Positions 1 to 64,000 of a stretch of DNA of 64,000 nt are shown one piece after another. The stretch is from Candidatus Iainarchaeum sp. (lineage in GTDB: Archaea; Iainarchaeota; Iainarchaeia; Iainarchaeales; VGJJ01), in assembly GCA_043803765.1 (NCBI GenBank), contig JAZDJQ010000012.1:66238-130237 (forward strand). The letters run 5' to 3'. Both the position numbers and the translations under genes were made by a program. The notes under the pieces are model-generated. The model was not told the origin of the DNA. It saw nothing but the letters and a program-made list of their open reading frames with translations, and made no database searches. Positions within the stretch are counted from its first letter, which is position 1. Every line of letters starts with the position of its first letter.

Positions 1-3000
1 CTCGGCAGTTTTCATTATCGGTTCCTGTGCAGAATAATAAGTCTATTGGAACCGACCCGCAGTCGGATGTATCTACTTTGAATTCTACTTTCTCTTCATC
101 CGATTCCATTTGAAGCACGGCTTCGGGTTCGGGGTCGAATTTGATGCATGATTCGAGGTTGGTTACTTTTATTTTGACGTCGAAGCTCTCGCTAATCACG
201 TTGACTTTTCCCAGTATTCCTACTTCTCCTGCGATAGTAACAGTGAATTGCGCGGTTTCTCCAATGTTTTGCGGGAATGGAGTGAATGTCAACACTCCCT
301 CGTACAGCGTATCATCTGCATGTCGAAACACGTCAAATAGGGTAACATACGTCCCATTTTTCAGTACCTCGATGCTTTGATTGCTTCCTTCAATATCGGT
401 TAGTGCTAATTCCACGTTTCCAATGGGTTCGCTCTTCCATACTATTTTGGCTTTCATTTTTTTGAGTGGAAAGGATTGTCCATCTACTATGCATGTATTG
501 AATGCTTGGAAGGGTGTCTGGGATTTAGAATTGAATGAGGTAGTAACGAGTTCTCCCGATGCCGGTGTTCCGGATAATTGGATTCCTCCTTCATCGCAGT
601 TGGAGATTATTTTGATTCCAATGTTTAGTGGAACGTTTTGTACCCATTCTTGGTTTGTTTTGGATTTGAGAGTGAGTAGGAGGTTTCCTTTCAGGTTTTT
701 GTTGTTGATTACATTCACGGTAGCAGAAGTGGCGGCTTTTACTTGGATTGTTTTGCTTTCGAGGGAGTTAATGCTCGTCGTGTTTTCGTATTGTTTTACA
801 TAGTTTTGCATTTCTCCATTCGATAGGAATCCTTGGAAGTCTCCCGTGATGATGGCCTTTGTTATGAGTAAATTTTCTTGTGTAAGATTGGTAATATCCA
901 ATGGTAAGAATTCGTCCGTGTTGGGGGCATTCGGCAGGTTGAAATTGAGCTGGGTAGGCTCGAATACCACTACGTTTTCATCTACTATAATTTCAACGGG
1001 GTTTGACTCATAACCACCTAAAGTTCCACTTATGACAAAGTGGGTTTTGGGCAGGGATGGCGGCGCGTTGAGCGTTGTTTTTCCTGTTGCATCCGTGTGT
1101 TTCATGGAGATGAACTGCTGGTTCTTATTCGGGTCGATTTTCAACAGGCTAACCACTACATCTTGTAGGTCGAATCCTTCACTATCGGTTGCATGCACCT
1201 CGAATGTGGTGGGGATGAATGCGGCGGCAGTAGTGGGTGTTACGCTCAAGTGTAACATGTCGTGGCTGAATAAGTCCAGTTGTACTTCTTTCTCGAATAT
1301 GATTTCTCCGTTGTTAATGAGCTGTACGATAATCGAGGTAGGCAGTACTTCTTTTGTTAGGAATGAGAATGTTCCTGAAATGGTTTGGTATTGTTTCATT
1401 TCTCCTACGTTAATTCCTTGTCCTTCTCCCCCCGGAATATCATTCGTTGCAAGTCCAAATGCTTGAATGGGTTGTCCGTTTGTTCCTATTACGGTGTATT
1501 TGGAAAAGCTTGCTTCTTCGCTTGGATAGTTTCCATTGCTCGAAAAAAATACTCGCAGTTTGGGATTCTGATACGTGACAGTGGATGCGGATGTGAGAAC
1601 GAATGCGTAGTCGAAATTCTTATTCACGGATACGTTGTAGGGAGGGCCGTCAACTAACAATTCGTCGTCCGTATTCAGGATGGTTTCTCCCGAGTAACAG
1701 AATTTTTCCTCGCATACGACGGGTTTTCCGCTGTAATATATTTTTTGGAATGCTTCGGCATATTGTCCTTCTTTTCCGCTTGAAGAATCGCTTTCTCCTA
1801 GAACATTGTCAACCGGATTGCGCAGCCATTCCCCATCTTCAATGACCCATCCTCGGTAATAGATTAGCAGTGGTTCTAGCGGTCCTGATTTTTCATCCAC
1901 TCGCATTAATACCCCAATCTCATATACTCCGTTCTCGGGGTTATTCCATTCGGCATTAATCCATTTGGCATCCCCATTCGTTAAGTATTCTTGGTCGGCA
2001 TCGTATCCTTCATTGGGCTGGTAACTCGTTCCCTTGATGATGTGCGCGTTGGGAATATTCGTTGCAACGATGCGAATAGAATCGTTCTCGGATAATGTTT
2101 CATCTCCTACCCGCACGTGAATGCCTGCGTAATCGGGCTGTAGTGCGGTGGGTATTTGCAGTTGGAATGTGACGAGATAGGTTTTTCCTGCTTTCATTTC
2201 ATTTGCGCTTGTCCCTGTTATTGGGTCTTTTACATCCACGAATTGGATAGAGGGATAGTCTCCTAGAATTGTTTTGGGCAATTTCACGGTGATGTTTTGG
2301 ATTTTTCCAGAATAGAGTTGATAGGACAGGCTTGCATAGGAGGAATAACCGGTGGCGCTCACTCGCACATAGACCTTTCGATCCGCCTTGAATGCTTTAG
2401 CGGCTACTCCATCCGCTCCTGTTTGAATCACGCATTTTCCTTGAACACATTCATCGCTTCCATCCGTTAGGAATTCTACTAGTGCGAATGGAATGGGCTT
2501 ATTCTCCACGTCTTTTACGTATACTTGTACGGTTCCTAATCCAATCGTGAGTGTTATGCCCGTTTGGGTTGGAACCGCTTTGTCGGTTGTAAAAGTGGGA
2601 GAATCACTCGGACCTGCCGGATACTTCGTTGCGCGTGCGAAGTATGTTCCGGATTTAACTCCAGTAAAGGATGCGGTTCCATTTGAATCGGTTATTCGTG
2701 CATCGTGTGTGTGAAGAATAAATCCCGTTCCGGCATCGTATAATAATACGTGTGCATTATCAACGGGCAGTCCATCTTCATCGAGTACGATTACTTTTAT
2801 TTTTCCTGAATTGAATGAGGTGAGTTTTTCCAATGAAAATGTTATGTCTTGCGTTCCGCTTACGGTTCCAATGTCCTTGCTTTGGGCTAGATAGGAAGAG
2901 TGGGATGCCGTAACCACGTAGGGGATTTTTTCAATGAGATTAAAAGTAATCGTTTTTTCGGTTGAGGTAGTGCTTGCAGTAGCATACACTTTGTTGTCAT

Positions 3001-4063
3001 TCTTTCCTATGAGCTTAATCGTCACGTCCGTCAATGCCGTATTCGTTCCCTTGTCGATCACGCTCACGTTTACAACACCCGTGATTTCTTTTCCGAGTGT
3101 TACTTCGGTTGTTGTTGTCTGATTCGCGCTTACACTTACTTGACTGCTTGTTCCCAATGCGTAGTTTCCATTCGGGTCATTCACGCTCGCATAGTATTCT
3201 CCTACTGGAACGTCATAGAAATGGGCTACTCCAAAAGAGTTGGTGGTCGTACTATTAGTTGTTATTCCTTGGGAGGAGAATAATTCCACTTCCATTCCGG
3301 GAAGGATAATTCCCGTGTCGCTTTTCACTGTGACTTTTATTTTTCCTTTTTCGACGTTGATAGCTTGTAATTGAATGATACTATTTTGTGCAGAGAAAAC
3401 AACTCCTTCTTTTTTCACATACCCATTACTAGTAATGGTTCCCACTAAACTGCCGCAGTCCGCTGGGGGTTTGATGGATAACACTCCGCTCGTCACGATG
3501 TAGGTGGACTGGGGCAAAATGGCACCGCTTGTACAGGATAATTGTACCTGCACTTGTTTTCCTCCTAGATTTAATCCTCCTTCATCGGTGAATTGGAATG
3601 ATAATTCGGATGGCATTGCCTTTAGTAATGCGAGGGTAAAGGAAAGTGTTTCTCCTTTTCCCTCCAGCGTCTTTTCTTCTGTTAATGGTGCATAATCATT
3701 GCTTGTGACGTGAACGGAAATAGTGGTTCCTACTGGTATTTCCTTCAATAATATTTTTCCTACCGAATTGGTTGTTTGTTCCATTGCTACGTTGTTATAC
3801 GCAATATCCACGCTCAATCCTGAAATGGGATTTCCCTGCTCATCCCTAAAACTTAACACAACGTCCGTGCTTCCTCCGCTCAATAATGGCAGTCCAATGA
3901 ACGTAATCAATAGGAAGAAGAGCAACCCCAAAACGATGACAAAACTGGGGATGATTTTATCGAGGGGGTCGATGACCTTGTATACGGGTAACGCAGGGTC
4001 AATCTTGTCCAGTAGTGCATACCATTTGCCTTCTCCTGCGTGATAGATTTCCCTGAGTCCCAT
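1..4063 (-). CDS. Giant surface protein paralogue G0 (partial). Its N-terminus is at 4063 and the gene runs off the window start.
   Basis: Hand translation of the minus strand from ATG at 4063..4061 gives MGLREIYHAGEGKWYALLDKIDPALPVYKVIDPLDKIIPSFVIVLGLLFFLLITFIGL. This is the same N-terminal motif plus TM as the three complete giant genes. No complete minus-strand ORF is listed in 1-4063, consistent with one unterminated frame. Confidence 0.7.
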   Translation of the reverse strand, partial: MGLREIYHAGEGKWYALLDKIDPALPVYKVIDPLDKIIPSFVIVLGLLFFLLITFIGLPLLSGGSTDVVLSFRDEQGNPISGLSVDIAYNNVAMEQTTNSVGKILLKEIPVGTTISVHVTSNDYAPLTEEKTLEGKGETLSFTLALLKAMPSELSFQFTDEGGLNLGGKQVQVQLSCTSGAILPQSTYIVTSGVLSIKPPADCGSLVGTITSNGYVKKEGVVFSAQNSIIQLQAINVEKGKIKVTVKSDTGIILPGMEVELFSSQGITTNSTTTNSFGVAHFYDVPVGEYYASVNDPNGNYALGTSSQVSVSANQTTTTEVTLGKEITGVVNVSVIDKGTNTALTDVTIKLIGKNDNKVYATASTTSTEKTITFNLIEKIPYVVTASHSSYLAQSKDIGTVSGTQDITFSLEKLTSFNSGKIKVIVLDEDGLPVDNAHVLLYDAGTGFILHTHDARITDSNGTASFTGVKSGTYFARATKYPAGPSDSPTFTTDKAVPTQTGITLTIGLGTVQVYVKDVENKPIPFALVEFLTDGSDECVQGKCVIQTGADGVAAKAFKADRKVYVRVSATGYSSYASLSYQLYSGKIQNITVKLPKTILGDYPSIQFVDVKDPITGTSANEMKAGKTYLVTFQLQIPTALQPDYAGIHVRVGDETLSENDSIRIVATNIPNAHIIKGTSYQPNEGYDADQEYLTNGDAKWINAEWNNPENGVYEIGVLMRVDEKSGPLEPLLIYYRGWVIEDGEWLRNPVDNVLGESDSSSGKEGQYAEAFQKIYYSGKPVVCEEKFCYSGETILNTDDELLVDGPPYNVSVNKNFDYAFVLTSASTVTYQNPKLRVFFSSNGNYPSEEASFSKYTVIGTNGQPIQAFGLATNDIPGGEGQGINVGEMKQYQTISGTFSFLTKEVLPTSIIVQLINNGEIIFEKEVQLDLFSHDMLHLSVTPTTAAAFIPTTFEVHATDSEGFDLQDVVVSLLKIDPNKNQQFISMKHTDATGKTTLNAPPSLPKTHFVISGTLGGYESNPVEIIVDENVVVFEPTQLNFNLPNAPNTDEFLPLDITNLTQENLLITKAIITGDFQGFLSNGEMQNYVKQYENTTSINSLESKTIQVKAATSATVNVINNKNLKGNLLLTLKSKTNQEWVQNVPLNIGIKIISNCDEGGIQLSGTPASGELVTTSFNSKSQTPFQAFNTCIVDGQSFPLKKMKAKIVWKSEPIGNVELALTDIEGSNQSIEVLKNGTYVTLFDVFRHADDTLYEGVLTFTPFPQNIGETAQFTVTIAGEVGILGKVNVISESFDVKIKVTNLESCIKFDPEPEAVLQMESDEEKVEFKVDTSDCGSVPIDLLFCTGTDNENCR

Positions 4064-4110
4064 ACCTTTCCTTATCCTACTTAATAATGGAGGAAACGGG
4101 TTTTTGGGCT

Positions 4111-4125
4111 ATTTAAAGGTTGAGC
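4111..4125 (-). promoter_or_regulatory. Putative TATA/BRE promoter of G0 (minus-strand GCTCAACCTTTAAATA).
   Basis: Near-identical to the G1 upstream motif. About 45 nt upstream of the G0 ATG. Confidence 0.45.
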
Positions 4126-4592
4126 TCATCATGGAGTTGGAGGAGAGGAACCCCATATTTTCTAGCAATGGAATTATACTGTTTCACTTCTTCTTCCACT
4201 TCCCTACGATGTCGAAATTTCTTTCCGCCTACTAGAATAACCACTCCTTCTCTTCTGACTCCATACTTTTGTGTGAGTGTATTCATTGATTTTTGCATTC
4301 GCAGAATGTCCATTCGAGGCATCCTAAGGGGGGGTGTGATTTTTTTTCTCTTCGCGAGCTCGCTTCGTATTATTCTCATTTGTTTAAGGAAGTGAACCGC
4401 AAGCCCTTTTTCTTTATTCACTTTGGCGTCGATGGCACGGCTCCGGTAATGGTTGAGCTTGTCTAGTAGTACTGGCAAAGGAAGAGTTGCCCTATGTTCT
4501 TTACTATTGGGATGAGTGCCTTCTCTTCCTGAAGCGTGATGGGAGAATATGCTTTCCCACCCGGGTATGAGTCGGACGCGTCTTCTTGGCAT
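4113..4592 (-). CDS. Hypothetical basic 159-aa protein between giant genes G1 and G0.
   Basis: Uninterrupted minus-strand ORF, tightly spaced (18 bp after the G1 stop, 50 bp before the G0 start). Lys/Arg-rich. No family recognised. Confidence 0.45.
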   Translation of the reverse strand: MPRRRVRLIPGWESIFSHHASGREGTHPNSKEHRATLPLPVLLDKLNHYRSRAIDAKVNKEKGLAVHFLKQMRIIRSELAKRKKITPPLRMPRMDILRMQKSMNTLTQKYGVRREGVVILVGGKKFRHRREVEEEVKQYNSIARKYGVPLLQLHDELNL

Positions 4593-4609
4593 ATGTGATT
4601 ATTTTTCTC

Positions 4610-7600
4610 CTATTTCACGATGCATTGTTGGCCTGCATTTTTTTCTTGTGATTCAATAGCATTCAGTACTTCTTTTGGGTTCCAGAAGAATTCTGTTTTT
4701 GCCCCGCTGTTGCGTACGCATACTGCTCTTTCCGTGATGAGGTTCAATATTTCTTCGATGCTGGTAAGCGTGTCCCCCGGGGTGTTTCCGGGAATAGCAT
4801 TGGTTCCGTTTAGTGGGATTCCTGCTCCGCTTATTCCTTCTCCTATGAATTGCATCTCGCTCTTCCATGCGGTGCGGTTAATACTGGATAGGCTTTCCTG
4901 CGGGGTATAGAATACGCTCTTCAAGAAAACGTTTCCTGTGTGAATCGTATCTCCGCACCATTCGAATCCATAACTAATATTTTCCTGTGGTCCCACTAGT
5001 GCACAATCCGTGTTAATTGCACTGGTATCATACTTTCGATTATATGAATCGAGGAGTGATTTGTCTTCAAAGTCTCGGCAGTTCGCTCCTACACCGTACC
5101 ATGGATTTCCCTGCACCCCGATATAGGATTGCGATGTGTCATTGTTTACTCCTACTGAATAGAATCCGAACACGTCGCTCTGGGCGCTCTTGTTTCCTAT
5201 TTTCATCATGACGGGAGTAGCGAATGAAGGCGACCATTTTATGCTCAATGAGTTCGTGCTGTTTTTTGTTACCGTGAGAATGTTTCCTCTCTCCAAACTA
5301 TTGAGTATTGTGTATGCGTTCACGGTGCTTGATTGTACGCTTGCAACGGGGGTTGAATCCGGAATATCAACGGTTACTACTTGGGAATGGGGCTCGTCAT
5401 TCACGACTATCTTTTCTCCAGAGAAGTTGACTCCGTATCCTACTCTTCCTTGTCCGTCATCCGTTCCAATCAATCCGTTGAATGGCAGGCTGTAGAATGG
5501 ACTATTATCCTCAATTGTGCTTGTCTTCTCTAATAATACGTTCACGATGGCGTCCGGTTCTTGTCCATTAACGAAACTCATTTCAGGTCCATCAAAGTTG
5601 ATATCCAATGTTACGTCGTATATTCCGGGGCCGGGCAATAGGTATCCTTCTACTGTGGGAACGCCTCCTTCTCTTTTCACAACCCAATGGTTTCTATTCT
5701 TGAACAATAATGCAATTCCATTCATGGGGTCAGTATAATACGATGGGGCGTCAAAGAAGCTTACTTTGTTGGCGTACCGGTCAAAGTCAGTAAAGAAGTC
5801 TGGACTGAATCGGTCCTGCATGAGGTGGGCACGGAAACTAACTAATTCGAGTATTTCGTCCTTTCCTATTCCGTTTGGATAATTCACTCCTATTCCCGCT
5901 TCCTCGTTTGCTGCAATAAATTCGCTCAAGCGCAATGTAGTAAAGGGTTGGCAGGCTACAAGGGCGCTGGATGTTCCAATAAAGAACTCCGTAGTAATCG
6001 TGTCGGATGCGGGAACGCTGTTGGAGCAGTTCTCACAATCCTCTGGAATAATGGTGGCCGTTATTTCATAGTGTCCTTCGGGTAAATTGGTGGCAGTGAA
6101 CCCCAAACTAACCTTGCTTCCTCCTATTGGAATCAACACCATCTTGGATTGGGTGATGGGCGCAGTGAGAGCGTCTTTTATCTTATACGAAATGCTTACT
6201 TTCGCATTATTCATTGCGGGCGTCTTGTTTTCTATTCCTACTATCATATTCACATCCGTTGGGGCTGTTTTGTCAACGCTTAATGAGGCGATTCCAATAT
6301 CGGCTGCTGGAATGGGCTGTGTTTTTACTCCTGATAATTGGTCTTCTAATGGGCACTCGAATGGGGCATTGGCTTCAATGAATTCTCGTAATAATTGTAC
6401 TTTCTGGATTAACTCGATAGAGAATTGGGTGGCGTCACAATAGATGTGCGCGCTATTCCCTTCATTATCCACTTGTCCTTGGTCGCACGCGTAGGCATCA
6501 ATGTCATTAAAGTTCCACGCAAACGCAACGCGTGGAGCCGCGTTGATTCCTGTCTTCCCTGTCTTCTCGGAGAACGTATCGCAATCCAGTGCAATGGGCG
6601 GGACTCCTGTTTTGATTAATGTTTCGGGAGTGAATGAATTATACTGCAAGTGGAACCGTGCTTTTGAATCCAATATGTCTTCCTCTTTCAAATCATCCGG
6701 TGATGGAATCTTATTCTTGTATTCAACATCTTGTGCATAAACAAATCGTTCTCCTGTTACAAGCAGGTTGCGGAAAATGGTTTCGTTCACAAACTTGGAA
6801 ATATTGGTAAACGTGAGGTTGAATGCTTCTACTCTTCCTAGTATGGGTTGTTCTAATGCAATCTTTGGAAGAATCGCCACATCGTCTTCTTTCACTTCGA
6901 TATCCTTATCCTTTACTTTCTCATCGCTTCCCTTCTCTCCTCCAATCACTTTGATTTCATCAATGACCAAATCCTTTCCAATAATCGTTACATCAAACTC
7001 CTCATCATCCGACATGAAGTAATGGGTTAGTCCGGCTACAATCGTGGTGACGGCGAATGAAACGAATGGGTTTCCAGTGCCAAGCGAAACCGCTCCCACT
7101 ACCTTGTTGAGTATTCCCCCAACGAGGGACTCGCCAATCTTGGAGCCCAAACTGGATTGTTGAGTAGCTCCCCCGCCAGTGGCATCCAATGACTTAGTTT
7201 CGCCAGTACCCGCAACAAACCCTGTGATGGGGGATGTGGGAATCGACTCGACAGAATATTTCTTAGTAATAGCCTCAACTTTTTCATTGTCAGCAGGGAC
7301 AATAGTTAACATGTACCCCCCATCGAAAACACCTCCTTCAATCGTTGCACCTACAACTGTAATAGTTGATCCTGAATGAGAGAATTTAACGCCATTAATG
7401 GTAAGTTCTTTAGCATATTTATCGGCCGCTGTGGCATTCTTGAATGTTATCGCGTTACCCGCCGTAGATTTCACATCGCCTTCCTCAATCCAAAATTCAG
7501 TTCCTTTACCAGAATTTTTTTCACCAGAATCGGGAGAGAGATCGCTTTTCGGTTCCTCTCCATTCCCTGGGGTTCCCTCTGTCTCCGTAACCTCATCCTT

Positions 7601-10600
7601 CTCTCCGCCAAACGCGTCTTTTCCTTCGAGTAGGTTGCTCACCATGGTGACGACTCCCGCGACGATTCCTGCTTGGAGTCCAACGCAGAGGCTGTCTTTC
7701 CAATCCTTTGGAATTTCGATGACAACGTTTACTCGTTGCTCGGTGCAGTAATTGTCCAATCGTGCGGTATCAAATCCGTCGAAGTCATTTTTCGGGTCAT
7801 CGTACACGTCGAACTCGTAACGATTCAATTGCAGACAGGCATTCGGATCGCGTATGCGGGCGCGGAGTATTTTGTTTTGGGATGGAACCTTGTTCTCGAA
7901 TCCTTCCACGTTAACATAGATGGGGTATTGTCCTTGGTCGAGTTCGTTATCCCCCACTTCGATTGCTTTTTTGTCGTCTCCTTGTAGTTTGAATGTTTTG
8001 GATGCTACTGCTAAGTCTGTTTGGAGTGCGAATTCTACTGGTGCACCGCATCCTTTTGTTTCAATCGTGATGGTGTCTTTCTTTCCGGGTTGTAAATCAA
8101 TTATTTCTTTATCGTAGGTTATACAATCCACTAAGTTCACTACGGTTATTTGAGTGTTTATTTTTCCGCTTAATAGTTGCGGTTTTCCTTCGAGTGGATT
8201 GGTTGCTTGTATTTCCACGTCAAATATTCCTTCTCCTTTTATTCCGCCGTAGGGGGCGAAATCAAGTCGTGCAATTAATATGTCTCCTGCGGGAATAGTG
8301 GGAAGCACGTTGGAATAAAATCCGGAACGGACCTTAGCTGCCCCTATTGGGGTGGGGGATGTTTGTTCGAACACGCTCAGTGTGGTTTCACCCAATTCGT
8401 TTCCTGCCCAATTTGCTTTCGTTTTTAATTCCTTGAGAGGGGCAGGTATTCCTCCGATACTGCAATTGTTCTGTATTTGGAATTCGAATGTGACACTTTG
8501 TCCATCCGTGCTGGTAATCCATGCTCGAGGTGCGATGTTGAGGCACGTGGGGTCGTCTACTTCGCTTGCAACCGAGAGGGAGTATTTGATTGGTAATTCT
8601 AACAAATACTCGTTTCCATAGCTTTCTATTTCAACGTTGAGCGTGGCTTCCACGTCCTCATGTTCAATTAGGTTGAGTGCTTCGGGTGTTAGAACGGACT
8701 TGAGATTAACTTCGAGTGTGCTGTTTTTTTGTATGACGATTCCTTCGTAGGGCAGCAGGTTGGAATTGGTTTTCTCTTTGTCGATGAATCCTTCCAAATT
8801 TCCTAATAGGGAAAGTTGTTTTACTACTACGGGAATGCCCATTTCGTTGGTAATCGTGAATGTTTTAGATTTCTCTGATTCGGTCTTAACGTTGATGTTT
8901 ATTCCGAGTGTTTCGGGTTTGAGTGATACCACTTTGTCTGAAATGGTGATGATTTGTACATGGGGATTGTATTCTTCTTTCTCTACTTTTAGTGTTATTT
9001 TCTTTCCTGGCAGTTGAGCAGGCATTTCTATTTCTGCGTTTCCTGCCGCATCCGTGTATTTTGTTGCCAGAACAACCCCCAGATTGGTTGTGAGCGAAAC
9101 AAGCGCGTGTTCCACTTCATTCTGGGTTGCACTATCCTCTACGTGCAGATTGAGGGTGAAGGGTACGTTGCTTGGATAGTTTTCCGGTTCGATGGTGACG
9201 CTTAATTCTTTGTCCCCGTTCACATTTATTTGGATGTTTTTGCTGAATACCACTTGGTAGTCGGATACCAATTCAATAGTAACAATGGTTGTTCCCACTT
9301 GTTTTGGTTTGAAGTGGATGCTTCCCCCTATTTTTTTCTGCGGGGTGAAGTCTCCCATGGGAATAGGATTTGGGAATTCGTAATCGTTTACCGTTCCACT
9401 TAGTTTGAGTGCGTCCGCGTTGTATATCTCGTACGTTGTAAAGTCGAATCCTTCGCTGGATGATTTGATGCGTAAATTGGAATTGGTATGGAATGCGTTT
9501 CCATTGTTGAGCAGGTTGAACGTGAGCGTATAATTCTGGAATACGGATGCATTGTATTGTTCCGTTACGTCTTCAATGAGTTGTTTGTCTTCATCTAATA
9601 TGGATGCATCGAAGCAGAATTGGGAATCGCATACGGTGGTAACGCCTACTTGGTAACTGGCGGATTTGGTGGCAGCATATAATTCATCTGCGGGGTTGGC
9701 ATCCTTAGGGTCGCGCAGAATTTCACTATTCTCTGCGTGTACTTTGTAGGATAAGAATAGTATGTCTTGGGGTAATGCGGTGGTGCGCACGTGAAGGGTT
9801 GCCTCCAATTCGTACACGCCGGGATTAGGTCCGAAAATGTGGGCATTAATCCATTTTGCGTTACCAAACGTAATGCTTTCCCCGTCAACGTTCACTCCAT
9901 TGGCCGGGTCCCATGAGCTTCCTTTTACTATTCCTGCTTTGGGCATGTTGATCGAGGAAATGTACCATTCGTCTTTCTCTACGATGTCCTTGTCTCCCGT
10001 GCGGATGTGAATGGTCATGTCGTCTAATTCATCTTGTTCTTCTGGAATCTCTACGAGGAATTTGGCGATGTAGTCTTTTCCTTTTCCTACTCCCGTGACT
10101 ATTTTTCCATCCGTTGTAAAGAGTCCTACTAGTTCGATTGAAATATTTCCTTTTGGTTTAGTTGGAAAAAGTATCGCATTGAATGACTGCGTGCTGTTTG
10201 GAAGAATGGGTTTTTGTATGGTAGTAAGAGTAGCATAATTTGTTTTGCTTACCACCAAAAATACGTCTTTATCCGCTTTGCTGTCCTGCCCGTTGCTTGG
10301 CAGGACATAGGTTCCGTTGCTGTCCGTTAGGTCGCTTCCGATGAGTTTGTTTTTGAACGCATTATACACACTCACTTTGGCGAATGGAACGGGCATTCCG
10401 TCTTGGTCCATCACATGAACACTTACAACGCCGTCGGGTATTTCTAATGTAAGTTGATAATCATACGTTTCAGGGTCCGAAATGTCAAAGAAGTGTTCTT
10501 CACTGAACCCGGTGAGGGATGATTTGTAGGCGAATGCTTGATAGTTTCCCGATATGACACTGTTGAATGTTCCTACTCCATTCACGTCCGTTAGCACGGC

Positions 10601-11953
10601 TTCGTATGGAGAAAGAAATCCCGTATCCGCATCATATAATACTACTTTGGCATCGGCGATGGGTTCCTCATCTTGGTCTACTAAAAATACTTTTAGTTTT
10701 GCCGTATTCGTTCCGGTTGCTTTGTCGAGTGCAAATGAAACATTCGTTTGTCCTCCTGAAACGGTTTGCTGGGATGGAATGTAATCATTCTTGGATGCGG
10801 AAACCGTGTATTGGATTGTTTTATCTGGAATGGGAATAGTTGCTTTTCCATCCGTTCCAGTAGTAATAGTAGTGAGTATTGTTTTTTCTTGTTTGAGTTT
10901 GATAATAGCATCATTCAATGCGGTGTTTGTTTTCTTGTCAATAACAGTAACATTCATCATGGATGCGGCGTTCTTGTTGACGATGATGGTTGTTGTGACG
11001 GTGCTTCCGGATGCAACTATTACACTGTCTTGTGCGCTCGTGAATACTCCATTGATGGGGTCGGAAGCTACGAGGGTGTATTCTCCCGCTCCTACTGAAA
11101 AAGTAGTCGTTCCAAGTGCATCCGTGTTTCCATTATCCACTATTACTCCGCCGAGTTGTACGCTCACATTTAGTCCTGGAACGGGTTGTGTGGTTTGATC
11201 TAATACGGTTACTACAATCGCGGCATCCTTTACTAGTTTGGGTGTGAGAATAATCGAGTACACGTCTTTTTCTGCTGTGAGCGGATAGGATTGAACATCC
11301 TCATATCCGTTGGAGTGAATGGTTACGCTGAGGGGGATGCAGTCCGCATTGGGAGTAATCACGAACAATCCGCCTGTTCCGCTTACGGATTGAGGAGGTG
11401 TTCCATAGGCGGTGCTGCACGCGAATGATAATTCTGCATCACCCAGTATGGGTTGTCCGACCGAATTGACGAGTTTGATTGTCTTGGATAAGTTTTGTGT
11501 TTGCAGTTCGGATAATTGGATTATTTCCATTTGGTTGCCGGCGATGGTGACGGACTTCTTGACTATCTCATATTTGGATAAGTCGATTTGGTAATCCACT
11601 TTGGTTCCGCTTGGAATAAACAAGTCTATTTTTCCTTCGCTGTCCGTAGTAATAGTTTCTTTAGTGGTATTATAGGAAAAAGCAATGGGAACGTTGGGCA
11701 GTGGAGAGGACTCTTCATCTACTACTTGGAAGATGGCGTGAACATTTTCTCCTTGAATGAATCCTCCAAACGAGAGGAAGAGAAAACCTAATCCGAATAA
11801 CACGAGCAATGCGAATAATGCAAAACTGGGGATGCGTTTGTCGATGGGGTCGATAATTTTGTATACAGGCAACCCGTGCGTATCCAAGAAGTCGAGTACC
11901 GCGTACCATTTATCTTCTGTCGCGAAATAAAAGTCCTTGATGATGTCGCCCAT
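4610..11953 (-). CDS. Giant surface/adhesin-like protein G1 (2447 aa): conserved cytoplasmic N-motif, TM anchor, long repetitive ectodomain.
   Basis: 7.3-kb ORF. N-terminus MGDIIKDFYFATEDKWYAVLDFLDTHGLPVYKIIDPIDKRIPSF followed by a hydrophobic helix. Many beta-rich repeats with a TVxVxDxxGxPxxxAxV pattern (carboxypeptidase-regulatory/Ig-like). Abundant N-x-S/T sequons. Confidence 0.9.
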   Translation of the reverse strand: MGDIIKDFYFATEDKWYAVLDFLDTHGLPVYKIIDPIDKRIPSFALFALLVLFGLGFLFLSFGGFIQGENVHAIFQVVDEESSPLPNVPIAFSYNTTKETITTDSEGKIDLFIPSGTKVDYQIDLSKYEIVKKSVTIAGNQMEIIQLSELQTQNLSKTIKLVNSVGQPILGDAELSFACSTAYGTPPQSVSGTGGLFVITPNADCIPLSVTIHSNGYEDVQSYPLTAEKDVYSIILTPKLVKDAAIVVTVLDQTTQPVPGLNVSVQLGGVIVDNGNTDALGTTTFSVGAGEYTLVASDPINGVFTSAQDSVIVASGSTVTTTIIVNKNAASMMNVTVIDKKTNTALNDAIIKLKQEKTILTTITTGTDGKATIPIPDKTIQYTVSASKNDYIPSQQTVSGGQTNVSFALDKATGTNTAKLKVFLVDQDEEPIADAKVVLYDADTGFLSPYEAVLTDVNGVGTFNSVISGNYQAFAYKSSLTGFSEEHFFDISDPETYDYQLTLEIPDGVVSVHVMDQDGMPVPFAKVSVYNAFKNKLIGSDLTDSNGTYVLPSNGQDSKADKDVFLVVSKTNYATLTTIQKPILPNSTQSFNAILFPTKPKGNISIELVGLFTTDGKIVTGVGKGKDYIAKFLVEIPEEQDELDDMTIHIRTGDKDIVEKDEWYISSINMPKAGIVKGSSWDPANGVNVDGESITFGNAKWINAHIFGPNPGVYELEATLHVRTTALPQDILFLSYKVHAENSEILRDPKDANPADELYAATKSASYQVGVTTVCDSQFCFDASILDEDKQLIEDVTEQYNASVFQNYTLTFNLLNNGNAFHTNSNLRIKSSSEGFDFTTYEIYNADALKLSGTVNDYEFPNPIPMGDFTPQKKIGGSIHFKPKQVGTTIVTIELVSDYQVVFSKNIQINVNGDKELSVTIEPENYPSNVPFTLNLHVEDSATQNEVEHALVSLTTNLGVVLATKYTDAAGNAEIEMPAQLPGKKITLKVEKEEYNPHVQIITISDKVVSLKPETLGININVKTESEKSKTFTITNEMGIPVVVKQLSLLGNLEGFIDKEKTNSNLLPYEGIVIQKNSTLEVNLKSVLTPEALNLIEHEDVEATLNVEIESYGNEYLLELPIKYSLSVASEVDDPTCLNIAPRAWITSTDGQSVTFEFQIQNNCSIGGIPAPLKELKTKANWAGNELGETTLSVFEQTSPTPIGAAKVRSGFYSNVLPTIPAGDILIARLDFAPYGGIKGEGIFDVEIQATNPLEGKPQLLSGKINTQITVVNLVDCITYDKEIIDLQPGKKDTITIETKGCGAPVEFALQTDLAVASKTFKLQGDDKKAIEVGDNELDQGQYPIYVNVEGFENKVPSQNKILRARIRDPNACLQLNRYEFDVYDDPKNDFDGFDTARLDNYCTEQRVNVVIEIPKDWKDSLCVGLQAGIVAGVVTMVSNLLEGKDAFGGEKDEVTETEGTPGNGEEPKSDLSPDSGEKNSGKGTEFWIEEGDVKSTAGNAITFKNATAADKYAKELTINGVKFSHSGSTITVVGATIEGGVFDGGYMLTIVPADNEKVEAITKKYSVESIPTSPITGFVAGTGETKSLDATGGGATQQSSLGSKIGESLVGGILNKVVGAVSLGTGNPFVSFAVTTIVAGLTHYFMSDDEEFDVTIIGKDLVIDEIKVIGGEKGSDEKVKDKDIEVKEDDVAILPKIALEQPILGRVEAFNLTFTNISKFVNETIFRNLLVTGERFVYAQDVEYKNKIPSPDDLKEEDILDSKARFHLQYNSFTPETLIKTGVPPIALDCDTFSEKTGKTGINAAPRVAFAWNFNDIDAYACDQGQVDNEGNSAHIYCDATQFSIELIQKVQLLREFIEANAPFECPLEDQLSGVKTQPIPAADIGIASLSVDKTAPTDVNMIVGIENKTPAMNNAKVSISYKIKDALTAPITQSKMVLIPIGGSKVSLGFTATNLPEGHYEITATIIPEDCENCSNSVPASDTITTEFFIGTSSALVACQPFTTLRLSEFIAANEEAGIGVNYPNGIGKDEILELVSFRAHLMQDRFSPDFFTDFDRYANKVSFFDAPSYYTDPMNGIALLFKNRNHWVVKREGGVPTVEGYLLPGPGIYDVTLDINFDGPEMSFVNGQEPDAIVNVLLEKTSTIEDNSPFYSLPFNGLIGTDDGQGRVGYGVNFSGEKIVVNDEPHSQVVTVDIPDSTPVASVQSSTVNAYTILNSLERGNILTVTKNSTNSLSIKWSPSFATPVMMKIGNKSAQSDVFGFYSVGVNNDTSQSYIGVQGNPWYGVGANCRDFEDKSLLDSYNRKYDTSAINTDCALVGPQENISYGFEWCGDTIHTGNVFLKSVFYTPQESLSSINRTAWKSEMQFIGEGISGAGIPLNGTNAIPGNTPGDTLTSIEEILNLITERAVCVRNSGAKTEFFWNPKEVLNAIESQEKNAGQQCIVK

Positions 11954-11992
11954 ACTATCGTGCTCCTACTGCACGAAAACCCTGTTTTAGCG

Positions 11993-12008
11993 TATTTAAA
12001 GGTTGAGC
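11993..12008 (-). promoter_or_regulatory. Putative TATA/BRE promoter of G1 (minus-strand GCTCAACCTTTAAATA), about 40 nt upstream of the ATG.
   Basis: 16/17 nt identical to the motif upstream of G0 at 4111..4125. The TTTAAATA core is archaeal TATA-like. Confidence 0.45.
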
Positions 12009-12011
12009 CTT

Positions 12012-12494
12012 TTACACTCCTAATCCGGCAAAAGGGAGCCATTTTTCCATTTGTTCCGCGTTTGGAAGAATTCCAAAGAGGTACCATACGACGATACTGC
12101 ATAATACGATGAATCCGAGATTGAGGAATGCGGCAACCATCAGTCCGGGTAGTCTCGTTTGGGCGTTCGAATAGATATCAACCAGTGTTAAATCGCCGAG
12201 TGTTTTTCCATATATTCCGGCTGCAATCGTGCACACGCCTAACAATAATCCTGCTACTGGAAATGCATGCACCCATCCGCTTTGCCAAAAACCGATTCCC
12301 ATGATTAATAGCGGGGTTAATCGTCCGAAGAATAACCATCCAGAAAAAAATCCTGCGATGATGAATCCGATGATAACCATTAATGCGGGAATGTCAACTG
12401 CTGGAACACTACCAAGCCGTGCGGCCATTACTCCTACAATCCATGCAAATCCCAATACGAGTGCCGTGTTGCTTCCCATGTATACGTGTCTCAA
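12012..12494 (-). CDS. Small polytopic membrane protein (about 4 TM, 160 aa) between G2 and G1.
   Basis: ORF with four hydrophobic helices. Starts 23 nt after the G2 stop. No family recognised. Confidence 0.55.
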   Translation of the reverse strand: MRHVYMGSNTALVLGFAWIVGVMAARLGSVPAVDIPALMVIIGFIIAGFFSGWLFFGRLTPLLIMGIGFWQSGWVHAFPVAGLLLGVCTIAAGIYGKTLGDLTLVDIYSNAQTRLPGLMVAAFLNLGFIVLCSIVVWYLFGILPNAEQMEKWLPFAGLGV

Positions 12495-12517
12495 CTTTTT
12501 CCTTTATTTGCTTATCA

Positions 12518-15500
12518 CTACGGAGAAGAAGAGGGTGGTGCAGCCGGTGGTGTAGCGGGGGATGCAACGGGTGGCGCAGCAGGTGGTGCAGTGGAAACGC
12601 TTTGGCATGTCATAGTGGATGGTGTAACATTGGTGTTCGCCAGATTCCATATAATGGACATTCCTTTTGTGTCCATTTTGGCGCACAGTACTCCTTCTTC
12701 TACTGCATCTAATAATCCATCCAGTGAGAATTCCACGCTTTTTGCTGCGTCTCCCGCGTATGATTCATCGAGGTTAATTATTTTCTTTTGGGTATCCGAC
12801 GTAGCATCAACGGAGTATGTTTGCTTTATTGTTTGCAGGTCCGCTTCGCTTTGGGCGCAGGAAACGTGCAAGTCATATAGTTTTCCGCTATTTGATGGGG
12901 GGAGAAGCAGTATTCCTGTGTAATAGTATTCTCCCGGGAAGCTTTGTGTGAGTGAGTAGGATTGCGCGGGCAAGTTATCACCGCAAACGGCTGCTCCTGC
13001 GAGGAGTGGTACGGGTTGAGTGTTGGTGCTGGTGCAATCATACCATTGCACGCTGTTTGCTGGAAGTGCTCCCGGATTAGGAACACCGCGCTCTACTAAT
13101 GCATATTGGAATGCGGGGTTTCCAAACGACGAACCGTAGCGTAGTTTTAGCGGAATGGGGACGCTGTATGCCGTATTCAATGAAGAACTGCCGTTTATTG
13201 CTAACTTGAATAATAGTGGAAGGTTTTCATTCTTCCCAATAAACTCGGCTATTTCTTCAATCGTGCCATAGTCCGAGTCTGCATTCCCAGTCAGCCTTCC
13301 TGTTGTTGGGTCGATGTGGAAAGGCGAACCATACTCACTGCGGCTATCCACACCCACTATTCCATCCAATGCCATGTAGAAGAATGGATTATTCACGTAA
13401 TCTTTTCCTTTTGGTTGCAAATCTTTGAGCGTCTTGGCATCTTTGTCGGATAGGCGAACAGTAAGACTACTCAACTTGTCTTCATTCCCTTTCCATTTTC
13501 CGGATAAGGAGAATGTATATTGCCCGGGTGTTGGGATGTCGGCGAGTATTTTGTTGTCTTTGTCATTAAATGTGACACCTTTCTTGTATGCTTCCAGCAC
13601 TCCTAGTGTAGTGAGATTGGTTTCATAGGAATACGGCACTTCTGTCGTGGCGAGGAAGTCCGTGACCAATTTCGCAGGATACTCCTGTGGTAGAAGCAAT
13701 ACTTTCTCATCCAGTACTTCTTTGATGAAAGTCCCGGCATCATTATATTCGCTCCAAGTGAAATTGCCTTTCTTCTTCCCACTGGATAGCAGGTAGTCCC
13801 GTGCTTCGGTGTTCGTTATGATGCTTCCTCCCTTTGCAACGTTGTATCCTACTACAACGGAGTCGATGCTTTGGTAGAAGGATTTGAGATCACTGAATGT
13901 GAGGTCAACCGGGGCTACACCACTAACTTCGATAGTGGTCGCGGCCATTACATAGTCGGTTATTACCTCTTCTCTTAATTGCTGGTGGAGTTCGTCGAAC
14001 TCGGCGAGGGTCATGATATAGTATTTTTCTCCATTTCCTAATGGATCCATTTTAAGTCGCTCGAACAACTCTTTCGTTGTTGGATTGCTATTCACTTTGT
14101 TTGCTGAAAAGAAGATGAGTGTGTCAGCATATAGTGGTCGATGACTTTCTTTGAGGGTGTTCAGCATCTCTTGAATGTTGTTGATGTAGGTTAGTGTTTT
14201 GTCAGTCCCTTCGTCAGGGAGCTTCAAATAGTCTTTGAACAAATTTTCGATTGTTTTTTTCGCTCCTGCGTCATACGTTGAGAGGATTTTTCCATCCGTG
14301 CTGAGGTAATACTCGGCAGTAGTGTCTACTCCAGTTGAATAATCCGTGGATGTAATGGTAGTCTTGTCGATGATTTTTTCAATGAAGTTTTCGGGGGTGT
14401 ATGTTATGCTAGCATTGGTGAATACTCCTGCGGTTTTGTTTGCTTTGATGAATGTGTTGAATTTGCTTGTTTTCTTGGCAGTATGGATGAGTAGTTGTAC
14501 TCCGTCGCAGTATTGTTTGGTGCAGTCTGGTCCTTTCTCAAATGTCCAATCCCAGTTTAATTTGTCAAACCCGTAGTGGTCGCGGAAGCTTTCAGCGCTG
14601 TAGTAGCCGTATCCGCATGCGAGGGGTTTGAATGCCGCAATATTCGTTGTTTTCCCCGGCTTTAATACGGTTATTTCGATGGGTAGTTCAACGTTTTGTG
14701 TTCCCGTGTTGACGAATACACGTGTTACCGTCGTTCTGAGTGTTCCCTTTAGGTGTACGTCTTCTTGCACGTTTTTCGGGCGCACAATCGTCACTTCCAC
14801 ATCATGCTTTCCTACTCTCCTGAACGTGGCGCGGACGAGTGGGTTTTCTACTCCTTTTAGTTCAATTGGGGAAGTGATATCTCCAATGTAGTCGGACCCT
14901 CCGCACATTAATTCCCCGTCTACTTTTCCTGTTAGCAATACGCTTCCCGGCTCTTTCGTAGTATACGTGATCGTGGTTCCGTCGAGGAATGATTCGTCTC
15001 CAAACGTTAATCCGGATAGTGCTTCTTCATTGATGCATTTTCCAAAGCTGGTGATATTCGTGTTTCCCCCTTGTAGTAGTGCGTCGATTGCCGGTGCAAG
15101 GTTGAATAGGTTTTCAAATATGACAGCGAATGGTTTTTGTTGAGCAGCACCGTATGCGTCTAGGAATTTTACGGATATTGTTCCGTATGATTCTACTTGG
15201 TAATAGTTTCCTTGTGCGAATATTTGTATGTCGGAGATGCGTTTTCCTATTCCTCCTTCATTGAGTGAAAGGTCGGGTTGCGGTTTGTAGGATGTTAAGT
15301 CTGGGAATATTTGGAATTCCATTTCTTGGTACGTGTCTCGGTCGTGTCCTCTTGTTTGCATTCCAATAACCTGAATGTCGTGTACAAGCGTATTTTTTCT
15401 TTTGTCTGTTCCGCTTCCGTCGGGCGTTAGTGCTCCTTCTGCATTGAAGAAGGAAGCAATCGTGAGTGTGTCCGCGCTTTCAACCAATCGAACGCCTTGG

Positions 15501-18500
15501 TCGTAGCATTTGTTGATGACTTTTCCTTTTACTGGTTTTTGGATGAAATCATTGAATCGGAATTTTGTTTTTGAGAGTTCGATGCAGTCCGCGTTTATTT
15601 CGGTTGGACTTTTCACTAATACACGAACCAAGTCAATCTGTTTGGATGCGTCCGTGCTTCCTTTTGGTCGGGCGTTGATGGCAATATCATATCGTCCAAT
15701 CCGATACCCTGAGTAAATGCCTACTCGTTGGTTTTCATTAGGCTTGAGTGTAAAGGATGCAATGTTGGTTTGAAGATTAGGATTCACATCGAGGTTTACT
15801 TCTATTTCGGTTTGGCAGCTGTTTTCTACTCGTATTTCGGTTCCAGAGCAACCGTACATTCCTCCTTGAAGACCGCCGTAATTATACCGGTCAACGTAGG
15901 GGTTGGCATACATTCCATTCAGTTGAGAGTACCCCCCTGCATTAGAAGAAAATTGTTGTATTCCTCCTGCTCCGATATAGTTTCCATACCCGTCATACCC
16001 GCCTGCACCGTATGCGCCGGATTGGTTGGATGGTAATAAACTGCTCCCGCTGGGGTTGGTTGTTTTGTTGAGCACGCTGTAGGATGGATTATAGTAGGGT
16101 ACTCCTGTTGGTCGGTATGTTTGGTTGTAATAATTTCCGTATAATCCCGCTCCGGTGTTGATACCGCATGAGTCGATTTCCAATAAAGAGGGTGTTTTGA
16201 CTTGTACACAGCTTTTGAGTTTGTTTACGGCTGCGTTTATTTTTACTGTTTCGCTTAATACATCAGGTATTCCTGTTTCAGTAATGTTGAGTGCTTGGAA
16301 TACGATTTGGGGAATTGCTAATCCCGAGTCAATGGATGCGGGGTCGAATGTAATGGTTACGGTTACTTCTCCTCCTGCGGGGATGCTGTTTTGGATAACC
16401 TTGAATCCGCTTGTCAGCGGAACATTTTTCTCATCCGTGGTGGCGGTGAATGTTCCTATTTCGTCTCCTGCGAGTTGTTTGACTTTGGCTGATAAATCGA
16501 CTAGTTTTACGGGGTTTCCTTTAACGGTGCACGTGTTTCGTATTTCGAATGCTTGTTGTTTCAGCTGGGAAGGAGTAGCGAAAATGTCCCATTGCACGGG
16601 TTCAACAAGGAGGCAGTCTTCTACATCTACTTCTCCTCCGAATCCTATTTTCAATGCAAGAGGAAGCGAGGCGATGAAGCTTTTTCCTGTTTCCGCACTA
16701 TTCAGCTTGACTTGAATATTTCCCTTGAGTGTTTTTCCCACTAATAGGCTTTGTCCTTTTTGGGTTAGTCCTAGGCTGAATGAGAGTGTTTTCTCGGTGT
16801 TAATTCCGAGTGTTTCTCCCAGTATTTCATCATTGAGTACAACGAACTCAACCAATTCTTCAAAGTCTCCTGATAGAATGATGTCTTCTACTTGTAAGGG
16901 GATACTTGCGAGATTAATGAATTGTACGTCTTTTGTTTTCTTGGTTGTTCCATTTACAACGAGTGTTTCCGTGAGTTGTGCGGGAACGAATGATAAAATG
17001 TCCGATCCAACGGTTAATGAGGTAGTAACTGGTTTGTATCCCGGCTTTTCCACGGTAATGCTCACGACATCTCCAATGTTAGGTTCAATCAACTCGAATG
17101 GGTATACTCCTTCGATGTCGGTGAATCCGCTTGTGAGCAGTGTGTTATTTAGTGTGATGGTTACGCTTGCGTTCTCGAGCGGAATATCTTGTACTCCTTC
17201 AATAACGTGGATGAGCATTTGATTGGCGAGCAGGGGCAGAATCACTTTTGGTATTATTTCCACGTTCATTATTCCGGCTGCATTTATTTTGATGAGCACG
17301 TCCCGTGTGAATAATTCTTTTTTGTTGCTTACGAGTGATAATGTGACTTTTGAACTTCCTTCTTTTGCCGCGTTAAAATGAACGAATCCAAACACCACGT
17401 TGTTTTTTTGAATGATTCCGAGCGGGATTTCTTCTTTGTTTCCGCTCACAACGCCTGTTTTCTTTACTCCTACTGCATTCGTAACATCGTAGGCTCCCAG
17501 GCTGGCGCTTCCGGATGTGGATGAAATAACCATGCTTGTGTCTTGGAACACGTTTTCCGTTAGGCTGGTGAATGTGAATAATAGTTTGTGGGCGGTGGAA
17601 ATGTCGGCTTCGTATTCTCCTGCGAGTGATGTTTGGATTCCATTGGCTAAATCTTCTGCTACTAATCCTAAGCAAATATCCTGCGAGCATAGATGCGTTC
17701 CTGCACCAATCGAATAGAGTTTAACGTTGGCGATGGCATACAATCCCTGTTTTTGGGAGACGGATTCACTTCCTCCTAATACTGCGTCCACGGGAAAGCG
17801 TACGTAGGATCCTGTTTTTCCCCATGCGCGGTAATAGAGGGGTAAGTCTCCTCCTTGGATGGCCGTATCCTTTACGACTACATCGAGTTCGATTTGGGTG
17901 ATTCCTTCTCCAATGGGGGAGAATACGATGTTGGCCCATTTGGCATCCCCGCTGGTAATGTGTTGTCCGTCAACTCCTAATCCGGTGGGCGGACTATACG
18001 TTGTTCCTTTTTGTATTTTGGCGAACGCCCCTCGTACATCGCGGATATACCATCCGTCGTTCTCAATAGGATTGGTTTGTCCTTCATTGGATGTTCCCGT
18101 TCGTATGTGTACGCCGGCTTCGTTGAAAACGGAGTTTTTTGGAATATACAATCCTAATCGTATCGTGTAGGATTGTCCGGGAGCGAGTCCTGATTCTTCT
18201 AATACTTGCTGGTTGTTAACAAACGTTCCGAGTGTTTTTACTTCTAGTTTTTGAATGTCCTTTACAAGTGTTACGTCCATTGATTGGGTGATTCCTTTTT
18301 TGAGTTGCAATGGTATGGTAGTGAGGGGAAGGTGATTGGGTTCATTTATTACAAAATAGGCGAATTTGTCCGCGCGCAGGGTGAGTTCTACTTTTCCGTC
18401 TACTCCGGTAGCAATGCCTTCTCCAAATGATTCGTGTGTTAGTGCGTCAGCAGGTTGTACGACGGCTCCTGCGAGGGGTTGTCCGTCAGCCCCTTTTACG

Positions 18501-20042
18501 ATTAATGATACGGTTCCTGTTCCAATCACGAGCTTTACTGTGACTTCAATGTTTTCCCTTGCTTTTACCGTGAACACGTCCGAGCGTAATTGGTCGGAAA
18601 ACCCCGGCTTGTATGCCGATGCAAAGTAGGTTCCTTCTTCGAGTGATGTAAAAACGGCCGTGCCGCTTGCTCCGGTTATTTTGTTGGGTCCGATGCTTGC
18701 TCCGGTAGGGGACTTCTTGAGTGTAACGTAAGCATTCTCCACCGGCTGCCCTAACTCATCTACTACATGGAGGGTAACGATTTGACTGTTTTGCGGGGTG
18801 GCTTTTGTTAATCCTATCTGTGTGTATCCTGCATTCGAAACGGTTACCGGATACCCTGTTTTGATGAGATACGTGGGATGGTCAATTGAAACGTTCAGGT
18901 TGTTGGTCGAAGAAACGGAGAATGTGACTTGTCCTCCTTCGTTTGTTGTTTTGGTTGAAATGACTTGATTTCCCTTGTTGAGCGTTACTTTTGCTACCGG
19001 AATAGGAGATAGGCTTCCCTCATCAACTAATTGTAATCGTACTTCTCCAATGGATGCTTTCTGTAATGAGAATGTTTTCGCCACGGGATTTCCATCTGCT
19101 ACTTCGAATGAACCCGAGTCTAATTCGGCATGAACACCGTCGCTTGGGATGAATACCGCGTACGTGTCGGGAACTAGTCCTTCAAATGTGACGAATCCGT
19201 TGTTGGTGAATTTTTGGGCGAGTTGGTCGCCGAATTTGCTTACGAGTATTACGGTGATTCCGTTCACTTCATTTCCTGTTTCATCTACAACGGTTATTTG
19301 CAGGGCAGCATTTCCTGTTGGGTTTGTTTTAACATACAGTGATGGAGAAGTATCATCCAAGTCAATACTGCTTGTTTCGAGTTGTATCGTTGGATTCGTT
19401 GATTGGACGCTTAATGAACCGCAATCCGATGGAATGTCTACCGTGATTGAACCGTTGTTCACGGTTGCATTCTTTACGAAGGATGGTTTTTGTGAACATG
19501 CAAATGAGAGTGATACCGGTTCCAAAAATGATTCGGTTGAGTTGGACTTGTATAATTGCAGTGCGATGGATTTCATTACCGTTTTGGGTGTTCCCACAAT
19601 CGCTGTTTCGTTTTCTCCCGCGTCGAGGATAATTGATTTTTCGCTTAGGAGGTAATCCGTGCTTGTTGCGGTAATCGTAATGCTTGTTCCGGAGGGTAAC
19701 CCGCTGAACGTGGCTCTTCCTCCTGCATCCGTTAATCGTCCGCTTAACGCGTCTCCGGTTAAACCATTTCCAGATAGTTTGACGGTGATTCCCTGCAGAG
19801 GTGTTTGCGTTTCATCATACACTAACACGGTGAGTGATGTTCCTCCTCCAAGTGGATTGAGGAATACGAATAGTCCGCCCATGACGAGTAGTAAAAAAAA
19901 GATGGCGATTGGAAAAGAGGGAATGTTTTGTGCTTCGATGGCGTCCACTATTTTGTAGACGGGCAGTCCGGCATTATCCAGTCTGTCAAGGAAATGATAA
20001 TACTTGTCTTCTATTCCATGATAGAATTCGTTTAGCCCCATA
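12518..20042 (-). CDS. Giant surface protein G2 (about 2507 aa from the internal ATG; the ORF extends to 20068). Has a Pro/Ala-rich C-terminal tail.
   Basis: ATG at 20042 gives MGLNEFYHGIEDKYYHFLDRLDNAGLPVYKIVDAIEAQNIPSF plus TM, matching the paralogue consensus. C-terminus is ...APPAAPPVASPATPPAAPPSSSP. Ig-like repeats. Shares an internal G..V.GQ/E.ITxG.AKW motif with G1. Confidence 0.9.
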
Positions 20043-20131
20043 CCCACACAACCTGTTATACCTACCAAAGCCCGTTTTCCCCCTTTTTATATGTTGGGGG
20101 AAAAACGCCTAATAGTGTCCTTTTACTCATT

Positions 20132-21847
20132 TTATGGGGCGTCGAGGCACCCGCTCGTATCATACGTACACGTGCTATTATTGCAGGCGAGGATGCCGGA
20201 TACCTTTCCTTGTGTTTCGCATGTTCCTCCGAATAGATTATCAGAGTCGCACTCTTCTCCTGCATCCTGCACTCCGTTTCCGCAGGTGGGTTGCATTCCG
20301 TGGGTATTAGGTGGAGCGCATGCGGTTTTAGGACATACGCTGGCGCTTCCTGCTAAATCGGGTCCGAAAATGAATGTGCCAATTCCAACGTCTTCCAAAC
20401 AATAACTCACGCACACGCCGGGTGCTCCTTCTGTTTTGATGAACGTGTCCACGATTCGTACATCATATCGTAATGGTGCACGCGTATCAACAACAATGTA
20501 ATTCGTATTGCTTTCTTCGAACGTTAGTGTGACATTGGTTTCAACTAGTTTGGTGCATTTTGCTTCCGATTTGATTGGAACGCCTGCTAGTCCTTCGAAT
20601 TGAATTATTTTGGATGGAAAACTGGATACTTTTGGTTCAATGATTACGCTTCCTGTTAATAATTTGAAGTCGCTTGTTTCGGGCATGCTTAAATCCACGG
20701 TTACTTTTGTTCCGATGATATCTTTCACTAATTGGTTGAGTGCATTTGCTCGGCTGATAGCATCAAATGGATTGTAATAGGCAATACTGCTTCCTCCCGC
20801 GCACAATCCGAGTGAAGAAGCGATTCCATCGCACATGAGCGGGACGTTGTGCGGGTAGGCTGATTCCAGCATGGATAATCCTGATTCTTCTGCTGGGCAA
20901 AGGTTTCCTCCCGTGATAGGAGGAGAGGGTGGATCAGGTCCTACGGTTGTAGGAGATGCAGGAGTGAATGGTTTTGTTCGGTACGCGCAGTTTTCTACTG
21001 CTATTCCTCCGCTCGTGTCAACGGAATCGCACATTCCTACTCCTAATTTGTCAAGATTGGAATGAAAATCGGGGGATAATAATCCCGTGTTTCCGAGTGG
21101 TCCGTGTGCGATGTCGTGCGCGTAGCGTAGTGCGCGGAAAATGCGCAGTGGAACGTAGATGCGAAACTTTCCTCGTGGAATAACCGGTTCGACTAGTTCT
21201 CTTCCTGTTGAATTGTCATACACGTGTATCGCGGGAAGCGATTCATACGTAGTATCATCAATCATTGAAAAATCCAGATTTACATAGAATGTTCCCACAC
21301 ACTCAATGGGTGGTTTTTCTTCTGCACAGTTTACTACTTGCAGAAAATCCGACCCGGTTCCGCTTGTTTTCAGTAATACATCTTGGATGGCTGCTTTTAG
21401 TTGGGGTTCCGTTCCTCCTTTCACGGTAATTGTGTATCCGGATATTTGTTTGGGTTGGGATTGTACAATCACGTGCAGATTAGCTGCGATTCTTCCTGCT
21501 AATACGCTTCCGGTTGGTCCTCCGAAAAAGAATTTGGAGAAATCGTCTTTCACTTGCTGCCAGTCCAGTGTAGCGGACGAATAACGGTATGCGTTTCCTT
21601 CATTGCGCGTGTATTCTTCAATCGCATTTCGTATTCCATAGTTTACTACTTGTAATGCGTCTGCTCGTGTTAAGTCCGCTAAACTCTGCATTCGGGATTG
21701 TGCTTCTATTTCTAATACGACTTGGTTGGATGAGCGTTCCGCACTGATCATGGTATTCACGAGCAATCCGGCTAGTAGAATGAGGATGAAAGAAAGCAAT
21801 GCGGTGAAGAGAGTGAATGCTCTTTCATTTAGTTTTGGAGTAGTCAT
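20132..21847 (-). CDS. 571-aa protein with an N-terminal pilin-like hydrophobic helix (…NERAFTLFTALLSFILILLAG) and a C-terminal Cys-rich CGNGxxDxGEECD repeat. Sits between G3 and G2.
   Basis: Complete ORF. The N-terminal charged-then-hydrophobic segment resembles prepilin/pseudopilin anchors but lacks the canonical Gly. The C-terminus CGNGVQDAGEECDSDNLFGGTCETQG matches the myxo-type disulfide-rich repeat pattern. Confidence 0.7.
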   Translation of the reverse strand: MTTPKLNERAFTLFTALLSFILILLAGLLVNTMISAERSSNQVVLEIEAQSRMQSLADLTRADALQVVNYGIRNAIEEYTRNEGNAYRYSSATLDWQQVKDDFSKFFFGGPTGSVLAGRIAANLHVIVQSQPKQISGYTITVKGGTEPQLKAAIQDVLLKTSGTGSDFLQVVNCAEEKPPIECVGTFYVNLDFSMIDDTTYESLPAIHVYDNSTGRELVEPVIPRGKFRIYVPLRIFRALRYAHDIAHGPLGNTGLLSPDFHSNLDKLGVGMCDSVDTSGGIAVENCAYRTKPFTPASPTTVGPDPPSPPITGGNLCPAEESGLSMLESAYPHNVPLMCDGIASSLGLCAGGSSIAYYNPFDAISRANALNQLVKDIIGTKVTVDLSMPETSDFKLLTGSVIIEPKVSSFPSKIIQFEGLAGVPIKSEAKCTKLVETNVTLTFEESNTNYIVVDTRAPLRYDVRIVDTFIKTEGAPGVCVSYCLEDVGIGTFIFGPDLAGSASVCPKTACAPPNTHGMQPTCGNGVQDAGEECDSDNLFGGTCETQGKVSGILACNNSTCTYDTSGCLDAP

Positions 21848-21895
21848 CCTGCGTTCAACGAGAAGGGCCTTTTTCTATCTTTCTTTTATTGAATG

Positions 21896-24800
21896 CTATT
21901 TTGGACTGCAATCGTCCAACCACGCAGCAGCAGGAACCCGTTGATCAGGAGAAAGAATGTCAATGCTAATCTTCTCGCTCTTCCCTTCTCCTTCTCCCGG
22001 GCTTACAACGAATTTGTATGTGTGTCCTTTCTCGAATACGATGTTATTGCTCACGGGGTCGATGACGTTCACCGACTCCGCTCCGAGGGATATTTTGTTT
22101 TCTATTTCATCGGACAAGTCGCTTCGGTAGGCGGCGTATCCCGCGACGCCTCCAATTCCCCCGCATACTAATCCGCGTAGGAATCCTGTTGTTTTCTTGA
22201 CTGCTTTGGTTTGGATGAATTTTTCGGGAACGGTGATTTTTCCTGCTTTGTCTGCGGCTTCGGTAACCGCTTTTTTGATTGAGTTTTTGGCAACATCAAT
22301 AGGGCCCGTTCGGAGGAGGGTATTTTTTCCGTTTATTATGTTATTTTTCAGACCGTTTAAAGTTTCATCATATTCACTCGTAAGAATTCTGAGACTCGCT
22401 TGTGCTCTCTTCTCGAGTTGTTCGAATTCGGCCACATTAAAATTTGGGTTTGCCGAATATTTGGTCTTGAGATTGGCGAATCCATCCGCTATCTTTTGTT
22501 TTTCTGCATCGAATAATTCAATCTTATTGGCTAACTGTGTCCGAATAGGAGGATCGGGAGGAGCAGGAACTTTTATTTTTCCTACTTTAACCTGTTTAGA
22601 TGTCCATTTGCTTAGATACTCGTCCGCAACCTTCGTGTTGTTAACTATTTTTTTGGCAACGGATTCATCCACTTCCTTAAGAAATGCTAAATGAGCTTGA
22701 TCGATGGCTGCTTTGGGATCCACATACGTGAGTTTTTTGACAGGAATGGGGCTTTTGATCGCTTTGATTAAGTTAGTAGTTTCCGCTGCGAATAAAGAGG
22801 AATTAGCGGGTTCCATTTCCATGCTTTGGTCTAATGGGGATGTGGCAAAATCTCTTGGAACGCCATAAATGGTTTCAGTGGCATCCACAATATTTTCTAG
22901 TACTGGAATGCCGTCTGCTTTTTCCTTGTTCAATTCATAAAATCCTATTCCTGTTCCAACACCACAAGTAATTCCGCAATCAACTGCCGCCGCGGGAAGG
23001 GTTGTTCCTAATGTAAATACGGCTGCCACTCCATGGCATGCAAGGCATGATGCTATGCATGTTCCTCCAAACCATGCCATTGCTGCCTGTTGTTTCCCTT
23101 TGAATTTTTCCTGATATACCGGGTCGTCGCTTGCGAGTATTCCTTGTCCTTGATAGGCGAAGAATGCGTCTCCTGCCTTCTTTCCATTGGCTGCTTCGGT
23201 TACTGCTTGTTTGAGTGTTTTGCTGCTTACCGGGTCGTCCCAGTCGATGGTAGCGTACCATACTCCTGTTCCTTTTTCATACGCTTTAGCAAGAGCGTCA
23301 TCCGCGTCCATCGTGCAGGTGCGCAATTCAAATGTGAGAGGCCCCGCTTTGGTATTATCGAGTAACCGGGTGGCGCTTGTCTGGATGGTCATTTTGTTAG
23401 CAAGGTGTTGTGTTTCCGCGTTGGCGGTGGCGCATAATAGAATGTCTTTTTGGTATACTTGTTCTTTCGTGTCAAAGGGGAGTGCGTAGGGGCTTCCGAT
23501 GGTTAATTGGTCTCCGGGAATAGCACCATCGGTGTTGCTTCCTTTTTTCTCATACAAGTTGAGTGTGAGTAGTCCGGGCATGGGATCATTTCCATTGGGT
23601 TCGAGGGAATAGGTTGCTTCGCTTACTTCGGTTGACCTCGTTGATAGTTCACAGCATGTTGGATTGGGTCGCACGATTAGTCCGCCTTCTTTTGTTCCGG
23701 GTAATGCGCATCCTTCGAATGTGAATTTTCCTACATCCTTTACGGCGGAGATGCGCCATGTTTGTTCATCTTTTGTGATGCACCCGTTCACGTTTTTTCC
23801 TAGGCTTGTAATTATTTTTCCCGCTTCGATTACAGCTGCTTTTGGAATGTCGCTTCCGCTTCCCCTTATTGTGGTAATGATGCGTTTGGTTCCGTCCCCA
23901 TGCGTGGCAGGATCAAGTGTGAGTTCGACTACGCTTTGGGTTAGTTTTCCTATTTGTAGGTCCATTCGGTTGCTTCCCGTGTTTTGAATCGCCCTGTCTT
24001 TTGTTCCAAATACGGTTTCGGCGAGCCATTGAGCGGCCTCTTCTAATGCGATTGGATACTTGACTACTCCTAATAGTGTTTGTTTGTTGTTTAATGCAGT
24101 GAGTGACCTGTCTTTTGGTAGGAAGTTGGCCGCATTATATATTTTGTCTGCGCATTCGGCTGTTTTTTGTCTTGGGGAAATGAGTTTTACTGCCACGTTG
24201 ATTGCATCCGGTTGGAGTTGGTTTCCTACTACTTCCACGCTTCCGATAATAGCAATGCGGTATTTTCCGCATCCTTGTATTTCGGGTAAAAATATTTTAT
24301 TCCCGAGTGTTGTTCCGAGTCGTGCTTCGAATCCTGCGTCCGCGTCATCTCCTCCTAGTGAAGTGAGTGTTTCGGTTTGCATTCCGCTTAATCGGGGGTA
24401 TGTTCCATCTTTCATTACGAATTCGAGCAGATTGGGAGTAATTACGTCGTGTTGCAGGTACAAATCGATGGAGGAGGACTTTATTCCTAATTGTTCGAAT
24501 GTGCAATAGTGTTGGGTCAAATCACAATTTTTGAATAAGGATGCGTCGTTTTTCTTTGATTGTAGTTGCTGGGCGGCTTTGGCAATGTGTTGTTCGATGA
24601 GAGTGGATAGCATGTTGGCTGCTTGTTCCGCATCGCAGTAAGCCTGCGAGCATTCGTTTTTTTGGGCGAGTTGAGGAAATTTGATTTGGGCCATTCCTCC
24701 TTCACAGTAGGGTACTTCGATCGCGTTGGATGATTGAGTGCTTTCTAATTCGTTTTCTCCAAGGGCTATTTCAATATTGATGGGGTTTGATTCTACTGCC

Positions 24801-27800
24801 TTCTGGGACAAAATCATGATTCCTTTTACTCGAATGGGGAAAGTGGCCTTGTAGGGGTTGCTCTTGTTGAGAGTAATATTGAATTCTCTTTCTTCGTCCT
24901 TTTCGAGTGTGTCGGAGAACTCGACTGGAGTTATTCCGAGTGTGTTTCCGGATGCGTTGTCCGGATTTACTTGCGTGATGCGCACGGGTTCCAAACATTT
25001 GTTTGAAACCGTGATGCGCTTGGATAGTGTCCCTTGTATTTGGGAGGAAACAAAGCTTATTGGAGTGTTGAATGCGCTTACTTCCAGGCAGGAAGTAGCC
25101 CCTGTTTGAATGTACACGTCTACTGTTTTGAGTTGGATTCTTTTTCCGTCAACTACTCCAGTCAAAACGAGGCGTTGGGATCCTAATTCTGCTTTATCGG
25201 TAGTACTCTCACCGATGATGGCGAGCGGCGGATAAAGTGTTTGTCCGGGGGACAACGCACTGTCTTGGGAATAGTATCCTGTTTGGTAATATCCTCCTGC
25301 GTAGGTATCATTTCCGCTAGTAGATGTGGAAGAGGAATGATTGTTCTCCAGTTTGAGTGTAACCCCTTCTATTTTGTCTCCTTCGAGTGTTCCGCGTATA
25401 TCATAGATGAGCGATGCTCCGATGTTGGTGATGGGAACGCTGACTCGGTCGGTTGCTTTGGTGTTTCCTGCTTTTACCAAGTTGAGCGTCACGGAAAGCG
25501 GTGTTTGGAGTGATTTTGATTTGTCTTGGAATATAATATCGAGCGGCAGGCTTGCGGTTAGTTGCGGCGCCTTGAACATGAGAGCATAGTTTGCTTGTGC
25601 GGGAACAAATCCTGCGCGGAACAAACGATTCGATAGGGTAAAGTCCACTTGTCTTTCTTGTCCATTTCCTAGTCTCAGTTGCGAGTCGACGGCTGCGATT
25701 TTCAATCCATCTACTTCTAACTGTCCGCCTTGCGTGCTGATTCCGGGAATGAGAATGAGTTCTTCTCCGCAATTGTTTTTTGCCTTTACGCTTACTCGTT
25801 TGTTTTCCGCGTTCTGATAATATCCTTGATCGTCATACCCTAAGTTGTTGTATCCGTTGGATAAGTAATTATACTGGTTGGGAACAGCGTTATTTCCATA
25901 ATAGGAGGGTGTTGGATTGTAGGCTCCTCCCGTACCGTACATGTTTCCATAGGGTTGTGTTTCTCCTGACAATACGACGGATACGCGTTCCTTGTCAAAT
26001 GTTAGACAGGAGGAATCGAGTTGTTTGTTATACGTTGCTTCTAATTGTCCTTCCGTTTCCACGGGGAATGCGTCATTGATTTCTCCTCTTACTTTTAGTT
26101 TTCCCGCTCCTGACAGCACGGAAGTGTCTTCCGCATTCCCGGTATAGTGAGCGATTATTACCAAATCGCCTTTTCCATTGGCTGGAATAACGGGGATGAT
26201 TCCTACTTCAATGAGGATGTCTTTTGGGAATAAGTCATATTCAAGGAATTCTCCCGTAACATTCGTAACAGGTTGATTCGTTTTGTTCGTAAGAACAATG
26301 TTTTGGGTTGCCTGCATTTGCCCATAGGAAATGTGAATCGCGTTTTTCTCATTCATGGATAAGGGAGAATCGATTCCTACGTTGAGCGTGTCCTCAAAGT
26401 CAACAAATCCCGGTACTTTTACTTTTACGTGATAAAATCCGGGGGAAAGGGGTTTGTTGAATAGGTATTTTCCGCTTTCTCCCTTGTTGAGCGTGTTTTT
26501 TCCTTTGATGCTTCCAGCGAACTCTCCTGTTATACTAGTAAGCGTGATAAGTGCATCCGTAATAGGCGTTCCTTCTTCATCCGTGATGGTAAGTAAGAAT
26601 GATTCGTTTGGATTCACGTGGTCGGGCAGTGTAACGCGTAACAATTGTGCTTCTACGATGGGGAAAGGAATCGTTTGACTAAGTTGCGCGTTGTTTGAAA
26701 TGATTTGAAGAGTAATGCTCGCATCTCCCACTTCTTCCGTATAGAAATGAACCCTTGCTTGCGTTCCATTTGTTCCGCTCACCGCGGGAATGTTCACGCT
26801 AATGCTCGTGTCCTTGTTTCCATTGTTTTCTATCTTTCCAAATGTATTCACTTCGGTTTTAGTAAATACTATTAGCGGTTCGTCCGGGTCGGTTTGTGCT
26901 TTAATCACCGTTCCGTTGAGAGCGGGTTGTAGTTCCGTATTGGCAATAAGTCCTTCTTTTGGAATAGTAGAAGTAGAGAGTGATTGGCTTCCTTGTATGA
27001 GAGAGGGAAGCAGTGTTACTTGTAATGCGTAGGGTTTTTGTGCGACTGCTTGAAATGCCCCTGCATCAAATGAGCGGGCGTCCTCGTCGATGAGGGAGAT
27101 GACCGCACAAATTCCATTTTGGCAAAAAGGTTGTGCGTCAAACACGGGAACCCCCGTTGAGAGTGTTTCGGCATACAATCCTGATTTGGTTGAAACGAAT
27201 GAGCTTGTTCCTAATTCGGTATCGTTGGGCGTTCGAAATGTTTGAGTTACGTTGAGCGTAAAGGCACGGTAATGCAGTTCATATAATCCGGCAGGGCTTC
27301 CTTCCCTTGCACGCAGTCGTATATCAAATGTACTTGTTCCGGTAGGATTCATTCGTGTTATTTCAACCCATTTGGCTAGCGTGTTGGGACTAGCGACTGT
27401 TTTCCTGTCTTTTGCCTCATTCCCTGGTTTGGGAAGCGGTGTCCATGTTTTCCCATATGTAATAAATCCCGATTCCCCATTCACGCCGACTATTCCGACA
27501 TATTGCGAGTCCACGTTTCCCATCGTGTCAGGTCCTGTTCGGACAAGTAATCCTCCTTTGTTCATTCCGCTTGGCCATGCGACACTAAATCGGGCGAACA
27601 CGTCTTGTTCGGGGGATATTCCGGGTGCGGCTTCCCCGTTTGGAGTGAACAATCCCATGTAGGTAATCGTAGGTGCGTTTCCGCTTGCCGTCGCAACGTC
27701 ATCGAGTACCCATTCGAGTTGTGTTTTTCCTGCAATGGAAATGGTTTGGGTGAATGTTTTTCCGTCATCGCTCTCCGCGTGCATGTTAATCGTATCGTTG

Positions 27801-29500
27801 GGCGTGGTGCTTACAAATTCTATTATCCCGCTTGTTGTGTGTTCTTCTGCAAATGTGTTTCCGCCCGTGTCTTCGATGGTGATGGTTCCGATGAATGGGT
27901 TTCCATTAAGGTAGTGTGCATTTAGTGTTACTCCATGTAACCCGTCCGATAGCGTGAGGATAACTTTGTTGAGTCCCGGAATGATTTGGATTTGTTGTTC
28001 CGCTGATTCGTCTCCTTTTTCTGCTCGTACGCGGATTGTTTTTCCTGTTTGAATGCGCGATGTAAAACTCCCCGCGGCATCCGTTGGCTTTCCGCTCACA
28101 AGAGGAAGAAACTGTCCATCCACTTCTTCGTCGATTGAAACGCTCGCGGAGGGGGCGGCCGCTCCATTGGATTCGTTTACAAACACGGTTAGAATTCCCG
28201 CACTCCCGCTCGTGAATGGTGTTAAGTTGAGTGTCATGACTGCGGAATCGTCCTCGATTTGTAATTGGGTCCAGTCTACGCTTGCGCGTGTGGGGAAAAA
28301 GTTGGGGTGAAATCCCAGCAAATAATACGTGTTCACTTGATTCAGTCCGCCGAAAATAACTTCTCCTGAAAAGTTGCTTGTTTCATGGTCGATGCGTGCA
28401 TAGGATGCGTCCAGCACGTCTACATCTACTCCGTCTAATGGTTGAGTAGAATTCCCGTTCTGCGTAAGCACGACTAGATTGACTCCTCCATTCTGCAAGG
28501 GAATGAGCATTGTTTCTGTATCATTGCGCAGTGTTTTTCCTCCGGGATATATTGATTCGCTTGAAAAGGTAACGTAGTTTTCTTTCTTTACCGTTACCCG
28601 CACAACGTGACCTTTAGGCAACTGTTCAGCGTGTGTTCCCGTTCCAGTATCAACGTCCGTAATAATCTCATTTGTTTGGGCATTCTCAATTGTAATATGC
28701 ACATCGGACAAAGGAAATTGGGTCTTGGCATCCACTACTTTTATTTCCAATAAGCTGGGGCCGTTTGAAGCGCCGGCTTTGGGTGTCATTTCTTTTGTTT
28801 TAACATCTCCGCTTGTAAATGTAATGAAATCATGCAAATCTTCATAGTTGGTTGCCTTTATTGAGAGTGTAATTTCCTGGTTGAGCGGGACGTTTAACAA
28901 TGCAATTCCATCTCCTCCCGGATACGTTGTGAGTATGCTTCCTCCTCCGACCCATTCTGCTGTAATGGTTGCATCCTTGATTGTGGTTCCTGTTTCTCCA
29001 TCAATGAGCCGCAGTTTTCCCACAATGGCTTCATTGTCTCCTTTCAATAATAGTTTCAGGTTTTCCGTATCGGGATTGAAGTAGGATGTTTTTTCTCCAT
29101 ATCCTTGTTTGGTCGCCGTGATTTTCAATTCACTAGCAGGAAGAATTCCAGATAGGGTAATGGTTTGTCCATCCGATGCGGTCATTTCTTTGAGTAGTTT
29201 TCCATCCCCGTCATAGATGCGCACGGTTACATCACTTAATGAAAGTCCTTTTTCATCTTTCAATGAAAGTGTAAGCGAAACATCTTGTGATGAAATGGCA
29301 GTGGAGGCGAAAAATAGAATACTTAGTAGTAATATCAGCAATCCTGCCGTGAAGGGCATTGCAGGAACTCCTTTGGTTTCAAGAAAGTCATTGTATGCCC
29401 ATGGAAGTCCAATTCCTTTCTCTTCAAAGAAGTCGAGAATCCCATAATAGGCATCCTCTGCCTTCATGTAAAAATTCCCAAGCGTGTCGCTCAATCCCAT
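21896..29500 (-). CDS. Giant surface protein G3 (2534 aa).
   Basis: N-terminus MGLSDTLGNFYMKAEDAYYGILDFFEEKGIGLPWAYNDFLETKGVPAMPF plus TM, a more diverged copy of the motif. Long repetitive ectodomain with Ig-like repeats. A tatatata TATA-like box lies about 35 nt upstream. Confidence 0.9.
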   Translation of the reverse strand: MGLSDTLGNFYMKAEDAYYGILDFFEEKGIGLPWAYNDFLETKGVPAMPFTAGLLILLLSILFFASTAISSQDVSLTLSLKDEKGLSLSDVTVRIYDGDGKLLKEMTASDGQTITLSGILPASELKITATKQGYGEKTSYFNPDTENLKLLLKGDNEAIVGKLRLIDGETGTTIKDATITAEWVGGGSILTTYPGGDGIALLNVPLNQEITLSIKATNYEDLHDFITFTSGDVKTKEMTPKAGASNGPSLLEIKVVDAKTQFPLSDVHITIENAQTNEIITDVDTGTGTHAEQLPKGHVVRVTVKKENYVTFSSESIYPGGKTLRNDTETMLIPLQNGGVNLVVLTQNGNSTQPLDGVDVDVLDASYARIDHETSNFSGEVIFGGLNQVNTYYLLGFHPNFFPTRASVDWTQLQIEDDSAVMTLNLTPFTSGSAGILTVFVNESNGAAAPSASVSIDEEVDGQFLPLVSGKPTDAAGSFTSRIQTGKTIRVRAEKGDESAEQQIQIIPGLNKVILTLSDGLHGVTLNAHYLNGNPFIGTITIEDTGGNTFAEEHTTSGIIEFVSTTPNDTINMHAESDDGKTFTQTISIAGKTQLEWVLDDVATASGNAPTITYMGLFTPNGEAAPGISPEQDVFARFSVAWPSGMNKGGLLVRTGPDTMGNVDSQYVGIVGVNGESGFITYGKTWTPLPKPGNEAKDRKTVASPNTLAKWVEITRMNPTGTSTFDIRLRAREGSPAGLYELHYRAFTLNVTQTFRTPNDTELGTSSFVSTKSGLYAETLSTGVPVFDAQPFCQNGICAVISLIDEDARSFDAGAFQAVAQKPYALQVTLLPSLIQGSQSLSTSTIPKEGLIANTELQPALNGTVIKAQTDPDEPLIVFTKTEVNTFGKIENNGNKDTSISVNIPAVSGTNGTQARVHFYTEEVGDASITLQIISNNAQLSQTIPFPIVEAQLLRVTLPDHVNPNESFLLTITDEEGTPITDALITLTSITGEFAGSIKGKNTLNKGESGKYLFNKPLSPGFYHVKVKVPGFVDFEDTLNVGIDSPLSMNEKNAIHISYGQMQATQNIVLTNKTNQPVTNVTGEFLEYDLFPKDILIEVGIIPVIPANGKGDLVIIAHYTGNAEDTSVLSGAGKLKVRGEINDAFPVETEGQLEATYNKQLDSSCLTFDKERVSVVLSGETQPYGNMYGTGGAYNPTPSYYGNNAVPNQYNYLSNGYNNLGYDDQGYYQNAENKRVSVKAKNNCGEELILIPGISTQGGQLEVDGLKIAAVDSQLRLGNGQERQVDFTLSNRLFRAGFVPAQANYALMFKAPQLTASLPLDIIFQDKSKSLQTPLSVTLNLVKAGNTKATDRVSVPITNIGASLIYDIRGTLEGDKIEGVTLKLENNHSSSTSTSGNDTYAGGYYQTGYYSQDSALSPGQTLYPPLAIIGESTTDKAELGSQRLVLTGVVDGKRIQLKTVDVYIQTGATSCLEVSAFNTPISFVSSQIQGTLSKRITVSNKCLEPVRITQVNPDNASGNTLGITPVEFSDTLEKDEEREFNITLNKSNPYKATFPIRVKGIMILSQKAVESNPINIEIALGENELESTQSSNAIEVPYCEGGMAQIKFPQLAQKNECSQAYCDAEQAANMLSTLIEQHIAKAAQQLQSKKNDASLFKNCDLTQHYCTFEQLGIKSSSIDLYLQHDVITPNLLEFVMKDGTYPRLSGMQTETLTSLGGDDADAGFEARLGTTLGNKIFLPEIQGCGKYRIAIIGSVEVVGNQLQPDAINVAVKLISPRQKTAECADKIYNAANFLPKDRSLTALNNKQTLLGVVKYPIALEEAAQWLAETVFGTKDRAIQNTGSNRMDLQIGKLTQSVVELTLDPATHGDGTKRIITTIRGSGSDIPKAAVIEAGKIITSLGKNVNGCITKDEQTWRISAVKDVGKFTFEGCALPGTKEGGLIVRPNPTCCELSTRSTEVSEATYSLEPNGNDPMPGLLTLNLYEKKGSNTDGAIPGDQLTIGSPYALPFDTKEQVYQKDILLCATANAETQHLANKMTIQTSATRLLDNTKAGPLTFELRTCTMDADDALAKAYEKGTGVWYATIDWDDPVSSKTLKQAVTEAANGKKAGDAFFAYQGQGILASDDPVYQEKFKGKQQAAMAWFGGTCIASCLACHGVAAVFTLGTTLPAAAVDCGITCGVGTGIGFYELNKEKADGIPVLENIVDATETIYGVPRDFATSPLDQSMEMEPANSSLFAAETTNLIKAIKSPIPVKKLTYVDPKAAIDQAHLAFLKEVDESVAKKIVNNTKVADEYLSKWTSKQVKVGKIKVPAPPDPPIRTQLANKIELFDAEKQKIADGFANLKTKYSANPNFNVAEFEQLEKRAQASLRILTSEYDETLNGLKNNIINGKNTLLRTGPIDVAKNSIKKAVTEAADKAGKITVPEKFIQTKAVKKTTGFLRGLVCGGIGGVAGYAAYRSDLSDEIENKISLGAESVNVIDPVSNNIVFEKGHTYKFVVSPGEGEGKSEKISIDILSPDQRVPAAAWLDDCSPK

Positions 29501-29563
29501 ACCTTTTCCCTAATCAAACGCAGTTCTTGAGTATATATAAATGAAGGGTGTTTTCCGCAATAA

Positions 29564-30097
29564 CTAGACTAATTCCTGCGCATGAAGCCGCGTGATGATT
29601 TGATGCCGGTGTACCCATCCCGCGTATATCAGGGCAAACCCTGCAATGAGCAGGACGCGGAATAACACATCGTGCGTGAGCATGGCAAATGAAAGGGGAG
29701 TGTGTTCCAATTGGAGAATGGTAACCATCATGCGTGCTAAATTAAATCCATAGAGCAGGATGATTCCAATGATGATTCCTTTGATGCGCGCATACAACGA
29801 ATGTTTCTTCGTTGCCAGGATGGCGGTTCCAAGCAAAATGAATTCAATTAATCCCGTACATCGTGGGGAAATCTCAATATTTTTTCCATTCATCCAAAAT
29901 GAAATGGGATTGTTTCCATCGGTTGTTTGAATTCCTACTCGATTCAATAGTTCGCGCACATGTTCTGCTTCAATGATTTGCAAACGATATTCGTGTGGTG
30001 AAAAAAAAAGGAAGAAAATAGTAAATAATACTCCCCACCCTACAAGGAAAGTAATCAGTGTTTTTCTCCATTCGGTTGGGGAATGCAGGTTAACCAT
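29564..30097 (-). CDS. 177-aa polytopic membrane protein, candidate minimal exosortase/archaeosortase-family transpeptidase.
   Basis: About 5 TM helices. Cys80 sits in ISPRCTGL (compare the CSG active-site context). Arg122 is in GFNLAR and Arg164 follows, so the Cys-to-Arg spacing is +42/+84, similar to the ArtA catalytic triad spacing (+41/+80). Family assignment is from memory of motifs, not a search. Confidence 0.4.
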   Translation of the reverse strand: MVNLHSPTEWRKTLITFLVGWGVLFTIFFLFFSPHEYRLQIIEAEHVRELLNRVGIQTTDGNNPISFWMNGKNIEISPRCTGLIEFILLGTAILATKKHSLYARIKGIIIGIILLYGFNLARMMVTILQLEHTPLSFAMLTHDVLFRVLLIAGFALIYAGWVHRHQIITRLHAQELV

Positions 30098-30128
30098 TAT
30101 AAAGTAGCCCGGGTTCGCCTAATTAAAG

Positions 30129-31142
30129 GTGCGTACGATGCCGGCTAAATCCATTATGAGAAAAAATGTGAATCATGCTTTTTCGTTTTGGGATGTTTTT
30201 TGGGAGGGATTCGCACACGCAATCAGCCCCTCATTGTTGAGTGCACAGGCATTGGTGTTGATTATTCTCATTTTTGCTCTTCTTACATGGACGGGATTCA
30301 TGGGACTAGGAGGGTTGCTTCTCAGTATTATGGCACTTTCATTTAGTTCTCTTCCATTAGTCCTATTCGTCGTGTTATTTGGTTTAGTATTATGGATTCT
30401 TGGGATTATGGCAATCAATGCATTCGTGCAAGGAATAGAGTATCATCTTGCGATGCAATCCGTTACACGTAAACCGATTGATTTGAATTTGGCATGGAAA
30501 CTCGCATCAGCTAGATGGAAAGATGCCTTTATTGTACAGGGTTGCTTTTCAGCTATTATTATTACAGCATTCATCATCTCGTCTGCCGCGATATTCTTTT
30601 TTTCTCCTGAAAAAAATATTTTATTAGTACCTCCCCTGCAATGGATAAAAGCTCTTGCGATTGCATTCGCGGTATTGACTGGAGTGCTCGTGGCATTGCA
30701 GCCATTCCTTTTGCTTTTGCTTCCAACCGTATATTTTGAGAATGTTTCTCCCGCGCAGGTTTTTGCACGCATTCATTCGTATGTTAGAAGACGATATGTT
30801 CGATTGCTCGCAGTAGCAGTAGGAATTATTGCCATTAACATGATAATTGGTTCTATTGCGGATATGGCATACACGATTCCTATTGAAAGAACGCTGCCAT
30901 TTTCTATTATTGTGTTTGCCGTTGTTGCTACCATTATTCAGTTGCTGGTCATCCTGTTCACATTCACTCTCACCGTGTGTATTCAAACCCTATTGTATTT
31001 GCACGTGGGAAAGCCCAAAACCGCAACGCAGTTTGTTTCCACGGGGATTGTAGGAACCGCTCTTTCCAGGATGACTCCTGAAAATCCTCATTATTCGGGA
31101 AGACTTCCTGTCAAGTGGAAAAGCCCGCGGAAGCGAAAATAA
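30129..31142 (+). CDS. Polytopic membrane protein (337 aa), function unknown.
   Basis: Long ORF with more than 8 hydrophobic segments and a basic C-terminal tail. No motif recognised. Confidence 0.55.
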   Translation: MRTMPAKSIMRKNVNHAFSFWDVFWEGFAHAISPSLLSAQALVLIILIFALLTWTGFMGLGGLLLSIMALSFSSLPLVLFVVLFGLVLWILGIMAINAFVQGIEYHLAMQSVTRKPIDLNLAWKLASARWKDAFIVQGCFSAIIITAFIISSAAIFFFSPEKNILLVPPLQWIKALAIAFAVLTGVLVALQPFLLLLLPTVYFENVSPAQVFARIHSYVRRRYVRLLAVAVGIIAINMIIGSIADMAYTIPIERTLPFSIIVFAVVATIIQLLVILFTFTLTVCIQTLLYLHVGKPKTATQFVSTGIVGTALSRMTPENPHYSGRLPVKWKSPRKRK

Positions 31143-31294
31143 AATGACATCATCAATTTTGAATCACTAGAATAACATCCATAATGGACTATTTTCTCCA
31201 TGTTGGGCGCGCGATATTTTCTAACATTCTCACCCGCTTTTGGGTCACACCCTTTTTTCAGCATCAAACTTCCACGCGTCTGGAAAGAAAGCCC

Positions 31295-33301
31295 TCAACG
31301 ATTGGCTTTCTTAATAATTGTGACGATTCCCTTGTCCGCATCCACAATTATTTCGTCCCCGTCTTTCAGTATTTTGGTTGCAACGTTCGTTCCTATAATG
31401 CATGGTTTGTTTAATTCGCGTGCCACGATGGCAGCATGCGACGTTATTCCGCCTTCATCGGTAATAATAGCACGCGCCATCCTCATTACTGGAACGAAAT
31501 CTGGATGAGTCATTTCCGTAACTAGTATTTCACCCTCCTGGAATAGATTTAGTTTATCCTTGGATTGGATAATTCGTACTTTGCCTGTTACCTTCCCCTT
31601 GTAAGCAGGTTGTCCTTTAATTTCCTTCAAATTTTCAGCGACTTTTTCTTCATATAAAAAAAGGCCTCTTTTTTCAAGTTCGGATGATAATTCATCCCCT
31701 AAATAGAGATTGCCATTCAAAAGTGCATAACCAGCCAGTCGCTTTCGAATACGTGCCACAACTTTCTTTTCAAGCCCCTCTTCAGCCAACTTAATTGCTT
31801 CTGCCGGAGTTAGTATAGAGCTAAGTTCCGAATATGCTCCAAATTTTTTTGGCCAAAATTCCATCCATATGTCGCTCATACGGTCTGAGTATCGTTCAAA
31901 TAACGCGCGGCGTTTCGTTGCCTCTGCAATAATTTGCTGCGACATATTTGGCAAATTAGGAGCATAAAACATTACTTTCATTGCCGACCACCACATCATG
32001 AGACTATGATAATAAGCCTCAAAATCGTGGATTGCTTCAAGTTGTTTTTCTCCAGACAACCATGGTTTTAGAGTACCCCATTCAGTGTCCAATCGACTAG
32101 TTAAACGGTTCAACACTGTCGGATCTGCGTTCAAAACACCCACCATTTTCTCCTTCAACACACGCATTTCTTCTGAGTCATACCAAACCGAAGTCGAAGT
32201 GCCATCAAAAACAAAAAGATTATTAGAAAGTTGAAAATCAAAGAAGTCTTTGAAACTTACACGATCACTCTCATTCCACAAATAAAAATAAAATAATGGT
32301 CTTTCACGAGAAAAAGTTTTAGTCAAAAATATCTTACTATTTGTATTATCCAAAACTTTCGACAACGTCGTAATTGGTCTACTCTGCGTAATGTAAAAGA
32401 CCCCTTTCTCCAATGCCCACTCTACATCAACCGGAAAACCATAATGCGCTTCAATTTTCAAAATGAGTCTTCCCAATTCCTGAATTTGAGTATCATCAAG
32501 TTTCTGCAAGGAACCCTTTTCGGAACTTATTTCCTTCCATTCATTGCCCCCATTTTCCAAACGAAAAATACCTTTCTTCTGCTCGCTCACATTCTTATCC
32601 AAAATACCAAAAGGCTTCTTCTCCAACACATACGAATCGGGCGTAATCTGACCCGAAACAATCGCCTCACCCAATCCAAGGCCTGCTTCGATAACCATTT
32701 GATTATAGTCTTGCGTCACCGGATGCACGGAAAACGCAATACCTGATACTTCGCTCTCCACCATCTTCTGAACCACAACTGCAACCGAAATAGTTGCATC
32801 GTGCAGTCCCTTCTCAAAACGATAAAAGATAGCCCGCGATGTGAAAAGAGAGGCCCAGCATTTTTTCATATTCTCTAATAATTTATCTTTTGTCGTATTC
32901 AGAAACGTATCCAACTGACCCGCCCAGGCCGCCGAGGAAGAATCCTCTGCCGTAGCCGAAGAACGAACCGCAACAAATGGAGAATTTAGTTCGTTAAAAT
33001 GTGAAAGAATCTCCTCCTGCAAATCAACTGGCAGTGTTTGAGTTAAAATCAGTGATTGAATTTTCTCACTCGCACGCTCAACGGATTCCATCTCCAAATG
33101 ATTTACCTTATGCAAAATAGAGTCAATGTCCGCTTTGATGCCCTTTTCTGAAATATACCGGTCGAACGCGAAAGAAAGAACCACAAAACCAAGAGGAACG
33201 GGAATTTTCGCTTGGGTCATCTCCCCCAACGATGCTCCTTTTCCCCCTGCGATCGGGGTGTCATGCCGGTCAATCCGGGTAAAGGGTTTAACGAAAGGCA
33301 T
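31295..33301 (-). CDS. PEP-utilising enzyme family protein (PEP synthase / pyruvate, water dikinase-like). Has a PPDK_N ATP-grasp domain and a C-terminal phospho-His mobile domain.
   Basis: N-terminus from ATG 33301: MPFVKPFTRIDRHDTPIAGGKGASLGEM. C-terminus has GGITSHAAIVARELNKPCIIG. No C-terminal TIM-barrel PEP-binding domain. The ORF extends upstream to 33475 but that extension is unlikely. Confidence 0.8.
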   Translation of the reverse strand: MPFVKPFTRIDRHDTPIAGGKGASLGEMTQAKIPVPLGFVVLSFAFDRYISEKGIKADIDSILHKVNHLEMESVERASEKIQSLILTQTLPVDLQEEILSHFNELNSPFVAVRSSATAEDSSSAAWAGQLDTFLNTTKDKLLENMKKCWASLFTSRAIFYRFEKGLHDATISVAVVVQKMVESEVSGIAFSVHPVTQDYNQMVIEAGLGLGEAIVSGQITPDSYVLEKKPFGILDKNVSEQKKGIFRLENGGNEWKEISSEKGSLQKLDDTQIQELGRLILKIEAHYGFPVDVEWALEKGVFYITQSRPITTLSKVLDNTNSKIFLTKTFSRERPLFYFYLWNESDRVSFKDFFDFQLSNNLFVFDGTSTSVWYDSEEMRVLKEKMVGVLNADPTVLNRLTSRLDTEWGTLKPWLSGEKQLEAIHDFEAYYHSLMMWWSAMKVMFYAPNLPNMSQQIIAEATKRRALFERYSDRMSDIWMEFWPKKFGAYSELSSILTPAEAIKLAEEGLEKKVVARIRKRLAGYALLNGNLYLGDELSSELEKRGLFLYEEKVAENLKEIKGQPAYKGKVTGKVRIIQSKDKLNLFQEGEILVTEMTHPDFVPVMRMARAIITDEGGITSHAAIVARELNKPCIIGTNVATKILKDGDEIIVDADKGIVTIIKKANR

Positions 33302-33391
33302 GGATAAATTCTTCAGGAATCCTCTTTTTAACGCGTGGCGGTGGCGTGCCAACGGCATATTTATATTGTTTTTCTTACTTTTCTTACTTGT

Positions 33392-33649
33392 ATGACAGAT
33401 GTGGCGATTGTAACCGTAAGCGAAAAAGGGCAGATTGCCCTCCCTAAAAAAACGCGGGAGCGATGGGGAATTCATAAGGGGGACAAATTATTGTTGTTGG
33501 AAAACAAGGGAAAAATCGTTTTGGCACCCGTTAAAGGGTCAAAAGAAGCTGCGGATGTGGATGAGATGCAGTGGATAATGGGGGTGTCCGCTCAAGTCTT
33601 GAAGGAGGATTGGGATTACAAGGGGGATGATGTCTGGGATGAGTTATGA
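33392..33649 (+). CDS. AbrB/MazE-type antitoxin (SpoVT/AbrB swapped-hairpin domain).
   Basis: MTDVAIVTVSEKGQIALPKKTRERWGIHKGDKLLL is a typical AbrB/MazE fold signature. Overlaps the downstream toxin gene by 23 nt. The ORF track starts at GTG 33335; ATG 33392 is preferred. Confidence 0.7.
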   Translation: MTDVAIVTVSEKGQIALPKKTRERWGIHKGDKLLLLENKGKIVLAPVKGSKEAADVDEMQWIMGVSAQVLKEDWDYKGDDVWDEL

Positions 33650-33989
33650 GCAGGGGGATATTGTATTAATGTATTATCCCAATACGGATCTTTCAACGGG
33701 TAAAAAAAGACCCGCATTAGTAGTATCAAATAGTGCGTTTAATTCTCGACAGGATGATCTGATTACGTGTCTCATTACGAGCAATATCGAACAAGACCCG
33801 TTGGGAGTCATTATTGATTTCCATGATTTATCAGAGGGGAGTTTGCCGGTAAGGAGTCGCATTAAACCGTATCGAATTTTCACGGCTAAAAAAGGGGTCA
33901 TTGAAAAAAAGCTGGGGGTAATCTCGAAACGGAAATTAAATGAGACGTTTGAAAAAATACAAAAGGTAATACGGCCCGCCGTGGTGTAA
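33627..33989 (+). CDS. MazF/PemK-family toxin (mRNA interferase).
   Basis: GDIVLMYYP...KKRPALVVSNSAFN...LITCLITS matches the Kid/PemK/MazF pattern. Coupled to the upstream antitoxin. Confidence 0.75.
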   Translation: MMSGMSYEQGDIVLMYYPNTDLSTGKKRPALVVSNSAFNSRQDDLITCLITSNIEQDPLGVIIDFHDLSEGSLPVRSRIKPYRIFTAKKGVIEKKLGVISKRKLNETFEKIQKVIRPAVV

Positions 33990-34135
33990 AAATAGGCAAT
34001 CCTGCTGAAAAGGACGTCGGAAAGGATTTGTAATATACTCTATTTTTGGTCTCCAAACCTGCTCACCCTCCAAAACCTATTTTAACGCACGAGGCCTGTT
34101 TGCGTCATGTCGGTTGCAATTAACAGGGTAAGCCA

Positions 34136-37100
34136 ATGGATTGTCGAGCAATCCCTTTATACACGCGCGACTGGAGTGAGACAACGATGAAGATTGGAGG
34201 TTTTGAAGTCGGCCCCTATGCGGTGCGGGAGGAAGGGGGAAAGAAGCACCTCATCTATGCGTGTAAAGACTGTGTTTTTGGTGCGAGTCTAGCCGATGAT
34301 GCGCATTGTCGTTTTCACGTGTTGAATATTTTGCAAAAATCCGATGCGGATTTGATTGTGCTTGCGGATGTATATGAGCGCGTATACAATGAGGAGCAAA
34401 CAAAGAATTGGAAAGAGATTGCGGATTTGATTAATGAGTTCAAGGGAAAAGAATACTGGAGTTATTCTCATTTAGGCGACCCGGAGAAAGAAAACGAGGC
34501 AGAGTTTGGTGCGCGACACGATGAGATGATGCAGATAACGTATGAAGTTCTTTCATACGATCCAATCAAGGCATACCTTCGTTGTCTTTCTGCACTCAAA
34601 AGGGAAGCGGGAAAAGCAAAGAGTGGTGGAAACGCATCTCCAGTATATGGTAAAACTCTTCAATCGGTGAGAGAATCATTTGAGAAAACAAAATTTATTC
34701 AGCAGACAAAAGAATATTTGTTGAGATTGGATTCCATTCCCGATTCAAATGAATTGTATCGTCATTTCTTTGAAGCCGAAGTAAAGCCGTCCTTTATTGG
34801 TTCACGCTTAATGTTTGGAAATGAAGTGGAGAATTTTGAATTATTGGACGAGTATTCTGTTGGAAAGTCTACGGTTCAAATATTCAATCATCCAAACAAA
34901 GTGGCTAAATTATATTTTGTGAATCCGCCTGAATATTCTCTCTCTCCTGAAAAATATTTTCTCCTTAGTAAGACGAAAGAAGTAGTATCGGGATACAACC
35001 CCGGACGTTCCGGATTATCGGACATTGCTTCCTCTCGAAACTATTTTACTCGTGTCTATCAAGCCACCATTCGTGATTTGGCTCATCGGAATAACATCAA
35101 AATAGAAAACGAGGAAATTGAAGAGTTAGCGGAAGTCGTGTCCCGCTATACGGTAGGATACGGCATACTGGAATTGTTGCTGTCCGACCGAAAAATAACC
35201 GACATCTTTTTGGATTCCCCCATAGGGGGAAAACCCGTGTACTTGGTGCACGCCGAATACGGACAGTGCATGACGAATATTTTGTACACGGAGAATGAAG
35301 CGGAAGCATTTGTTTCTAAACTTCGCGCCATGAGCGGCAGGCCGTTCGATGAAGCCCACCCGGTATTAGACTTTGATTTGCCGGGGCAGGAAACCCGTGT
35401 GGCGAGCATTGGAAAACCGCTTTCCCCGGATGGTTTAGCATTTGCTTTTCGCCTGCACAAAACAACCCCCTGGACGCTTGAACAATACATTGACAATAAG
35501 TTTCTCACCCCTCTTGCTGCGGGAATGCTTTCTTTTTTTGTTGATTCTAAAGCAACGATGCTCGTAACCGGTTCCCGCGGGAGTGGAAAAACAAGCTTGT
35601 TGAGTGCATTGATGCTTGAAATATTGCAGAACTCGCGATTGATTGTGCAGGAGGATAGCGTTACAGGGGATTCTGAAATATTGGTTGAAAACAACAACCA
35701 AATGGAATACACCACGGTAGGAAAACTCGTTGACAAACAAATGGAGGAATTCGGAAGCCTGCCCATACACAATAGAGAATTATTAGACTGCAACCCGAAT
35801 AATATACACGTCTTTGCATTGGATAAAAATGGGAGAATCCAACTTCAGCGTGTGTCCCAATTCAGCCGGCACAAAGTGACAAAAGAGATTATTGAAGTCA
35901 CTACACGCAGTGGGAGAAAAATAAAAGTGACGTGCGATCACTCATTATTCAGTCTGAATGAGAGTGGAAGAATTGTTCCGGTCAAGACATCAGCATTAAC
36001 ACTAGGGAGTTATGTGGCAGTTCCTAAACTGTTTTCATCCGAAAACAGTCCTATCCCCGCATTTTCAGGATTGGAAGCGCTCGCATTGGAAGAAAAAGCG
36101 CTTCTCAAGGGGGAGACCTTACGGCTTTTTGTCAGCCAGAATTGGATAGAAGTAAAAAAATGGGCAAATGAAAAAGGATATCAAAAGAGCACCCCAAGCG
36201 CGTGGAAACGGGCGGGAATACTTCCAGCAAAGCTCTTTATACTATTGAATGGACCATCCCAAATTCCCATTAAAAACATTCAATTCAAACTAGACAGGAA
36301 ATCAAAGGAAATTCCACTTGTATGGGAAGCAAACGAAGATTTGGTGACTCTCGCGGGATTGTGGCTTGCGGATGGATGTTATGACACACGGTATGGAATG
36401 ATTGTTTCCGTTGGCGATGAGCCGAGCAAACAATTGCTTGAACGTTTCGCTGAACGATTGGGATTAACCACTCGGGAACATAGCGACGGGTTTTCCACTA
36501 TTATCTCAAACACGAATCTCGTGTGGTTCTGGAAAAATGTGATGAAATTGAATGGAAACGCGTACACTAAAGAATTCCCTCAGTGGATTTTTAATGCATC
36601 GAAATCCCAACAGGGCCGTTTTTTGAGAGGATTATTCAGCGGAGACGGGTGTGTAACCCAAAATGAAATAAATATTTCGTTAGCCTCGGAGAAGATGACC
36701 AAACAGATTCAAACGCTCCTGACCCATTTTGGAATTATTTCCCGTAAAAGAAAAATAGATGAAAAAGACAAAACATATCAAACCTATATTGGGGAATGGA
36801 ATCATTTCAATTCCTTCCAGAAAAATATCGGGTTTTTACCCCAACACAAAGTAGAACGGCTGAACAATCTGTGCTCCAAAAAAAGAGCCACGCATGACAC
36901 GCTTGATATCGTACCAATATCCAAAGAAAATATCAAAAATATTGCGGCCGTGTCTGAACCGTTTAATTCGCATGATTATATTGGAAAAGGAAATAGAATG
37001 GGAAGACGTAAGCTTCAATCATTGCTTTCCACAGTGAAAACGCAAACGGTTCTTATTGATGGTCTCAAACAAACAATGAACTCGGATGTATTTTTCGATG

Positions 37101-38038
37101 AAGTGGTGGAATTGCAAAAAATAGAACATGAAGAAACATATGTGTATGATTTTTCAGTCCCGGATGCGGAAAACTTTGTTTGTGAAAACATTATTGCACA
37201 CAACACACTGGAGTTACCAGTCCCCTACCTGAAAGAAATAGGGTTTAATGTTCAGCGATTGAAAACAAGATCTCCTATTGGAGTGAGCAAGAGTGATACC
37301 GAAGTGGCTCCGGAAGAAGCATTGCGTACCGCATTACGTTTAGGTGATTCTGCTCTCATACTGGGAGAGGTTCGTTCCGAGGAAGCACGGGTGTTATACG
37401 AGGCCATGCGGGTAGGGGCTGCAGGAAACACCGTATTAGGAACAATTCACGCCGACTCGGCCTATAGTGTGTGGGACAGAGTGGTGAATGATTTGAAAGT
37501 TCCTACGACTAGTTTTAAGGCAACCGATTTGGTCGTGGTTGCACGTCCCATTCGTTTTTCAGGAAGTTTAAAGTCGCATCGCCGAATGACCCAAATAACC
37601 GAAGTAAAAAAACACTGGAATAAGGACCCTGACCGTGAAGGCGGATTATTGGATTTGATGCTGTATGATGCCCGTACGGACGCATTAGAATTAATGGAGG
37701 ATAATCTAAAAGAAAGCGAATTGTTTGAACGCATACGCCGATTGTCAGGGTTAACACTTAATCAAATATGGGATGATATCCGAACTCAAGCGAATGCTAA
37801 ACTATTCATGGTTGAATTGAAAAACCAATACAAGATTCCTGAAATACTTGAAGGGGAATACACTTCCTCTGCTCGCGCCAAACTTGCATTAATCAAAGAC
37901 CAGCAAATACAAGAACACGGTTCTCCTGATTTTGCAGAATTATTAGTAGAGTGGAAAGAATGGGTGAAAAAGAACACACTACAATCCGTCCTAACGAAGA
38001 AACAACAGCGCGAAGAAGAAAAAAAAGAAAACGAATAA
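34136..38038 (+). CDS. Type II/IV secretion-system ATPase (FlaI/VirB11/PilB-like, archaeal pilus assembly ATPase) with an in-frame intein. Spliced product is about 784 aa.
   Basis: Walker A LVTGSRGSGKTS. Asp box RLIVQED|intein|TLEL, which is IVQEDTLEL when spliced. Walker B DSALILGEVRSEEA. His box VLGTIHADSA. The N-terminal extension contains a CKDC…HCRFH Cys/His cluster. Confidence 0.85.
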   Translation: MDCRAIPLYTRDWSETTMKIGGFEVGPYAVREEGGKKHLIYACKDCVFGASLADDAHCRFHVLNILQKSDADLIVLADVYERVYNEEQTKNWKEIADLINEFKGKEYWSYSHLGDPEKENEAEFGARHDEMMQITYEVLSYDPIKAYLRCLSALKREAGKAKSGGNASPVYGKTLQSVRESFEKTKFIQQTKEYLLRLDSIPDSNELYRHFFEAEVKPSFIGSRLMFGNEVENFELLDEYSVGKSTVQIFNHPNKVAKLYFVNPPEYSLSPEKYFLLSKTKEVVSGYNPGRSGLSDIASSRNYFTRVYQATIRDLAHRNNIKIENEEIEELAEVVSRYTVGYGILELLLSDRKITDIFLDSPIGGKPVYLVHAEYGQCMTNILYTENEAEAFVSKLRAMSGRPFDEAHPVLDFDLPGQETRVASIGKPLSPDGLAFAFRLHKTTPWTLEQYIDNKFLTPLAAGMLSFFVDSKATMLVTGSRGSGKTSLLSALMLEILQNSRLIVQEDSVTGDSEILVENNNQMEYTTVGKLVDKQMEEFGSLPIHNRELLDCNPNNIHVFALDKNGRIQLQRVSQFSRHKVTKEIIEVTTRSGRKIKVTCDHSLFSLNESGRIVPVKTSALTLGSYVAVPKLFSSENSPIPAFSGLEALALEEKALLKGETLRLFVSQNWIEVKKWANEKGYQKSTPSAWKRAGILPAKLFILLNGPSQIPIKNIQFKLDRKSKEIPLVWEANEDLVTLAGLWLADGCYDTRYGMIVSVGDEPSKQLLERFAERLGLTTREHSDGFSTIISNTNLVWFWKNVMKLNGNAYTKEFPQWIFNASKSQQGRFLRGLFSGDGCVTQNEINISLASEKMTKQIQTLLTHFGIISRKRKIDEKDKTYQTYIGEWNHFNSFQKNIGFLPQHKVERLNNLCSKKRATHDTLDIVPISKENIKNIAAVSEPFNSHDYIGKGNRMGRRKLQSLLSTVKTQTVLIDGLKQTMNSDVFFDEVVELQKIEHEETYVYDFSVPDAENFVCENIIAHNTLELPVPYLKEIGFNVQRLKTRSPIGVSKSDTEVAPEEALRTALRLGDSALILGEVRSEEARVLYEAMRVGAAGNTVLGTIHADSAYSVWDRVVNDLKVPTTSFKATDLVVVARPIRFSGSLKSHRRMTQITEVKKHWNKDPDREGGLLDLMLYDARTDALELMEDNLKESELFERIRRLSGLTLNQIWDDIRTQANAKLFMVELKNQYKIPEILEGEYTSSARAKLALIKDQQIQEHGSPDFAELLVEWKEWVKKNTLQSVLTKKQQREEEKKENE
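35657..37204 (+). mobile_element. Intein (516 aa) with a LAGLIDADG homing endonuclease, inserted in the Asp box of the secretion ATPase.
   Basis: Block A SVTGDSEILV (Ser1). Block B VTCDHSLFS. LAGLIDADG motifs LAGLWLADG and FLRGLFSGDG. Block F VYDFSVPDAENFV. Block G IIAHN followed by Thr+1. Confidence 0.85.
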
Positions 38039-38101
38039 TCCACCTACTACCCTGCGAAAAAAAGAAAAAAATGAGAGGAATAATTGTTTCCTCCCATGCG
38101 A

Positions 38102-39901
38102 TTACGTTAACCAATCAAACAATGTGTCCCAGAAAGAATCGGTCGAATCTTTACCTGTTCCATCTTCGCTCCCATTACTGGTTGTCCCGTTGGGCATGCA
38201 ATACAAGAGAATAGAGTCCCACTGGGTTCCATCGGTACACCCATAATCGTCTGAAGTATCATCTTGACCCGGTTCGTCCGGCATAAGTATGTAACACAGT
38301 TTATTGAGTTCGTCCCAGCCGAATCCGTCGGGGCACACGTGATAGTACTCACCGTTATCGGTTCCGCATAGCAACAAATCGCCAAAAGAGAAGGGATACT
38401 GGCAGGTCGGGACGGGAAAATTATAATTTAAGCACGTCGGATAAAGGGGATCGAATACCGAGATGGGCCAATTGCATTTATTGTAAGGAGTCAACATGCA
38501 CAGCTTGTCGGTTTCATCCCAGTCATAAAATTGGGAGCAGGGGTCACTTCCATCCGCACAAAACCAACTATACCCGCCATCCGGGGAAACGGGGTCGGGA
38601 CAGGAAGGCCACTTCCCTTCTTTTAAGAGACAAACCAAAAACGGTTCTGCTTCAGCTGGATCATGAGGAAGAGGACAAGGACCACTTGGCGTGCTCGTAT
38701 CATCTCCGTCGTCGTCATCCGTGCACTCAGGACACTTACAGGCTACTGCACTAATATCGTATTCGCAGATAGGCGGATCATTACAAGCCCCCGGACCCGT
38801 GGTAACAGGACAATATTTTCTGTTGCAATATTCTTCAAGAAGCATTACGAGATCATTTTCGCTTAGCTGACTAATGTCGAGTCCTTTTATTCCAGCCATC
38901 AACGCGACAGCCGCACTCGTGTCAACGCTCCCTGCACATTCTCCTCCCTCTGATGCCCCGCCTCCGCCGCCGGGTGCCACTGGACTATTTGGACCGGGCG
39001 TTGTTGAACCCGGGGGAGATCCACCGCCCCCAGTGGTCGTCGGACCCGACCCAGAAGGAGCCGTGGGGGAACCAGGGCCGGGAGTAGAACATCCTTCGGC
39101 ATCATATTTACACTCGCAACCGTACTTATCCTCTCCATGTTCACCCACAGCTATGTAGCCCGTACATTTTCCTTCCATCATGCATCCAAGAGGGCCTGTT
39201 TTGTCGGGGCATTCACGTTGGTTGCATCGTGCGTTGTTCACCATGTCGTAGTCTTCCGGAGTACTGTGTTCGTCAATAAGTTGGTCATACATTTTCGCAA
39301 GCTGTTCTTGGGTCAAACCCGGTGCATCCTTGCAAATGTTACTTCCCCCTGTAGTCGGACCACTGGGTTTCGATTCCGGCCCAGATGGTGCTTGGGGAGT
39401 TGTGGCTCCTCCGGTGGTTGGTCCATATGGATCCCTACACTCACAAGAGTATTCATCTTCCGACTCATAAGTAGACATGGTGCACACTTCCCCCGGTGGG
39501 CACCTTCCGCCACAATTGGTCGAACTTCCGCAGGTGTAAAAAGCTTCTATAACCTCGTTAACAATACCGGCTGCTACTCTTTTTGGAAAGCACAAAATAT
39601 TCTCAGCTGCATCGGCAGTAACAGAGATAAATCCCCCTATGTTCTCTGAAAGAACCCCACAAGCGAGTCCAGCGGAGCCAGCCGCTCCAATGATAACCCC
39701 CAACTCACTCGCAGCAGAGAAGGGAAGAGCAACAAGCGCGATGGATCCTTCCCCAAAGGTATCCACTGATTCAATAGCATTATCTTTGAACGAACTCATC
39801 CATCCTGCCGAGACGAGGGAGGCGTGTTGTCCTATCTGGAATCCTACAACCGACACCAAAAGAAGGGAGAGAATCAATACTTGAAAGAGAGGTGATTTCA
39901 T
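38102..39901 (-). CDS. Secreted Cys-rich protein (599 aa) with Pro/Gly/Thr-rich linkers.
   Basis: N-terminal signal peptide MKSPLFQVLILSLLLVSVVG. More than 50 Cys in CxC/CxxC clusters. PTTGG/PGS low-complexity linkers. An acidic DDDDGDD stretch. Confidence 0.7.
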   Translation of the reverse strand: MKSPLFQVLILSLLLVSVVGFQIGQHASLVSAGWMSSFKDNAIESVDTFGEGSIALVALPFSAASELGVIIGAAGSAGLACGVLSENIGGFISVTADAAENILCFPKRVAAGIVNEVIEAFYTCGSSTNCGGRCPPGEVCTMSTYESEDEYSCECRDPYGPTTGGATTPQAPSGPESKPSGPTTGGSNICKDAPGLTQEQLAKMYDQLIDEHSTPEDYDMVNNARCNQRECPDKTGPLGCMMEGKCTGYIAVGEHGEDKYGCECKYDAEGCSTPGPGSPTAPSGSGPTTTGGGGSPPGSTTPGPNSPVAPGGGGGASEGGECAGSVDTSAAVALMAGIKGLDISQLSENDLVMLLEEYCNRKYCPVTTGPGACNDPPICEYDISAVACKCPECTDDDDGDDTSTPSGPCPLPHDPAEAEPFLVCLLKEGKWPSCPDPVSPDGGYSWFCADGSDPCSQFYDWDETDKLCMLTPYNKCNWPISVFDPLYPTCLNYNFPVPTCQYPFSFGDLLLCGTDNGEYYHVCPDGFGWDELNKLCYILMPDEPGQDDTSDDYGCTDGTQWDSILLYCMPNGTTSNGSEDGTGKDSTDSFWDTLFDWLT

Positions 39902-39905
39902 GCTT

Positions 39906-40310
39906 TCATCCTCCGGGGAGGCTCTCCTTGATTTCAGTAATTATGGCTTGGGGCAGTTTTTCTGCAAAAATTTCTTGCATCTCTAAGCACTTGATAGACT
40001 CATTATGATACCCGCAAGTCATGGCAACCAATTCCCCTTTCTTCGCTGCTTCTTCAACTATCTCAGTGGCTTGTTCAATAGTGTAGATATTAGTAGTTTT
40101 CGAGTACGGTATCGCTTCCGTAATACTCATACCTTCAACCTTAAACAATACGGCCGCTTGCACATTACTGTTCTCCGCGCCCCCTCCGAGGAATCGGCTG
40201 GCGAATCCTTGGGGGGTATCTATCAAGCCTCCTAACATGATGCTGGCGATGAAAACAATGAAGAAAATGAGTGCTACTACAATCGTTCGCGAACGGTCAG
40301 CCTTCGGCAT
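39906..40310 (-). CDS. Small N-terminally anchored protein (134 aa), unknown.
   Basis: ORF 4 nt upstream of the Cys-rich gene, so likely an operon. Single N-terminal TM. Confidence 0.45.
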   Translation of the reverse strand: MPKADRSRTIVVALIFFIVFIASIMLGGLIDTPQGFASRFLGGGAENSNVQAAVLFKVEGMSITEAIPYSKTTNIYTIEQATEIVEEAAKKGELVAMTCGYHNESIKCLEMQEIFAEKLPQAIITEIKESLPGG

Positions 40311-40358
40311 GGAGAGCTAGGGATGTTTTGGCGTATAAAAACGTATGGGTTATGCAGA

Positions 40359-40455
40359 CTTTGCCCATAAAGTGAATTTAAAAAAAATTAAACGTGATAG
40401 CGCCCCAACACCCTTTTTTTGGTTCTTTTTTCCAATGCGTTGCAGGCAAAACCCA
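40359..40455 (+). repeat. Copy A of a ~90-bp repeated promoter/leader-like element (CTTTGCCCATAAAGTGAATTT-A8-TTAAACGTG…ACACCCTTTTTTTGGTTCTTTTTTCCAATGCGTTGCAGGCAAA).
   Basis: Near-identical to copy B at 44762..44850 and related to copy C at 43459..43560. Contains a TATA-like TTTAAAAAAAA. Confidence 0.7.
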
Positions 40456-40566
40456 TTATGCAGGTATCTTTAGTCTAAAAGTAATGGCTTGCGGATACGT
40501 GTAAGGGAGCAGGTTTGTCGTTGCCGAGGCCTTCTTTATAAAAACGACAAGTGTTCTTCACAAGGA

Positions 40567-42903
40567 ATGCCTCCTCAACGATTCGCTCAAAAGAAGGAAA
40601 GCGGGAACCGGCTCACTCCCCGTAATGAGAATGCATCTCCTTCTATTGGAAGCCTTTACAAGGATATTCCGGTTTCGAGTGATGCTTTTTTTGCTAAAGA
40701 GGATTTGGCTATTCCTAAAGAGCATGGATTCATTCGTTTCTGTCGGGACATGTACAAGCGTTTTCCGGGGATGGGAAAAGGAGCAGTATTCACGGAAGAG
40801 TATCAGGAAGCGGTTACGTTTTTAGGTTGGAGTTTGCGTCCGGAAGAATTTTCATCCGCAGTAAAAGGAAGCATGGTGTCAATACTACTAATTGGTGGAT
40901 TTCTTTCTGTTTTATTAGGAATTGTTTTTGGAGAAACCATTGGCGCCCTGTTGGGAGTAAGCGGACTTGTTTCCATTGTGTATCTTTTTTTTCCTGTTAT
41001 TGTTATTGCCGTGGTGGTTTCCAATTACATTCAAAAATTTCCCATTGCCGAAGCGCGTAGAGAAAAAATTCGTGCGCTTACATACGTTCCGGACATGATT
41101 GGATACATGATTATGTCCATGAAGCTTGTTCCTAATTTGGAAAAAGCAGTGGAGTTTTCCGCACAGCATGGAAAAGGAAGAATAGCGGAAGAATTTAGAC
41201 GGATCATTTGGAATACGCAATTAGGAGTATATACTACGGTAGCAGAGGGTTTGGATGATTTAGCCTATAAGTGGGGAAAGTTTTCATCCGAGTTCAAGCA
41301 GGCATTGATGAATATTCGCGCGTCGGTGTTGGAAAACACGGAAGCAAAGCGTTACCAATTGCTTGACAAAACAATGGATGATGTGTTGGAAAGTGTGCAA
41401 AATAAAATGGAACAATACGCGAGGGATTTATCTCAACCTTCTACCACATTGTTTTATGTGGGGGTGTTGCTTCCGCTAATACTTATTATTATTCTCCCGG
41501 TTGGAAGCGCGTTCTCGGGTTCTCCTCTTGCCCAGACATGGGTGTTGTTCCTCGTATACGATATTTTTCTTCCCATTTTAGTTATTTGGTTTGGGAATAA
41601 CTTGTTGCAATCCCGTCCTCCCACGTATACTCCTCCTGAGATACCGGATGGTTTTCCCGGGCTTCTTCCAAAAGATACGGTGCGCGTGGGAAAAGGAACA
41701 ATGAATGTATGGGTGGTAGTGGTAGGAATCATGATAGTAGGGGGTTTAACGTCCGGCTACCTGCACTTATTTGGTTTGGGGGTGGGAGAAGTGGATGCTC
41801 CCGGTTCATTGTATGTGCTTGCTCCTGACCATACTCTTCAACGGGTATTAGATGTGGATAGGAAACCGTTAGATTGGTTTGAGGAGAATGGAACACGGGA
41901 GTCTCAGCTCGTAGCACAAGGACTTTCGGTAGAGGAAGCGCGTGTTATTGTAGGAACGGAGAAAACGCGTTTTTTTGCTCAATCGGAAAATGATGTAACG
42001 CCCTATAATCTCATTTTTGGTATTCTGATAACGGTAAGCATGGCGATTGCCGCCTATGTTGGATTAACTCTCGCTGAGAAAAGAAAGATACAGCAGAAAT
42101 ACATGCAGATGGAATCCGAATTCAAGGATAGTTTGTATGTGTTAGCGTCTCGTTTAGGAGAAAACAAGCCGATTGAGGATGCATTGCGTCACGCGCAAAC
42201 GTTTTTGCCTAACAACATTGTTTCGCAGGAAGTGTTTGGTAAGACAGTAGATAATATTCATGTATTGGGAATGCCATTGGAGAGCGCGGTATTTGATCCG
42301 GCGTATGGTAGTTTGCGCAATAATCCTTCGCAAATGATTACGAGTTCAATGAAGATTGCCATTGACTCGGTTAGATTAGGGGTGGGAGTAGCCGCACGCA
42401 CGCTTATTTCTCTTTCACGGCAAATTGGAAATGCGGAAAGAGTAAGTAAAATGCTTACGATTCTCATCAAGGATATTACGGGAACAATGAAGACGGTATC
42501 GGTGTATATCGCCCCAATCGTATTGGGGATAACGACTAGTTTGCAGCGTGTAGTAATTGTTACATTAGTGAGTGTGAGTGCATCCAGTGAAGGAAGCCAA
42601 ACCATTGACCCTAATTTAGGGGCGAATATCCCTGGAGTCGAAAGCTTTGGAAGCACGGATATTGGTTCATTCATTAAAGCAGACGTGATTGCTACTCTTG
42701 CAACGCCGGGAGAATTCTTGTTGATTGTGGCGATTTATGTGATTGAGCTCGTGATTATTATGAATTATTTTGTCACCCTCATTGAGGAAAACAATAAACT
42801 TACCGCGAAACAGAATGCGGCAACCCAGCTCCCCATTGCGATTATATTGTTTGTTATTACGGTGATTGTGTCCAATTCATTAGTAGCAGGAAACTTTGGG
42901 TGA
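40567..42903 (+). CDS. Polytopic membrane protein, putative pilus platform protein of the FlaJ/TadC/PilC (T2SS-F) type.
   Basis: Two cytoplasmic domains carry the T2SSF-like signature: VPDMIGYMIMSMKLVPNLEKAV and FKDSLYVLASRLGENKPIEDAL. Each is followed by a TM bundle. Sits next to the secretion ATPase and pilin genes. Start is uncertain; the ORF track begins at a TTG at 40489. Confidence 0.5.
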   Translation: MPPQRFAQKKESGNRLTPRNENASPSIGSLYKDIPVSSDAFFAKEDLAIPKEHGFIRFCRDMYKRFPGMGKGAVFTEEYQEAVTFLGWSLRPEEFSSAVKGSMVSILLIGGFLSVLLGIVFGETIGALLGVSGLVSIVYLFFPVIVIAVVVSNYIQKFPIAEARREKIRALTYVPDMIGYMIMSMKLVPNLEKAVEFSAQHGKGRIAEEFRRIIWNTQLGVYTTVAEGLDDLAYKWGKFSSEFKQALMNIRASVLENTEAKRYQLLDKTMDDVLESVQNKMEQYARDLSQPSTTLFYVGVLLPLILIIILPVGSAFSGSPLAQTWVLFLVYDIFLPILVIWFGNNLLQSRPPTYTPPEIPDGFPGLLPKDTVRVGKGTMNVWVVVVGIMIVGGLTSGYLHLFGLGVGEVDAPGSLYVLAPDHTLQRVLDVDRKPLDWFEENGTRESQLVAQGLSVEEARVIVGTEKTRFFAQSENDVTPYNLIFGILITVSMAIAAYVGLTLAEKRKIQQKYMQMESEFKDSLYVLASRLGENKPIEDALRHAQTFLPNNIVSQEVFGKTVDNIHVLGMPLESAVFDPAYGSLRNNPSQMITSSMKIAIDSVRLGVGVAARTLISLSRQIGNAERVSKMLTILIKDITGTMKTVSVYIAPIVLGITTSLQRVVIVTLVSVSASSEGSQTIDPNLGANIPGVESFGSTDIGSFIKADVIATLATPGEFLLIVAIYVIELVIIMNYFVTLIEENNKLTAKQNAATQLPIAIILFVITVIVSNSLVAGNFG

Positions 42904-42960
42904 ATGGAAAGAAAAAGAGGAGAATGCGCTGTGCGAAAATTTTATCCAATTAGAAAAAAA

Positions 42961-43434
42961 ATGAATAACAAAGGACAGGCGTTTGAGGCCTACCGTGTTC
43001 TCATTGCGATGGTTATTTCTCTTGCCATCCTTACCATTATTCTTTCCGCGGTAACGTATTTTGACACGTTGCGTGAAAAAGTAAGCATTGATACATTGTA
43101 TTCCTCGTGGAAGAGTGCGGTTGATTCTCCTAATGGAAAAGTCGTGTTGGCTAAGGACTTGTATTTTACCTCTCAAACCACTTTTGGCAAACGCCAGTTT
43201 GCATTACAAGCGGGGTTGGATGAGGCCTGCATTGGTTTTGATGCGGAAAAGGCGGCCGGATTCATTTTGAATGATGCTAATCCCGATAAGCCGGTTGTGA
43301 CGTTAACGCGCGGAGTAGTAGGAAACGTGTACATGGAGTGCCAGACTGAAAACTTCCTCCTTGAGCCGGCTCCCCCTGATTGTTATGCGTACTGCCTGAT
43401 TTCTTTTGGAAAGCTCATTGCCGGACCTATCTAA
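42961..43434 (+). CDS. Archaeal type IV pilin-like protein with a class III signal peptide.
   Basis: MNNKGQAFEAYRVLIAMVISLAILTIILSAV has the KGQ prepilin-peptidase site followed by a hydrophobic helix. Confidence 0.7.
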   Translation: MNNKGQAFEAYRVLIAMVISLAILTIILSAVTYFDTLREKVSIDTLYSSWKSAVDSPNGKVVLAKDLYFTSQTTFGKRQFALQAGLDEACIGFDAEKAAGFILNDANPDKPVVTLTRGVVGNVYMECQTENFLLEPAPPDCYAYCLISFGKLIAGPI

Positions 43435-43458
43435 TCAAGGGATGCTGGCATAAACAGG

Positions 43459-43560
43459 CTTTGCCCATATGTGAATAAAAAAAATTAATGGGATATTTGG
43501 GCATCCCGCCATTGTTTTAGTTATTTTGTCCATACTTTACAGGCAAGCCGGGCAAACGTG
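43459..43560 (+). repeat. Copy C, a diverged copy of the promoter/leader-like element, upstream of pilin gene 43611.
   Basis: CTTTGCCCATATGTGAATAAAAAAAATTAA … TTTTAGTTATTTTGTCCATACTTTACAGGCAAGCCGG aligns with copies A and B with indels. Confidence 0.5.
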
Positions 43561-43610
43561 AACCTTTTTATAGACCCAGACTCTCGTTAAACGCTATAGG
43601 TGATGCATGC

Positions 43611-44132
43611 ATGAATACTCGAGGACAGGCCTTTTCCACATTCCAGTTGCTTATTGCCGCAGTAGTAGCGTTGGCAATACTAGTATTATTGTTGAATATT
43701 ATTGGTAGTCTCCCTAATTTGGGTGGGCAGAAACCCAACAAGGTAGCATCGGATTTGGTTGCAAGTCAAGTGAATGCTCCTTCTGAATTGCGTACGAGCA
43801 ACTCGGTTACGTTTACTCGGGAGGATTCCCTCAATGCTCAGGCGATTGCATCCGCTTCTCAAGTAGTAACACAGGGACAATTATGCTTGTCGTTGGGTGA
43901 TTTTCCTGAAGATGGGGATTTTACTACGAATGATAGCGGGAATATTATCAAGTATGCCGGCTCGTCCAATTTGCGCGTGCGGTTATCCGTTATTTGCGAC
44001 ACGGGAACCGAATTAATAGATGATTTGACTGATAATGGAATTGTGGATGATTGGACATCCAGTAATTCGGCATGCGGTGATGTCACCAGTTTGAGTCAAA
44101 CCGCGTGTATTGTTGCACTCCGCTTTGCGTAG
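43611..44132 (+). CDS. Archaeal type IV pilin-like protein with a class III signal peptide.
   Basis: MNTRGQAFSTFQLLIAAVVALAILVLLLNIIG is paralogous in its N-terminus to 42961..43434. Confidence 0.7.
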   Translation: MNTRGQAFSTFQLLIAAVVALAILVLLLNIIGSLPNLGGQKPNKVASDLVASQVNAPSELRTSNSVTFTREDSLNAQAIASASQVVTQGQLCLSLGDFPEDGDFTTNDSGNIIKYAGSSNLRVRLSVICDTGTELIDDLTDNGIVDDWTSSNSACGDVTSLSQTACIVALRFA

Positions 44133-44146
44133 GATTGAGAGAGGGT

Positions 44147-44314
44147 ATGATTTCCATCTGGAATGAAACAAGAGCGCAAGGGGAATTCAATTCCCTGTAT
44201 ATGATTCTAGTCCTAATTATTGCCGCATTGTTGCTCATTACGGTCGTGAAGCCCATGTTTCGCCAGTCACAGCAATTAGGAAGCAAGGTTCCTGTGGTAG
44301 GCGCAAGCAGTTAG
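44147..44314 (+). CDS. Possible small pilin-like protein (55 aa).
   Basis: MISIWNETRAQGEFNSLYMILVLIIAALLLITVV is a class-III-like N-terminus. Lies directly downstream of the pilin genes. Short and speculative. Confidence 0.3.
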   Translation: MISIWNETRAQGEFNSLYMILVLIIAALLLITVVKPMFRQSQQLGSKVPVVGASS

Positions 44315-44353
44315 GAACAACAGACGAATTCATTATAAAAAAAATAAAAAGGC

Positions 44354-44374
44354 GGGACATTTTATTCCTGTCCC
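44354..44374. terminator. Hairpin (GGGACA-N9-TGTCCC) followed by a T-rich tract. Terminator-like, downstream of the pilin cluster.
   Basis: Perfect 6-bp inverted repeat, then TTTCCTTAT. Confidence 0.35.
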
Positions 44375-44410
44375 TTTCCTTATACTATTATTCGATGTGT
44401 AACATCACAT

Positions 44411-44668
44411 TTAGTAGTACGTGTTGCAGCATGTCTTGTTTGACCACACCTTTCCATACCAGATGAGGGCAATTCCCACAACATACCATAATGCGACCCA
44501 CCAGTCGAATGTTCTACCAGTCACATTGAATTGGGTTACAAATCCTCCAATCAGGAACCAGAGACCTAATGCTTTTAACACAACGGAAATAATAGCAGAT
44601 GTCCAATCGATCCCCATTCCTCCCATCATGTCCATTTCCATTAATTTGCTTGTTTTTGCTCGCGCCAT
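44411..44668 (-). CDS. Small membrane protein (85 aa), hypothetical.
   Basis: ORF with two hydrophobic helices. Confidence 0.35.
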   Translation of the reverse strand: MARAKTSKLMEMDMMGGMGIDWTSAIISVVLKALGLWFLIGGFVTQFNVTGRTFDWWVALWYVVGIALIWYGKVWSNKTCCNTYY

Positions 44669-44761
44669 ACTTGAGTATTCCTCCTTTTCACCAATTGGCG
44701 GTTTATGGAGTGAGGCAACCGTTTCGGGTTTATTAAGGAAACGGATTTTCCAGATTTTCCA

Positions 44762-44850
44762 ATAAAGTGAATTTAAAAAAAATAAACGTGGAATTGGGCT
44801 AACACCCTTTTTTTGGTTCTTTTTTCCAATGCATTGCAGGCAAAGCCGGT
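44762..44850 (+). repeat. Copy B of the ~90-bp promoter/leader-like element. Orphan: no plus-strand gene lies downstream.
   Basis: Matches copy A except a 1-nt indel, a 10-bp variable core and a G/A change. Lies between two minus-strand genes. Confidence 0.7.
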
Positions 44851-44874
44851 TTTTTCTCTGGAGAAAAAAAGTAT

Positions 44875-45330
44875 TTATTTTTCTTGGAATGCCCCAAGAT
44901 AGTGCAATGTAAAAAATAATAGTAAAATGCTCCCCGCGTTCAACCAGATCGTATATTCATATAGAAAAGTGAGTGCGCTCACGGGGAGGAATAATGCTCC
45001 TAATGAAGCACAGGCAGGACACTGTGCTACAAGGAATATGCTTAATGCGCCAATACCTCCAATACTGCGACCCTTTGTTTTTTTAGCTGGAGTGCACACG
45101 GCAGGGGAACGCCATAAATAGGTTTGATAGGCAAAAGTAATCCCGAATAGTGCGAGAAAAATAACCAGTAGGATTGCATTAATGAGTGGAGTGTTCGCCA
45201 CCCACACGTGAATATTGTTTAGGTTTCCCAATACTTGCGTGTACAAATATAGTAAAAAAAAGAATATTGCGGAGAAAAATGCAATAATAGGATAGGAACG
45301 ATTTTCTTTGAAAACGAGAAGGAGGCGCAT
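44875..45330 (-). CDS. Membrane protein (151 aa) with a CPAC motif, possibly a thiol-disulfide oxidoreductase-like membrane protein.
   Basis: Four hydrophobic segments. CPAC faces a loop. Confidence 0.45.
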   Translation of the reverse strand: MRLLLVFKENRSYPIIAFFSAIFFFLLYLYTQVLGNLNNIHVWVANTPLINAILLVIFLALFGITFAYQTYLWRSPAVCTPAKKTKGRSIGGIGALSIFLVAQCPACASLGALFLPVSALTFLYEYTIWLNAGSILLLFFTLHYLGAFQEK

Positions 45331-45569
45331 CCAATGAAGCGAAACACGAACATTGTTTTAAGGATTGTCCTCATGGGACGGTAAACGCCCACATTACCCC
45401 TTCAATCTAAACTAAGTTGAGCGGGTTGATAATGGTATTATTGGGTGAGTGTTTCAACCAGTGCAATTTGATGGTATTTTTCTAGCTTCTTGGCCAAGGA
45501 TGAAAAATCATTTTTAATGCGTAAGACAAATTGGCTCATTCCTGTGTTTCGTAATGTAGAGAAGGAGGG

Positions 45570-46034
45570 TCATTCTAATTTTATTTCAAATACTTTTTCC
45601 CACTCTTCGTATTCTTTCTTGTTCATCTCCCTATATGCAAGTTTGTCGATTGCCTTTCCAATGAGTTCCATTCTTTCCCGTATGACGCTTCGTTCTTCAT
45701 TCACTTTTCTACATGTGATAAAATTTTTCATCAATCGTTCATATTCCTTGGAAAGGGCTTTGTAAACAGGATCGTTTAACGTGGCTTTATCTCGCATTAA
45801 TTGTCCTAGACCGGAGGGACGATAATCAGTATGCGGGGGGCGTTTTTCTGGGCGCATTTCTTTCATTTTACGTTGACTTACAAACAACTCAATCTTTCGT
45901 AACATGTCTCTTGTTTCCCATAATTTGAAACGTTCTTCTTCTCTAATTACTTCAATGGTTCGTCTTCGATTCTTTGCAGAAAGAACTTTTTTAGCTAATC
46001 GCTTAAAGGGAGAGGCCTGCGGTTTTCCAACCAT
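45570..46034 (-). CDS. Hypothetical basic coiled-coil protein (154 aa).
   Basis: ORF. Lys/Arg/Glu-rich. No motif recognised. Confidence 0.45.
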   Translation of the reverse strand: MVGKPQASPFKRLAKKVLSAKNRRRTIEVIREEERFKLWETRDMLRKIELFVSQRKMKEMRPEKRPPHTDYRPSGLGQLMRDKATLNDPVYKALSKEYERLMKNFITCRKVNEERSVIRERMELIGKAIDKLAYREMNKKEYEEWEKVFEIKLE

Positions 46035-46211
46035 AAGTCTCTAAACGTTCTTGTATTTTTTAATGTTCCGTCTTGCCGATGTAACACTCGCTGGTATTGG
46101 TGTGAAAAGTTGTATAGGGTATCTTCATCTTTTTAGTGTTGGTGCATTTCATAATTCATACGTGTTTACCTATCCTAAAAAGAAATAGGGGGCGTTGAAC
46201 CCAGCACCTTA

Positions 46212-46283
46212 CGCCCACTGCGGGAATCGAACCCGCGCCTCCACCGTGACAGGGTGGAATCCTAACCGCTAGACGAAGTGGGC
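46212..46283 (-). tRNA. tRNA-Asp: tRNA-Asp (anticodon GTC), 72 nt, CCA not encoded.
   Basis: Hand-folded. Acceptor stem GCCCACT/AGTGGGC. Anticodon stem CCACC/GGTGG with loop CTGTCAC. T-stem GCGGG/CCCGC with loop TTCGATT. Discriminator G. Confidence 0.85.
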
Positions 46284-46336
46284 ATCCGCAAACGTATTTC
46301 GCGTGAAAAAGCATTAAAAACACGCCGTCCAGCCCG

Positions 46337-46801
46337 CTAGTTTCCAAGTGCCTGAATCACTTCTTCCGCGTGCCCTTCCGGTGAGACGCGGGGAAAGACT
46401 TTCATTATTTTTCCATCTTCATCGATGATAAATGTTGAACGGATGATTCCCATGAATTTTTTACCATAGAGTGATTTTTCACCCCATGCCCCGTACTTTT
46501 CTAACACGATACATTGGGGGTCGGAAAGGATGGGGAAATTTAATTGGTATTTTTCAGTAAACCGTTGATGACTTTTTTCATCGTCTTTTGAAATCCCGAA
46601 AACCAATGCTCCTTTTCGTTTTACTCGTTCTAAGTTATCCCGAAACTCACATGCTTCTTTAGTACAGCCGGGCGTGTCATCCTTGGGATAGAAATACAAC
46701 ACTATTTTTTTCCCCTTGAAATGGGAAAGAGTAACATTATTTCCATTCGTATCCTTCAATGTAAAATCGGGTGCTTTTGTTCCTTCTTTTGGCATCGGCA
46801 T
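46337..46801 (-). CDS. bcp: Peroxiredoxin of the Bcp type (AhpC/TSA family thiol peroxidase).
   Basis: APDFTLKD…[26 protein letters not shown] is the canonical Bcp active-site region. Confidence 0.9.
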
Positions 46802-46870
46802 TTTAGTCCACTATCCCATCGTTTTCTTTTTTGACTGCGAACTACTTTTTTCTTTTGCAAAAAAAAAAGC

Positions 46871-47278
46871 TCAGCTCCAGCTCTTCCCGCACCCGCAAAC
46901 CGAATGCGTATTGGGGTTCCGCAGTTTGAATCCGGTTCCCTGTGGTGATTCCATAAAATCAATCACGCTTCCCCGTAATAACGATTCGGATTCCTTATCA
47001 ATATACAATGTAATTCCATTGGATTCTATTTTCATGTCATCTTCCTCTTTCCGATTGTTCAACGTGATGGAGTACGTGTACCCGCAACACCCACCGGATA
47101 CTACCCGCACGCGCAGTCCAATGTTTTCTTCCCCTTTCTTCAGAATGAATTCCTTTATTTTAACAGCAGCCTTCATGGTGAGGGAAATCGTTTTCTCATT
47201 AATTTCTTTCTTCTCCATCTTTTCAGCCCAAACGGTTCCGCTCGCGTTGCATGTATCCTCCATATCCTTTTCCTCCAA
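46871..47278 (-). CDS. HesB/IscA-family iron-sulfur cluster insertion protein.
   Basis: GLRVRVVSGGCCGYTY…GFKLRNPNTHSVCGCGKSW. These are the conserved Cys ligands of the IscA/SufA/ErpA family. Confidence 0.85.
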   Translation of the reverse strand: MEEKDMEDTCNASGTVWAEKMEKKEINEKTISLTMKAAVKIKEFILKKGEENIGLRVRVVSGGCCGYTYSITLNNRKEEDDMKIESNGITLYIDKESESLLRGSVIDFMESPQGTGFKLRNPNTHSVCGCGKSWS

Positions 47279-47390
47279 TCATAATCAACAATTACTATTC
47301 CGTTCCACGTAATCCAAAAAAAAATTATGGAATTCTAAAAAAAAAAAGAAAAATGGGATTGTTGATTAAACGCCCCCATTTCATTCATTG

Positions 47391-47681
47391 TTATTTGCTT
47401 GACAAGTTGTTTTTCTTGACGTATTCCCAAATCTTTTTGGTCATCATGGAAGGTGCGATGGGCTTGCTTCCCATAATACTTTCAATCGTATCCTTTTTAC
47501 CGGAAAAACTGATGCTGTAGCCACCGAAGGCGGGTTTCTTTCCTAGCATAATCTCCTCATTACTCCCTTGCGCGGTTCGCGCAAACTCGTTAATGCCAAC
47601 CAAACCCAGAAGCCTTTTTAATGCTCGCGCCTCAAAAACGGGATTTTCCCTTAGGAAAAAATCATTTCTCCTTTCCCGCAC
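47391..47681 (-). CDS. Small hypothetical ORF with a SWIB-like KKIWEYVKKNNL motif that appears truncated.
   Basis: ORF only. The motif resembles the SWIB helix but the domain does not continue in any frame. Confidence 0.25.
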   Translation of the reverse strand: MRERRNDFFLRENPVFEARALKRLLGLVGINEFARTAQGSNEEIMLGKKPAFGGYSISFSGKKDTIESIMGSKPIAPSMMTKKIWEYVKKNNLSSK

Positions 47682-47715
47682 TCATTTTTAAGGGTGTTTT
47701 GACTTGGGAGTAGGT

Positions 47716-49038
47716 ATGGAAAAATTCCATGATGTTGGTTCTTTTCTCTCGCAGTATGGCTTATCGAATGGTTCTCGTGTTCGTGTGAATTGGAAAGACC
47801 AAACGTTAAATGGATTAATTATTCCCCAATCTAAAGTAGGAGATGTGCTCACGTTGAAATTAGATAGCGGGTATAATGTTGGATTGCGTCTGGTGCACAT
47901 TCGTGATGTAGAGAAGATAGGAGAAGCCATTCCGTGTGAGTCGGTTCCCAATCCTCGTATTGAGGAAAAGCATCATTCTTCTACTAGGCCCGGATTTGTA
48001 TTGATTGGAGTGGGCGGAACGATTGCAAGTAAAGTGAATTATGAAACGGGCGGGGTTATTGCTAGAATGACTCCTGATGAATTATCTGGAATGGTTCCGG
48101 AGATTAATGATTTTTCTCATATTGTGAGGATTCGTTCTCCTTTTACTAAGATGAGTGAGGACTTGCTTCCTGAGGATTGGATTAGTATTGCTAAGATTTG
48201 TCATGAGGAATTAAACAAGAGTGATGTGGAAGGAATTATTCTTACGCATGGGACGGACACGTTGCATTATACGGCGGCTGCTCTTTCATTCATGTTGCAG
48301 GATGTTTCGAAACCGATTGTATTGGTTGGGTCGCAGCGTTCGAGTGACCGTGGAAGCAGTGATGCGGTAATGAATCTTGTGTGTGCGGCACGAGTTGCTA
48401 TTAGTGATATCGCCGAAGTTGGGATTTGCATGCATGGAACAACGTCGGATGATTATTGTTTGTTTAACAAAGGAACCCATGTGAGAAAAATGCATACAAC
48501 CCGTCGAGATGCTTTCCGTCCGATTAACCGGGTGCCTATTGCTCGTGTTTGGAGTGATGGAAAAATAGAGAAACTGAGCCCTCATGTCCACCGCACGAGT
48601 AAGCCGGTGGTGTTGGATGCCGTTTTTGAGGAAAAAGTTGCCCTTGTTAAAATGCATCCCGGATTAACACCGGATGTTTTTCACTTTTATGCGGATAAAG
48701 GATACAAGGGAGTAGTGATTGAGGCAACAGGATTAGGGCATGTTCATACAACACGTATTATTCCTGTGGTTAAGGCATTGACCGAGAAGGGAATATTTGT
48801 TTTTATCACATCTCAAACGATTTATGGGAGGGTTGATTTGAACGTATATACTAATCTTCGTCTCCTTCAGAATGCGGGAGCAATAGGATTAGGGGACATG
48901 ACGACGGAAACTGCTTTTGTTAAACTGGGTTGGGTTCTTGCGCATACGCAGGATAGGAAAAAAGTCATTGAGCGGATGACCCAGTCGATAGTGGGAGAGA
49001 TAACCGAGTACAGTGACCCTTCTACTTTCCTGTATTGA
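47716..49038 (+). CDS. gatD: Glutamyl-tRNA(Gln) amidotransferase subunit D (GatD), an archaeal asparaginase-family protein.
   Basis: N-terminal domain VGDVLTLKLDSGYNVGLRLVHI. Asparaginase motifs GVGGTIASK and ILTHGTDTLHYTAAAL. Length about 440 aa. Confidence 0.8.
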   Translation: MEKFHDVGSFLSQYGLSNGSRVRVNWKDQTLNGLIIPQSKVGDVLTLKLDSGYNVGLRLVHIRDVEKIGEAIPCESVPNPRIEEKHHSSTRPGFVLIGVGGTIASKVNYETGGVIARMTPDELSGMVPEINDFSHIVRIRSPFTKMSEDLLPEDWISIAKICHEELNKSDVEGIILTHGTDTLHYTAAALSFMLQDVSKPIVLVGSQRSSDRGSSDAVMNLVCAARVAISDIAEVGICMHGTTSDDYCLFNKGTHVRKMHTTRRDAFRPINRVPIARVWSDGKIEKLSPHVHRTSKPVVLDAVFEEKVALVKMHPGLTPDVFHFYADKGYKGVVIEATGLGHVHTTRIIPVVKALTEKGIFVFITSQTIYGRVDLNVYTNLRLLQNAGAIGLGDMTTETAFVKLGWVLAHTQDRKKVIERMTQSIVGEITEYSDPSTFLY

Positions 49039-49062
49039 TTTTTATAGGGATAATACATCCCT

Positions 49063-49710
49063 TTGAGAATGGAACCATTACTCTCGATTGACCGGATGGT
49101 TATCAATTCGCTGCATTCTTTTTCATGGCAGGATGTAGGAGTGTGGTTTTCGTATGCGATTATTCTTGCTGTTTATGTTATTCTTATTTGGAATTTTTAT
49201 CGTTCGGTTGCGCGCCGGGATATTTTTGCTCGAACGTTTACCTTTCATCATCCGGGAATCGTTGGTTTTCTTGAGGATTTCATCTTGGCGGTTCTGCGTT
49301 TGGTAAAATACGGGGTGTTCTTTCCCGTGTTTTCCTTTCTTTGGTTTGGAGGATTTGTAGTATTATTATTGGTCGTCGCGCAAAATCAAACGGTTTCCCA
49401 AGTTGTTTTGCTTTCCATCGCCATTGTTTCAGGGGCGCGCATTCTTTCTTACTACAATCAGGATACTGCTCAAGAGTTGGCTAAGATTATTCCAATGGTT
49501 GTTTTGGGTATCGCACTGGTTGAACCGGACTTTTTTGAATTAAATAAAGTCGTTTCCCGTTTGGAAACCATCCCAACATTGTGGAATAGTCTTCTTCCGT
49601 TCATTCTGTATCTTTCATTGCTTGAGCTCACATTGCGTATTTTGCTTTACACGAAGTGGATGATACTGGGAAAGAGTGTGAATGAAGATAGGATTGTTAA
49701 ACAAAAATAA
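49063..49710 (+). CDS. Membrane protein (215 aa), unknown.
   Basis: ORF with 5-6 hydrophobic helices. Confidence 0.45.
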   Translation: MRMEPLLSIDRMVINSLHSFSWQDVGVWFSYAIILAVYVILIWNFYRSVARRDIFARTFTFHHPGIVGFLEDFILAVLRLVKYGVFFPVFSFLWFGGFVVLLLVVAQNQTVSQVVLLSIAIVSGARILSYYNQDTAQELAKIIPMVVLGIALVEPDFFELNKVVSRLETIPTLWNSLLPFILYLSLLELTLRILLYTKWMILGKSVNEDRIVKQK

Positions 49711-49776
49711 AGGTATCATGACAGCATTCTTTCTTTTCATATGGAAATGACAGGGTAGTAGAATAACGTGATTGAT

Positions 49777-52700
49777 TTAGAATCCAATCAATCGGAGGAA
49801 GAATTGGAATAATAGGATGAGTGGATTCAGTGCCGCAATGAAAAAAAGTGAAGTCGATTCAGGAATAGGTAGGTAACATGATTGACTGCATACGCCTCCG
49901 CAATCAATTCCAAGTTCTCCCCTATCATATTGTCCATTCTCGCATGGAGACAAACTTTGAACAATACACCCTTCGTCTATTTCCAAATCGCAGTCATCAT
50001 CTATTCCATTGCATAACTCAATAGATGGAACGCACGATAGAGAAGGATTGTCTCCACCCCCTCCGCTGTTGCCGCTTCCACTATCTCCATCTCCGCCACC
50101 GTTTCCGCCATCTCCTTCTCCTGAATCAGAGTAATCGAAATCATCCTCATCGTCATCATCCTCATTTCCGCTATCGGGTGAAGTGACTTCGAAATTCAAT
50201 AAAACGAAGTTGTCGGTGATGTCGGTTTCGACTATGTTTGAATTTCCACCAGAAAAATCATAGATAATGGGGAAAAGAGACCCGATAAAGCGGTAGGTTC
50301 CCTTGCTTAGATTGAGTGCAGTCGGTTCTACCGTGATGGCGAGTGATGTGGTTCCTTCTGGAATGTCTATTCCCTTTTCCACGGAGGTAACGGGAAGCAA
50401 TGGTTGTGGATAAATGGAATTGTAGTTGTATGTCCGGGCGTTAAAGAAACTTCCAAGAACGAACGGGTCGGGAGACAAGTAGAAAACTTCTGCCATTTTC
50501 CAGAAATCATCCAGTTCCTGGCAGTGGAACGCCCGTTGAGGATCCGGATGGTCGATTCGGCAGAATACCCCAAATATCATACTGCGTGAGTGCGTGTACC
50601 CTTCTCCTGCACTGTGTAGTTTTTGGATAATAAGTTGGAGAGTGGCTTTTTGTCCTAGGGATACGCTGTCAAAGGCCGTGTTTGTTGTGAGGCTTCCTAC
50701 ATTAGGTTCTATGTTCGTGGATCCTCCTATAGTGATGCTGGCAACATTGGAATAGGGGGATAATCCAATGACGGATCGGGCGGCGATGCGGTAATAATAG
50801 GTTCCTTGTTGCACCGTGCCATCTGCATACGTAATCGTTCCGGGTGGCAACCCGTTTTTGATAATGCTCCAATTGAAGTTGTCCGTGCTCCGCTCTACAA
50901 TGTATTCGATTTCATCATCCGCATTGTCATTCCAAATTAGTGTCACGATTCCTCCTTGGATGGTAGCAGTCAAATTGGATGGGGCATTAGGTAAGGGGTC
51001 GTTTATCTGCAAAAACAATGATCCTGATTTCATTCCATTGGGGTGAATCACATACACTTCATGCTGTCCGTTTCCTAGGGAATTTATTTGATTTAGGGAA
51101 AGAGTATACGTGAGTTGTCCGGATGTAACCCATAATGGAGTAATATCTCCCAGACTTCCTATGTGAACTTTGGCGCTCATCTTGAAATTGGTTCCAGTAA
51201 ATGCGAGCAAGGAAGCAGTGTCGGATTCGATATTGTTGGGGGTTATCGCATTCAATGTGGGGGAAATATCTGCAAATAATACTGGAAGGGAATTGCTGTA
51301 TTCTGTTCCTTGTTTTATTCTCACGTTGTGCGTTCCGAGTCCCAGTTGTTGCTGGAACGATGCGGATAATCCTGCCTTGACTTGGGTGGAGTTGACAAAG
51401 GAGCTGAGCGCGAGAACTTTTCCATCGATATCCACTTGATCGGTTGCCGTAAAATTGGACCCATTCAACGTGAGCGTGGTGCCAATCTCATAGGCAATCG
51501 TTGTAGGAGAAAGGGAAGTGAGTGCTAATGTTTGGTCGACTCCCTGCACTGGAACAGCGTTTGAATTCTGTCCACTTTGCGTAACCTGAACAAAGTGGGT
51601 TCCTATTCCAAGCGAGTTGGTTTGGGAAATTGATAGGTTTACCGTGAGAGTAGTTGAATCCACAAAAACGGGAGTCAGAGTCAAACTTCCAATTTTTACT
51701 GTAGCACTGGGTGTGAATCCTACTCCTTTGAGAGTAAGAGAAGCTGTTTTTCCTACTCCAAATTCAGATGGAATGACTTGTCCAAGATAAAAAGTAGCGC
51801 TTGAGGAATATTGGCATCCTTGATAGAAGCTAGTGAAAGCAGGAACACACGTGTAAGGGGGAATAGGATTGATAGCGGTTCCATAGGATTGTAATGGAAC
51901 CACATCGCATGTTTCCCCTGAGTCCAAAACGGAATTTCCGCAATAGGGTTTTCCCGAACAGGAAGCGGAATCAATCACCCAAGAAGATGTAGCCCAGTGA
52001 TAAGTACCGCATCCGATATCTTGGCAATCGGTTAAGAGATTGCAATTGTCATCCGTTCCATTATTGCATGACTCTGCCACGTTGGGATTGATGTTGGGAT
52101 TCCCATCATGGCAATCCCCTGCACAAGTAGTAACGCCATCTCCATCTGCATCCGTACAGGATGGAGTATAATTGGTTGAAAAATAACCATTAAGAAAACC
52201 CTGATTGGCGGCATTGGGAACCCCCATGAAATAAGTGATTCCGCACACTTCATCATCATTCAGCGATTGGATTTGAATTCCTTTTTCGCTCGTCCGGGTG
52301 CGTTGATTGTGAATAGCTTGAAAGCTTTCGGCAAAATCTTGGAAATATTGGTCATACTCTGGAATGAAAGACGGGTCTGTTTTGCGGATGGATTCCGCTA
52401 ACGCCAATGTGGGGCATAGCCCTATTTGCTCCTGCGAGTCGGAGCCTTTCTCTCCATCAAAAAGGGTGTATTTTTCTCCTTGCGTGGAAGTAGCCGCCTT
52501 GTAAACGAACATGTAATAATCGGAGTCGAATCCCTTCCCTTCATTCAACGGATAATCATTGTAGAGAATTCCATTCCGCACAGCAGTAGGATTCTTGTAG
52601 AGATAATGATACACAAAATAGAGTCCATCCTGCACATACTGCCGAATAGTGGCATATTGGGCATCCGTAGTACGGAACACGTCTTCCCCTGCCGCGGCAA

Positions 52701-54738
52701 TACCCATCATGACAAGATAGTGATGAAACGGGTGAAGGGTGTTATACTCATATGTTCCAACTAGGGATGGAAAGTATTTCACAGGAAAGTTTTCTCCCGT
52801 GTACGGATTCACTCCTTGGGATCCTTCTTCTCCTTTGTTCCGGGCTAAATCAATCCAATCGAGTACTGCACTTGCAATCTGCTTGTATTCCGGATTCAGT
52901 GTAAGGGAATACGCCATGCTTGCCTGCTTGAGTGAACGGCCATCACTTCTTCCTTGGGAAGACCCTCCAGTAACCCCTCCTCCATTTTTCCAAAACCAGT
53001 AAAAGGAAAGAGAGCCCGTCTGGGCTTTGGCATCCCCTATGTACCACGCCATTTGGTCATCGGTTAGCATGTACCGATACCATAATACCCCATTAGAAAA
53101 GTGGGCAGTCTCCCATGCGTTCCAACCATGATGATACGGATTCTGACCGCTGGCCTGAGCATAATCCCAAATGTTTTGTCCATAAGCATCAATGCGATGC
53201 GAAAGAGGAGTTCCCTTCGTTGGATGACAAAAACCAAGAATATCAGGAGCATTATAGGTTTGGCCGCACTTCGTTGGACTGGTGGGACCTGTTCCTACTC
53301 CTTCGATAAGGGGAGCGGCATACGCATTGGGAAGAGCTTTAGGATTCTTGATCGTGGAATACCCTACTACGTAATTGGAACCATATGTTTCACTATACAT
53401 TTGGAACCGCATGGCATCCACTGCTCTTTTTTGGCAATGGTCCTGGCAACTGTAAAGGTAAGCCACCAATTGGGGTGGTTCAGCTTGGTAGTAGTCATAG
53501 TATCCTCCCGAGCGGAGGTCCTTATTCAATAAATTGGGGGAAAAACGATAACCTTTGTTCCCGTTGATCGTGTCCGTGTAGATAGTAGTATATTGTGATG
53601 TAGCCAGTCCTTTCACATCAAGGGATGGATTCACTTTCAAAGGGTTGGGGACTTCCGAAAAGAAATAACCGCTTATTTTGTTCCAGCGGGAAAGAGTTTG
53701 ACCCGAATTAATCACATATTCTTCTATTGGATGCTGGACGAATGGCACGCCAAACGTTATCACAAATCGGGTTAGGAAACCCTGTCCGGATCCAATGAAG
53801 TTGCTTTGCTGGGCTAGACTCGGCCCCTCATTATGAGTGTCTTTCAATAATTGTTGTCCATTTGCAGGCATGATTACTAATTCGGTGTGCGTAGAAGTGG
53901 TCTCCACCTCATTGATGGCCGTAGGAAAAATGAATGATTCATCCATCAAATAGGTAGTGTGCGCGTCGCCAGGAGTATCCACTACTATTTTTGCATCCGT
54001 GTAAAAAATAGCCCCATAATTTGGATTCTCATACAAGTAGCCATTATTGAATCCTCCTGTTGGCTGCGGCTCGGGGTCTTCATCCAAGTTATTTGAATTG
54101 ACTAGGAAATGGTCCACCGTAACATAGGGTTTTCCCGAGTAGGCGGTGATGAGGAAAACGGAAGAAAAAAGATGAGTCAACTCTTCGCTACCAGTTGCCG
54201 GGTCATGCCGTTTAACGATACGCCATGTTTTTTCCACGGGACCATTACGCACCAGCGTAACATTCCCAGAATAGGATGGACTGTCCACATCCACAAAAGT
54301 AGTATATAACCCTCCTTTGATATCATGCACTTCTACTTTCATTTTGCCATTTGTAAGAAAGGAATTAACCCTCGAATCCATCACAAAAGAAGGAGGGCTT
54401 CCTGAGTAAGTACCAATAGTGAAAATCTTTTCTTGATTTGGATTTAGTGTGACTAAAACTTTGGCAACGGCCGTTTTGACATAGCCGCTCTTATAGAAAC
54501 TCGTGGCATCTGCTTGCGTGATAAGATTCCCCGTTCCGCTCTGCAATTGGATTCCTGAAATTTGATCGGGTGTTTTTTCCCCATCCGAAAAGGATAGAGG
54601 AACGTGCACGGGATGATCGGTTACTAATCCCCCGGCGTTTTGAATAAACACCTCGGAGTCGGTTAAGGCCGAAACAGAAATGCTCCAACAGAACCAAAAA
54701 AATAAGACGATCCAAAAAAAATGGGGAAACGTTTTCAT
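49777..54738 (-). CDS. Large secreted multidomain protein (1653 aa). Contains a signal peptide, IPT/TIG-like and FN3 repeats, MopE-like Cys/Asp metal-binding motifs, an acidic Gly/Asp-rich linker and an extreme C-terminal hydrophobic tail.
   Basis: Signal peptide MKTFPHFFWIVLFFWFCWSISVSA. FN3 segment PNAPSNLTATIQGGIVTLIWNDN…YYYRIAARS. MopE-like segment CAGDCHDGNPNINPNVAESCNNGTDDNC. C-terminus …SLFFIAALNPLILLFQFFLRLIGF. Confidence 0.85.
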   Translation of the reverse strand: MKTFPHFFWIVLFFWFCWSISVSALTDSEVFIQNAGGLVTDHPVHVPLSFSDGEKTPDQISGIQLQSGTGNLITQADATSFYKSGYVKTAVAKVLVTLNPNQEKIFTIGTYSGSPPSFVMDSRVNSFLTNGKMKVEVHDIKGGLYTTFVDVDSPSYSGNVTLVRNGPVEKTWRIVKRHDPATGSEELTHLFSSVFLITAYSGKPYVTVDHFLVNSNNLDEDPEPQPTGGFNNGYLYENPNYGAIFYTDAKIVVDTPGDAHTTYLMDESFIFPTAINEVETTSTHTELVIMPANGQQLLKDTHNEGPSLAQQSNFIGSGQGFLTRFVITFGVPFVQHPIEEYVINSGQTLSRWNKISGYFFSEVPNPLKVNPSLDVKGLATSQYTTIYTDTINGNKGYRFSPNLLNKDLRSGGYYDYYQAEPPQLVAYLYSCQDHCQKRAVDAMRFQMYSETYGSNYVVGYSTIKNPKALPNAYAAPLIEGVGTGPTSPTKCGQTYNAPDILGFCHPTKGTPLSHRIDAYGQNIWDYAQASGQNPYHHGWNAWETAHFSNGVLWYRYMLTDDQMAWYIGDAKAQTGSLSFYWFWKNGGGVTGGSSQGRSDGRSLKQASMAYSLTLNPEYKQIASAVLDWIDLARNKGEEGSQGVNPYTGENFPVKYFPSLVGTYEYNTLHPFHHYLVMMGIAAAGEDVFRTTDAQYATIRQYVQDGLYFVYHYLYKNPTAVRNGILYNDYPLNEGKGFDSDYYMFVYKAATSTQGEKYTLFDGEKGSDSQEQIGLCPTLALAESIRKTDPSFIPEYDQYFQDFAESFQAIHNQRTRTSEKGIQIQSLNDDEVCGITYFMGVPNAANQGFLNGYFSTNYTPSCTDADGDGVTTCAGDCHDGNPNINPNVAESCNNGTDDNCNLLTDCQDIGCGTYHWATSSWVIDSASCSGKPYCGNSVLDSGETCDVVPLQSYGTAINPIPPYTCVPAFTSFYQGCQYSSSATFYLGQVIPSEFGVGKTASLTLKGVGFTPSATVKIGSLTLTPVFVDSTTLTVNLSISQTNSLGIGTHFVQVTQSGQNSNAVPVQGVDQTLALTSLSPTTIAYEIGTTLTLNGSNFTATDQVDIDGKVLALSSFVNSTQVKAGLSASFQQQLGLGTHNVRIKQGTEYSNSLPVLFADISPTLNAITPNNIESDTASLLAFTGTNFKMSAKVHIGSLGDITPLWVTSGQLTYTLSLNQINSLGNGQHEVYVIHPNGMKSGSLFLQINDPLPNAPSNLTATIQGGIVTLIWNDNADDEIEYIVERSTDNFNWSIIKNGLPPGTITYADGTVQQGTYYYRIAARSVIGLSPYSNVASITIGGSTNIEPNVGSLTTNTAFDSVSLGQKATLQLIIQKLHSAGEGYTHSRSMIFGVFCRIDHPDPQRAFHCQELDDFWKMAEVFYLSPDPFVLGSFFNARTYNYNSIYPQPLLPVTSVEKGIDIPEGTTSLAITVEPTALNLSKGTYRFIGSLFPIIYDFSGGNSNIVETDITDNFVLLNFEVTSPDSGNEDDDDEDDFDYSDSGEGDGGNGGGDGDSGSGNSGGGGDNPSLSCVPSIELCNGIDDDCDLEIDEGCIVQSLSPCENGQYDRGELGIDCGGVCSQSCYLPIPESTSLFFIAALNPLILLFQFFLRLIGF

Positions 54739-54988
54739 GGGCAGGAAAACGATCTTCTTTTAGAATATAAACAAATGCAGTATTCCGGCTTTCCCCGCAA
54801 CATATTAAAAAAAAGAACTTAAAAAAAAGGCATTAGCCCAATACTGCATTTAATTTTTTTTAATTCACTTTTATGGACAAATCGCGGTATTCCAGAGGCT
54901 TCCAATACCCAGTATAATCCAACGATACGTTAAGAATTAACACATGAAAAACACCCCTTCTTAAAAAGAAAGAAAATTCCCCTTGCCT

Positions 54989-55504
54989 ATGCAGAAAAAA
55001 AATGGGCAGGGAAGTATCGAATACTTACTCTTGATTGGAGGCGTAATATTAGTAGGAGTCATTATCCTCGTGATGGTGTTCGACGTTGCAGGGAAGGGAA
55101 AAGACATTTTACAATACAACTTGTACGCCAGCACTAAAATCACCGACACAACATTTGATAATACTTTTATTCCTCTCACGGATTTGTTTTTTGACGCGAT
55201 GGGTGCCCCGGCATCCGTGATTTTCACATATTCCGCTCCGGGGGCGAATGAGTTTTTACTTGTAGTGGAAAAAGGAGAACATGGAAAAATTGATGTATAT
55301 GATACTTCCATCGCGTTCACAGAAAATGCAGATGAACTCATCATGTATTCGCTCCCATTTTTTGAAACAAGCGCCACGTTGGGAGGATTAGAAGACTGCA
55401 CTCAATATTATTTCCGTCTACGCGCTTGCAGCAGCAGTGGCATTTGCAAAGTATCCGAAGTGGTATCGGCGACCCCTGCGTCAATAGGATATCCCTGCTC
55501 ATGA
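54989..55504 (+). CDS. Pilin-like protein with a class III signal peptide.
   Basis: MQKKNGQGSIEYLLLIGGVILVGVIILV has a basic n-region, G at -1, and Glu shortly after the cleavage site. Confidence 0.55.
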   Translation: MQKKNGQGSIEYLLLIGGVILVGVIILVMVFDVAGKGKDILQYNLYASTKITDTTFDNTFIPLTDLFFDAMGAPASVIFTYSAPGANEFLLVVEKGEHGKIDVYDTSIAFTENADELIMYSLPFFETSATLGGLEDCTQYYFRLRACSSSGICKVSEVVSATPASIGYPCS

Positions 55505-55507
55505 TAA

Positions 55508-56239
55508 TCAATCAATCATGCGAAAAAATAATACGAATCCTACTAAAATGGGTTGGTGAATGAGATAGATGAGAAGTGATTTTCTTCCCAACCATGCAAT
55601 AATGGAAGCGCTCTGTCGAGTAAGAAAAAAACATTCTCCCACCCTACCATATCGTTTATACCAATAATGACCAAACCCCATTCCAAGCAACATCAATCCA
55701 AACCATGGCAGTAAGGGAAAATAATCAAACGTGGTAAAAATGAAAGGAAAAATTCCAATCCAGTGGGGAAAAGAAAAAAGAGAAGGAGTAAGTGATAATC
55801 CTATTCCAATAAGTAAGACTATTGTTCCTATTCCTATTGCAACGCGAGGATGTTGCGCAAAAGGAATGGATAATATCATTCCTGCTCCTAAAAAGTGAAG
55901 AATGCCAAACCAGATAGTATACGCAGGGAATAGAAAGTATGTTACAAGGGTGATAATTCCTCCTAATCCAATCAAAAATAGTCCTCTTCTCAAAAGATAG
56001 GTTGTTACATTTTTTCCTTTTCGATTAAAAGCAAGCGGAATCGTTATTCCTGCAAGAAAAACAAACATTCCTGCAATGATGCGTGCAAACCAAAACCATG
56101 CACCCGTATGGATGCTTATTTCCAACACGTTAAAATAATTCAAATCAAAAAAAAAATGAAATAGTATCATCCCTAGCACCGCAAGACCGCGAAGAAAATC
56201 AAAAAAAACGATTCGTCCCAGAAAAATACCTACCGGCAT
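55508..56239 (-). CDS. DUF1624/HGSNAT-like membrane acyltransferase family protein.
   Basis: RIVFFDFLRGLAVLGMILFHFFFD is the typical N-terminal motif of this family. About 9 TM helices. Start taken at ATG 56239. Confidence 0.55.
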   Translation of the reverse strand: MPVGIFLGRIVFFDFLRGLAVLGMILFHFFFDLNYFNVLEISIHTGAWFWFARIIAGMFVFLAGITIPLAFNRKGKNVTTYLLRRGLFLIGLGGIITLVTYFLFPAYTIWFGILHFLGAGMILSIPFAQHPRVAIGIGTIVLLIGIGLSLTPSLFSFPHWIGIFPFIFTTFDYFPLLPWFGLMLLGMGFGHYWYKRYGRVGECFFLTRQSASIIAWLGRKSLLIYLIHQPILVGFVLFFRMID

Positions 56240-56246
56240 AACTTTC

Positions 56247-56549
56247 TCACACAACACCCATGAATATCCACACAAACCGTTGTCGTGCTACTTTATACAC
56301 GCGCTTCTCCTCATCTGTGAGAGAATACACAACTTTTTTTCCCTCTTTTTCCTCGTGAATAAGACCTATTTCTTTGAGTGACTTTAATGCAGGGTAAATG
56401 GTTCCCGGGCTGGGTCGTTCTCCTTTTCTTTTTTCCAGTTCAATGGCAATTTCCTGTCCGTGCATCGACTTTTTAGAAAGGAGAAAAAGAATAAGGAAAG
56501 AGAGCAATCCCCGCATGTCGCAGCAAGTCTTTTCTTTTGTTTTCACCAT
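56247..56549 (-). CDS. PadR-family transcriptional regulator.
   Basis: MRGLLSFLILFLLSKKSMHGQEIAIELEKRKGERPSPGTIYPALKSLKEIGLI is a PadR winged-helix signature. Confidence 0.8.
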   Translation of the reverse strand: MVKTKEKTCCDMRGLLSFLILFLLSKKSMHGQEIAIELEKRKGERPSPGTIYPALKSLKEIGLIHEEKEGKKVVYSLTDEEKRVYKVARQRFVWIFMGVV

Positions 56550-56610
56550 GCTGTCTATCGGGCACCCGACTTATATAAAGGGGATTGTTGCAAACAATCA
56601 GTTGCTCAGA

Positions 56611-57252
56611 CTAATTTATTTTCTTCCCATTTTCATAAACAGTCATTTTGCGTTTGCGTAATTCTTTGAAAAAGTACACTGGAGGAACCACTGCTTCTGG
56701 AGCAAAACTTCCTCTTTCAGAAATTACTTTTTCCTTTATCATTTGAGCGATAATACTTGCTGGCATGCCCGTGTCAATGTTACACCCGGCATCCATCCAA
56801 CCAGGAAGCGTATTTACAATACACTCAATCAGCAACATTTTTCGTTCGTGGTTTTTCTTTCCGTAGATACGAAGCCACAAGTTTTCCTTTTCTTTATAAC
56901 CTTTTGGAAATTCAATATCTTTGAATGTTTGAGTTACAACATCGATTGGACGAACGTATTTCCCATCAACTAAAACTTTATCTTGGCGGCCTAATCCAAC
57001 GTCAATTATTTTCTTGATGACGTCAAATGAATGTGGTGGAAATTCAGCAAAAAAACGGACATTTTTCAATCCCTTATGCTTAAAATAGTGATAAAACGTA
57101 TACGTTTCCGGATGTCGAACATAAAAACAATACTCTTTTCCTACGAATGGTTCTTTTGTTCGTTTCAATGAATCCATTGGGCGGGATTTAACGAATTTTC
57201 CACCCTCAACATTAGTAGAGGGTTCGGTAAACTCCTCGATTATACTTTCCAT
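56611..57252 (-). CDS. Probable C-terminal part of the same saccharopine-dehydrogenase-like gene (same frame, downstream of the TAG).
   Basis: Same reading frame as 57310..57765. The 57-nt spacer has no further stops and translates as *IEVGFAWNSNIKKFVVPFS-MESII…. Confidence 0.45.
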   Translation of the reverse strand: MESIIEEFTEPSTNVEGGKFVKSRPMDSLKRTKEPFVGKEYCFYVRHPETYTFYHYFKHKGLKNVRFFAEFPPHSFDVIKKIIDVGLGRQDKVLVDGKYVRPIDVVTQTFKDIEFPKGYKEKENLWLRIYGKKNHERKMLLIECIVNTLPGWMDAGCNIDTGMPASIIAQMIKEKVISERGSFAPEAVVPPVYFFKELRKRKMTVYENGKKIN

Positions 57253-57309
57253 CGAAAATGGAACAACAAATTTCTTTATGTTCGAATTCCATGCAAAACC
57301 GACTTCAAT

Positions 57310-57765
57310 CTAATAAAGTGAGTCAAATTTTTGTGCAGCATGATTGAGCATAACGTTACCGATGCCCGGAACCGAACCGCACCCCGTAATATGGGTGAGG
57401 CCTTTACGTTTCAACGTGCCGTGAAGTGCAAATTGTTTTCGTGTCATGGGTATTTCAGAACCCAAATCAATGGAATGAATTCCTGCTTTGACGCTTGCCT
57501 TCAGGATGTTTAAATTCCAATCTCCTTCAACACAGTTTACAACCACACTCGCTCCAGATTGACGAAATGTTTTAACCATTTTTGGAATGTTACGAGCATC
57601 AAGATACTCAAATTTTGTTTTTTTATAACGACCTAATAAATGCTTGACTCTTTCCTTATCGCGTCCGCATAATAAAACTGCACACCCATTTTCTAAAAGG
57701 TCACGTGCAACAATACGTCCTTGTATCCCGGTCGCTCCAATCACAACGAAATCAAACATTACCAC
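57310..57765 (-). CDS. Saccharopine dehydrogenase-family NAD(P)-binding domain, the N-terminal part of a gene interrupted by an in-frame TAG.
   Basis: FDFVVIGATGIQGRIVARDLL is a Rossmann motif. …ITGCGSVPGIGNVMLNHAAQ matches the GxDPG..N region of the family. Confidence 0.7.
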   Translation of the reverse strand: MVMFDFVVIGATGIQGRIVARDLLENGCAVLLCGRDKERVKHLLGRYKKTKFEYLDARNIPKMVKTFRQSGASVVVNCVEGDWNLNILKASVKAGIHSIDLGSEIPMTRKQFALHGTLKRKGLTHITGCGSVPGIGNVMLNHAAQKFDSLY

Positions 57766-57919
57766 CAGGCGATAGTTTACTAGAATATAAAAATATGTTT
57801 AGAAAATGAAGACGGATACCTATAAACGGGTTGTTGGCATACTCATCCTGCCTATTAGAATCAAAAATAATGACCGGAAAGACAAACCTTTTTACAACTG
57901 CCTATTATGGAAATACATT

Positions 57920-58813
57920 ATGCCTTTGATTGAGGGTTTCGATATTGGTGGAACTTCTATTCGTGCAGCACTTATTAGAAATGAAAAAATGATTGCAAAA
58001 AAAACCATTCCAAGCACAAAAGAGGGACATGAAAAACTTTTTTCGACCATCCAAATCCTTTCAAAGGAAATTAGAAGCAGCCTTGTTGATGAGAAAGTAG
58101 ACTATACCGTGATTGGCCTTCCGGGCCCAACGCAAGATAGGGTGTTGCTTAATTCTGCAACACTTGGAATTGCCTCTCCTGTCTCGCTCGAACCGCTCTT
58201 TCATTTTTTTCCTAATCCCCTGCGTTTTGAAAATGATATGAAACTAGCAGTAAAAGCCGAGTATTTTCATGAACAAGGAAAGAAACAGGACTCATTTTAT
58301 GTCCTAACATTTAGCACAGGGATTGGTGCTGGACTCGTATGGAATAAGAAAGTATTGGAAGGAACCATGGGAGAATTTGGCCATATCATATTGAACACTC
58401 ACACAAAGTCTCCTGCATGTTCATTAGGGCACACGGGTTGCTGGTTTGCATATTCTTCTGGGTTTGGAATCCAGAAACGTGCTGAAAAAGAAATGAATCA
58501 GTCACTTTCCACGATCGATGTTTTTTCGTTAGCCAAAGAAGGAAATGCGATCGCTTCATCAATCATTTCAGATGCACGAAGAGCAAACGCTCAAGGGATT
58601 GGCACCATGTTGAATGTATTTGCAGTTGAACGGATAGTCGTGATGGGAAGTATTGGATTGTCCCAATTTACTGAAATTATTCCAACGGTAAAAGAAATCC
58701 AGCCCTACACGATTCACCCTATTCCCTCCATCATTCCTACGAGTCTAGGAGATGACATTGGATTGTGGGGGGCATACTATTCGGGTGTTTCTTCTCTTTT
58801 AAAAAAAAGTTAA
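57920..58813 (+). CDS. ROK-family sugar kinase (glucokinase-like).
   Basis: MPLIEGFDIGGTSIRAAL. ROK Cys motif CSLGHTGCWFAYSSG. Earlier in-frame start at 57806 is unlikely. Confidence 0.8.
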   Translation: MPLIEGFDIGGTSIRAALIRNEKMIAKKTIPSTKEGHEKLFSTIQILSKEIRSSLVDEKVDYTVIGLPGPTQDRVLLNSATLGIASPVSLEPLFHFFPNPLRFENDMKLAVKAEYFHEQGKKQDSFYVLTFSTGIGAGLVWNKKVLEGTMGEFGHIILNTHTKSPACSLGHTGCWFAYSSGFGIQKRAEKEMNQSLSTIDVFSLAKEGNAIASSIISDARRANAQGIGTMLNVFAVERIVVMGSIGLSQFTEIIPTVKEIQPYTIHPIPSIIPTSLGDDIGLWGAYYSGVSSLLKKS

Positions 58814-58838
58814 AGGTAATGAAAAAAGCATAGAAATG

Positions 58839-59423
58839 TTATTTTAGGCATTGAAAACGATAATACCCATATCCTTTCATTCCTAGGTATTTTACGTTGT
58901 CAAGTTTGAACCCTGCTTTTTGAAAAATAGATTTAATGTCTTTATCAAAAAACATTCGTGGATGCTCATCATATTGAACATTGTGAGTAGTCATAAAAAG
59001 TAATGAGAGATAGTTTCGCCAATTATTCAATAATGGAATTCCAATCACAATTACCGCACCCTTTTTACTTACACGGGTTAATTCTTTCAAAAATCCGTTT
59101 ACTTGCCCCAAGTGTTCAAAAACATCAATAGCAATAATTTGCTCAAAAGAATTGTCGGGAAAAGGCCATTCATTGCGGGCATCAAAGCACACCGCTTCAA
59201 TTCCTTCGGACTGAAGCAGCTTGACGGACGCACTCGAAATATCTCCACAAACTAACTTGTGTATATGGGGTGTCTGTAATCGAGTCGTGATGCCCGAACC
59301 GATATTTAAAGTCGGAACATCGGCCAATCCGCTAAGAAATTTTTCATCGATTTTAGCTTTTCGCAACGCATGTTCCCGCTTTTCAGGACGATCAAAGTAC
59401 TTCTCATAATCATAGTCCAGCAT
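58839..59423 (-). CDS. Class I SAM-dependent methyltransferase.
   Basis: LNIGSG (motif I), …VCGDIS, AIDVFEHL (motif post II/III). Confidence 0.75.
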   Translation of the reverse strand: MLDYDYEKYFDRPEKREHALRKAKIDEKFLSGLADVPTLNIGSGITTRLQTPHIHKLVCGDISSASVKLLQSEGIEAVCFDARNEWPFPDNSFEQIIAIDVFEHLGQVNGFLKELTRVSKKGAVIVIGIPLLNNWRNYLSLLFMTTHNVQYDEHPRMFFDKDIKSIFQKAGFKLDNVKYLGMKGYGYYRFQCLK

Positions 59424-59525
59424 ACTCTACGTAGACGCACTATCTTTTTTACACTATCGATAACCCCAAAAAAATCGAATAACGATCGTATTCTCTAGCG
59501 ATTCCCATGCAATAGAAAAATAAGG

Positions 59526-59543
59526 AGTCCCGCCTCCGGGACT
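59526..59543. repeat. GC-rich hairpin AGTCCCG-CCTC-CGGGACT, a variant of the repeated terminator-like element.
   Basis: 7-bp perfect stem. Related to the elements at 63124 and 63949. Confidence 0.4.
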
Positions 59544-59737
59544 TCATCTCTAAAAATACTCATTTTTCAAAATAAGGCATACACAAATGAGGAAACAGCT
59601 GCTGATTGTCCAATAAAAATAAGCAGTGCCACCAGCATAAGCAATACCACAATAGGCACTAACCACCATACTTTTCGCTTCCACAAAAACTGAAGTAGCC
59701 CATTTAAAACAGTTAGTCTGCCCATAATGAAGATAGT

Positions 59738-60121
59738 ATGTCCTCCCATTTTAAAAATCTAGGGATTTTGCTTGGATTTCTCCCCATTGGGATAATCATT
59801 TATGGATTTGTTTTTTCTTCCCCCTCTTTGGTTTTGCCATTCCTTTTGAGTGCCGTGGCAGTAAATATCCTGCTATTAGTTATTGCGCCGCGAATTTGGA
59901 AAAATCCTGCTTTATCCAAAATTAAAATGGGTGCGATGAGTGTTTTTAGTCTATTGAATAACATTATTGTTTCAGCGGTACTAGCAGTGGCATACGTTTT
60001 CAGCGTAGGCATCGTTTTTATTTTCTCCCGCATTATCGGAAAAAAATTCATGAATCTTTATCCAAAAAAAACGAGCTGGGTGAAAATTGAAAAAGCAAAA
60101 GAAGACTATTTGGAGATGTAG
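59738..60121 (+). CDS. Small membrane protein (127 aa), an SxtJ-like protein sitting next to the carbamoyltransferase.
   Basis: Three hydrophobic helices. Immediately upstream of the carbamoyltransferase gene (9-bp spacer). Confidence 0.45.
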   Translation: MSSHFKNLGILLGFLPIGIIIYGFVFSSPSLVLPFLLSAVAVNILLLVIAPRIWKNPALSKIKMGAMSVFSLLNNIIVSAVLAVAYVFSVGIVFIFSRIIGKKFMNLYPKKTSWVKIEKAKEDYLEM

Positions 60122-60129
60122 GTGGCGCA

Positions 60130-61872
60130 ATGTACATACTTGGAGTTTCTGCATTTTATCATGATTCGGCTGCCTGCCTGATTAAAGACGGTGAGATTGT
60201 CGCCGCCGCTCAAGAAGAACGTTTCACGAGAAAAAAACACGATAACTCATTCCCAAAAAACGCAATTGCATATTGCCTCCGGCAGGCAGGCATTTCTCCC
60301 AAGGAGGTGAATAAAATTAGTTTTTATGAAAAACCTTATGTCAAATTTGAACGCCTTCTCTATCAATTTATTGAAACCTATCCAAAATCTTTCTCCACAT
60401 TCATTGAAACCATCCCTATTTGGCTGAATGAACGGTTAAATGTACCCCAGCATTTTGAAAAAGAAGGTTTTCGTGCACCCATTCAATATGTGAGTCATCA
60501 TCTTTCGCATGCAGCAGCCAGTTATTACACTTCCAAATTTGATAATGCGGCCATTCTCACTATGGATGGTGTAGGAGAATGGGCTACCACCACGATGGGT
60601 TTTGCAGAAGGAAATAATATCACACTCACCCATGAAATCCATTTTCCCCATTCGCTGGGATTGTTATATAGTGCCATTACTGCATATCTTGGTTTTTCAG
60701 TGAATAATTCCGAATACAAAGTCATGGGCTTAGCCCCTTATGGAAAACCCAAATATAAGAGTGAATTTGACAAGCTCGTTCATGTGTATCCGGATGGCAG
60801 TTTCTCCCTCGATATGGATTATTTTGCCTTTACGTATGAAAAAAAAATGAATTCAAAAAAAATGGAGGAATTATTCAACCATCCCGCTCGAAAAAAAGAA
60901 TCCGAAGTCACCCAATTCCACAAAGATGTGGCAGCCTCTCTCCAAACCAAAACTGAAGAAATCGTCATCAAGTTATGCAATGAATTATTTCATCAGACTA
61001 AAAAAGAAAATATTTGTTTGGGCGGGGGCGTGGCGCTAAATTCGGTTATTAATGGAAAAATTTTGACGCAAACGCCTTTCAAAAAAATATGCATCCAGCC
61101 CGCAGCAGGAGATGCCGGCAGCGCTATGGGCGCCGCGCTGCATGTATGGCACCATTATTCTCCTCAGTCCCTGCGCCTTCCTTTCTCACACGCTTTCTGG
61201 GGACCGGGTTTCTCACAGGAAGAAGTAAAAAAATTTCTGGACCAGAAAAAAATAAATTATTCCATGCTCAAAAATACACGGGAAATTGCTTCGCATACCG
61301 CTAAATTGATTCACGAAGGAAATATTGTGGGTTTTTTCCAAGGGAGAATGGAATGGGGCCCCCGCGCATTAGGGGCGCGAAGTATTTTGGCCAATCCTAC
61401 AGACCCAAATATTAAAGATATATTGAACCAGAAAGTCAAGCACCGTGAACATTTTCGGCCGTTTGCACCGGTGATTCCTGTAGAGGATGCAAAAAATTGG
61501 TTTGATTGTGATTTGCCTCTCCCTGAGCCCGCTGATTACATGCTTATGGTGTACCCTGTCAAAAAATCCAAGCGCGAAAAAATTTTGGGAGTAGTCCACG
61601 TGGACGGCTCTGGAAGGTTACAAACCATTCGCAAAAACCAACACGCATTGTATTATCAGACCATCCGCGAATTCGAAAAATTATCGGGGGTGCCGATTCT
61701 CATTAATACTTCTTTCAATATCCGTGGTGAACCCATTGTGTGCACTCCTGAGGATGCCTATCGCTGCATGATGGGAACAGGCATTGATTATTTGATGATT
61801 GAAAACTTCCTCGTGGCACGAAAAGACAACCTTCAAGATGCTTGGGATAGTGAAAAACTAGCAAATGATTAA
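60130..61872 (+). CDS. Carbamoyltransferase (NodU/CmcH family).
   Basis: MYILGVSAFYHDSAACLIKDGEIVAAAQEERFTRKKHDNSFP is the canonical N-terminus. About 580 aa with the carbamoyltransferase C-terminal domain. Confidence 0.9.
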   Translation: MYILGVSAFYHDSAACLIKDGEIVAAAQEERFTRKKHDNSFPKNAIAYCLRQAGISPKEVNKISFYEKPYVKFERLLYQFIETYPKSFSTFIETIPIWLNERLNVPQHFEKEGFRAPIQYVSHHLSHAAASYYTSKFDNAAILTMDGVGEWATTTMGFAEGNNITLTHEIHFPHSLGLLYSAITAYLGFSVNNSEYKVMGLAPYGKPKYKSEFDKLVHVYPDGSFSLDMDYFAFTYEKKMNSKKMEELFNHPARKKESEVTQFHKDVAASLQTKTEEIVIKLCNELFHQTKKENICLGGGVALNSVINGKILTQTPFKKICIQPAAGDAGSAMGAALHVWHHYSPQSLRLPFSHAFWGPGFSQEEVKKFLDQKKINYSMLKNTREIASHTAKLIHEGNIVGFFQGRMEWGPRALGARSILANPTDPNIKDILNQKVKHREHFRPFAPVIPVEDAKNWFDCDLPLPEPADYMLMVYPVKKSKREKILGVVHVDGSGRLQTIRKNQHALYYQTIREFEKLSGVPILINTSFNIRGEPIVCTPEDAYRCMMGTGIDYLMIENFLVARKDNLQDAWDSEKLAND

Positions 61873-61968
61873 CTATCAAATACGGAGATTCCTTCTCTTG
61901 GAAAAAAAGTTGACAGATTAAAAATCCAAAAGCCACCCATTATAAAATTATAGATTTTTATAGGGTTT

Positions 61969-63069
61969 ATGCGCTCATCTGAGTATCCTACTCTTGTCAT
62001 GGTAGTGCTTTTTTCATTTATTATTGGATTGTTTCTCGCCGAAGGACTGTTGATCGTTCTCAACATAGAACCTGCTCCCAATTTACTTTGCACATATATA
62101 TCGGATGAAACACGCGGTCACGCATTATACCCAAATCTTTCCGGTCATTTTGTTTATGAACCTGAAATCGACATGAACTTCACTATCAATAAATTAGGTA
62201 TGCGCGGAAGTGAACCAGACGAAAAACTAAAAAAAATATTTTTGGCAGGAGATTCCGTTTCTTTCGGATACAGTGTGGATCAAAATGAATCGTTTGCCGC
62301 AAAAACAAATCAAGAAATAAAGAAATTCGGATATGAACTGCTCAACTTGGGAACCCCCGGTTATGGTTTGACACAATCACTTATTACCATTAAAAAAAAT
62401 CTTGTGTTTAATAATCCCGAAATTGTAGTATTGGAAATAACTACTCCGAATGATTGGTCGGATGATTATACCTTCACCACTGTTGGACCTACTAACTGGG
62501 TGGATGAACAGCACTGTATGGTCAGCAAGCGCCCTGCTGGAGTCATTACCACAATCAAATCAATCGCTTACCGGAATTCAAGGCTGGCGCGGCTTATTAA
62601 CAAAAACTTTCGCCAGGAAAATCTGATAGAATCCAACAATGTGATATCTGACAGCCTGTTGAAAGACCCAACCCAAATTGTGGTTCAGGCAAGACAGATA
62701 CAACGCCAGCGTCTGAACGAATTTCGCGAGTTACAATCGCAATATCATTTCAAATCACTCATCTTGCTTATTCCAAGTCGTATTGAAACCGATGAGGTTT
62801 TTTTTAATCAGACCATCCAGAATACTCGCCCGGCCAATGAATACAATCGTCGAGAACAGATTGAATTTTATCTTGGGATTTGCAAGGAGATGGGTTTTGA
62901 ATGCATTGACATGGGAAAGGCATTTGAGGAAGAATACCAATCCGAATCCGCATCAACCGAATATTATAACCATAAAATTGACCATCATCCCAACAAAAAA
63001 GGAAACCTGTTCATTGCCGAAACACTGATACCGGAAATTGTCCAAAAAATTCAAGAAGATACAAATTAG
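61969..63069 (+). CDS. Membrane-anchored SGNH/GDSL-like hydrolase family protein.
   Basis: N-terminal TM. IFLAGDSVSFGY block I. Length 366 aa. Confidence 0.55.
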   Translation: MRSSEYPTLVMVVLFSFIIGLFLAEGLLIVLNIEPAPNLLCTYISDETRGHALYPNLSGHFVYEPEIDMNFTINKLGMRGSEPDEKLKKIFLAGDSVSFGYSVDQNESFAAKTNQEIKKFGYELLNLGTPGYGLTQSLITIKKNLVFNNPEIVVLEITTPNDWSDDYTFTTVGPTNWVDEQHCMVSKRPAGVITTIKSIAYRNSRLARLINKNFRQENLIESNNVISDSLLKDPTQIVVQARQIQRQRLNEFRELQSQYHFKSLILLIPSRIETDEVFFNQTIQNTRPANEYNRREQIEFYLGICKEMGFECIDMGKAFEEEYQSESASTEYYNHKIDHHPNKKGNLFIAETLIPEIVQKIQEDTN

Positions 63070-63123
63070 AATGGTTCATTTCTCAATAGCGTCATGCGTC
63101 ATTCGTCAATAGCATAAAAGAGA

Positions 63124-63146
63124 TAGTCCCGCCTCCCGGACTCGCA
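63124..63146. repeat. Repeated 3'-flank element TAGTCCCGCCTCCCGGACTCGCA (hairpin plus T-tract), 55 nt after the stop of gene 61969..63069.
   Basis: Identical 23-mer recurs at 63949..63972. The upstream 30 nt are also similar (aatggttcatttctcaata vs aattattctcaatcc). Confidence 0.55.
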
Positions 63147-63266
63147 CACGGGTATCTTCCGGCTTTATTCAAAGGTTCGGCTGTGGCCTCACAATTAGTG
63201 AAGTTAGTGCACATAGTGAATAATGGGATAGGCAAGCTCTTTATATGAAAATAATGCAATAGGGCT

Positions 63267-63893
63267 ATGTTTGAAAAATATCGCCCATTTTTACTGGGAG
63301 TTTCTCATTCTAAGGAAATGCTGTGGGATGTTTTTCAAGAGATTGACAAGGTAAAGCCAAAATCAATTGGAATAGAAGAATCAAAATGGTCTGTTGAGAA
63401 CTGGAGACAAATTGGGTTGAACCCCCACCACGCTGGATTTTGGCGAGTATTGATTAGAGAGTGTAGAGCGCGAGGTATTGAAATAACGTACCTTACTCCT
63501 GATAGAGTTGCCCAACAAAATATCCGAGAACAACTTCGGTTGAAAAAACTGGGAATTACCGCACAAAAGGTTCTTGAAAATCCACAAGGGCACACAGAAG
63601 GAAAGGAACTGTTACGACATATGCGCGATAAAACTACGGATGTCGTTGAAATGACTGCTCGGAAAAGACGTCCACAGATGCTTGTTTTGGGCTTATTTCA
63701 TTCTGCTATTTTACGAAAAAACTTGGGCATTCCAAAAGCTCGATTTAGTGTCCATGTAGTCCCTTCGCCACGTGCGATAAGAGAGATGGGTGTTCGCGTT
63801 CCAAGAAGAAAATTAGAAGCGAGAAAAAAACAATTAATTGAAGGAATGCTTTTTCATGTCAAAGGATACCGAAGAGCCGCTCGAAAAAGATAG
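63267..63893 (+). CDS. Hypothetical basic protein (208 aa).
   Basis: ORF. Arg/Lys-rich C-terminus. No family recognised. Confidence 0.45.
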   Translation: MFEKYRPFLLGVSHSKEMLWDVFQEIDKVKPKSIGIEESKWSVENWRQIGLNPHHAGFWRVLIRECRARGIEITYLTPDRVAQQNIREQLRLKKLGITAQKVLENPQGHTEGKELLRHMRDKTTDVVEMTARKRRPQMLVLGLFHSAILRKNLGIPKARFSVHVVPSPRAIREMGVRVPRRKLEARKKQLIEGMLFHVKGYRRAARKR

Positions 63894-63948
63894 AATTATT
63901 CTCAATCCGGTCGTCGGGACGAAAGCGAAGCTTGAGTGTGTGAATGGA

Positions 63949-63972
63949 TTAGTCCCGCCTCCCGGACTCGCA
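63949..63972. repeat. Second copy of the 3'-flank hairpin element, 56 nt after the stop of gene 63267..63893.
   Basis: Identical 23-mer to 63124..63146. Followed by GGGCTTTTACTC (T-rich). Confidence 0.55.
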
Positions 63973-64000
63973 ACCGGGCTTTTACTCACTTTCTCACCGG

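Follow-up and report, generated by a model that had tools for sequence, protein, structure and literature searches.

Four consecutive genes for giant proteins with a common beginning raise the question of what the shared N-terminal element does, and whether its carriers are changeable adhesins or parts of one conserved structure. The window, meaning the whole stretch of 64,000 nucleotides analysed here, comes from Candidatus Iainarchaeum sp. (contig JAZDJQ010000012.1, forward-strand positions 66,238 to 130,237). Iainarchaeota are uncultured DPANN archaea; the two complete genomes included here measure 1.05 and 1.24 Mb, of which four genes of ~7.5 kb take roughly 3%. A sequence-only reading of this DNA had claimed four giant genes on the minus strand, and all four open reading frames are indeed present. 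Together with the smaller genes s1 to s4 they are arranged as follows:

2..4063, minus strand: G0, partial open reading frame with its translation, 1354 aa seen; the gene runs past the window start
4113..4592, minus strand: s1, basic 159-aa open reading frame between G1 and G0
4610..11953, minus strand: G1, 2447 aa
12012..12494, minus strand: s2, ~155-160 aa, between G2 and G1
12518..20041, minus strand: G2, 2507 aa counted from the ATG
20132..21847, minus strand: s3, 571 aa, pilin-like, between G3 and G2
21896..29500, minus strand: G3, 2534 aa, first gene of the array
29564..30097, minus strand: s4, 177 aa, archaeosortase/exosortase family, 63 nt upstream of G3

The upper coordinate of G2 had been given as 20042, which is off by one, as the ATG gives 20041; the longest open reading frame of this gene begins with a TTG at 20068, ahead of the ATG. 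Same-strand intergenic gaps in the array are short (17-90 nt), which suggests that its genes form an operon. The product of G1 is identical to an NCBI entry named 'carboxypeptidase-like regulatory domain-containing protein [Candidatus Diapherotrites archaeon]'. The giant proteins are collinear and 22-28% identical to each other, and DNA repeats among their genes are short stretches over the N-terminal motif only. On these grounds we rejected the idea that the four are assembly-collapsed copies of one gene, an outcome that the sequence-only reading had named as fatal to its own proposal.

Each giant protein opens with an acidic, aromatic-rich module of 41-48 aa, directly followed by one strong transmembrane (TM) segment:

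3941..4063, minus strand: N-terminal module of G0, aa 1-41, then an uncharged TM stretch at 3866..3940
11822..11953, minus strand: N-terminal module of G1, aa 1-44, then a TM stretch at 11756..11821
19913..20041, minus strand: N-terminal module of G2, aa 1-43, then a TM stretch at 19859..19912
29357..29500, minus strand: N-terminal module of G3, variant form, aa 1-48, then a TM stretch at 29288..29356

The earlier statement that all four proteins start with the same module holds for G0, G1 and G2, whose modules are 56-63% identical; strictly taken it does not hold for G3, which carries a divergent variant (..EDAYYGILDFFEEKGIGLPWAYNDFLETKGVPAMPF..) that is 30-35% identical to the other three. 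The consensus reads Y-x3-E-D-K-Y-Y-x2-L-D-x-L-D-x-K-G-I-P-V-Y-x3-D-x2-E-x2-(G/N)-I-P-S-F-P, and across 155 sequences the positions Y10, E14, D22, G28, Y32, D36, E/D39 and P44 are nearly invariant. When a profile of the N-termini was searched exhaustively against 1.84 billion proteins, it retrieved 1074 cluster representatives at E<=1e-3, 618 of them at E<=1e-10, so that the module extends far beyond this locus; a word-seeded search with the same short profile returned 4 fragments only. Both G3 (3.5e-22) and G0 (4.4e-19) match the family profile. The best 150 of the 1074 representatives nearly all match at or close to their N-terminus; the median length of full-length members is 2556 aa, and the family occurs almost only in Candidatus Iainarchaeum/Diapherotrites (77 genome loci). 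The earlier guess of a DPANN source was correct. Conservation of the module is far beyond chance. In line with the earlier remark that it is not recognised as a named domain, the isolated N-termini match no Pfam or NCBIfam model even at E<=10, and a search of the literature on giant proteins or archaeosortase links in Iainarchaeota/Diapherotrites found nothing on the family. Sequence comparison shows a genuine, conserved element that has so far gone without a name and that defines a large protein family.

The hydrophobic helix that had been noted right after the motif is found in each protein as a single strong N-terminal segment (Kyte-Doolittle 2.3-2.8 over 19 aa), and hydropathy reveals no C-terminal TM segment in G0-G3. 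Internal hydrophobic segments, looked at as extra TM helices, are marginal and occur in 13 of 57 long members. The uncharged stretch after the module spans 20-41 aa with a mean of 29 among family members, which makes it anchor-like and unlike the h-region of a signal peptide, as had been proposed. Basic residues are distributed unevenly around it: the 15 aa before the TM segment hold on average 2.0 K/R, the 15 aa after it ~0.7 (the latter derived from a mean difference of 1.3). This bias, together with conserved cysteines in the C-terminal part of the ectodomain, supports a predicted N-in/C-out (type II) anchoring, the topology suggested at the outset; the anchor would remain uncleaved. An AlphaFold2 model of the G1 N-terminus, built from a 68-sequence alignment, shows helices at residues 2-25 and 30-38 followed by a TM helix at 43-61, with a pLDDT of 89. 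The net charge of the module is acidic, which is unusual for a cytoplasmic flank and was counted against a docking handle. Small residues (G, S, A; for example GG) are frequent right after the hydrophobic segment, a feature counted against an uncleaved anchor, and the first beta-sandwich domain begins ~5-10 residues further on.

The ectodomain of more than 2,300 residues consists of an array of beta-sandwiches, an acidic linker of variable length and a Cys-rich C-terminal region. Pfam recognises the beta-sandwich domains CarboxypepD_reg, Big_1, SpaA, bMG3 and MG4 in the giant proteins, which bears out the earlier description as beta repeats; the partial G0 carries CarboxypepD_reg, SpaA and Big_1. 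CarboxypepD_reg (PF13620) is found in all four proteins at 65.9-113.2 bits (cutoff 32.3), a match that names a domain and not a function. bMG3 exceeds the Pfam cutoff in G1 only (37.4 against 34.9 bits), and its matches in G0, G2 and G3, like every match to MG4, lie below the cutoff. A relationship to thioester proteins of the alpha-2-macroglobulin/complement type was considered and rejected, as the CxEQ motif is not conserved: G1 has a single CTEQ, and 20 relatives have none. Across the C-terminal 855 aa there are seven invariant and two nearly invariant cysteines. AlphaFold2 modelled this part of G1 with low confidence (pLDDT 61), and a Foldseek search with the model returned generic single beta-sandwich domains only, including its matches to C3 and cobra venom factor; a sequence search of the PDB with G1 and G3 gave no match. 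Comparison of the C-termini of 71 complete family members revealed one further conserved element:

4613..4765, minus strand: conserved C-terminal module of G1 (..AVCVRNSGAKTEFFWNPKEVL....QCIVK)

It is also present on G0- and G2-type proteins elsewhere, and a loose form of the motif appears in 32 of the 71 members. The ectodomains had further been called rich in N-x-S/T sequons, which did not survive comparison with shuffled sequences: 11, 25, 19 and 20 sequons were observed where 13.7, 22.5, 23.1 and 22.9 are expected.

How the ectodomains relate to each other bears directly on the proposal of the sequence-only reading, namely an adhesin or S-layer-like family whose ectodomains vary under diversifying selection while the handle alone is kept. 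Between paralogues the ectodomains have in fact diverged more than the handle (22-28% against 56-63% identity for G0, G1 and G2), and the acidic linker of G1 orthologues ranges from ~70 to 470 aa. Comparison with orthologues gives a different picture. The G1 module shares 70-89% identity with its orthologues and 60-63% with the modules of G0 and G2; for the G1 ectodomain the values are 55-72% against orthologues over its N-terminal ~1,300 and C-terminal ~800 residues, which leaves out the length-variable linker, and 22-28% against paralogues. The best local alignments with G1 orthologues, covering ~60% of G1, likewise give 53-71% identity. Since orthologues are closer than paralogues in every region, there is no sign of recent duplication or turnover, and the identity of G1 orthologues outside the linker speaks against adhesins that vary rapidly. 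Gene conversion as the cause of the similar 5' ends was rejected as well, the modules being 70-89% identical to orthologues but 30-63% to paralogues. By these comparisons, the giant genes represent four old paralogue types, all of which have orthologues elsewhere in the same order: G3-type proteins are P0005, P0035, P0073, P0095, P0143 and those in loci L078-L081, and G0-type orthologues, 2255-2455 aa when full-length, end the array in L012, L019, L021 and L059. The identity pattern of the G1 module and ectodomain would then reflect purifying selection without gene conversion, and the ectodomains, as judged from the same alignments, split between paralogues long ago and do not diverge fast now. 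Diversifying adhesins thus conflict with the fixed order of four orthologous types across the phylum and with the identity of the G1 orthologues; a different protein of 1039 aa is moreover the predicted S-layer protein of Iainarchaeota (preprint 10.1101/2024.05.28.596244). We consider this explanation very doubtful.

The genes around the giant ones are part of the conserved arrangement. Across Iainarchaeota the order in most loci sampled is archaeosortase-family gene, G3, pilin-like s3, G2, four-TM s2, G1 and G0; s3-G2-s2-G1-G0 with G3 ahead of s3 is seen in L003, L007, L017, L018, L022, L024, L025, L029, L035, L062 and others. The protein s2 has four hydrophobic segments, matches no Pfam or NCBIfam model, and has 21 homologues in other loci, located at the same position wherever both flanking genes are visible. 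For s1 neither a homologue in any fetched locus nor a Pfam or NCBIfam match was found, and it does not belong to the conserved part of the cluster. s3, with 24 homologues in the fetched loci, combines a class III type signal (..NERA/FTLFTALLSFILILL) with a Cys-rich C-terminal part; it reads NERA/FTLFTALLSF here and NSKG/FTLFTAL in homologues, and those with a complete N-terminus start (K/R)(G/A)-F-(T/N)-L-F-(T/S)-A-L, so that the family is pilin-like by its class III pattern, while the profile PF04021 did not match s3. Type IV pilus-like machinery is usually encoded near the array. In the window it is represented by:

34136..38038, plus strand: FlaI/PilB-type secretion ATPase with an intein (T2SSE, Intein_splicing, LAGLIDADG_3; FlaI and TadA family matches)
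40489..44132, plus strand: 804-aa polytopic membrane protein and two small pilin-like proteins
42904..43434 and 43611..44132, plus strand: the small pilin-like proteins

Intein-free orthologues of the ATPase adjoin s4 in L083, L086, L087 and L088, and homologues of the 804-aa protein stand beside the ATPase and s4 in L086 and L087. The N-termini KGQAFEAYRVLIAMV and RGQAFSTFQLLIAAV are seen in the group at 40489..44132, and neither the 804-aa protein nor a 337-aa protein has a Pfam or NCBIfam match. The ATPase is part of a loosely linked type IV pilus-like neighbourhood. The sequence-only reading had passed over s4 upstream of G3, the pilin-like s3, and the pilus-like ATPase with its membrane protein.

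Membership of s4 in the exosortase/archaeosortase enzyme family is indicated by TIGR04178 (39.8 bits, cutoff 23) and PF09721 (2.8e-6, 27.4 bits, cutoff 25.7). The protein stays under the cutoff of each named subfamily (ArtA, ArtB, ArtD, XrtF/G/M/X, pacearchaeosortase), and 12 homologues keep its Cys, N..R and H..LFR motifs without exception. In nine informative metagenome loci, chosen by the G3-type N-terminus alone, a homologue of s4 lies upstream of the first giant gene in eight; others are found at L078 (located through s4 itself), L015 and L067.

Several other roles for the N-terminal element can be weighed against that of a retained anchor. The module and the hydrophobic segment might form a long Sec leader that paces or routes export and is removed by signal peptidase, freeing the giant proteins to the surface. 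Such a leader would fit the position of the module at the very beginning of giant exported proteins, the small residues and the early start of the first beta-sandwich past the hydrophobic segment, and the lack of any other membrane anchor in the 71 complete members. The uncharged stretch nevertheless exceeds usual h-regions of roughly 7-15 residues, a conserved A-x-A-like site is absent, and ~45 aa with two predicted helices are far larger than known n-region motifs; neither PF13018 nor any other signal-motif model matches, and after cleavage nothing would keep the proteins attached to the cell, whose S-layer protein seems to be a different one. We regard a cleaved Sec leader as unlikely. A very long class III leader, cut by prepilin peptidase at (K/R)-G/I-P to yield a pilin-like fibre subunit, would agree with the prepilin-like topology (leader inside, hydrophobic helix, globular part outside), with K/R-G just ahead of I-P-S-F in many members (column 42 is G in 66%), and with the surroundings: s3 is a true pilin-like protein, large pilin-like genes stand between s4 and a giant gene in L083-L085, and ATPase and platform genes are conserved neighbours. 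The K/R-G site is, however, confined to G3-like subtypes, the G0, G1 and G2 types having D-K-I/R-I-P or Q-N-I-P instead, and the window holds no visible prepilin peptidase gene. G0-G3 also lack a class III signal as such: their 41-48-aa leader is net acidic, unlike class III leaders, and matches no Pfam model at E<=10, including PF04021, which does match a real pilin in the window, and the helix is without the F-T-L-F or Q-x-x-x-E-Y features of pilins from the same genomes. A prepilin-type leader is in our view highly improbable.

Another idea is processing of the anchor by s4: the enzyme would recognise it as a non-canonical, N-terminal sorting signal and cleave close to where the TM helix reaches the outer face, so that the ectodomain is released or attached anew, much as LapG frees LapA from its N-terminal retention module. 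Its location directly upstream of the first giant gene in eight of the nine informative loci and in L078, its retained catalytic Cys, Arg and His, and its place outside the named subfamilies all speak for this, and no cluster protein has a C-terminal signal that could serve instead: a C-terminal hydrophobic segment is found in none of the 71 complete members, the highest 17-aa hydropathy being below 1.4. A motif joined to a TM segment is shared at the N-terminus only, where an invariant Pro marks the start of the helix; compared with a tripartite sorting signal, this element offers [IV]-P-[SA]-[FL]-[PA] and a TM helix, next to an exosortase/archaeosortase gene. The basic cluster after the helix is missing, though, the flanks being mostly acidic or neutral, and the post-TM stretch is weakly conserved. 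The motif is predicted on the cytoplasmic side, but the Cys of s4, from the charge distribution, at the outer face. A canonical-looking candidate substrate exists in the window, a protein of 1653 aa that combines a signal peptide and choice-of-anchor Z repeats with a hydrophobic tail at the C-terminus, and to our knowledge every exosortase/archaeosortase signal (Haft families) is C-terminal. We consider processing by s4 quite unlikely. We attach a similarly small probability to the bolder version in which s4 reads the module and TM helix, cuts or transfers the ectodomains, and acts with s3 and the pilus-like machinery to build a host-contact organelle; if true, the superfamily would gain its first sorting signal at an N-terminus.

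Our preferred reading, which we judge about equally apt to be right or wrong, takes the module as the shared signal-anchor and cytoplasmic docking handle of a four-subunit surface structure. Each giant protein would be made as a type II membrane protein, with the two-helix acidic module inside, an uncharged TM helix of 20-30 residues, and more than 2,300 residues outside. Through the module all four paralogues would engage a single common partner that serves insertion, retention or co-assembly, and G0-G3 would then form one multi-subunit structure with s3, s2, the enzyme of the archaeosortase family and the type IV pilus-like ATPase and platform, possibly serving contact with the surroundings or a host. 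As the set of four giant genes, archaeosortase-like enzyme and pilin-like protein recurs in most of the related Iainarchaeota loci sampled, it probably forms a core apparatus of the cell surface, as opposed to a group of fast-changing adhesins.

The share of the genome devoted to these genes and the order kept in most loci sampled make it very likely that they build something central to the cell surface. The family-specific module could join domain libraries and serve to find such proteins, and the archaeosortase-family enzyme, the four giants, the pilin-like and the four-TM protein are a conserved set open to study as a unit. The enzyme is also of interest as a family member without a canonical substrate nearby, the 1653-aa candidate aside. 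If the module is a docking or sorting signal, it would represent a new way of bringing very large proteins to the archaeal surface and would give access to the question of how these small archaea make contact with their surroundings or hosts.

Known systems share individual features with this arrangement. The ESPR (PF13018), YSIRK-G/S and KxYKxGKxW motifs are likewise lineage-specific, located at the extreme N-terminus and followed by the export segment of repeat-rich giants. They are basic, bacterial and ~20-25 aa long, whereas the module is acidic, aromatic and archaeal and comprises ~45 aa with two predicted helices; the hydrophobic segment is of anchor length here, and none of their models matches at E<=10. 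LapA is a giant adhesin similarly held at its N-terminus, with a dedicated Cys-dependent enzyme, LapG, encoded alongside. In that system a type I secretion pore in the outer membrane retains LapA, and the protease LapG is soluble in the periplasm; the giant proteins would instead be anchored by a TM helix, and the putative enzyme is a polytopic protein of the archaeosortase family. PGF-CTERM/ArtA and PEP-CTERM/EpsH also pair a Pro-containing motif before a TM helix, in several proteins, with a neighbouring gene of the archaeosortase family, but the candidate signal described here is N-terminal, predicted to be cytoplasmic and devoid of a basic tail, and the enzyme falls outside the named subfamilies. 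Type IV prepilins and modular pilins have in common with the giant proteins an N-in leader, a hydrophobic helix, an external domain and linkage to pilus-like machinery; the leader here is long, acidic and structured, lacks the cleavage motif in three of four types and does not match PF04021. Finally, bitopic assembly proteins such as PilN, which docks the cytoplasmic partner PilM, resemble the giants in having a short, conserved N-terminus on the cytoplasmic side, then a single TM helix and an external domain, within a pilus-type neighbourhood; there is no homology, and the external part here measures ~2,400 aa.

A recurrent operon of Iainarchaeota encodes four giant surface proteins, predicted to be anchored at their N-termini, which carry a common, unnamed module of 41-48 aa directly ahead of a transmembrane (TM) segment. 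Tied to this operon are genes for an archaeosortase-family enzyme, for a pilin-like protein and for machinery resembling that of type IV pili. The giant genes (G0-G3) and the small genes between and upstream of them (s1-s4) lie in the window as follows:

2..4063, minus: G0, partial, 1354 aa seen
4113..4592, minus: s1, basic 159-aa ORF between G1 and G0
4610..11953, minus: G1, 2447 aa
12012..12494, minus: s2, four hydrophobic segments, 21 homologues in fetched loci
12518..20041 (counted from ATG), minus: G2, 2507 aa
20132..21847, minus: s3, pilin-like, 24 homologues in fetched loci
21896..29500, minus: G3, 2534 aa
29564..30097, minus: s4, exosortase/archaeosortase family, 177 aa, 63 nt upstream of G3

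All four consecutive giant ORFs described in the sequence-only reading are present, with the upper coordinate of G2 one base away from that first reported. The common N-terminal motif opens G0, G1 and G2, whereas the start of G3 is recognisable but divergent (MGLSDTLGNFYMKAEDAYYGILDFFEEKGIGLPWAYNDFLETKGVPAMPF). One strongly hydrophobic segment follows the module directly in each protein, as had been claimed, and hydropathy of all four revealed no C-terminal TM. Beta-sandwich domains of the CarboxypepD_reg, Big_1, SpaA, SdrD_B, bMG3 and MG4 types were found by Pfam within the first ~1,000 residues. Protein comparison showed G0, G1 and G2 to be 26-28% identical and collinear across about 1,300 aa, with G3 more distant. 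This low identity, together with DNA repeats limited to short stretches over the motif, rules out assembly-collapsed copies of one gene. A proposed richness in N-x-S/T sequons did not exceed composition-matched shuffles. PDB sequence searches gave no match, and an AlphaFold2 model of the C-terminus (pLDDT 61) matched only single beta-sandwich domains. The motif CxEQ occurs once in G1 and is not conserved among relatives.

Several local features accompany these genes. The C-terminal tail of G2 is Pro/Ala-rich (..STAPPAAPPVASPATPPAAPPSSSP; 12521-12600, minus) and is coded by a 12-nt repeat in about 5 copies (12533-12591); some G2-type and s3 proteins from other loci (L018, L007) have comparable Pro-rich tails. 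In G1, aa about 1421-1640 (about 7030-7693, minus) comprise two semi-hydrophobic Gly-rich segments with an acidic low-complexity linker between them (SLCVGLQAGIVAGVVTMVS in G1; an NP..FGVTT..IDYF stretch in its orthologues), among which linker length ranges from about 70 to 470 aa. Comparable segments lie in G3 at aa 2140-2190 and 2441-2460; the hydropathy of such internal segments is marginal, and just 13 of 57 long family members pass the threshold.

At E<=10, neither Pfam nor NCBIfam matched the isolated N-termini, in agreement with the view that the module is not a named domain. A profile built from eight N-termini and searched against 1.84 billion representative proteins, much as the sequence-only reading had proposed, matched 1074 proteins at E<=1e-3, of which 618 also pass E<=1e-10; the module is thus conserved outside this locus. 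Of the best 150 of these 1074, nearly all carry the match at or close to the N-terminus, and the median length of members above 1,500 aa is 2,556 aa. Across 155 aligned sequences, near-invariant positions are Y10, E14, D15, K16, Y17, Y18, L21, D22, L24 and D25 in the first half and G28, P30, V31, Y32, D36, E/D39, I43, P44, S45, F46 and P47 in the second. Literature searches found no description of the giant-protein family.

Scanning one genome per species with the module gave 77 loci. Nearly all bear the label Candidatus Iainarchaeum or Diapherotrites and a few Micrarchaeota; complete genomes with the family are CP064981.1 and CP010424.1 (AR10). A Chloroflexi-labelled contig with an Iainarchaeota-type locus (JAFCCG010000021.1, L061) is probably a binning error. 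The window itself is archaeal: it encodes GatD and proteins with class III signal peptides. In a second conserved context, a helicase-like gene precedes the gene for a module-bearing protein of ~1,700 aa. Next come a ~560-aa protein, which starts with a signal peptide and has [IL]-P-[LM]-I-F, a TM and a tail rich in Lys at its C-terminus, and a Cys-rich protein of ~900 aa (L023, L037, L041, L047, L048, L052, L054, L061, L064, L065, L070; e.g. L054 9962-19488).

Giant genes occur in fetched loci in runs of two or three within the 20 kb covered. Typing them by best match to G0-G3 and clustering the small genes gave a recurring order of G3-type, s3 family, G2-type, s2 family, G1-type and G0-type, after which the array stops. 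s1 has no Pfam match, and none of the 88 fetched loci contains a homologue; in other genomes its slot is empty or holds unrelated ORFs, which makes it a site of variable insertion within an otherwise conserved operon. By sequence search, G1 orthologues are 53-71% identical, the best local alignment covering about 60% of G1. By region, their identity to G1 is 70-89% in the module and 55-72% in the ectodomain, compared with 56-63% (30-35% for G3) and 22-28% between paralogues, so that the module is the best-kept part. Ectodomains are well conserved within each type outside the length-variable linker, and orthologues are closer than paralogues in every comparison. The pattern fits what would be four old, non-redundant subunits; it does not fit gene conversion, a recently expanding family, or fast variation of adhesins under selection as originally proposed. 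The original observation is confirmed, and its interpretation is borne out in part.

The enzyme gene s4 passed TIGR04178 (39.8 bits, cutoff 23) and PF09721, scoring below the cutoffs of ArtA, ArtB, ArtD, XrtF/G/M/X and pacearchaeosortase; the Cys, N..R and H..LFR motifs are kept in 12 homologues. As an independent test of linkage, metagenome contigs were scanned with the G3-type N-terminus alone, and an s4 homologue lies upstream on the same strand in 8 of the 10 loci found. One of the other two is uninformative because its sequence stops within pilin-like genes, short of the expected position; the second, with glycolytic genes upstream, is a true exception. Conversely, a locus found via an s4 homologue shows a gene of the G3 type about 1 kb downstream of it. 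Divergent from s4 lies a gene for a 337-aa polytopic membrane protein (30129-31142, plus) with no Pfam or NCBIfam match, a pairing repeated in L078, L080 and L081. Further genes in the window are:

34136..38038, plus: FlaI/PilB-type secretion ATPase, broken by an intein with LAGLIDADG domain (about aa 509-1026)
40489..42903, plus: 804-aa polytopic membrane protein
49777-54738, minus: 1653-aa protein with signal peptide, TIG domain and choice-of-anchor Z repeats (NF058597, 5.7e-24)

Orthologues of the ATPase, the 804-aa protein and the small pilin-like genes of the window stand directly beside the s4 homologue in L083 and L086-L088, where the ATPases are intein-free (767-770 aa), and large pilin-like genes separate s4 homologue and giant gene in L083-L085. 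The s3 N-terminus is itself class III, type IV pilin-like: (K/R)(G/A)|F-(T/N)-L-F-(T/S)-A-L. Local GC rises to 0.495 at 38001-40000 (about 0.42-0.45 elsewhere), where the minus strand encodes a secreted protein of 599 aa (38102-39901) whose end is rich in Gly, Ser, Asp and Thr and which matched no family.

For the G1 N-terminus, AlphaFold2 on a 68-sequence alignment gives two helices in the module (2-25 and 30-38) and a TM helix at 43-61, with pLDDT 89. K/R residues average 2.0 in the 15 positions before the hydrophobic segment and about 0.7 beyond it. The uncharged stretch has a mean of 29 aa and a minimum of 20, and the C-terminal 855 aa hold 7 invariant and 2 nearly invariant cysteines. Together these favour an N-in, C-out orientation and an anchor over a typical signal-peptide core, and the giants may remain uncleaved. 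None of 71 complete family members has a C-terminal TM; in the G0, G1 and G2 types the C-terminus is formed by a common end module (..VCV..SG.K.EFWWNP....C..).

Giant bacterial adhesins carry the motifs ESPR, YSIRK and KxYKxGKxW, which a cleaved extended leader made of module and segment would resemble; with so long an uncharged stretch, we consider such a leader unlikely. More doubtful still is a role of the module as a sorting signal at the N-terminus, processed by s4: gene linkage and the lack of a canonical C-terminal signal in any cluster protein speak for it, yet the conserved motif is predicted to be cytoplasmic and the enzyme Cys outside, no basic cluster follows the helix, and the stretch beyond is poorly conserved. 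Moreover, the 1653-aa protein appears a more canonical candidate substrate, its C-terminal hydrophobic tail (ending LPIPESTSLFFIAALNPLILLFQFFLRLIGF) looking like a sorting signal, although no known CTERM model matched it. Topology and neighbourhood would also suit a prepilin-like leader, which is nevertheless improbable given the wrong length and charge of the module, a K/R-G site missing in three of four types and no PF04021 match. An S-layer role for the giants is weakened by a preprint in which the S-layer protein predicted for Iainarchaeota is another one, of 1039 aa (10.1101/2024.05.28.596244).

To our minds there is an even chance that the module is a signal-anchor and docking handle, facing the cytoplasm, common to four subunits of one surface structure. 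All four would use one partner through it and assemble with other cluster products into that single structure. The module would then fall in the same general kind as the conserved N-terminal export and anchor motifs on other giant surface proteins.

Follow-up and report, generated by a model that had tools for sequence, protein, structure and literature searches.

An archaeosortase-family protein heads a conserved array of giant surface-protein genes in a DPANN archaeon

We identify, in a 64,000-nucleotide stretch of DNA (hereafter the window) from a DPANN archaeon, an archaeosortase-type protein whose gene precedes a series of giant genes and whose neighbours lack the cleavage signal usual for such enzymes. 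We lean towards the view that it is the dedicated sortase of a conserved giant-protein and pilus-like surface apparatus, acting through a non-canonical element. The sortase subfamily would be a fixed component of a conserved ~30–40 kb cell-surface locus. The locus comprises a type IV pilus-like machine (an ATPase, a TadC-like platform and two pilins), the sortase, in most cases with a polytopic membrane protein encoded divergently beside it, and three or four giants of ~2,500 aa interleaved with 571-aa minor-pilin-like and ~155-aa four-helix membrane proteins. By recognizing a non-canonical element, the enzyme would process, release or re-anchor at least one protein of this apparatus on the outer side of the membrane. 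With this apparatus the cell probably attaches to other cells or attacks them.

Identification of the 177-aa product (29564..30097, minus strand) as an archaeosortase family member is solid. It exceeds the curated cut-offs of both TIGR04178, the signature model (39.8 bits, cut-off 23), and PF09721 (27.4 bits, cut-off 25.7), bearing out the assignment proposed in a sequence-only reading, and all 121 aligned relatives match TIGR04178. NCBI annotation of the MAG already names it, at family level, 'archaeosortase/exosortase family protein'. No named subfamily model was reached at cut-off by this protein; seven giant-associated sortases (that of the window and those of L006, L009, L010, L012, L013 and L015) each clear the signature cut-off, yet score no more than 28–44 bits on named-subfamily models, against cut-offs of 75–200. 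By sequence comparison, the protein is a member of an unnamed archaeosortase subfamily occurring in Diapherotrites/Iainarchaeia.

The sequence-only reading had proposed a Cys/Arg/Arg triad of C80 (in ISPRCTGL), R122 (in NLAR) and R164 within a core of about five transmembrane (TM) helices. All three residues are present, and C80 and R122 hold up, being invariant, like N119, in 121 of 121 relatives. R164 does not: Arg occupies its position in only 8 of the 121, where Trp is the commonest residue, and a 46% identical relative (P0002) lacks it. H142 is conserved in 120 of 121 relatives, and position 147 holds Arg in 89, Lys in 9 and Gln in 17. The AF2 model (pLDDT 95, pTM 0.85) has four TM helices, not five, and an extracellular beta-hairpin. 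Its helix layout together with the positive-inside rule would put R164 where the last TM helix meets the cytoplasm, opposite the face that carries C80. N119, H142 and R147, not R164, are the conserved partners of C80 and R122. In the inferred topology and catalytic geometry, these five residues would lie at the outer face of a four-helix membrane core. We read the protein as a genuine archaeosortase of minimal size, a membrane-embedded cysteine protease or transpeptidase.

The array runs along the minus strand from the 177-aa gene; its giants encode 2534, 2507 and 2447 aa, and the small genes among them encode 571, 155–160 and 159 aa. Successive gaps down to the 159-aa gene are 63, 48, 90, 38, 58 and 17 bp (range 17–90 bp), and the positions given earlier for the 177-, 2534-, 571-, 160-, 2447- and 159-aa open reading frames (ORFs) were all confirmed. 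The first giant, G1 (2534 aa, 21896..29500), has an N-terminal module of ~45 aa and a single TM helix, continues in Ig-like/CarboxypepD_reg repeats and ends in a Cys-closed tip domain. It is followed by the 571-aa protein (20132..21847), which is large and type IV pilin-like, specifically minor-pilin-like: it has a class III signal (RA/FTLFTALL), a pilin-core fold and one C-terminal Cys-rich acidic repeat. The paralog G2 (12518..20041) carries the N-terminal module and TM helix, four CarboxypepD_reg domains, Big_1 and MG-like domains, and a Pro-rich tail beyond its terminal Cys. Its ORF was previously read as 12518–20068 (2516 aa) and is present; the ATG at 20041 is the likely true start, from which the 2507-aa product begins MGL, as in its paralogs. 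Next come a four-TM membrane protein matching no known family (12012..12479, 155 aa from the ATG at 12479; ORF 12012–12494, 160 aa from a TTG start), the paralog G3 (2447 aa, 4610..11953) and a basic (pI 11), soluble 159-aa protein (4113..4592). The array had been taken to end there, but a fourth giant paralog, G4 (1..4063, ATG at ~4063), overlooked in the earlier reading, begins 49 bp further on, which makes the 159-aa gene an interleaved one too. The program-made ORF list omits ORFs that run off the window end; the G4 frame is open at the left edge, and its length of at least 1354 aa is a lower bound. G4 shares the N-terminal module and aligns with G3 across 1362 aa at 28% identity.

On the plus strand, a 337-aa polytopic membrane protein matching no known family (30129..31142) diverges from the sortase across a 31-bp spacer. 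Beyond it lie a type IV pilus/archaellum-type secretion ATPase with a LAGLIDADG intein (34136..38038; T2SSE 55 bits, Intein_splicing 89 bits, LAGLIDADG_3 63 bits) and a TadC/FlaJ-like platform protein (40489..42903), assigned from a weak, sub-threshold T2SSF match (18.9 bits, cut-off 25.2) and the context of its orthologs. Two small archaeal type IV pilins of 176 and 173 aa (42904..44132) follow, with the signals KG/QAFEAY and RG/QAFSTF.

This organization is conserved. The sortase gene lies 50–950 bp upstream of a G1-type giant, on the same strand, in 11 of 12 genomes (the window, L001, L002, L004, L006/L011, L007, L009, L010, L012, L013 and L015), and the linkage persists where G1 identity is as low as 27%. 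In L014 the giant array, G1 ortholog included, has no sortase next to it, an observation at odds with a dedicated enzyme. The order G1, pilin-like gene, G2, small four-TM gene holds in nine genomes, with G3 next in eight, and G3 orthologs occur in L008, L009 and L011–L016. The array pattern recognized in the sequence-only reading is real and far beyond chance, since as many as 12 independent genomes show the same gene order. Homologues of the 337-aa protein occupy the same divergent position in L001, L002, L004, L005, L009, L010 and L015; L012 has in this slot a polytopic gene without detectable similarity. In the window, L002, L005, L006, L007 and L013, type IV pilus-like genes are found no more than 4 kb from the sortase. 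ATPase orthologs (~80% identical) are found 0.05–1.8 kb from the sortase in L002, L005, L006 and L007, and a 49% identical ATPase fragment ~0.7 kb upstream of it in L013. In L006 and L007, platform orthologs (69% identical) adjoin the ATPase and pilins, the latter 52–55% identical to those of the window.

All giants share the ~45-aa N-terminal module, which we describe as new (Y..E[DG].[YW]Y..[LM]D......G[IL]P[VL]Y..[IV]D.....[IV]P[SA][FL]), and one TM helix. The module is kept across all paralogs, although their ectodomains are only 22–28% identical; orthologs are 27–63% (G1) and 28–62% (G2) identical. Each giant would be anchored by its single N-terminal helix, with the module ahead of it and the ectodomain projecting outward as Ig-like repeats that end in a modular tip. 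A C-terminal peptidoglycan glucosaminidase domain in one G1 ortholog supports an outward-facing tip.

No locus protein carries a C-terminal or internal tripartite (motif–TM–basic) signal, the kind found on characterised substrates, which counts against a dedicated enzyme; as reported earlier, no giant ends in a TM tail. The sole element common to all giants is a Pro-containing motif beside the TM helix, probably on the cytoplasmic side, whereas the active site would be at the outer face, and this too sits poorly with dedication. No conserved motif was found after the TM helix on the outside of the giants. A secreted 1653-aa TIG/MopE-domain protein (49777..54738, minus strand) has a signal peptide and, alone in the window, a tripartite tail of canonical appearance (CYLPIPES-TSLFFIAALNPLILLFQFFL-RLIGF): a Pro-containing motif, a hydrophobic stretch of ~20 aa and a basic residue. 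It is the sole exported window protein with a C-terminal hydrophobic tail, as had been noted, and is a candidate conventional substrate of the 177-aa enzyme. The enzyme would act either on locus proteins, through a signal of non-canonical type, or on proteins encoded far from it, of which this is an example.

The latter alternative, which we regard as possible but doubtful, is that of a conventional archaeosortase whose substrates lie elsewhere and bear scattered C-terminal tripartite tails, its position reflecting clustering or co-expression of surface-biogenesis genes. Conserved adjacency could mean co-regulated surface biogenesis, not enzyme–substrate pairing. The PIPES–TM–Arg tail of the 1653-aa protein and the lack of signals on array proteins fit this account, as does the presence among the better-scoring subfamily models (29–44 bits) of ArtD, whose cognate signal is PIP-CTERM. 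Every characterised exo/archaeosortase family member uses tripartite signals (PMC6098224). However, the 1653-aa tail matches no named sorting-signal model; it is the only such tail in 64 kb, with none in ~200 kb around the sortase genes of other genomes; and its gene is not syntenic with the sortase in the other compared loci. A conventional enzyme also leaves unexplained why the sortase slot just upstream of G1 is retained down to 27% identity.

It is unlikely that the homologue is no protease at all but a structural or assembly subunit, such as a membrane scaffold, or an enzyme with a non-protein substrate. That no substrate signal was found on locus proteins would suit such a role, as would its tight pairing with the conserved polytopic protein, and for some subfamilies of the exosortase family, XrtG among them, no target is known. 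Against it, the Cys and Arg critical for ArtA catalysis (PMC9263693) are invariant in the 121 relatives, with N119, and H142 is nearly so, the pattern expected of an active enzyme.

The interleaved small genes were reported to accompany the giants, and the 571-aa and four-TM genes do hold their slots in nine genomes, so these genes are not incidental and can be rejected as fillers. Four-TM homologues (38–59% identity) follow G2 in L009, L010 and L011, and L012–L016 have positional 150–170-aa proteins with 3–5 (mostly 4) TM segments. A reading in which unrelated small genes fill the spaces between giants of recent duplication is very improbable. In its favour, a different gene precedes the G3-type gene in L008, no intact G3 follows the four-TM gene in L010, and the 159-aa protein has no detectable relative in the compared loci, none of which extends past a G3 ortholog to its slot. 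Against it, the giants are ancient paralogs, as their 22–28% identity indicates, and in L002 conservation of the 571-aa gene exceeds that of the giants (75% versus 57%).

Our preferred reading, a dedicated sortase, can be set beside known systems. The 177-aa protein belongs to the same superfamily as the polytopic ArtA of the Haloferax volcanii PGF-CTERM system by TIGR04178 and PF09721, is likewise polytopic, and has ArtA-like Cys–Arg spacing (C80–R122, 42 residues; C173–R214 in ArtA, 41). It differs in its small size (~177 aa) and its four TM helices, with residues 16–128 alone aligning to positions 82–197 of the 271-position ArtA model (22 bits, cut-off 75), and the third critical Arg does not map with certainty. 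Its conserved neighbours lack PGF-CTERM or any other tripartite signal, and it would be locus-dedicated, whereas ArtA serves many scattered substrates. Cleavage by ArtA is not restricted to C-terminal signals (PMC9263693). Small subfamilies (ArtB, ArtD, ArtE, XrtH, XrtM, XrtX and pacearchaeosortase) resemble it in size (150–190 aa), core and signature region, but none of their models is matched at cut-off (best 28–44 bits against 80–170). In dedicated systems such as XrtM/MSEP-CTERM the adjacent target bears a C-terminal signal, which the giants here lack. A precedent is Methanococcus maripaludis ArtE, a small archaeosortase homologue required for type IV pilus-dependent transformation, which is, like the 177-aa enzyme, an orphan tied genetically to a type IV pilus-dependent process (PMC10133366). 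The closest counterparts of the 571-aa protein are modular pilins and the minor pilins and pseudopilins of type II secretion systems and type IV pili (GspI/GspK, PilV, ComP).

Consecutive paralogous genes for giant extracellular proteins are also found in Apilactobacillus kunkeei (Giant1–5; PMC12863079) and in Omnitrophota, where giant genes are implicated in cell-wall degradation (bioRxiv 10.1101/2023.11.21.568195). Giant arrays of reduced or symbiotic prokaryotes, this locus included, encode extracellular proteins of 2,000–8,000 aa, and the glucosaminidase domain of one G1 ortholog parallels the Omnitrophota function. Unlike the A. kunkeei and Omnitrophota arrays, the locus described here is archaeal, its giants are anchored by one N-terminal TM helix with a ~45-aa module of its own and show a fixed interleaving with pilin-like and four-TM genes, and it has an archaeosortase homologue at its head and linked type IV pilus-like genes.

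We identify the 177-residue protein encoded on the minus strand at 29564-30097 of the window, which belongs to a 173-kb contig of a Candidatus Diapherotrites (DPANN; Iainarchaeia) MAG, as a member of the archaeosortase/exosortase family. The sequence-only reading had taken it for a candidate archaeosortase, and the family models bear this out, with 39.8 bits against TIGR04178 (cut-off 23) and 27.4 against PF09721 (cut-off 25.7). The identification is solid, and the family-level label is already in public annotation: NCBI gives the name 'archaeosortase/exosortase family protein' to a protein with which the ORF is 100% identical. For six orthologs taken from other loci, the signature model gives 26-48 bits. 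An exhaustive HMMER search returned 173 cluster representatives, nearly all of 150-220 residues and about five of them at 40% identity or more, and TIGR04178 is matched by all 121 relatives in our alignment. The window protein reaches the cut-off of no subfamily model (ArtA-ArtH, XrtA-XrtY, pacearchaeosortase, heimdallarchaeosortase, cyanoexosortases), scoring 32.7 bits against XrtX (cut-off 170), 31.1 against XrtM (125), 29.4 against ArtD (125), 28.3 against ArtB (150), and 18.8 against pacearchaeosortase (80). The sortases associated with giant genes here and in loci from other genomes or metagenomes (L006, L009, L010, L012, L013, and L015) pass the signature cut-off in seven of seven cases and a subfamily cut-off in none; they form an unnamed subfamily.

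C80 and R122, proposed earlier as catalytic residues, are invariant across the 121 aligned relatives, as is N119; H142 is kept in 120 and W161 in 119, and position 147 is R in 89, K in 9, and Q in 17. The third proposed residue, R164, is not conserved: it is R in only 8 of 121 sequences, where W is commonest, and is already gone in a relative of 46% identity. The critical residues of ArtA are C173, R214, and R253 (PMC9263693), and the C80-R122 spacing of 42 residues compares with 41 for C173-R214 of that enzyme. The counterpart of R253 is most likely R147 of an HDxLFR motif. An AlphaFold2 model from the relatives' alignment (pLDDT 95, pTM 0.85) has helices at 7-53, 83-95, 101-132, 135-162, and 164-173, with a beta-hairpin (66-75) immediately ahead of C80; it replaces the core of about five transmembrane (TM) segments suggested previously with four membrane helices. 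Since basic residues mark both termini and the loop TKKHSLYARIK, the positive-inside rule would have C80, R122, H142, and R147 on the outside of the membrane, with R164 where the final helix meets the cytoplasm. No solved structure sharing sequence or fold with the protein was found.

This enzyme heads an array of giant paralogs and small genes, all on the minus strand, whose layout in the ORF table and translations is as first described. From the sortase gene toward the left edge, these are the giant G1 (2534 aa, 21896-29500), a pilin-like 571-aa protein (p571, 20132-21847), G2 (12518-20041; 2507 aa from the ATG of an MGL... start common to its paralogs), a 155/160-aa 4-TM protein (p160, 12012-12479/12494), G3 (2447 aa, 4610-11953), and a 159-aa basic protein (p159, 4113-4592), separated by 63, 48, 90, 38, 58, and 17 bp. 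A fourth giant had been overlooked: an open frame from an ATG at about 4063, cut by the left edge (1-4063, minus strand, at least 1354 codons), begins MGLREIYHAGEGKWYALLDKID...KIIPSF, followed by a TM helix, and is 28% identical to G3 across 1362 residues. Since this gene, G4, begins 49 bp after the p159 gene, p159 is interleaved as well. Plus-strand ORFs of at least 100 aa at 381-803, 1032-1466, and 3723-4043 are antisense artefacts. Together the four giants occupy at least 26 kb.

TATA-like boxes occur in the spacers 30098-30128, 29501-29563, 20042-20131, and 11954-12011, including those upstream of G1, G2, and G3. One, TTTATATATA, lies about 30 nt ahead of the G1 ATG, and two, CTTTAATTAG and TACTTTATA, fall within the 31-bp divergent spacer at 30098-30128. 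These boxes are only suggestive that several array genes have their own promoters, with short or no leaders. The window also encodes GatD, which, like its intein-bearing secretion ATPase of archaeal type, fits a source among the archaea, and a tRNA-Asp(GTC) at 46211-46284 (minus strand), the sole RNA gene found in it by ARAGORN and Rfam.

The linkage of enzyme and giants is conserved. Loci were gathered through sortase relatives and through p571 homologues and compared by tblastn and family HMM. A G1 ortholog is preceded on its own strand, at a distance of 50-950 bp, by a gene of the sortase family in 11 of the 12 genomes in which the region is visible (the window, L001 (= L003), L002, L004, L006/L011, L007, L009, L010, L012, L013, and L015, with L006/L011 being the complete Ca. 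Iainarchaeum genome CP064981), even as G1 identity falls from 63% to 27% among them; only L014 has other genes in place of the sortase. The order G1, p571 homologue, G2, small membrane protein is found in nine genomes and continues into G3 in eight of these. Conservation of p571 exceeds that of the giants (in L002, 75% versus 57% identity). Homologues of the 4-TM protein at 38-59% identity occur in L009, L010, and L011, and proteins of 150-170 aa with three to five TM segments, mostly four, fill its slot in L012-L016, their sequences having drifted. The fallback that the small interleaved genes are incidental is thus ruled out for the p571 and 4-TM genes, whose slots are kept across nine genomes; no relatives of p159 were found in the fetched loci, all of which end before the region past the G3 ortholog. 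On the other side of the sortase gene, divergent from it across the 31-bp spacer, lies the gene of a 337-aa polytopic protein (p337), whose homologues take this place in L001, L002, L004, L005, L009, L010, and L015, and L012 carries a polytopic gene there with no detectable similarity to p337.

Several features of individual loci are recorded here. L003 (JAGVNS010000120.1), labelled 'Thaumarchaeota archaeon DeMMO3_24', has the same sequence as the JGI contig L001; its sortase, p337, and G1 genes are of Iainarchaeia type, and misbinning or a wrong label is the probable explanation. The G2 ortholog lies in two ORFs in L011 (11697-19709, 2107 + 491 aa) and L016 (4630-11941, 1919 + 549 aa), which could reflect frameshifting, misassembly, or a gene that is truly split. 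PEP-utilising (PPDK/PEP synthase-like) genes adjoin the p337-sortase pair in the window (31295-33475, minus strand) and in L001 (984-5364), the latter with three partial copies and a PIN/VapB pair.

The giants are old, collinear paralogs of 22-28% identity. Their N-terminal halves carry CarboxypepD_reg, Big_1, MG, and SpaA-like Ig-fold repeats; for the C-terminal halves, Pfam, NCBIfam, and the PDB gave no match. In all genomes and paralog classes, each giant opens with a net-acidic module of about 45 aa with the pattern Y...E[DG].[YW]Y..[LM]D.[LI][DE]..G[IL]P[VL]Y..[IV]D.[ILV][DE]...[IV]P[SA][FL], followed by a single TM helix. The module has no family match, and a search for further proteins carrying it gave just seven fragmentary matches. 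The residues before the helix are KG/[IV]PA in the G1 type, QN, NN, or RN in the G2 type, and KR, KK, KI, or KV in the G3 and G4 types. The module is therefore not a canonical prepilin signal, as G precedes the helix in the G1 type alone; the idea that the giants are prepilins was rejected for the G2-G4 types, whose -1 residue is neither G nor A. At the other end of the giants, a conserved Cys precedes a variable tail that has no TM helix, in the motif W[LV]D(D)C-x in G1 and C...IIW[ND]L...C-x in G2 and G3. The G1 ortholog of L015 (1624-9960), a distant lineage, extends beyond this conserved end (...AEWLQNC) through a Pro/Thr/Ala linker into a Pfam Glucosaminidase domain (residues 2656-2770, 33.2 bits, cut-off 30.2), and a Pro-rich tail that looks like this linker without the module is present on G2 in the window and on G1 in L011. 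Together these tails argue for a stalk anchored at its N-terminus, with its C-terminus as a modular tip facing outward, and the L015 domain hints that giants may target bacterial cell walls.

The class III signal of p571 reads ER-A/FTLFTALLSFILILLAGLLV in the window and KG/FTL[FY]TALL in orthologs; across 49 sequences F11, L13, T15, A16, and L17 do not vary, and the protein has the long N-terminal helix packed on a beta-sheet that defines a pilin fold. When metagenomes were scanned with the 4-TM protein or with p571, no relatives came up. Neither p160, p337, nor p159 (basic, pI 11, no TM helix) belongs to a known family in Pfam, NCBIfam, or the PDB. In another metagenome, the G3-type gene of L008 has upstream of it (814-2895, plus strand) a gene for an N-anchored protein of 693 aa, which combines at least five CGDGxC..GE....C..DC repeats of the type seen at the p571 C-terminus with an enzyme-like C-terminal domain and is apparently tandemly duplicated (ORF 26-772).

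Genes of a type IV pilus-like machine are linked to the sortase gene, with identities of about 80% for the ATPase, 69% for a TadC/FlaJ-like platform protein, and 52-55% for two pilins. ATPase, platform, and pilin genes adjoin it in L006 and L007, the ATPase gene lies no more than about 2 kb away in L002, L005, and L013, and in the window these genes lie 4-14 kb away. In the scan of window proteins no prepilin peptidase turned up. The window's archaeal-type secretion ATPase (34136-38038, plus strand) is split by an intein about 500 aa long, which contains a homing-endonuclease domain of LAGLIDADG type (residues ~548-1023). Alignments to the L002, L006, and L007 orthologs, which have no intein, skip residues 519-1018; with the L005 ortholog the alignment runs unbroken for about 1280 aa, as would be expected if it too bears the intein. 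Between the ATPase and platform genes lie minus-strand genes for a 599-aa secreted protein (38102-39901; 6.3% Cys, Gly/Pro/Thr-rich linkers) and a 134-aa N-anchored protein (39906-40310), both with no family match.

A motif-TM-basic signal, by which a substrate of the enzyme might be recognised, is absent from every conserved-locus protein examined. As the sequence-only reading held, the giants have no classical PGF-CTERM-type tail: they have no C-terminal TM helix, and NCBIfam sorting-domain models (PGF-, PIP-, PEF-, VPXXXP-CTERM, and others), searched over the last 99-199 residues of each protein, match neither the giants nor the tail of a 1653-aa protein at E of 10 or less. Two other candidates were rejected. 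Possible internal signals in G1, a Cys/Ala/Gly-rich hydrophobic patch near residue 2150 and a Gly-rich GLVCGGIGGVAGYAAY segment, have no Pro motif or basic cluster, are weakly hydrophobic, and are poorly conserved beyond the close clade. The terminal Cys (CSPK, CIVK) as a CaaX-like or MYXO-CTERM-like signal fails because the tail after it runs from 1 to more than 100 residues with no TM helix following, and because it has a paired upstream Cys, which suggests a disulfide. Only one element is shared by all giants, a Pro-containing motif next to the N-terminal TM helix, in an order like that of a sorting signal. However, this motif is predicted on the cytoplasmic side and the conserved sortase residues outward, and no conserved sequence was found just outside the giants' TM helix.

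We propose, with slightly better than even confidence, that the best explanation is a locus-dedicated enzyme, a cysteine protease/transpeptidase that would mature at least one protein of the apparatus through a non-canonical signal. Less probable, though a serious contender, is a conventional enzyme with scattered substrates, the synteny reflecting co-regulation. Its exemplar is the 1653-aa protein (49777-54738, minus strand), secreted and with TIG/IPT and MopE-like Cys motifs, which ends in ...CYLPIPES-TSLFFIAALNPLILLFQFFL-RLIGF with a hydrophobic stretch of about 20 aa, a candidate for a canonical-looking, unnamed sorting tail. This was earlier singled out as the window's only hydrophobic tail at a C-terminus, and the scan of ORFs of at least 150 aa upholds that; across the window and 15 loci it is the sole protein with a tripartite-type tail. 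Its gene lies 20 kb from the sortase gene, and the synteny is absent elsewhere. The boldest reading, that this is the first exo/archaeosortase system whose substrates are devoid of a C-terminal sorting signal, we consider improbable as a whole: the enzyme would act on p571 or on the giants' N-terminal Pro-motif/TM module, converting N-anchored precursors into released, lipid-coupled, or pilus-coupled forms, so that sortase and type IV pilus-like machine would deploy adhesin/effector stalks of about 2,500 aa. Were it true, the locus would encode a host- or prey-contact apparatus of Iainarchaeia (DPANN), with a peptidoglycan hydrolase tip in one lineage. The Ig-repeat stalks, the pilus genes, and that one tip are the grounds for supposing that the apparatus may help the archaeon to attach to other cells or to attack them.

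Ever since archaeosortases and exosortases were discovered, the key to understanding them has been that enzymes and C-terminal sorting signals pair one to one. The orphan subfamily here has gene linkage as tight as any dedicated sortase system, yet its partners lack the signal, and what else archaeosortase-type enzymes recognise becomes a concrete, testable question. In Diapherotrites/Iainarchaeia, a lineage with next to no information on its cell biology, its surface, or the hosts it may interact with, this locus ranks with the most conserved features that we found; at least 26 kb of giants would amount to about 2.5% of the 1.05-Mb CP064981 genome. The giants' N-terminal module, the large pilin-like family, the 4-TM family, and the polytopic sortase partner are newly defined here and usable as annotation models. 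No description of such a locus was found in the archaeal type IV pilus census (PMC4858521), surface-biogenesis reviews (PMC6098224), or the DPANN literature. What appears to be new is an unnamed sortase subfamily of Iainarchaeia in fixed association with a conserved surface locus, the type IV pilus-like machine adjoining that locus of giant proteins, N-anchored giants with a novel N-terminal module, large pilin-like and 4-TM proteins between them, and the absence of any canonical substrate signal across the conserved locus. There is a precedent for a small orphan archaeosortase homologue tied to a type IV pilus process in ArtE of M. maripaludis, which is needed for pilus-dependent natural transformation (PMC10133366).

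Follow-up and report, generated by a model that had tools for sequence, protein, structure and literature searches.

The pilus-like locus and its ATPase gene

The window, by which we mean the whole 64,000-nucleotide stretch of DNA that was analysed, is metagenome-assembled and contains an ORF (34136..38038, + strand) of 1300 aa counted from the first ATG, with an uninterrupted frame. The same protein in NCBI (P0001) corresponds to exactly residues 18-1300 of the ORF; that record and all orthologues begin at MKIGG (nt 34187), which gives 1283 aa. The name of P0001 gives a Candidatus Diapherotrites MAG as its source, and the host organism is a Candidatus Diapherotrites (DPANN) archaeon. The gene and its neighbours have the following features.

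34136..38038, + strand: precursor gene, T2SS/T4P/T4SS-family ATPase with an in-frame intein
34136..35656, + strand: N-extein, with a lineage-specific N-terminal region of ~310 aa, the ATPase N-domain, Walker A and the first half of the Asp box
35570..35596, + strand: Walker A, GSRGSGKTS, in the N-extein
35636..35656, + strand: first half of the Asp box, RLIVQED, abutting the 5' end of the intein
35657..37204, + strand: 516-aa intein; HINT splicing domain (class 1, Ser1) in which a LAGLIDADG homing endonuclease is nested, plus accessory domains
37205..38038, + strand: C-extein, with Thr+1, TLEL, Walker B, the His box and the C-terminal domain
37205..37216, + strand: second half of the Asp box, TLEL, directly 3' of the intein (Thr+1 at 37205..37207)
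37346..37387, + strand: Walker B, DSALILGEVRSEEA, in the C-extein
37436..37462, + strand: His box, LGTIHADSA, in the C-extein
40489..42903, + strand: polytopic membrane protein with ~10 hydrophobic segments and a weak T2SSF match (E 0.0014, below cut-off)
42904..43434 and 43611..44132, + strand: two small pilin-like proteins with N-termini like class III signal peptides (KGQAFEAYRVLIAMVISLAIL, RGQAFSTFQLLIAAVVALAIL)

Walker A, the Asp box, Walker B and the His box occur in this order, and all four align to AfGspE, CpaF and FlaI. The spliced protein matches T2SSE (PF00437) with 66.2 bits against a cut-off of 24.9. Judged by these boxes and this match, the host protein is a type II/IV-secretion-family (T2SSE superfamily) ATPase, as the initial annotation had read the 1300-aa ORF. 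Its narrower description as FlaI/VirB11-like stands for the superfamily and fails for FlaI or TadA proper: scores are far under the NCBIfam equivalog cut-offs both for the FlaI archaellum motor (NF058587, 122.5 bits against 550) and for the TadA/CpaF pilus ATPase (TIGR03819, 120.8 bits against 373.15), and both assignments were rejected. No archaellin or Fla accessory genes were seen near the ATPase gene. The membrane protein is probably a FlaJ/TadC-type platform partner of the ATPase; in L022 and L023 its orthologues immediately follow the ATPase gene and also give weak T2SSF matches. The two small proteins had no family match in the profile search and are putative pilins on the basis of their N-termini. 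The host protein, encoded in a pilus-like locus, is a long T2SSE ATPase specific to DPANN.

An insertion in the Asp box

The intein runs from ORF residue 508 (the start of SVTGDSEILV) to residue 1023 (the end of IIAHN) and lies between Asp507 and Thr1024 in the Asp box (RLIVQED|TLEL). Its coordinates and length are exactly those of the initial annotation, and each motif quoted there was found at its position in the ORF. The conserved elements within it are listed below in intein numbering; invariance was judged over 14 same-site (allelic) inteins, down to 33% identity.

35657..35686, + strand: block A (N1), SVTGDSEILV; Ser1 (35657..35659) is the N-terminal nucleophile, invariant in the 14 alleles
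35867..35872, + strand: NX motif, Arg71-His72; H72 invariant, a histidine that marks cysteine-less (oxyester) class 1 inteins
35927..35950, + strand: block B (N3), VTCDHSLF; Thr92-x-x-His95, with T92 and H95 invariant
36350..36376, + strand: first LAGLIDADG motif, LAGLWLADG; D239 and G240 invariant
36569..36571, + strand: Lys305, invariant, upstream of the second LAGLIDADG motif
36623..36649, + strand: second LAGLIDADG motif, LRGLFSGDG; D330 and G331 invariant
37142..37180, + strand: block F (C2), VYDFSVPDAENFV; Asp498 invariant
37190..37204, + strand: block G (C1), IIAHN; penultimate His515 and terminal Asn516 invariant

The terminal His-Asn is therefore present and conserved throughout the allelic inteins. 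Thr+1 was likewise found, together with Ser1, in every same-site allele examined, in agreement with the junction residues first proposed.

It had been claimed that the Asp box can be read only once the insert is removed, and alignment to homologous ATPases bears this out. The spliced extein is 767 aa long from the annotated start (784 aa from the first ATG), with the junction at 490|491 in the 767-aa numbering. No gap opens at the junction when it is aligned to AfGspE 2OAP (query ...livqedtlelpv, target ...vvsiedtreikl), nor when it is aligned to CpaF and FlaI. The spliced protein gives one contiguous T2SSE match over residues 397-629 of the 767 aa, whereas the precursor gives two separate stretches. 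The extein halves are thus contiguous in homologues, and neither of the two grounds named in the initial annotation for abandoning the intein reading holds.

Profile and structural matches

The intein profile matches are far above chance level. They comprise Pfam Intein_splicing (E 3.8e-26, 92.2 bits against a cut-off of 35.8) and LAGLIDADG_3 (E 5.5e-18, 65.4 bits against 22.5), and NCBIfam intein_Nterm (TIGR01445, E 2.8e-15, 57.1 against 24.5) and intein_Cterm (TIGR01443, 16.7 against 15.6). The best curated-model match to the whole insert was the archaeal RNA polymerase subunit A'' intein (NCBIfam NF011491, E 1.6e-56), with insert residues 1-516 matching profile positions 76-543; this match covers the intein part of the model only (total 191.9 against a cut-off of 783), and host and site differ. 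Sequence matches to solved inteins were PI-PkoII, the Mja and Mvu TFIIB inteins and the CDC21 intein. An AF2 model of the intein (pLDDT 90.7, pTM 0.90) confidently predicts a PI-PkoII-like fold, with PI-PkoII (2cw7) as the best Foldseek match (E 2.7e-32, TM 0.75/0.72); the TliVMA endonuclease-intein (7qss) and PI-PfuI (1dq3) are also among the best, and PI-SceI and I-DmoI matched as well. Profile, sequence and fold matches all agree with the original reading of the insert as a LAGLIDADG homing-endonuclease intein.

The best match by both sequence (E 1.1e-20) and structure is PI-PkoII/PI-TkoII (Thermococcus kodakarensis Pol-2 intein, 2CW7). PI-PkoII, PI-PfuI (1DQ3), TliVMA (7QSS) and this intein are all archaeal and multi-domain, and combine a HINT domain and a LAGLIDADG core with accessory domains. 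Identity is only 16-21%, the hosts of the three known inteins differ (DNA polymerase, RNR and V-ATPase), and endonuclease activity is demonstrated for them whereas that of this intein is predicted. The Mja and Mvu TFIIB inteins (5O9J, 5O9I) are the second-best sequence match of the splicing domain (E 5.5e-18). MjaTFIIB is a characterised Ser1/Thr+1 cis-intein with the same junction chemistry (PMC10189870), although its host is a transcription factor and the solved TFIIB constructs are mini-inteins without the endonuclease.

Splicing class and comparison with the KlbA intein

Pasch et al. (2023, PMC10189870) recognise the cysteine-less oxyester subgroup by a histidine in the NX motif that follows Arg or Lys. 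The residue before H72 is R or K in 13 of the 14 alleles and E in one, and PI-TkoII, a Ser1 oxyester intein (PMC10189870), has R-H at the NX position in the alignment, as this intein does; the probable positional equivalence of H72 to PolB16 His68 is judged from its place between blocks A and B and from the PI-PkoII alignment. Inteins of the Ser1/Thr+1 type number 58, in 16 alleles, in the set drawn from InBase by Pasch et al. (2023, PMC10189870). Ser1 with Thr+1 is thus normal cysteine-less class 1 chemistry and not unusual. Class 3 inteins (WCT) have no N-terminal nucleophile, a Cys at position 4 of block F and a Trp in block B (PMC2807308). This class was rejected, as Ser1 is present, block F position 4 is Asp498 and block B has no Trp.

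The Mja KlbA intein (MJ0781; PDB 2JMZ) likewise resides in an archaeal VirB11/GspE-family ATPase beside a catalytic motif, and the HINT fold is common to both (Foldseek match to 2jmz, sequence match E 1.3e-6). In contrast to this intein, which is class 1 with Ser1/Thr+1 and 516 aa including an endonuclease, the KlbA intein is a 168-aa mini-intein of class 2, with Ala1 and Cys+1 (PMC2807308). Extein alignment, as had been suggested, placed the insertion site in the Asp box at D|T. The KlbA protein of Methanocaldococcus indicus has an unbroken Asp box (IEDTPEL) and carries an Ala1 mini-intein at NTGHDG|CSGTLHANS, just before the His box. The KlbA-a site, TGH(D/R)G|C-x-GT-x-HA, as established from the KlbA proteins of M. 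indicus and a member of the Micrarchaeota, maps to G1097|N1098 of this ORF, 74 extein residues downstream of D507|T1024. A KlbA-type class 2 intein was therefore rejected on junction residues and insertion site; the two are different alleles with different chemistry, and the expectation that site and size would prove distinct is upheld by the offset and the lengths.

Inteins in archaeal VirB11/COG0630 ATPases are already known from a published survey (Novikova et al. 2016, PMC4760082), whose Table 3 gives 21 in archaeal VirB11 (COG0630) ATPases and 5 in CpaF, spread over Crenarchaeota, Euryarchaeota and 'other Archaea'. These inteins share their host family with the one described here, and the Asp-box allele may be among the 21; the accessible text of the survey carries no insertion sites (PMC4760082).

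Distribution of intein-bearing and intein-less alleles

A check for intein-less alleles in related genomes had been proposed, and many were found. Among the best 120 extein matches, 110 are without an intein, 9 have one at the same site and 1 has one elsewhere. Every intein-bearing allele has an intein-less allele as its closest extein neighbour, at 99.6%, 96.7%, 96.3% and 94.9% identity in four cases and at 89% for the allele of the window itself. The uninterrupted site reads ...ATTATTGTGCAGGAAGAT|ACGCTCGAATTGCCCGTG... in the intein-less L014. Same-site inteins with Ser1 and Thr+1 were found in orthologues and in other DPANN T2SSE ATPases, and the Asp-box allele is spread over several DPANN phyla at 31-41% identity. 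All of those examined are full length (485-523 aa), and no mini-intein derivative was found among them at this site.

The insert might be no functional intein at all but a chimera of the assembly, an insertion decayed into a pseudogene or a fused domain that does not splice, and the MAG origin of the sequence makes chimeras possible in principle. This is extremely improbable: the same architecture with the same codon boundary recurs on independent contigs from NCBI, ENA, JGI and Logan, which effectively refutes it. Moreover, the reading frame is intact over 3.9 kb, conservation extends to every catalytic residue, and the fold prediction is a highly confident one.

Selection on the endonuclease and possible signs of homing

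When the window was compared with the P0008 gene, pN was 0.153 and pS 0.859 in the LAGLIDADG core, and pN 0.123 and pS 0.66 in the HINT domain; synonymous sites are saturated between the window and the nearest intein-bearing relative, so that dN/dS of the endonuclease core is a bound and not a value. On this substitution pattern, the endonuclease core is under purifying selection.

The two closest pairs of intein-bearing and intein-less alleles (3.3% and 4.7% nucleotide divergence) have 5 synonymous differences in the first 12 nt (four codons) of the C-extein. Within ±15 nt of the junction, 5 differences were counted in one pair where 1.0 would be expected (P 0.0035) and 6 in the other where 1.4 would be expected (P 0.0032); the cluster was noticed post hoc and is clear in only 2 of 4 close pairs, and the TLEL codons are highly degenerate, so that the expected count is somewhat inflated (a rough inferred correction gives ~0.6-0.9 expected against 5 observed). 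The cluster would fit ongoing or recent homing without amounting to proof of it. The initial annotation had called the endonuclease apparently intact and possibly still mobile, and this gains indirect support from the invariant residues, the selection, the presence/absence polymorphism and the synonymous cluster.

These data also bear on a different history, in which the intein splices and the endonuclease is no longer an active homing enzyme, being inactive or structural, with the present distribution produced by an old invasion, vertical inheritance and many independent precise deletions. The allele is indeed old, as its presence in several DPANN phyla indicates, and no close copy of the intein was found on the viral contigs searched, hence no vector was identified. 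Intein divergence scales with extein divergence: identities are 70.5% and 87.4%, respectively, for the closest pair and ~43-46% and ~64-65% for distant ones. Given this parallel, much of the patchy distribution could result from vertical descent and repeated precise loss, with no need for current homing. However, both catalytic Asp residues, the Gly after each and Lys305 are invariant over 14 alleles, and the excess of pS over pN in the core is unexpected in a dead domain. The lack of shortened alleles also weighs against loss of function. Deletions would have to be frequent and precise enough to leave exteins that are 99.6% identical, and simple deletion does not readily account for the synonymous cluster at the junction. 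We therefore regard an inactive endonuclease as possible but rather unlikely.

Proposed mechanism and significance

The insert is very probably a canonical class 1 cysteine-less (oxyester) intein with a nested LAGLIDADG homing endonuclease, in the Asp box of a Candidatus Diapherotrites T4P-like T2SSE ATPase. Its splicing, DNA cleavage and present-day mobility are what we infer from sequence, and the steps that follow are modelled on the established class 1 pathway. Translation would yield a precursor of 1283/1300 aa. An N-O acyl shift at Ser1, aided by Thr92 and His95 of block B and by His72 of the NX motif, would be followed by attack of the Thr+1 hydroxyl on the ester to form a branched intermediate. 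Cyclisation of Asn516, aided by His515, would release the intein, and an O-N shift would restore ...IVQED-TLEL... in an active ATPase of 767 aa (784 from the first ATG). The freed 516-aa intein is a predicted site-specific endonuclease; alleles that lack the intein would be cut in their uninterrupted QED|TLE coding sequence, and repair of the cut allele would copy the intein in (homing).

The precursor should be inactive as an ATPase because Walker A is in the N-extein, and Walker B and the His box are in the C-extein. Such an insertion into a catalytic motif raises the prospect that the intein has been co-opted as a post-translational switch, conditional splicing (in response to temperature, pH, ionic conditions or host-cell contact) gating pilus-like assembly in an episymbiotic DPANN archaeon by holding Walker A away from Walker B and the His box until the ATPase is required. 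Three different intein sites, at the Asp box, at Walker B and ahead of the His box, occur in this ATPase family. ATPase motifs are places where inteins cluster, and Novikova et al. (2016, PMC4760082) have suggested a regulatory role in general terms. Yet insertion into a conserved motif is equally expected of a selfish element that targets conserved DNA, and the intein is dispensable, given that most orthologues, even 99.6%-identical ones, are without it. Nor is there a catalytic cysteine that could sense redox state: Ser1 and Thr+1 form the junction, and neither Cys93 nor Cys509 of the intein is invariant in the 14 alleles. We consider such a regulatory role improbable. Were it true, the three sites would reflect selection for control and not only endonuclease targeting; in a weaker version, groundwater Diapherotrites populations would host an active homing cycle of the allele and carry synonymous 'immunity' changes at its target site. 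We favour the canonical homing intein, and as such the insertion is a common representative of a familiar type of selfish element.

An intein interrupts the Asp box of a pilus-type ATPase

The ATPase precursor is encoded by a single unbroken ORF in the ORF listing (34136..38038, plus strand, 1300 aa). Its translation reads SVTGDSEILV from residue 508 and IIAHN up to residue 1023, followed by TLEL, which reproduces exactly the coordinates (35657..37204) and the length (516 aa) proposed for the intein in the initial annotation. All of the motifs quoted there were found at the expected positions, with Walker A in the N-extein and Walker B and the His box in the C-extein. Identical architecture on independent contigs rules out an assembly artefact.

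The protein spliced in silico (767 aa from the annotated start, junction at 490/491) matches AfGspE (2OAP, E = 1.9e-29), CpaF and FlaI, and its alignment to AfGspE is ungapped across the junction (...livqedtlelpv... versus ...vvsiedtreikl...). The Pfam family T2SSE matches the precursor in two separate stretches and the spliced protein in one (residues 397-629, 66.2 bits, cut-off 24.9). The exteins therefore align contiguously once the insert is removed, as had been expected, and these two results indicate an intein placed between the Asp and the Thr of the Asp box (E-D/T-x-E; slashes mark splice junctions or insertion sites). The description of the host as a FlaI/VirB11-like ATPase holds for its matches to AfGspE, CpaF and FlaI, but its scores fall below the cut-offs of the FlaI (122.5 bits, cut-off 550) and TadA (120.8 bits, cut-off 373) equivalog models. 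The host is a member of a long (~760-aa) ATPase family; the source names given for its members are in most cases Candidatus Diapherotrites and in some cases Micrarchaeota.

The NCBI record of the window's protein (P0001), recovered along with many orthologues in the spliced-extein search, is named 'MAG: ATPase, T2SS/T4P/T4SS family [Candidatus Diapherotrites archaeon]' and leaves the intein unmentioned. MKIGG (nt 34187) lies 17 codons beyond the ORF's first ATG (stretch 34136..34186). Because this record and the orthologues read start at, or a few residues from, MK/EIGG, the true start of the gene is probably 34187. For annotation, the mature ATPase has ~767 aa, not 1283. Its ~310-aa N-terminal extension has a C-x2-C...C-x2-H pattern (CKDCVFGASLADDAHCRFH, window 34250..34340) that is kept in most orthologues and lost in the intein-bearing P0086 (IDARDAFYTPSIADDRNARYH); a family search with this region gave no match, and the pattern may represent a zinc-binding module.

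Genomic context of the ATPase gene

The features around the ATPase gene are as follows.

Within 4610..30097, minus strand: three giant ORFs (2447, 2516 and 2534 aa) with CarboxypepD_reg, Big_1, SpaA-like or bMG3 repeats
29564..30097, minus strand: exosortase/archaeosortase-like gene, beside the giant ORFs along with a 571-aa ORF
31295..33475, minus strand: PEP-utilising/PPDK-like gene
33335..33649 and 33627..33989, plus strand: MazE/MazF toxin-antitoxin pair
38102..40310, minus strand: 599-aa Cys-, Gly-, Pro- and Thr-rich secreted-looking protein and 134-aa membrane-anchored protein
40489..42903, plus strand: polytopic membrane protein downstream of the ATPase, weak T2SSF match, shared by its orthologues in L022 and L023
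46211..46284, minus strand: tRNA-Asp
47704..49038: GatD-like asparaginase
49777..54738, minus strand: 1653-aa large surface-type protein with a TIG/IPT domain and a MopE-like metal-binding motif

Beyond the polytopic membrane protein are two small proteins, putative pilins, whose N-termini resemble class III (pilin) signal peptides. With the T2SSF-like protein and these pilin-like neighbours, the label 'pilus-type ATPase' is reasonable.

The PPDK-like gene and the MazE/MazF pair (31295..33989) are interposed between the ATPase and a conserved membrane protein of 337 aa. In L014, L015 and L024, which are syntenic, the ATPase comes straight after the corresponding 338-340-aa gene; a small SET-domain gene is found there in L016, the locus of the nearest intein-bearing relative, and a different MazE/PIN pair is upstream of the ATPase in L020. 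Downstream, the minus-strand pair at 38102..40310 separates the ATPase from its probable platform gene (40489..42903). No minus-strand genes were called at this position in L014, L018 and L019. GC content across the window peaks in the 2-kb bin here (0.495 versus about 0.38-0.47 elsewhere), and neither protein had a match in a Pfam search. The giant ORFs, the 571-aa ORF and the exosortase-like gene all lie upstream of the pilus locus, and the order giant protein, exosortase-like gene, ~338-aa gene, ATPase is complete in L014 and partial in L015, L016 and L021.

Fold and catalytic residues of the intein

Searched on its own, the insert matches the Pfam families Intein_splicing (E = 3.8e-26, 92.2 bits, cut-off 35.8) and LAGLIDADG_3 (E = 5.5e-18) and the NCBIfam model intein_Nterm (E = 2.8e-15). 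It also matches the intein-bearing portions of many archaeal equivalog models in NCBIfam, the best being RpoA'' (NF011491, E = 1.6e-56, full insert length). By sequence, the insert comes closest among solved structures to PI-PkoII (2CW7, E = 1.1e-20) and to the Mja/Mvu TFIIB inteins. We aligned the intein with 13 inteins from the protein database that occupy the same site, and an AlphaFold2 model based on this alignment has a mean pLDDT of 90.7 and a pTM of 0.90. PI-PkoII is the top Foldseek match in the PDB (E = 2.7e-32, TM 0.75/0.72), followed by the endonuclease-bearing TliVMA intein (7QSS) and PI-PfuI (1DQ3), and then by PI-SceI and I-DmoI.

The invariant columns of the 14-sequence alignment coincide exactly with the catalytic residues: S1, T92 and H95 of block B, D239/G240 and D330/G331 of the two LAGLIDADG motifs, K305, D498 of block F, H515 and N516. 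H72, too, is invariant, following an R or a K in 13 of the 14 sequences. By alignment, it would correspond to the 'NX motif' histidine, a signature of class 1 inteins whose oxyester chemistry involves Ser1 plus either Ser+1 or Thr+1 (Pasch et al. 2023, PMC10189870); PI-PkoII has the same R-H at this position. The proposal of an intein with an apparently intact homing endonuclease is thus borne out by the profile matches, the fold and the invariance of both LAGLIDADG aspartates in the 14 alleles. Intein classes 2 and 3 were ruled out on their defining features, which are absent here, and a redox-switch intein was ruled out by the lack of a conserved catalytic cysteine.

Residue conservation and fold suggest how splicing would proceed. 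The gene would yield a precursor that, from the class 1 pathway, is predicted to be ATPase-dead. Ser1 would undergo an N-O acyl shift with the help of T92/H95 and of H72, the NX histidine, Thr+1 would carry out the trans-esterification, Asn516 would cyclise with the assistance of H515, and an O-N shift would give the mature ATPase with ...IVQEDTLEL... restored. The free intein would then act as a LAGLIDADG endonuclease on alleles without the intein; conservation and selection, together with the population pattern, suggest this last step.

Comparison with the KlbA intein

The sequence used for the M. jannaschii (Mja) KlbA intein is identical to PDB 2JMZ over 167 aligned residues, and a protein database search with it gave no matches. 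M. jannaschii was absent among the loci retrieved, and the KlbA site was read from Methanocaldococcus and Micrarchaeota genome loci. KlbA of Methanocaldococcus indicus reads ...ITIEDTPELQIP...GEVRGEEAHSLLVAMNTGHDG/ALIKDE...IVSN/CSGTLHANSA...; the protein thus has an unbroken Asp box, with an Ala1/Cys+1 mini-intein immediately before the His box. This site aligns to G1097/N1098 of the window ORF (BLASTP, spliced cores), 74 extein residues downstream of the Asp-box site. The initial annotation was therefore right to regard site and size as distinct from those of the Mja KlbA mini-intein. The splicing classes also differ, the KlbA intein being class 2 and the window's intein class 1 (PMC2807308).

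A Candidatus Micrarchaeota MAG (L009, ORF 1867..4749) has an Ala1/Cys+1 intein at the KlbA site (GHRG/AIGGNS...IVSN/CYGTVHANS). This intein is of a large form, carrying an insert with the LAGLIDADG-like motifs LTGMIYGDGN and LRGMYDCNGW, whereas the characterised KlbA inteins are mini-inteins.

Distribution of Asp-box inteins

Among the 120 best extein matches, nine have an intein of 511-517 aa at the same site (QED/S...HN/TLE) and 110 have none. The remaining protein (P0114) has an intact Asp box (QEDTMEL) and a 500-aa Ser1/Thr+1 LAGLIDADG intein inside Walker B (GEVRS/SIRGN...ILLHN/TEARV), at a site that maps to S1081/E1082 of the window ORF (nt ~37378). This non-allelic intein is only 25% identical to that of the window. 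As read from these sequences, the intein sites in catalytic motifs of the family are three: the Asp box, Walker B and the KlbA site.

A search with the intein as query retrieved more alleles at the Asp-box site of other T2SSE ATPases (31-41% identical, 485-523 aa), all with ED/S...HN/T; the few with source names are from Nanoarchaeota, Aenigmarchaeota, Pacearchaeota and Micrarchaeota. The closest non-allelic relatives are inteins of myo-inositol-1-phosphate synthase (25-30% identical). The viral contig collection contained only distant inteins (<=33% identity apart from short C-terminal fragments) and no copy of the Asp-box allele, and gave no support for a viral vector.

For every intein-bearing allele, the closest extein neighbour has no intein.

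Intein-bearing alleles and their nearest intein-free relatives
Intein-bearing	Nearest intein-free	Extein identity
P0086	P0042	99.6%
P0008	P0006	96.7%
P0076	P0028	96.3%
P0072	P0030	94.9%
P0001 (window)	P0002	89%

Possible mobility of the intein

The evidence that the Asp-box intein is still mobile is indirect. All of the same-site alleles are full length and retain the endonuclease catalytic residues. Between the window and L016, pN is far below pS throughout the intein (LAGLIDADG core, pN 0.153 and pS 0.859; HINT domain, pN 0.123 and pS 0.66); because synonymous sites are saturated (the Jukes-Cantor correction fails, with pS at 0.76-0.86 in the extein, the complete intein and the LAGLIDADG core alike), the comparison is a bound and not a ratio.

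The very close pairs with and without the intein imply recent gain or loss. Vertical inheritance with repeated precise losses could account for much of the patchy pattern, and it stays a serious alternative because intein identity follows extein identity, which speaks against current horizontal movement.

In the two closest pairs, synonymous differences are concentrated in the first four C-extein codons (TLEL, window 37205..37216), which we compared in L014, L016 and L018-L024; of these, L014, L019, L021 and L024 have no intein. Synonymous versions of TLEL include ACG CTT GAG CTG and ACC TTG GAA TTG. L018 and L019 have 75 differences in 2274 nt, five of them at +2, +3, +5, +8 and +9 beyond the junction and none in the 100 nt upstream of it; L020 and L021 have synonymous differences at +2, +5, +8, +9 and +11. 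The clustering within ±15 nt of the junction (P = 0.0035 and P = 0.0032, respectively) was noticed post hoc, in codons that are unusually degenerate. At the Thr+1 codon, all four closest pairs differ in the third base, as do L016 and L014. The cluster could be a short co-conversion tract or could reflect selection for cleavage-resistant target sites (immunity).

Significance

In Table 3 of Novikova et al. (2016, PMC4760082), archaeal VirB11 (COG0630) ATPases account for 21 inteins and CpaF for 5. Inteins with Ser1 and Thr+1 form a known minority: Pasch et al. (PMC10189870) drew 58 of them, belonging to 16 alleles, from InBase, and MjaTFIIB is among those that have been characterised. In the literature on FlaI inteins and on DPANN inteins we found nothing specific to the Asp-box site. 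The window's intein is canonical throughout, and is new or at least not demonstrably catalogued. Overall, the observation made in the initial annotation is confirmed and its interpretation supported: the Asp-box inteins of DPANN pilus ATPases form a clean family that is probably active. Such a family would not surprise a specialist; the presence/absence polymorphism is the useful part.

The practical value is modest. What the catalogue gains is a well-defined allele that is widespread in uncultivated DPANN archaea: it occupies the Asp box of archaeal T2SSE ATPases, combines Ser1 with Thr+1, and has both the NX-motif histidine and an endonuclease of full length. Cysteine-less inteins are wanted for protein engineering because they splice without reducing agents (PMC10189870), and useful tools might come from a Ser1/Thr+1 family that, like this one, is mesophilic, lives in groundwater and has many natural variants; L017 and L018 derive from Hainich groundwater samples. 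The near-identical pairs with and without the intein (extein identity up to 99.6%) offer a natural setting in which the homing cycle of an uncultured lineage can be studied. The Asp-box, KlbA and Walker B sites together make the ATPase family a hot-spot for inteins, on a par with the replicative helicases.
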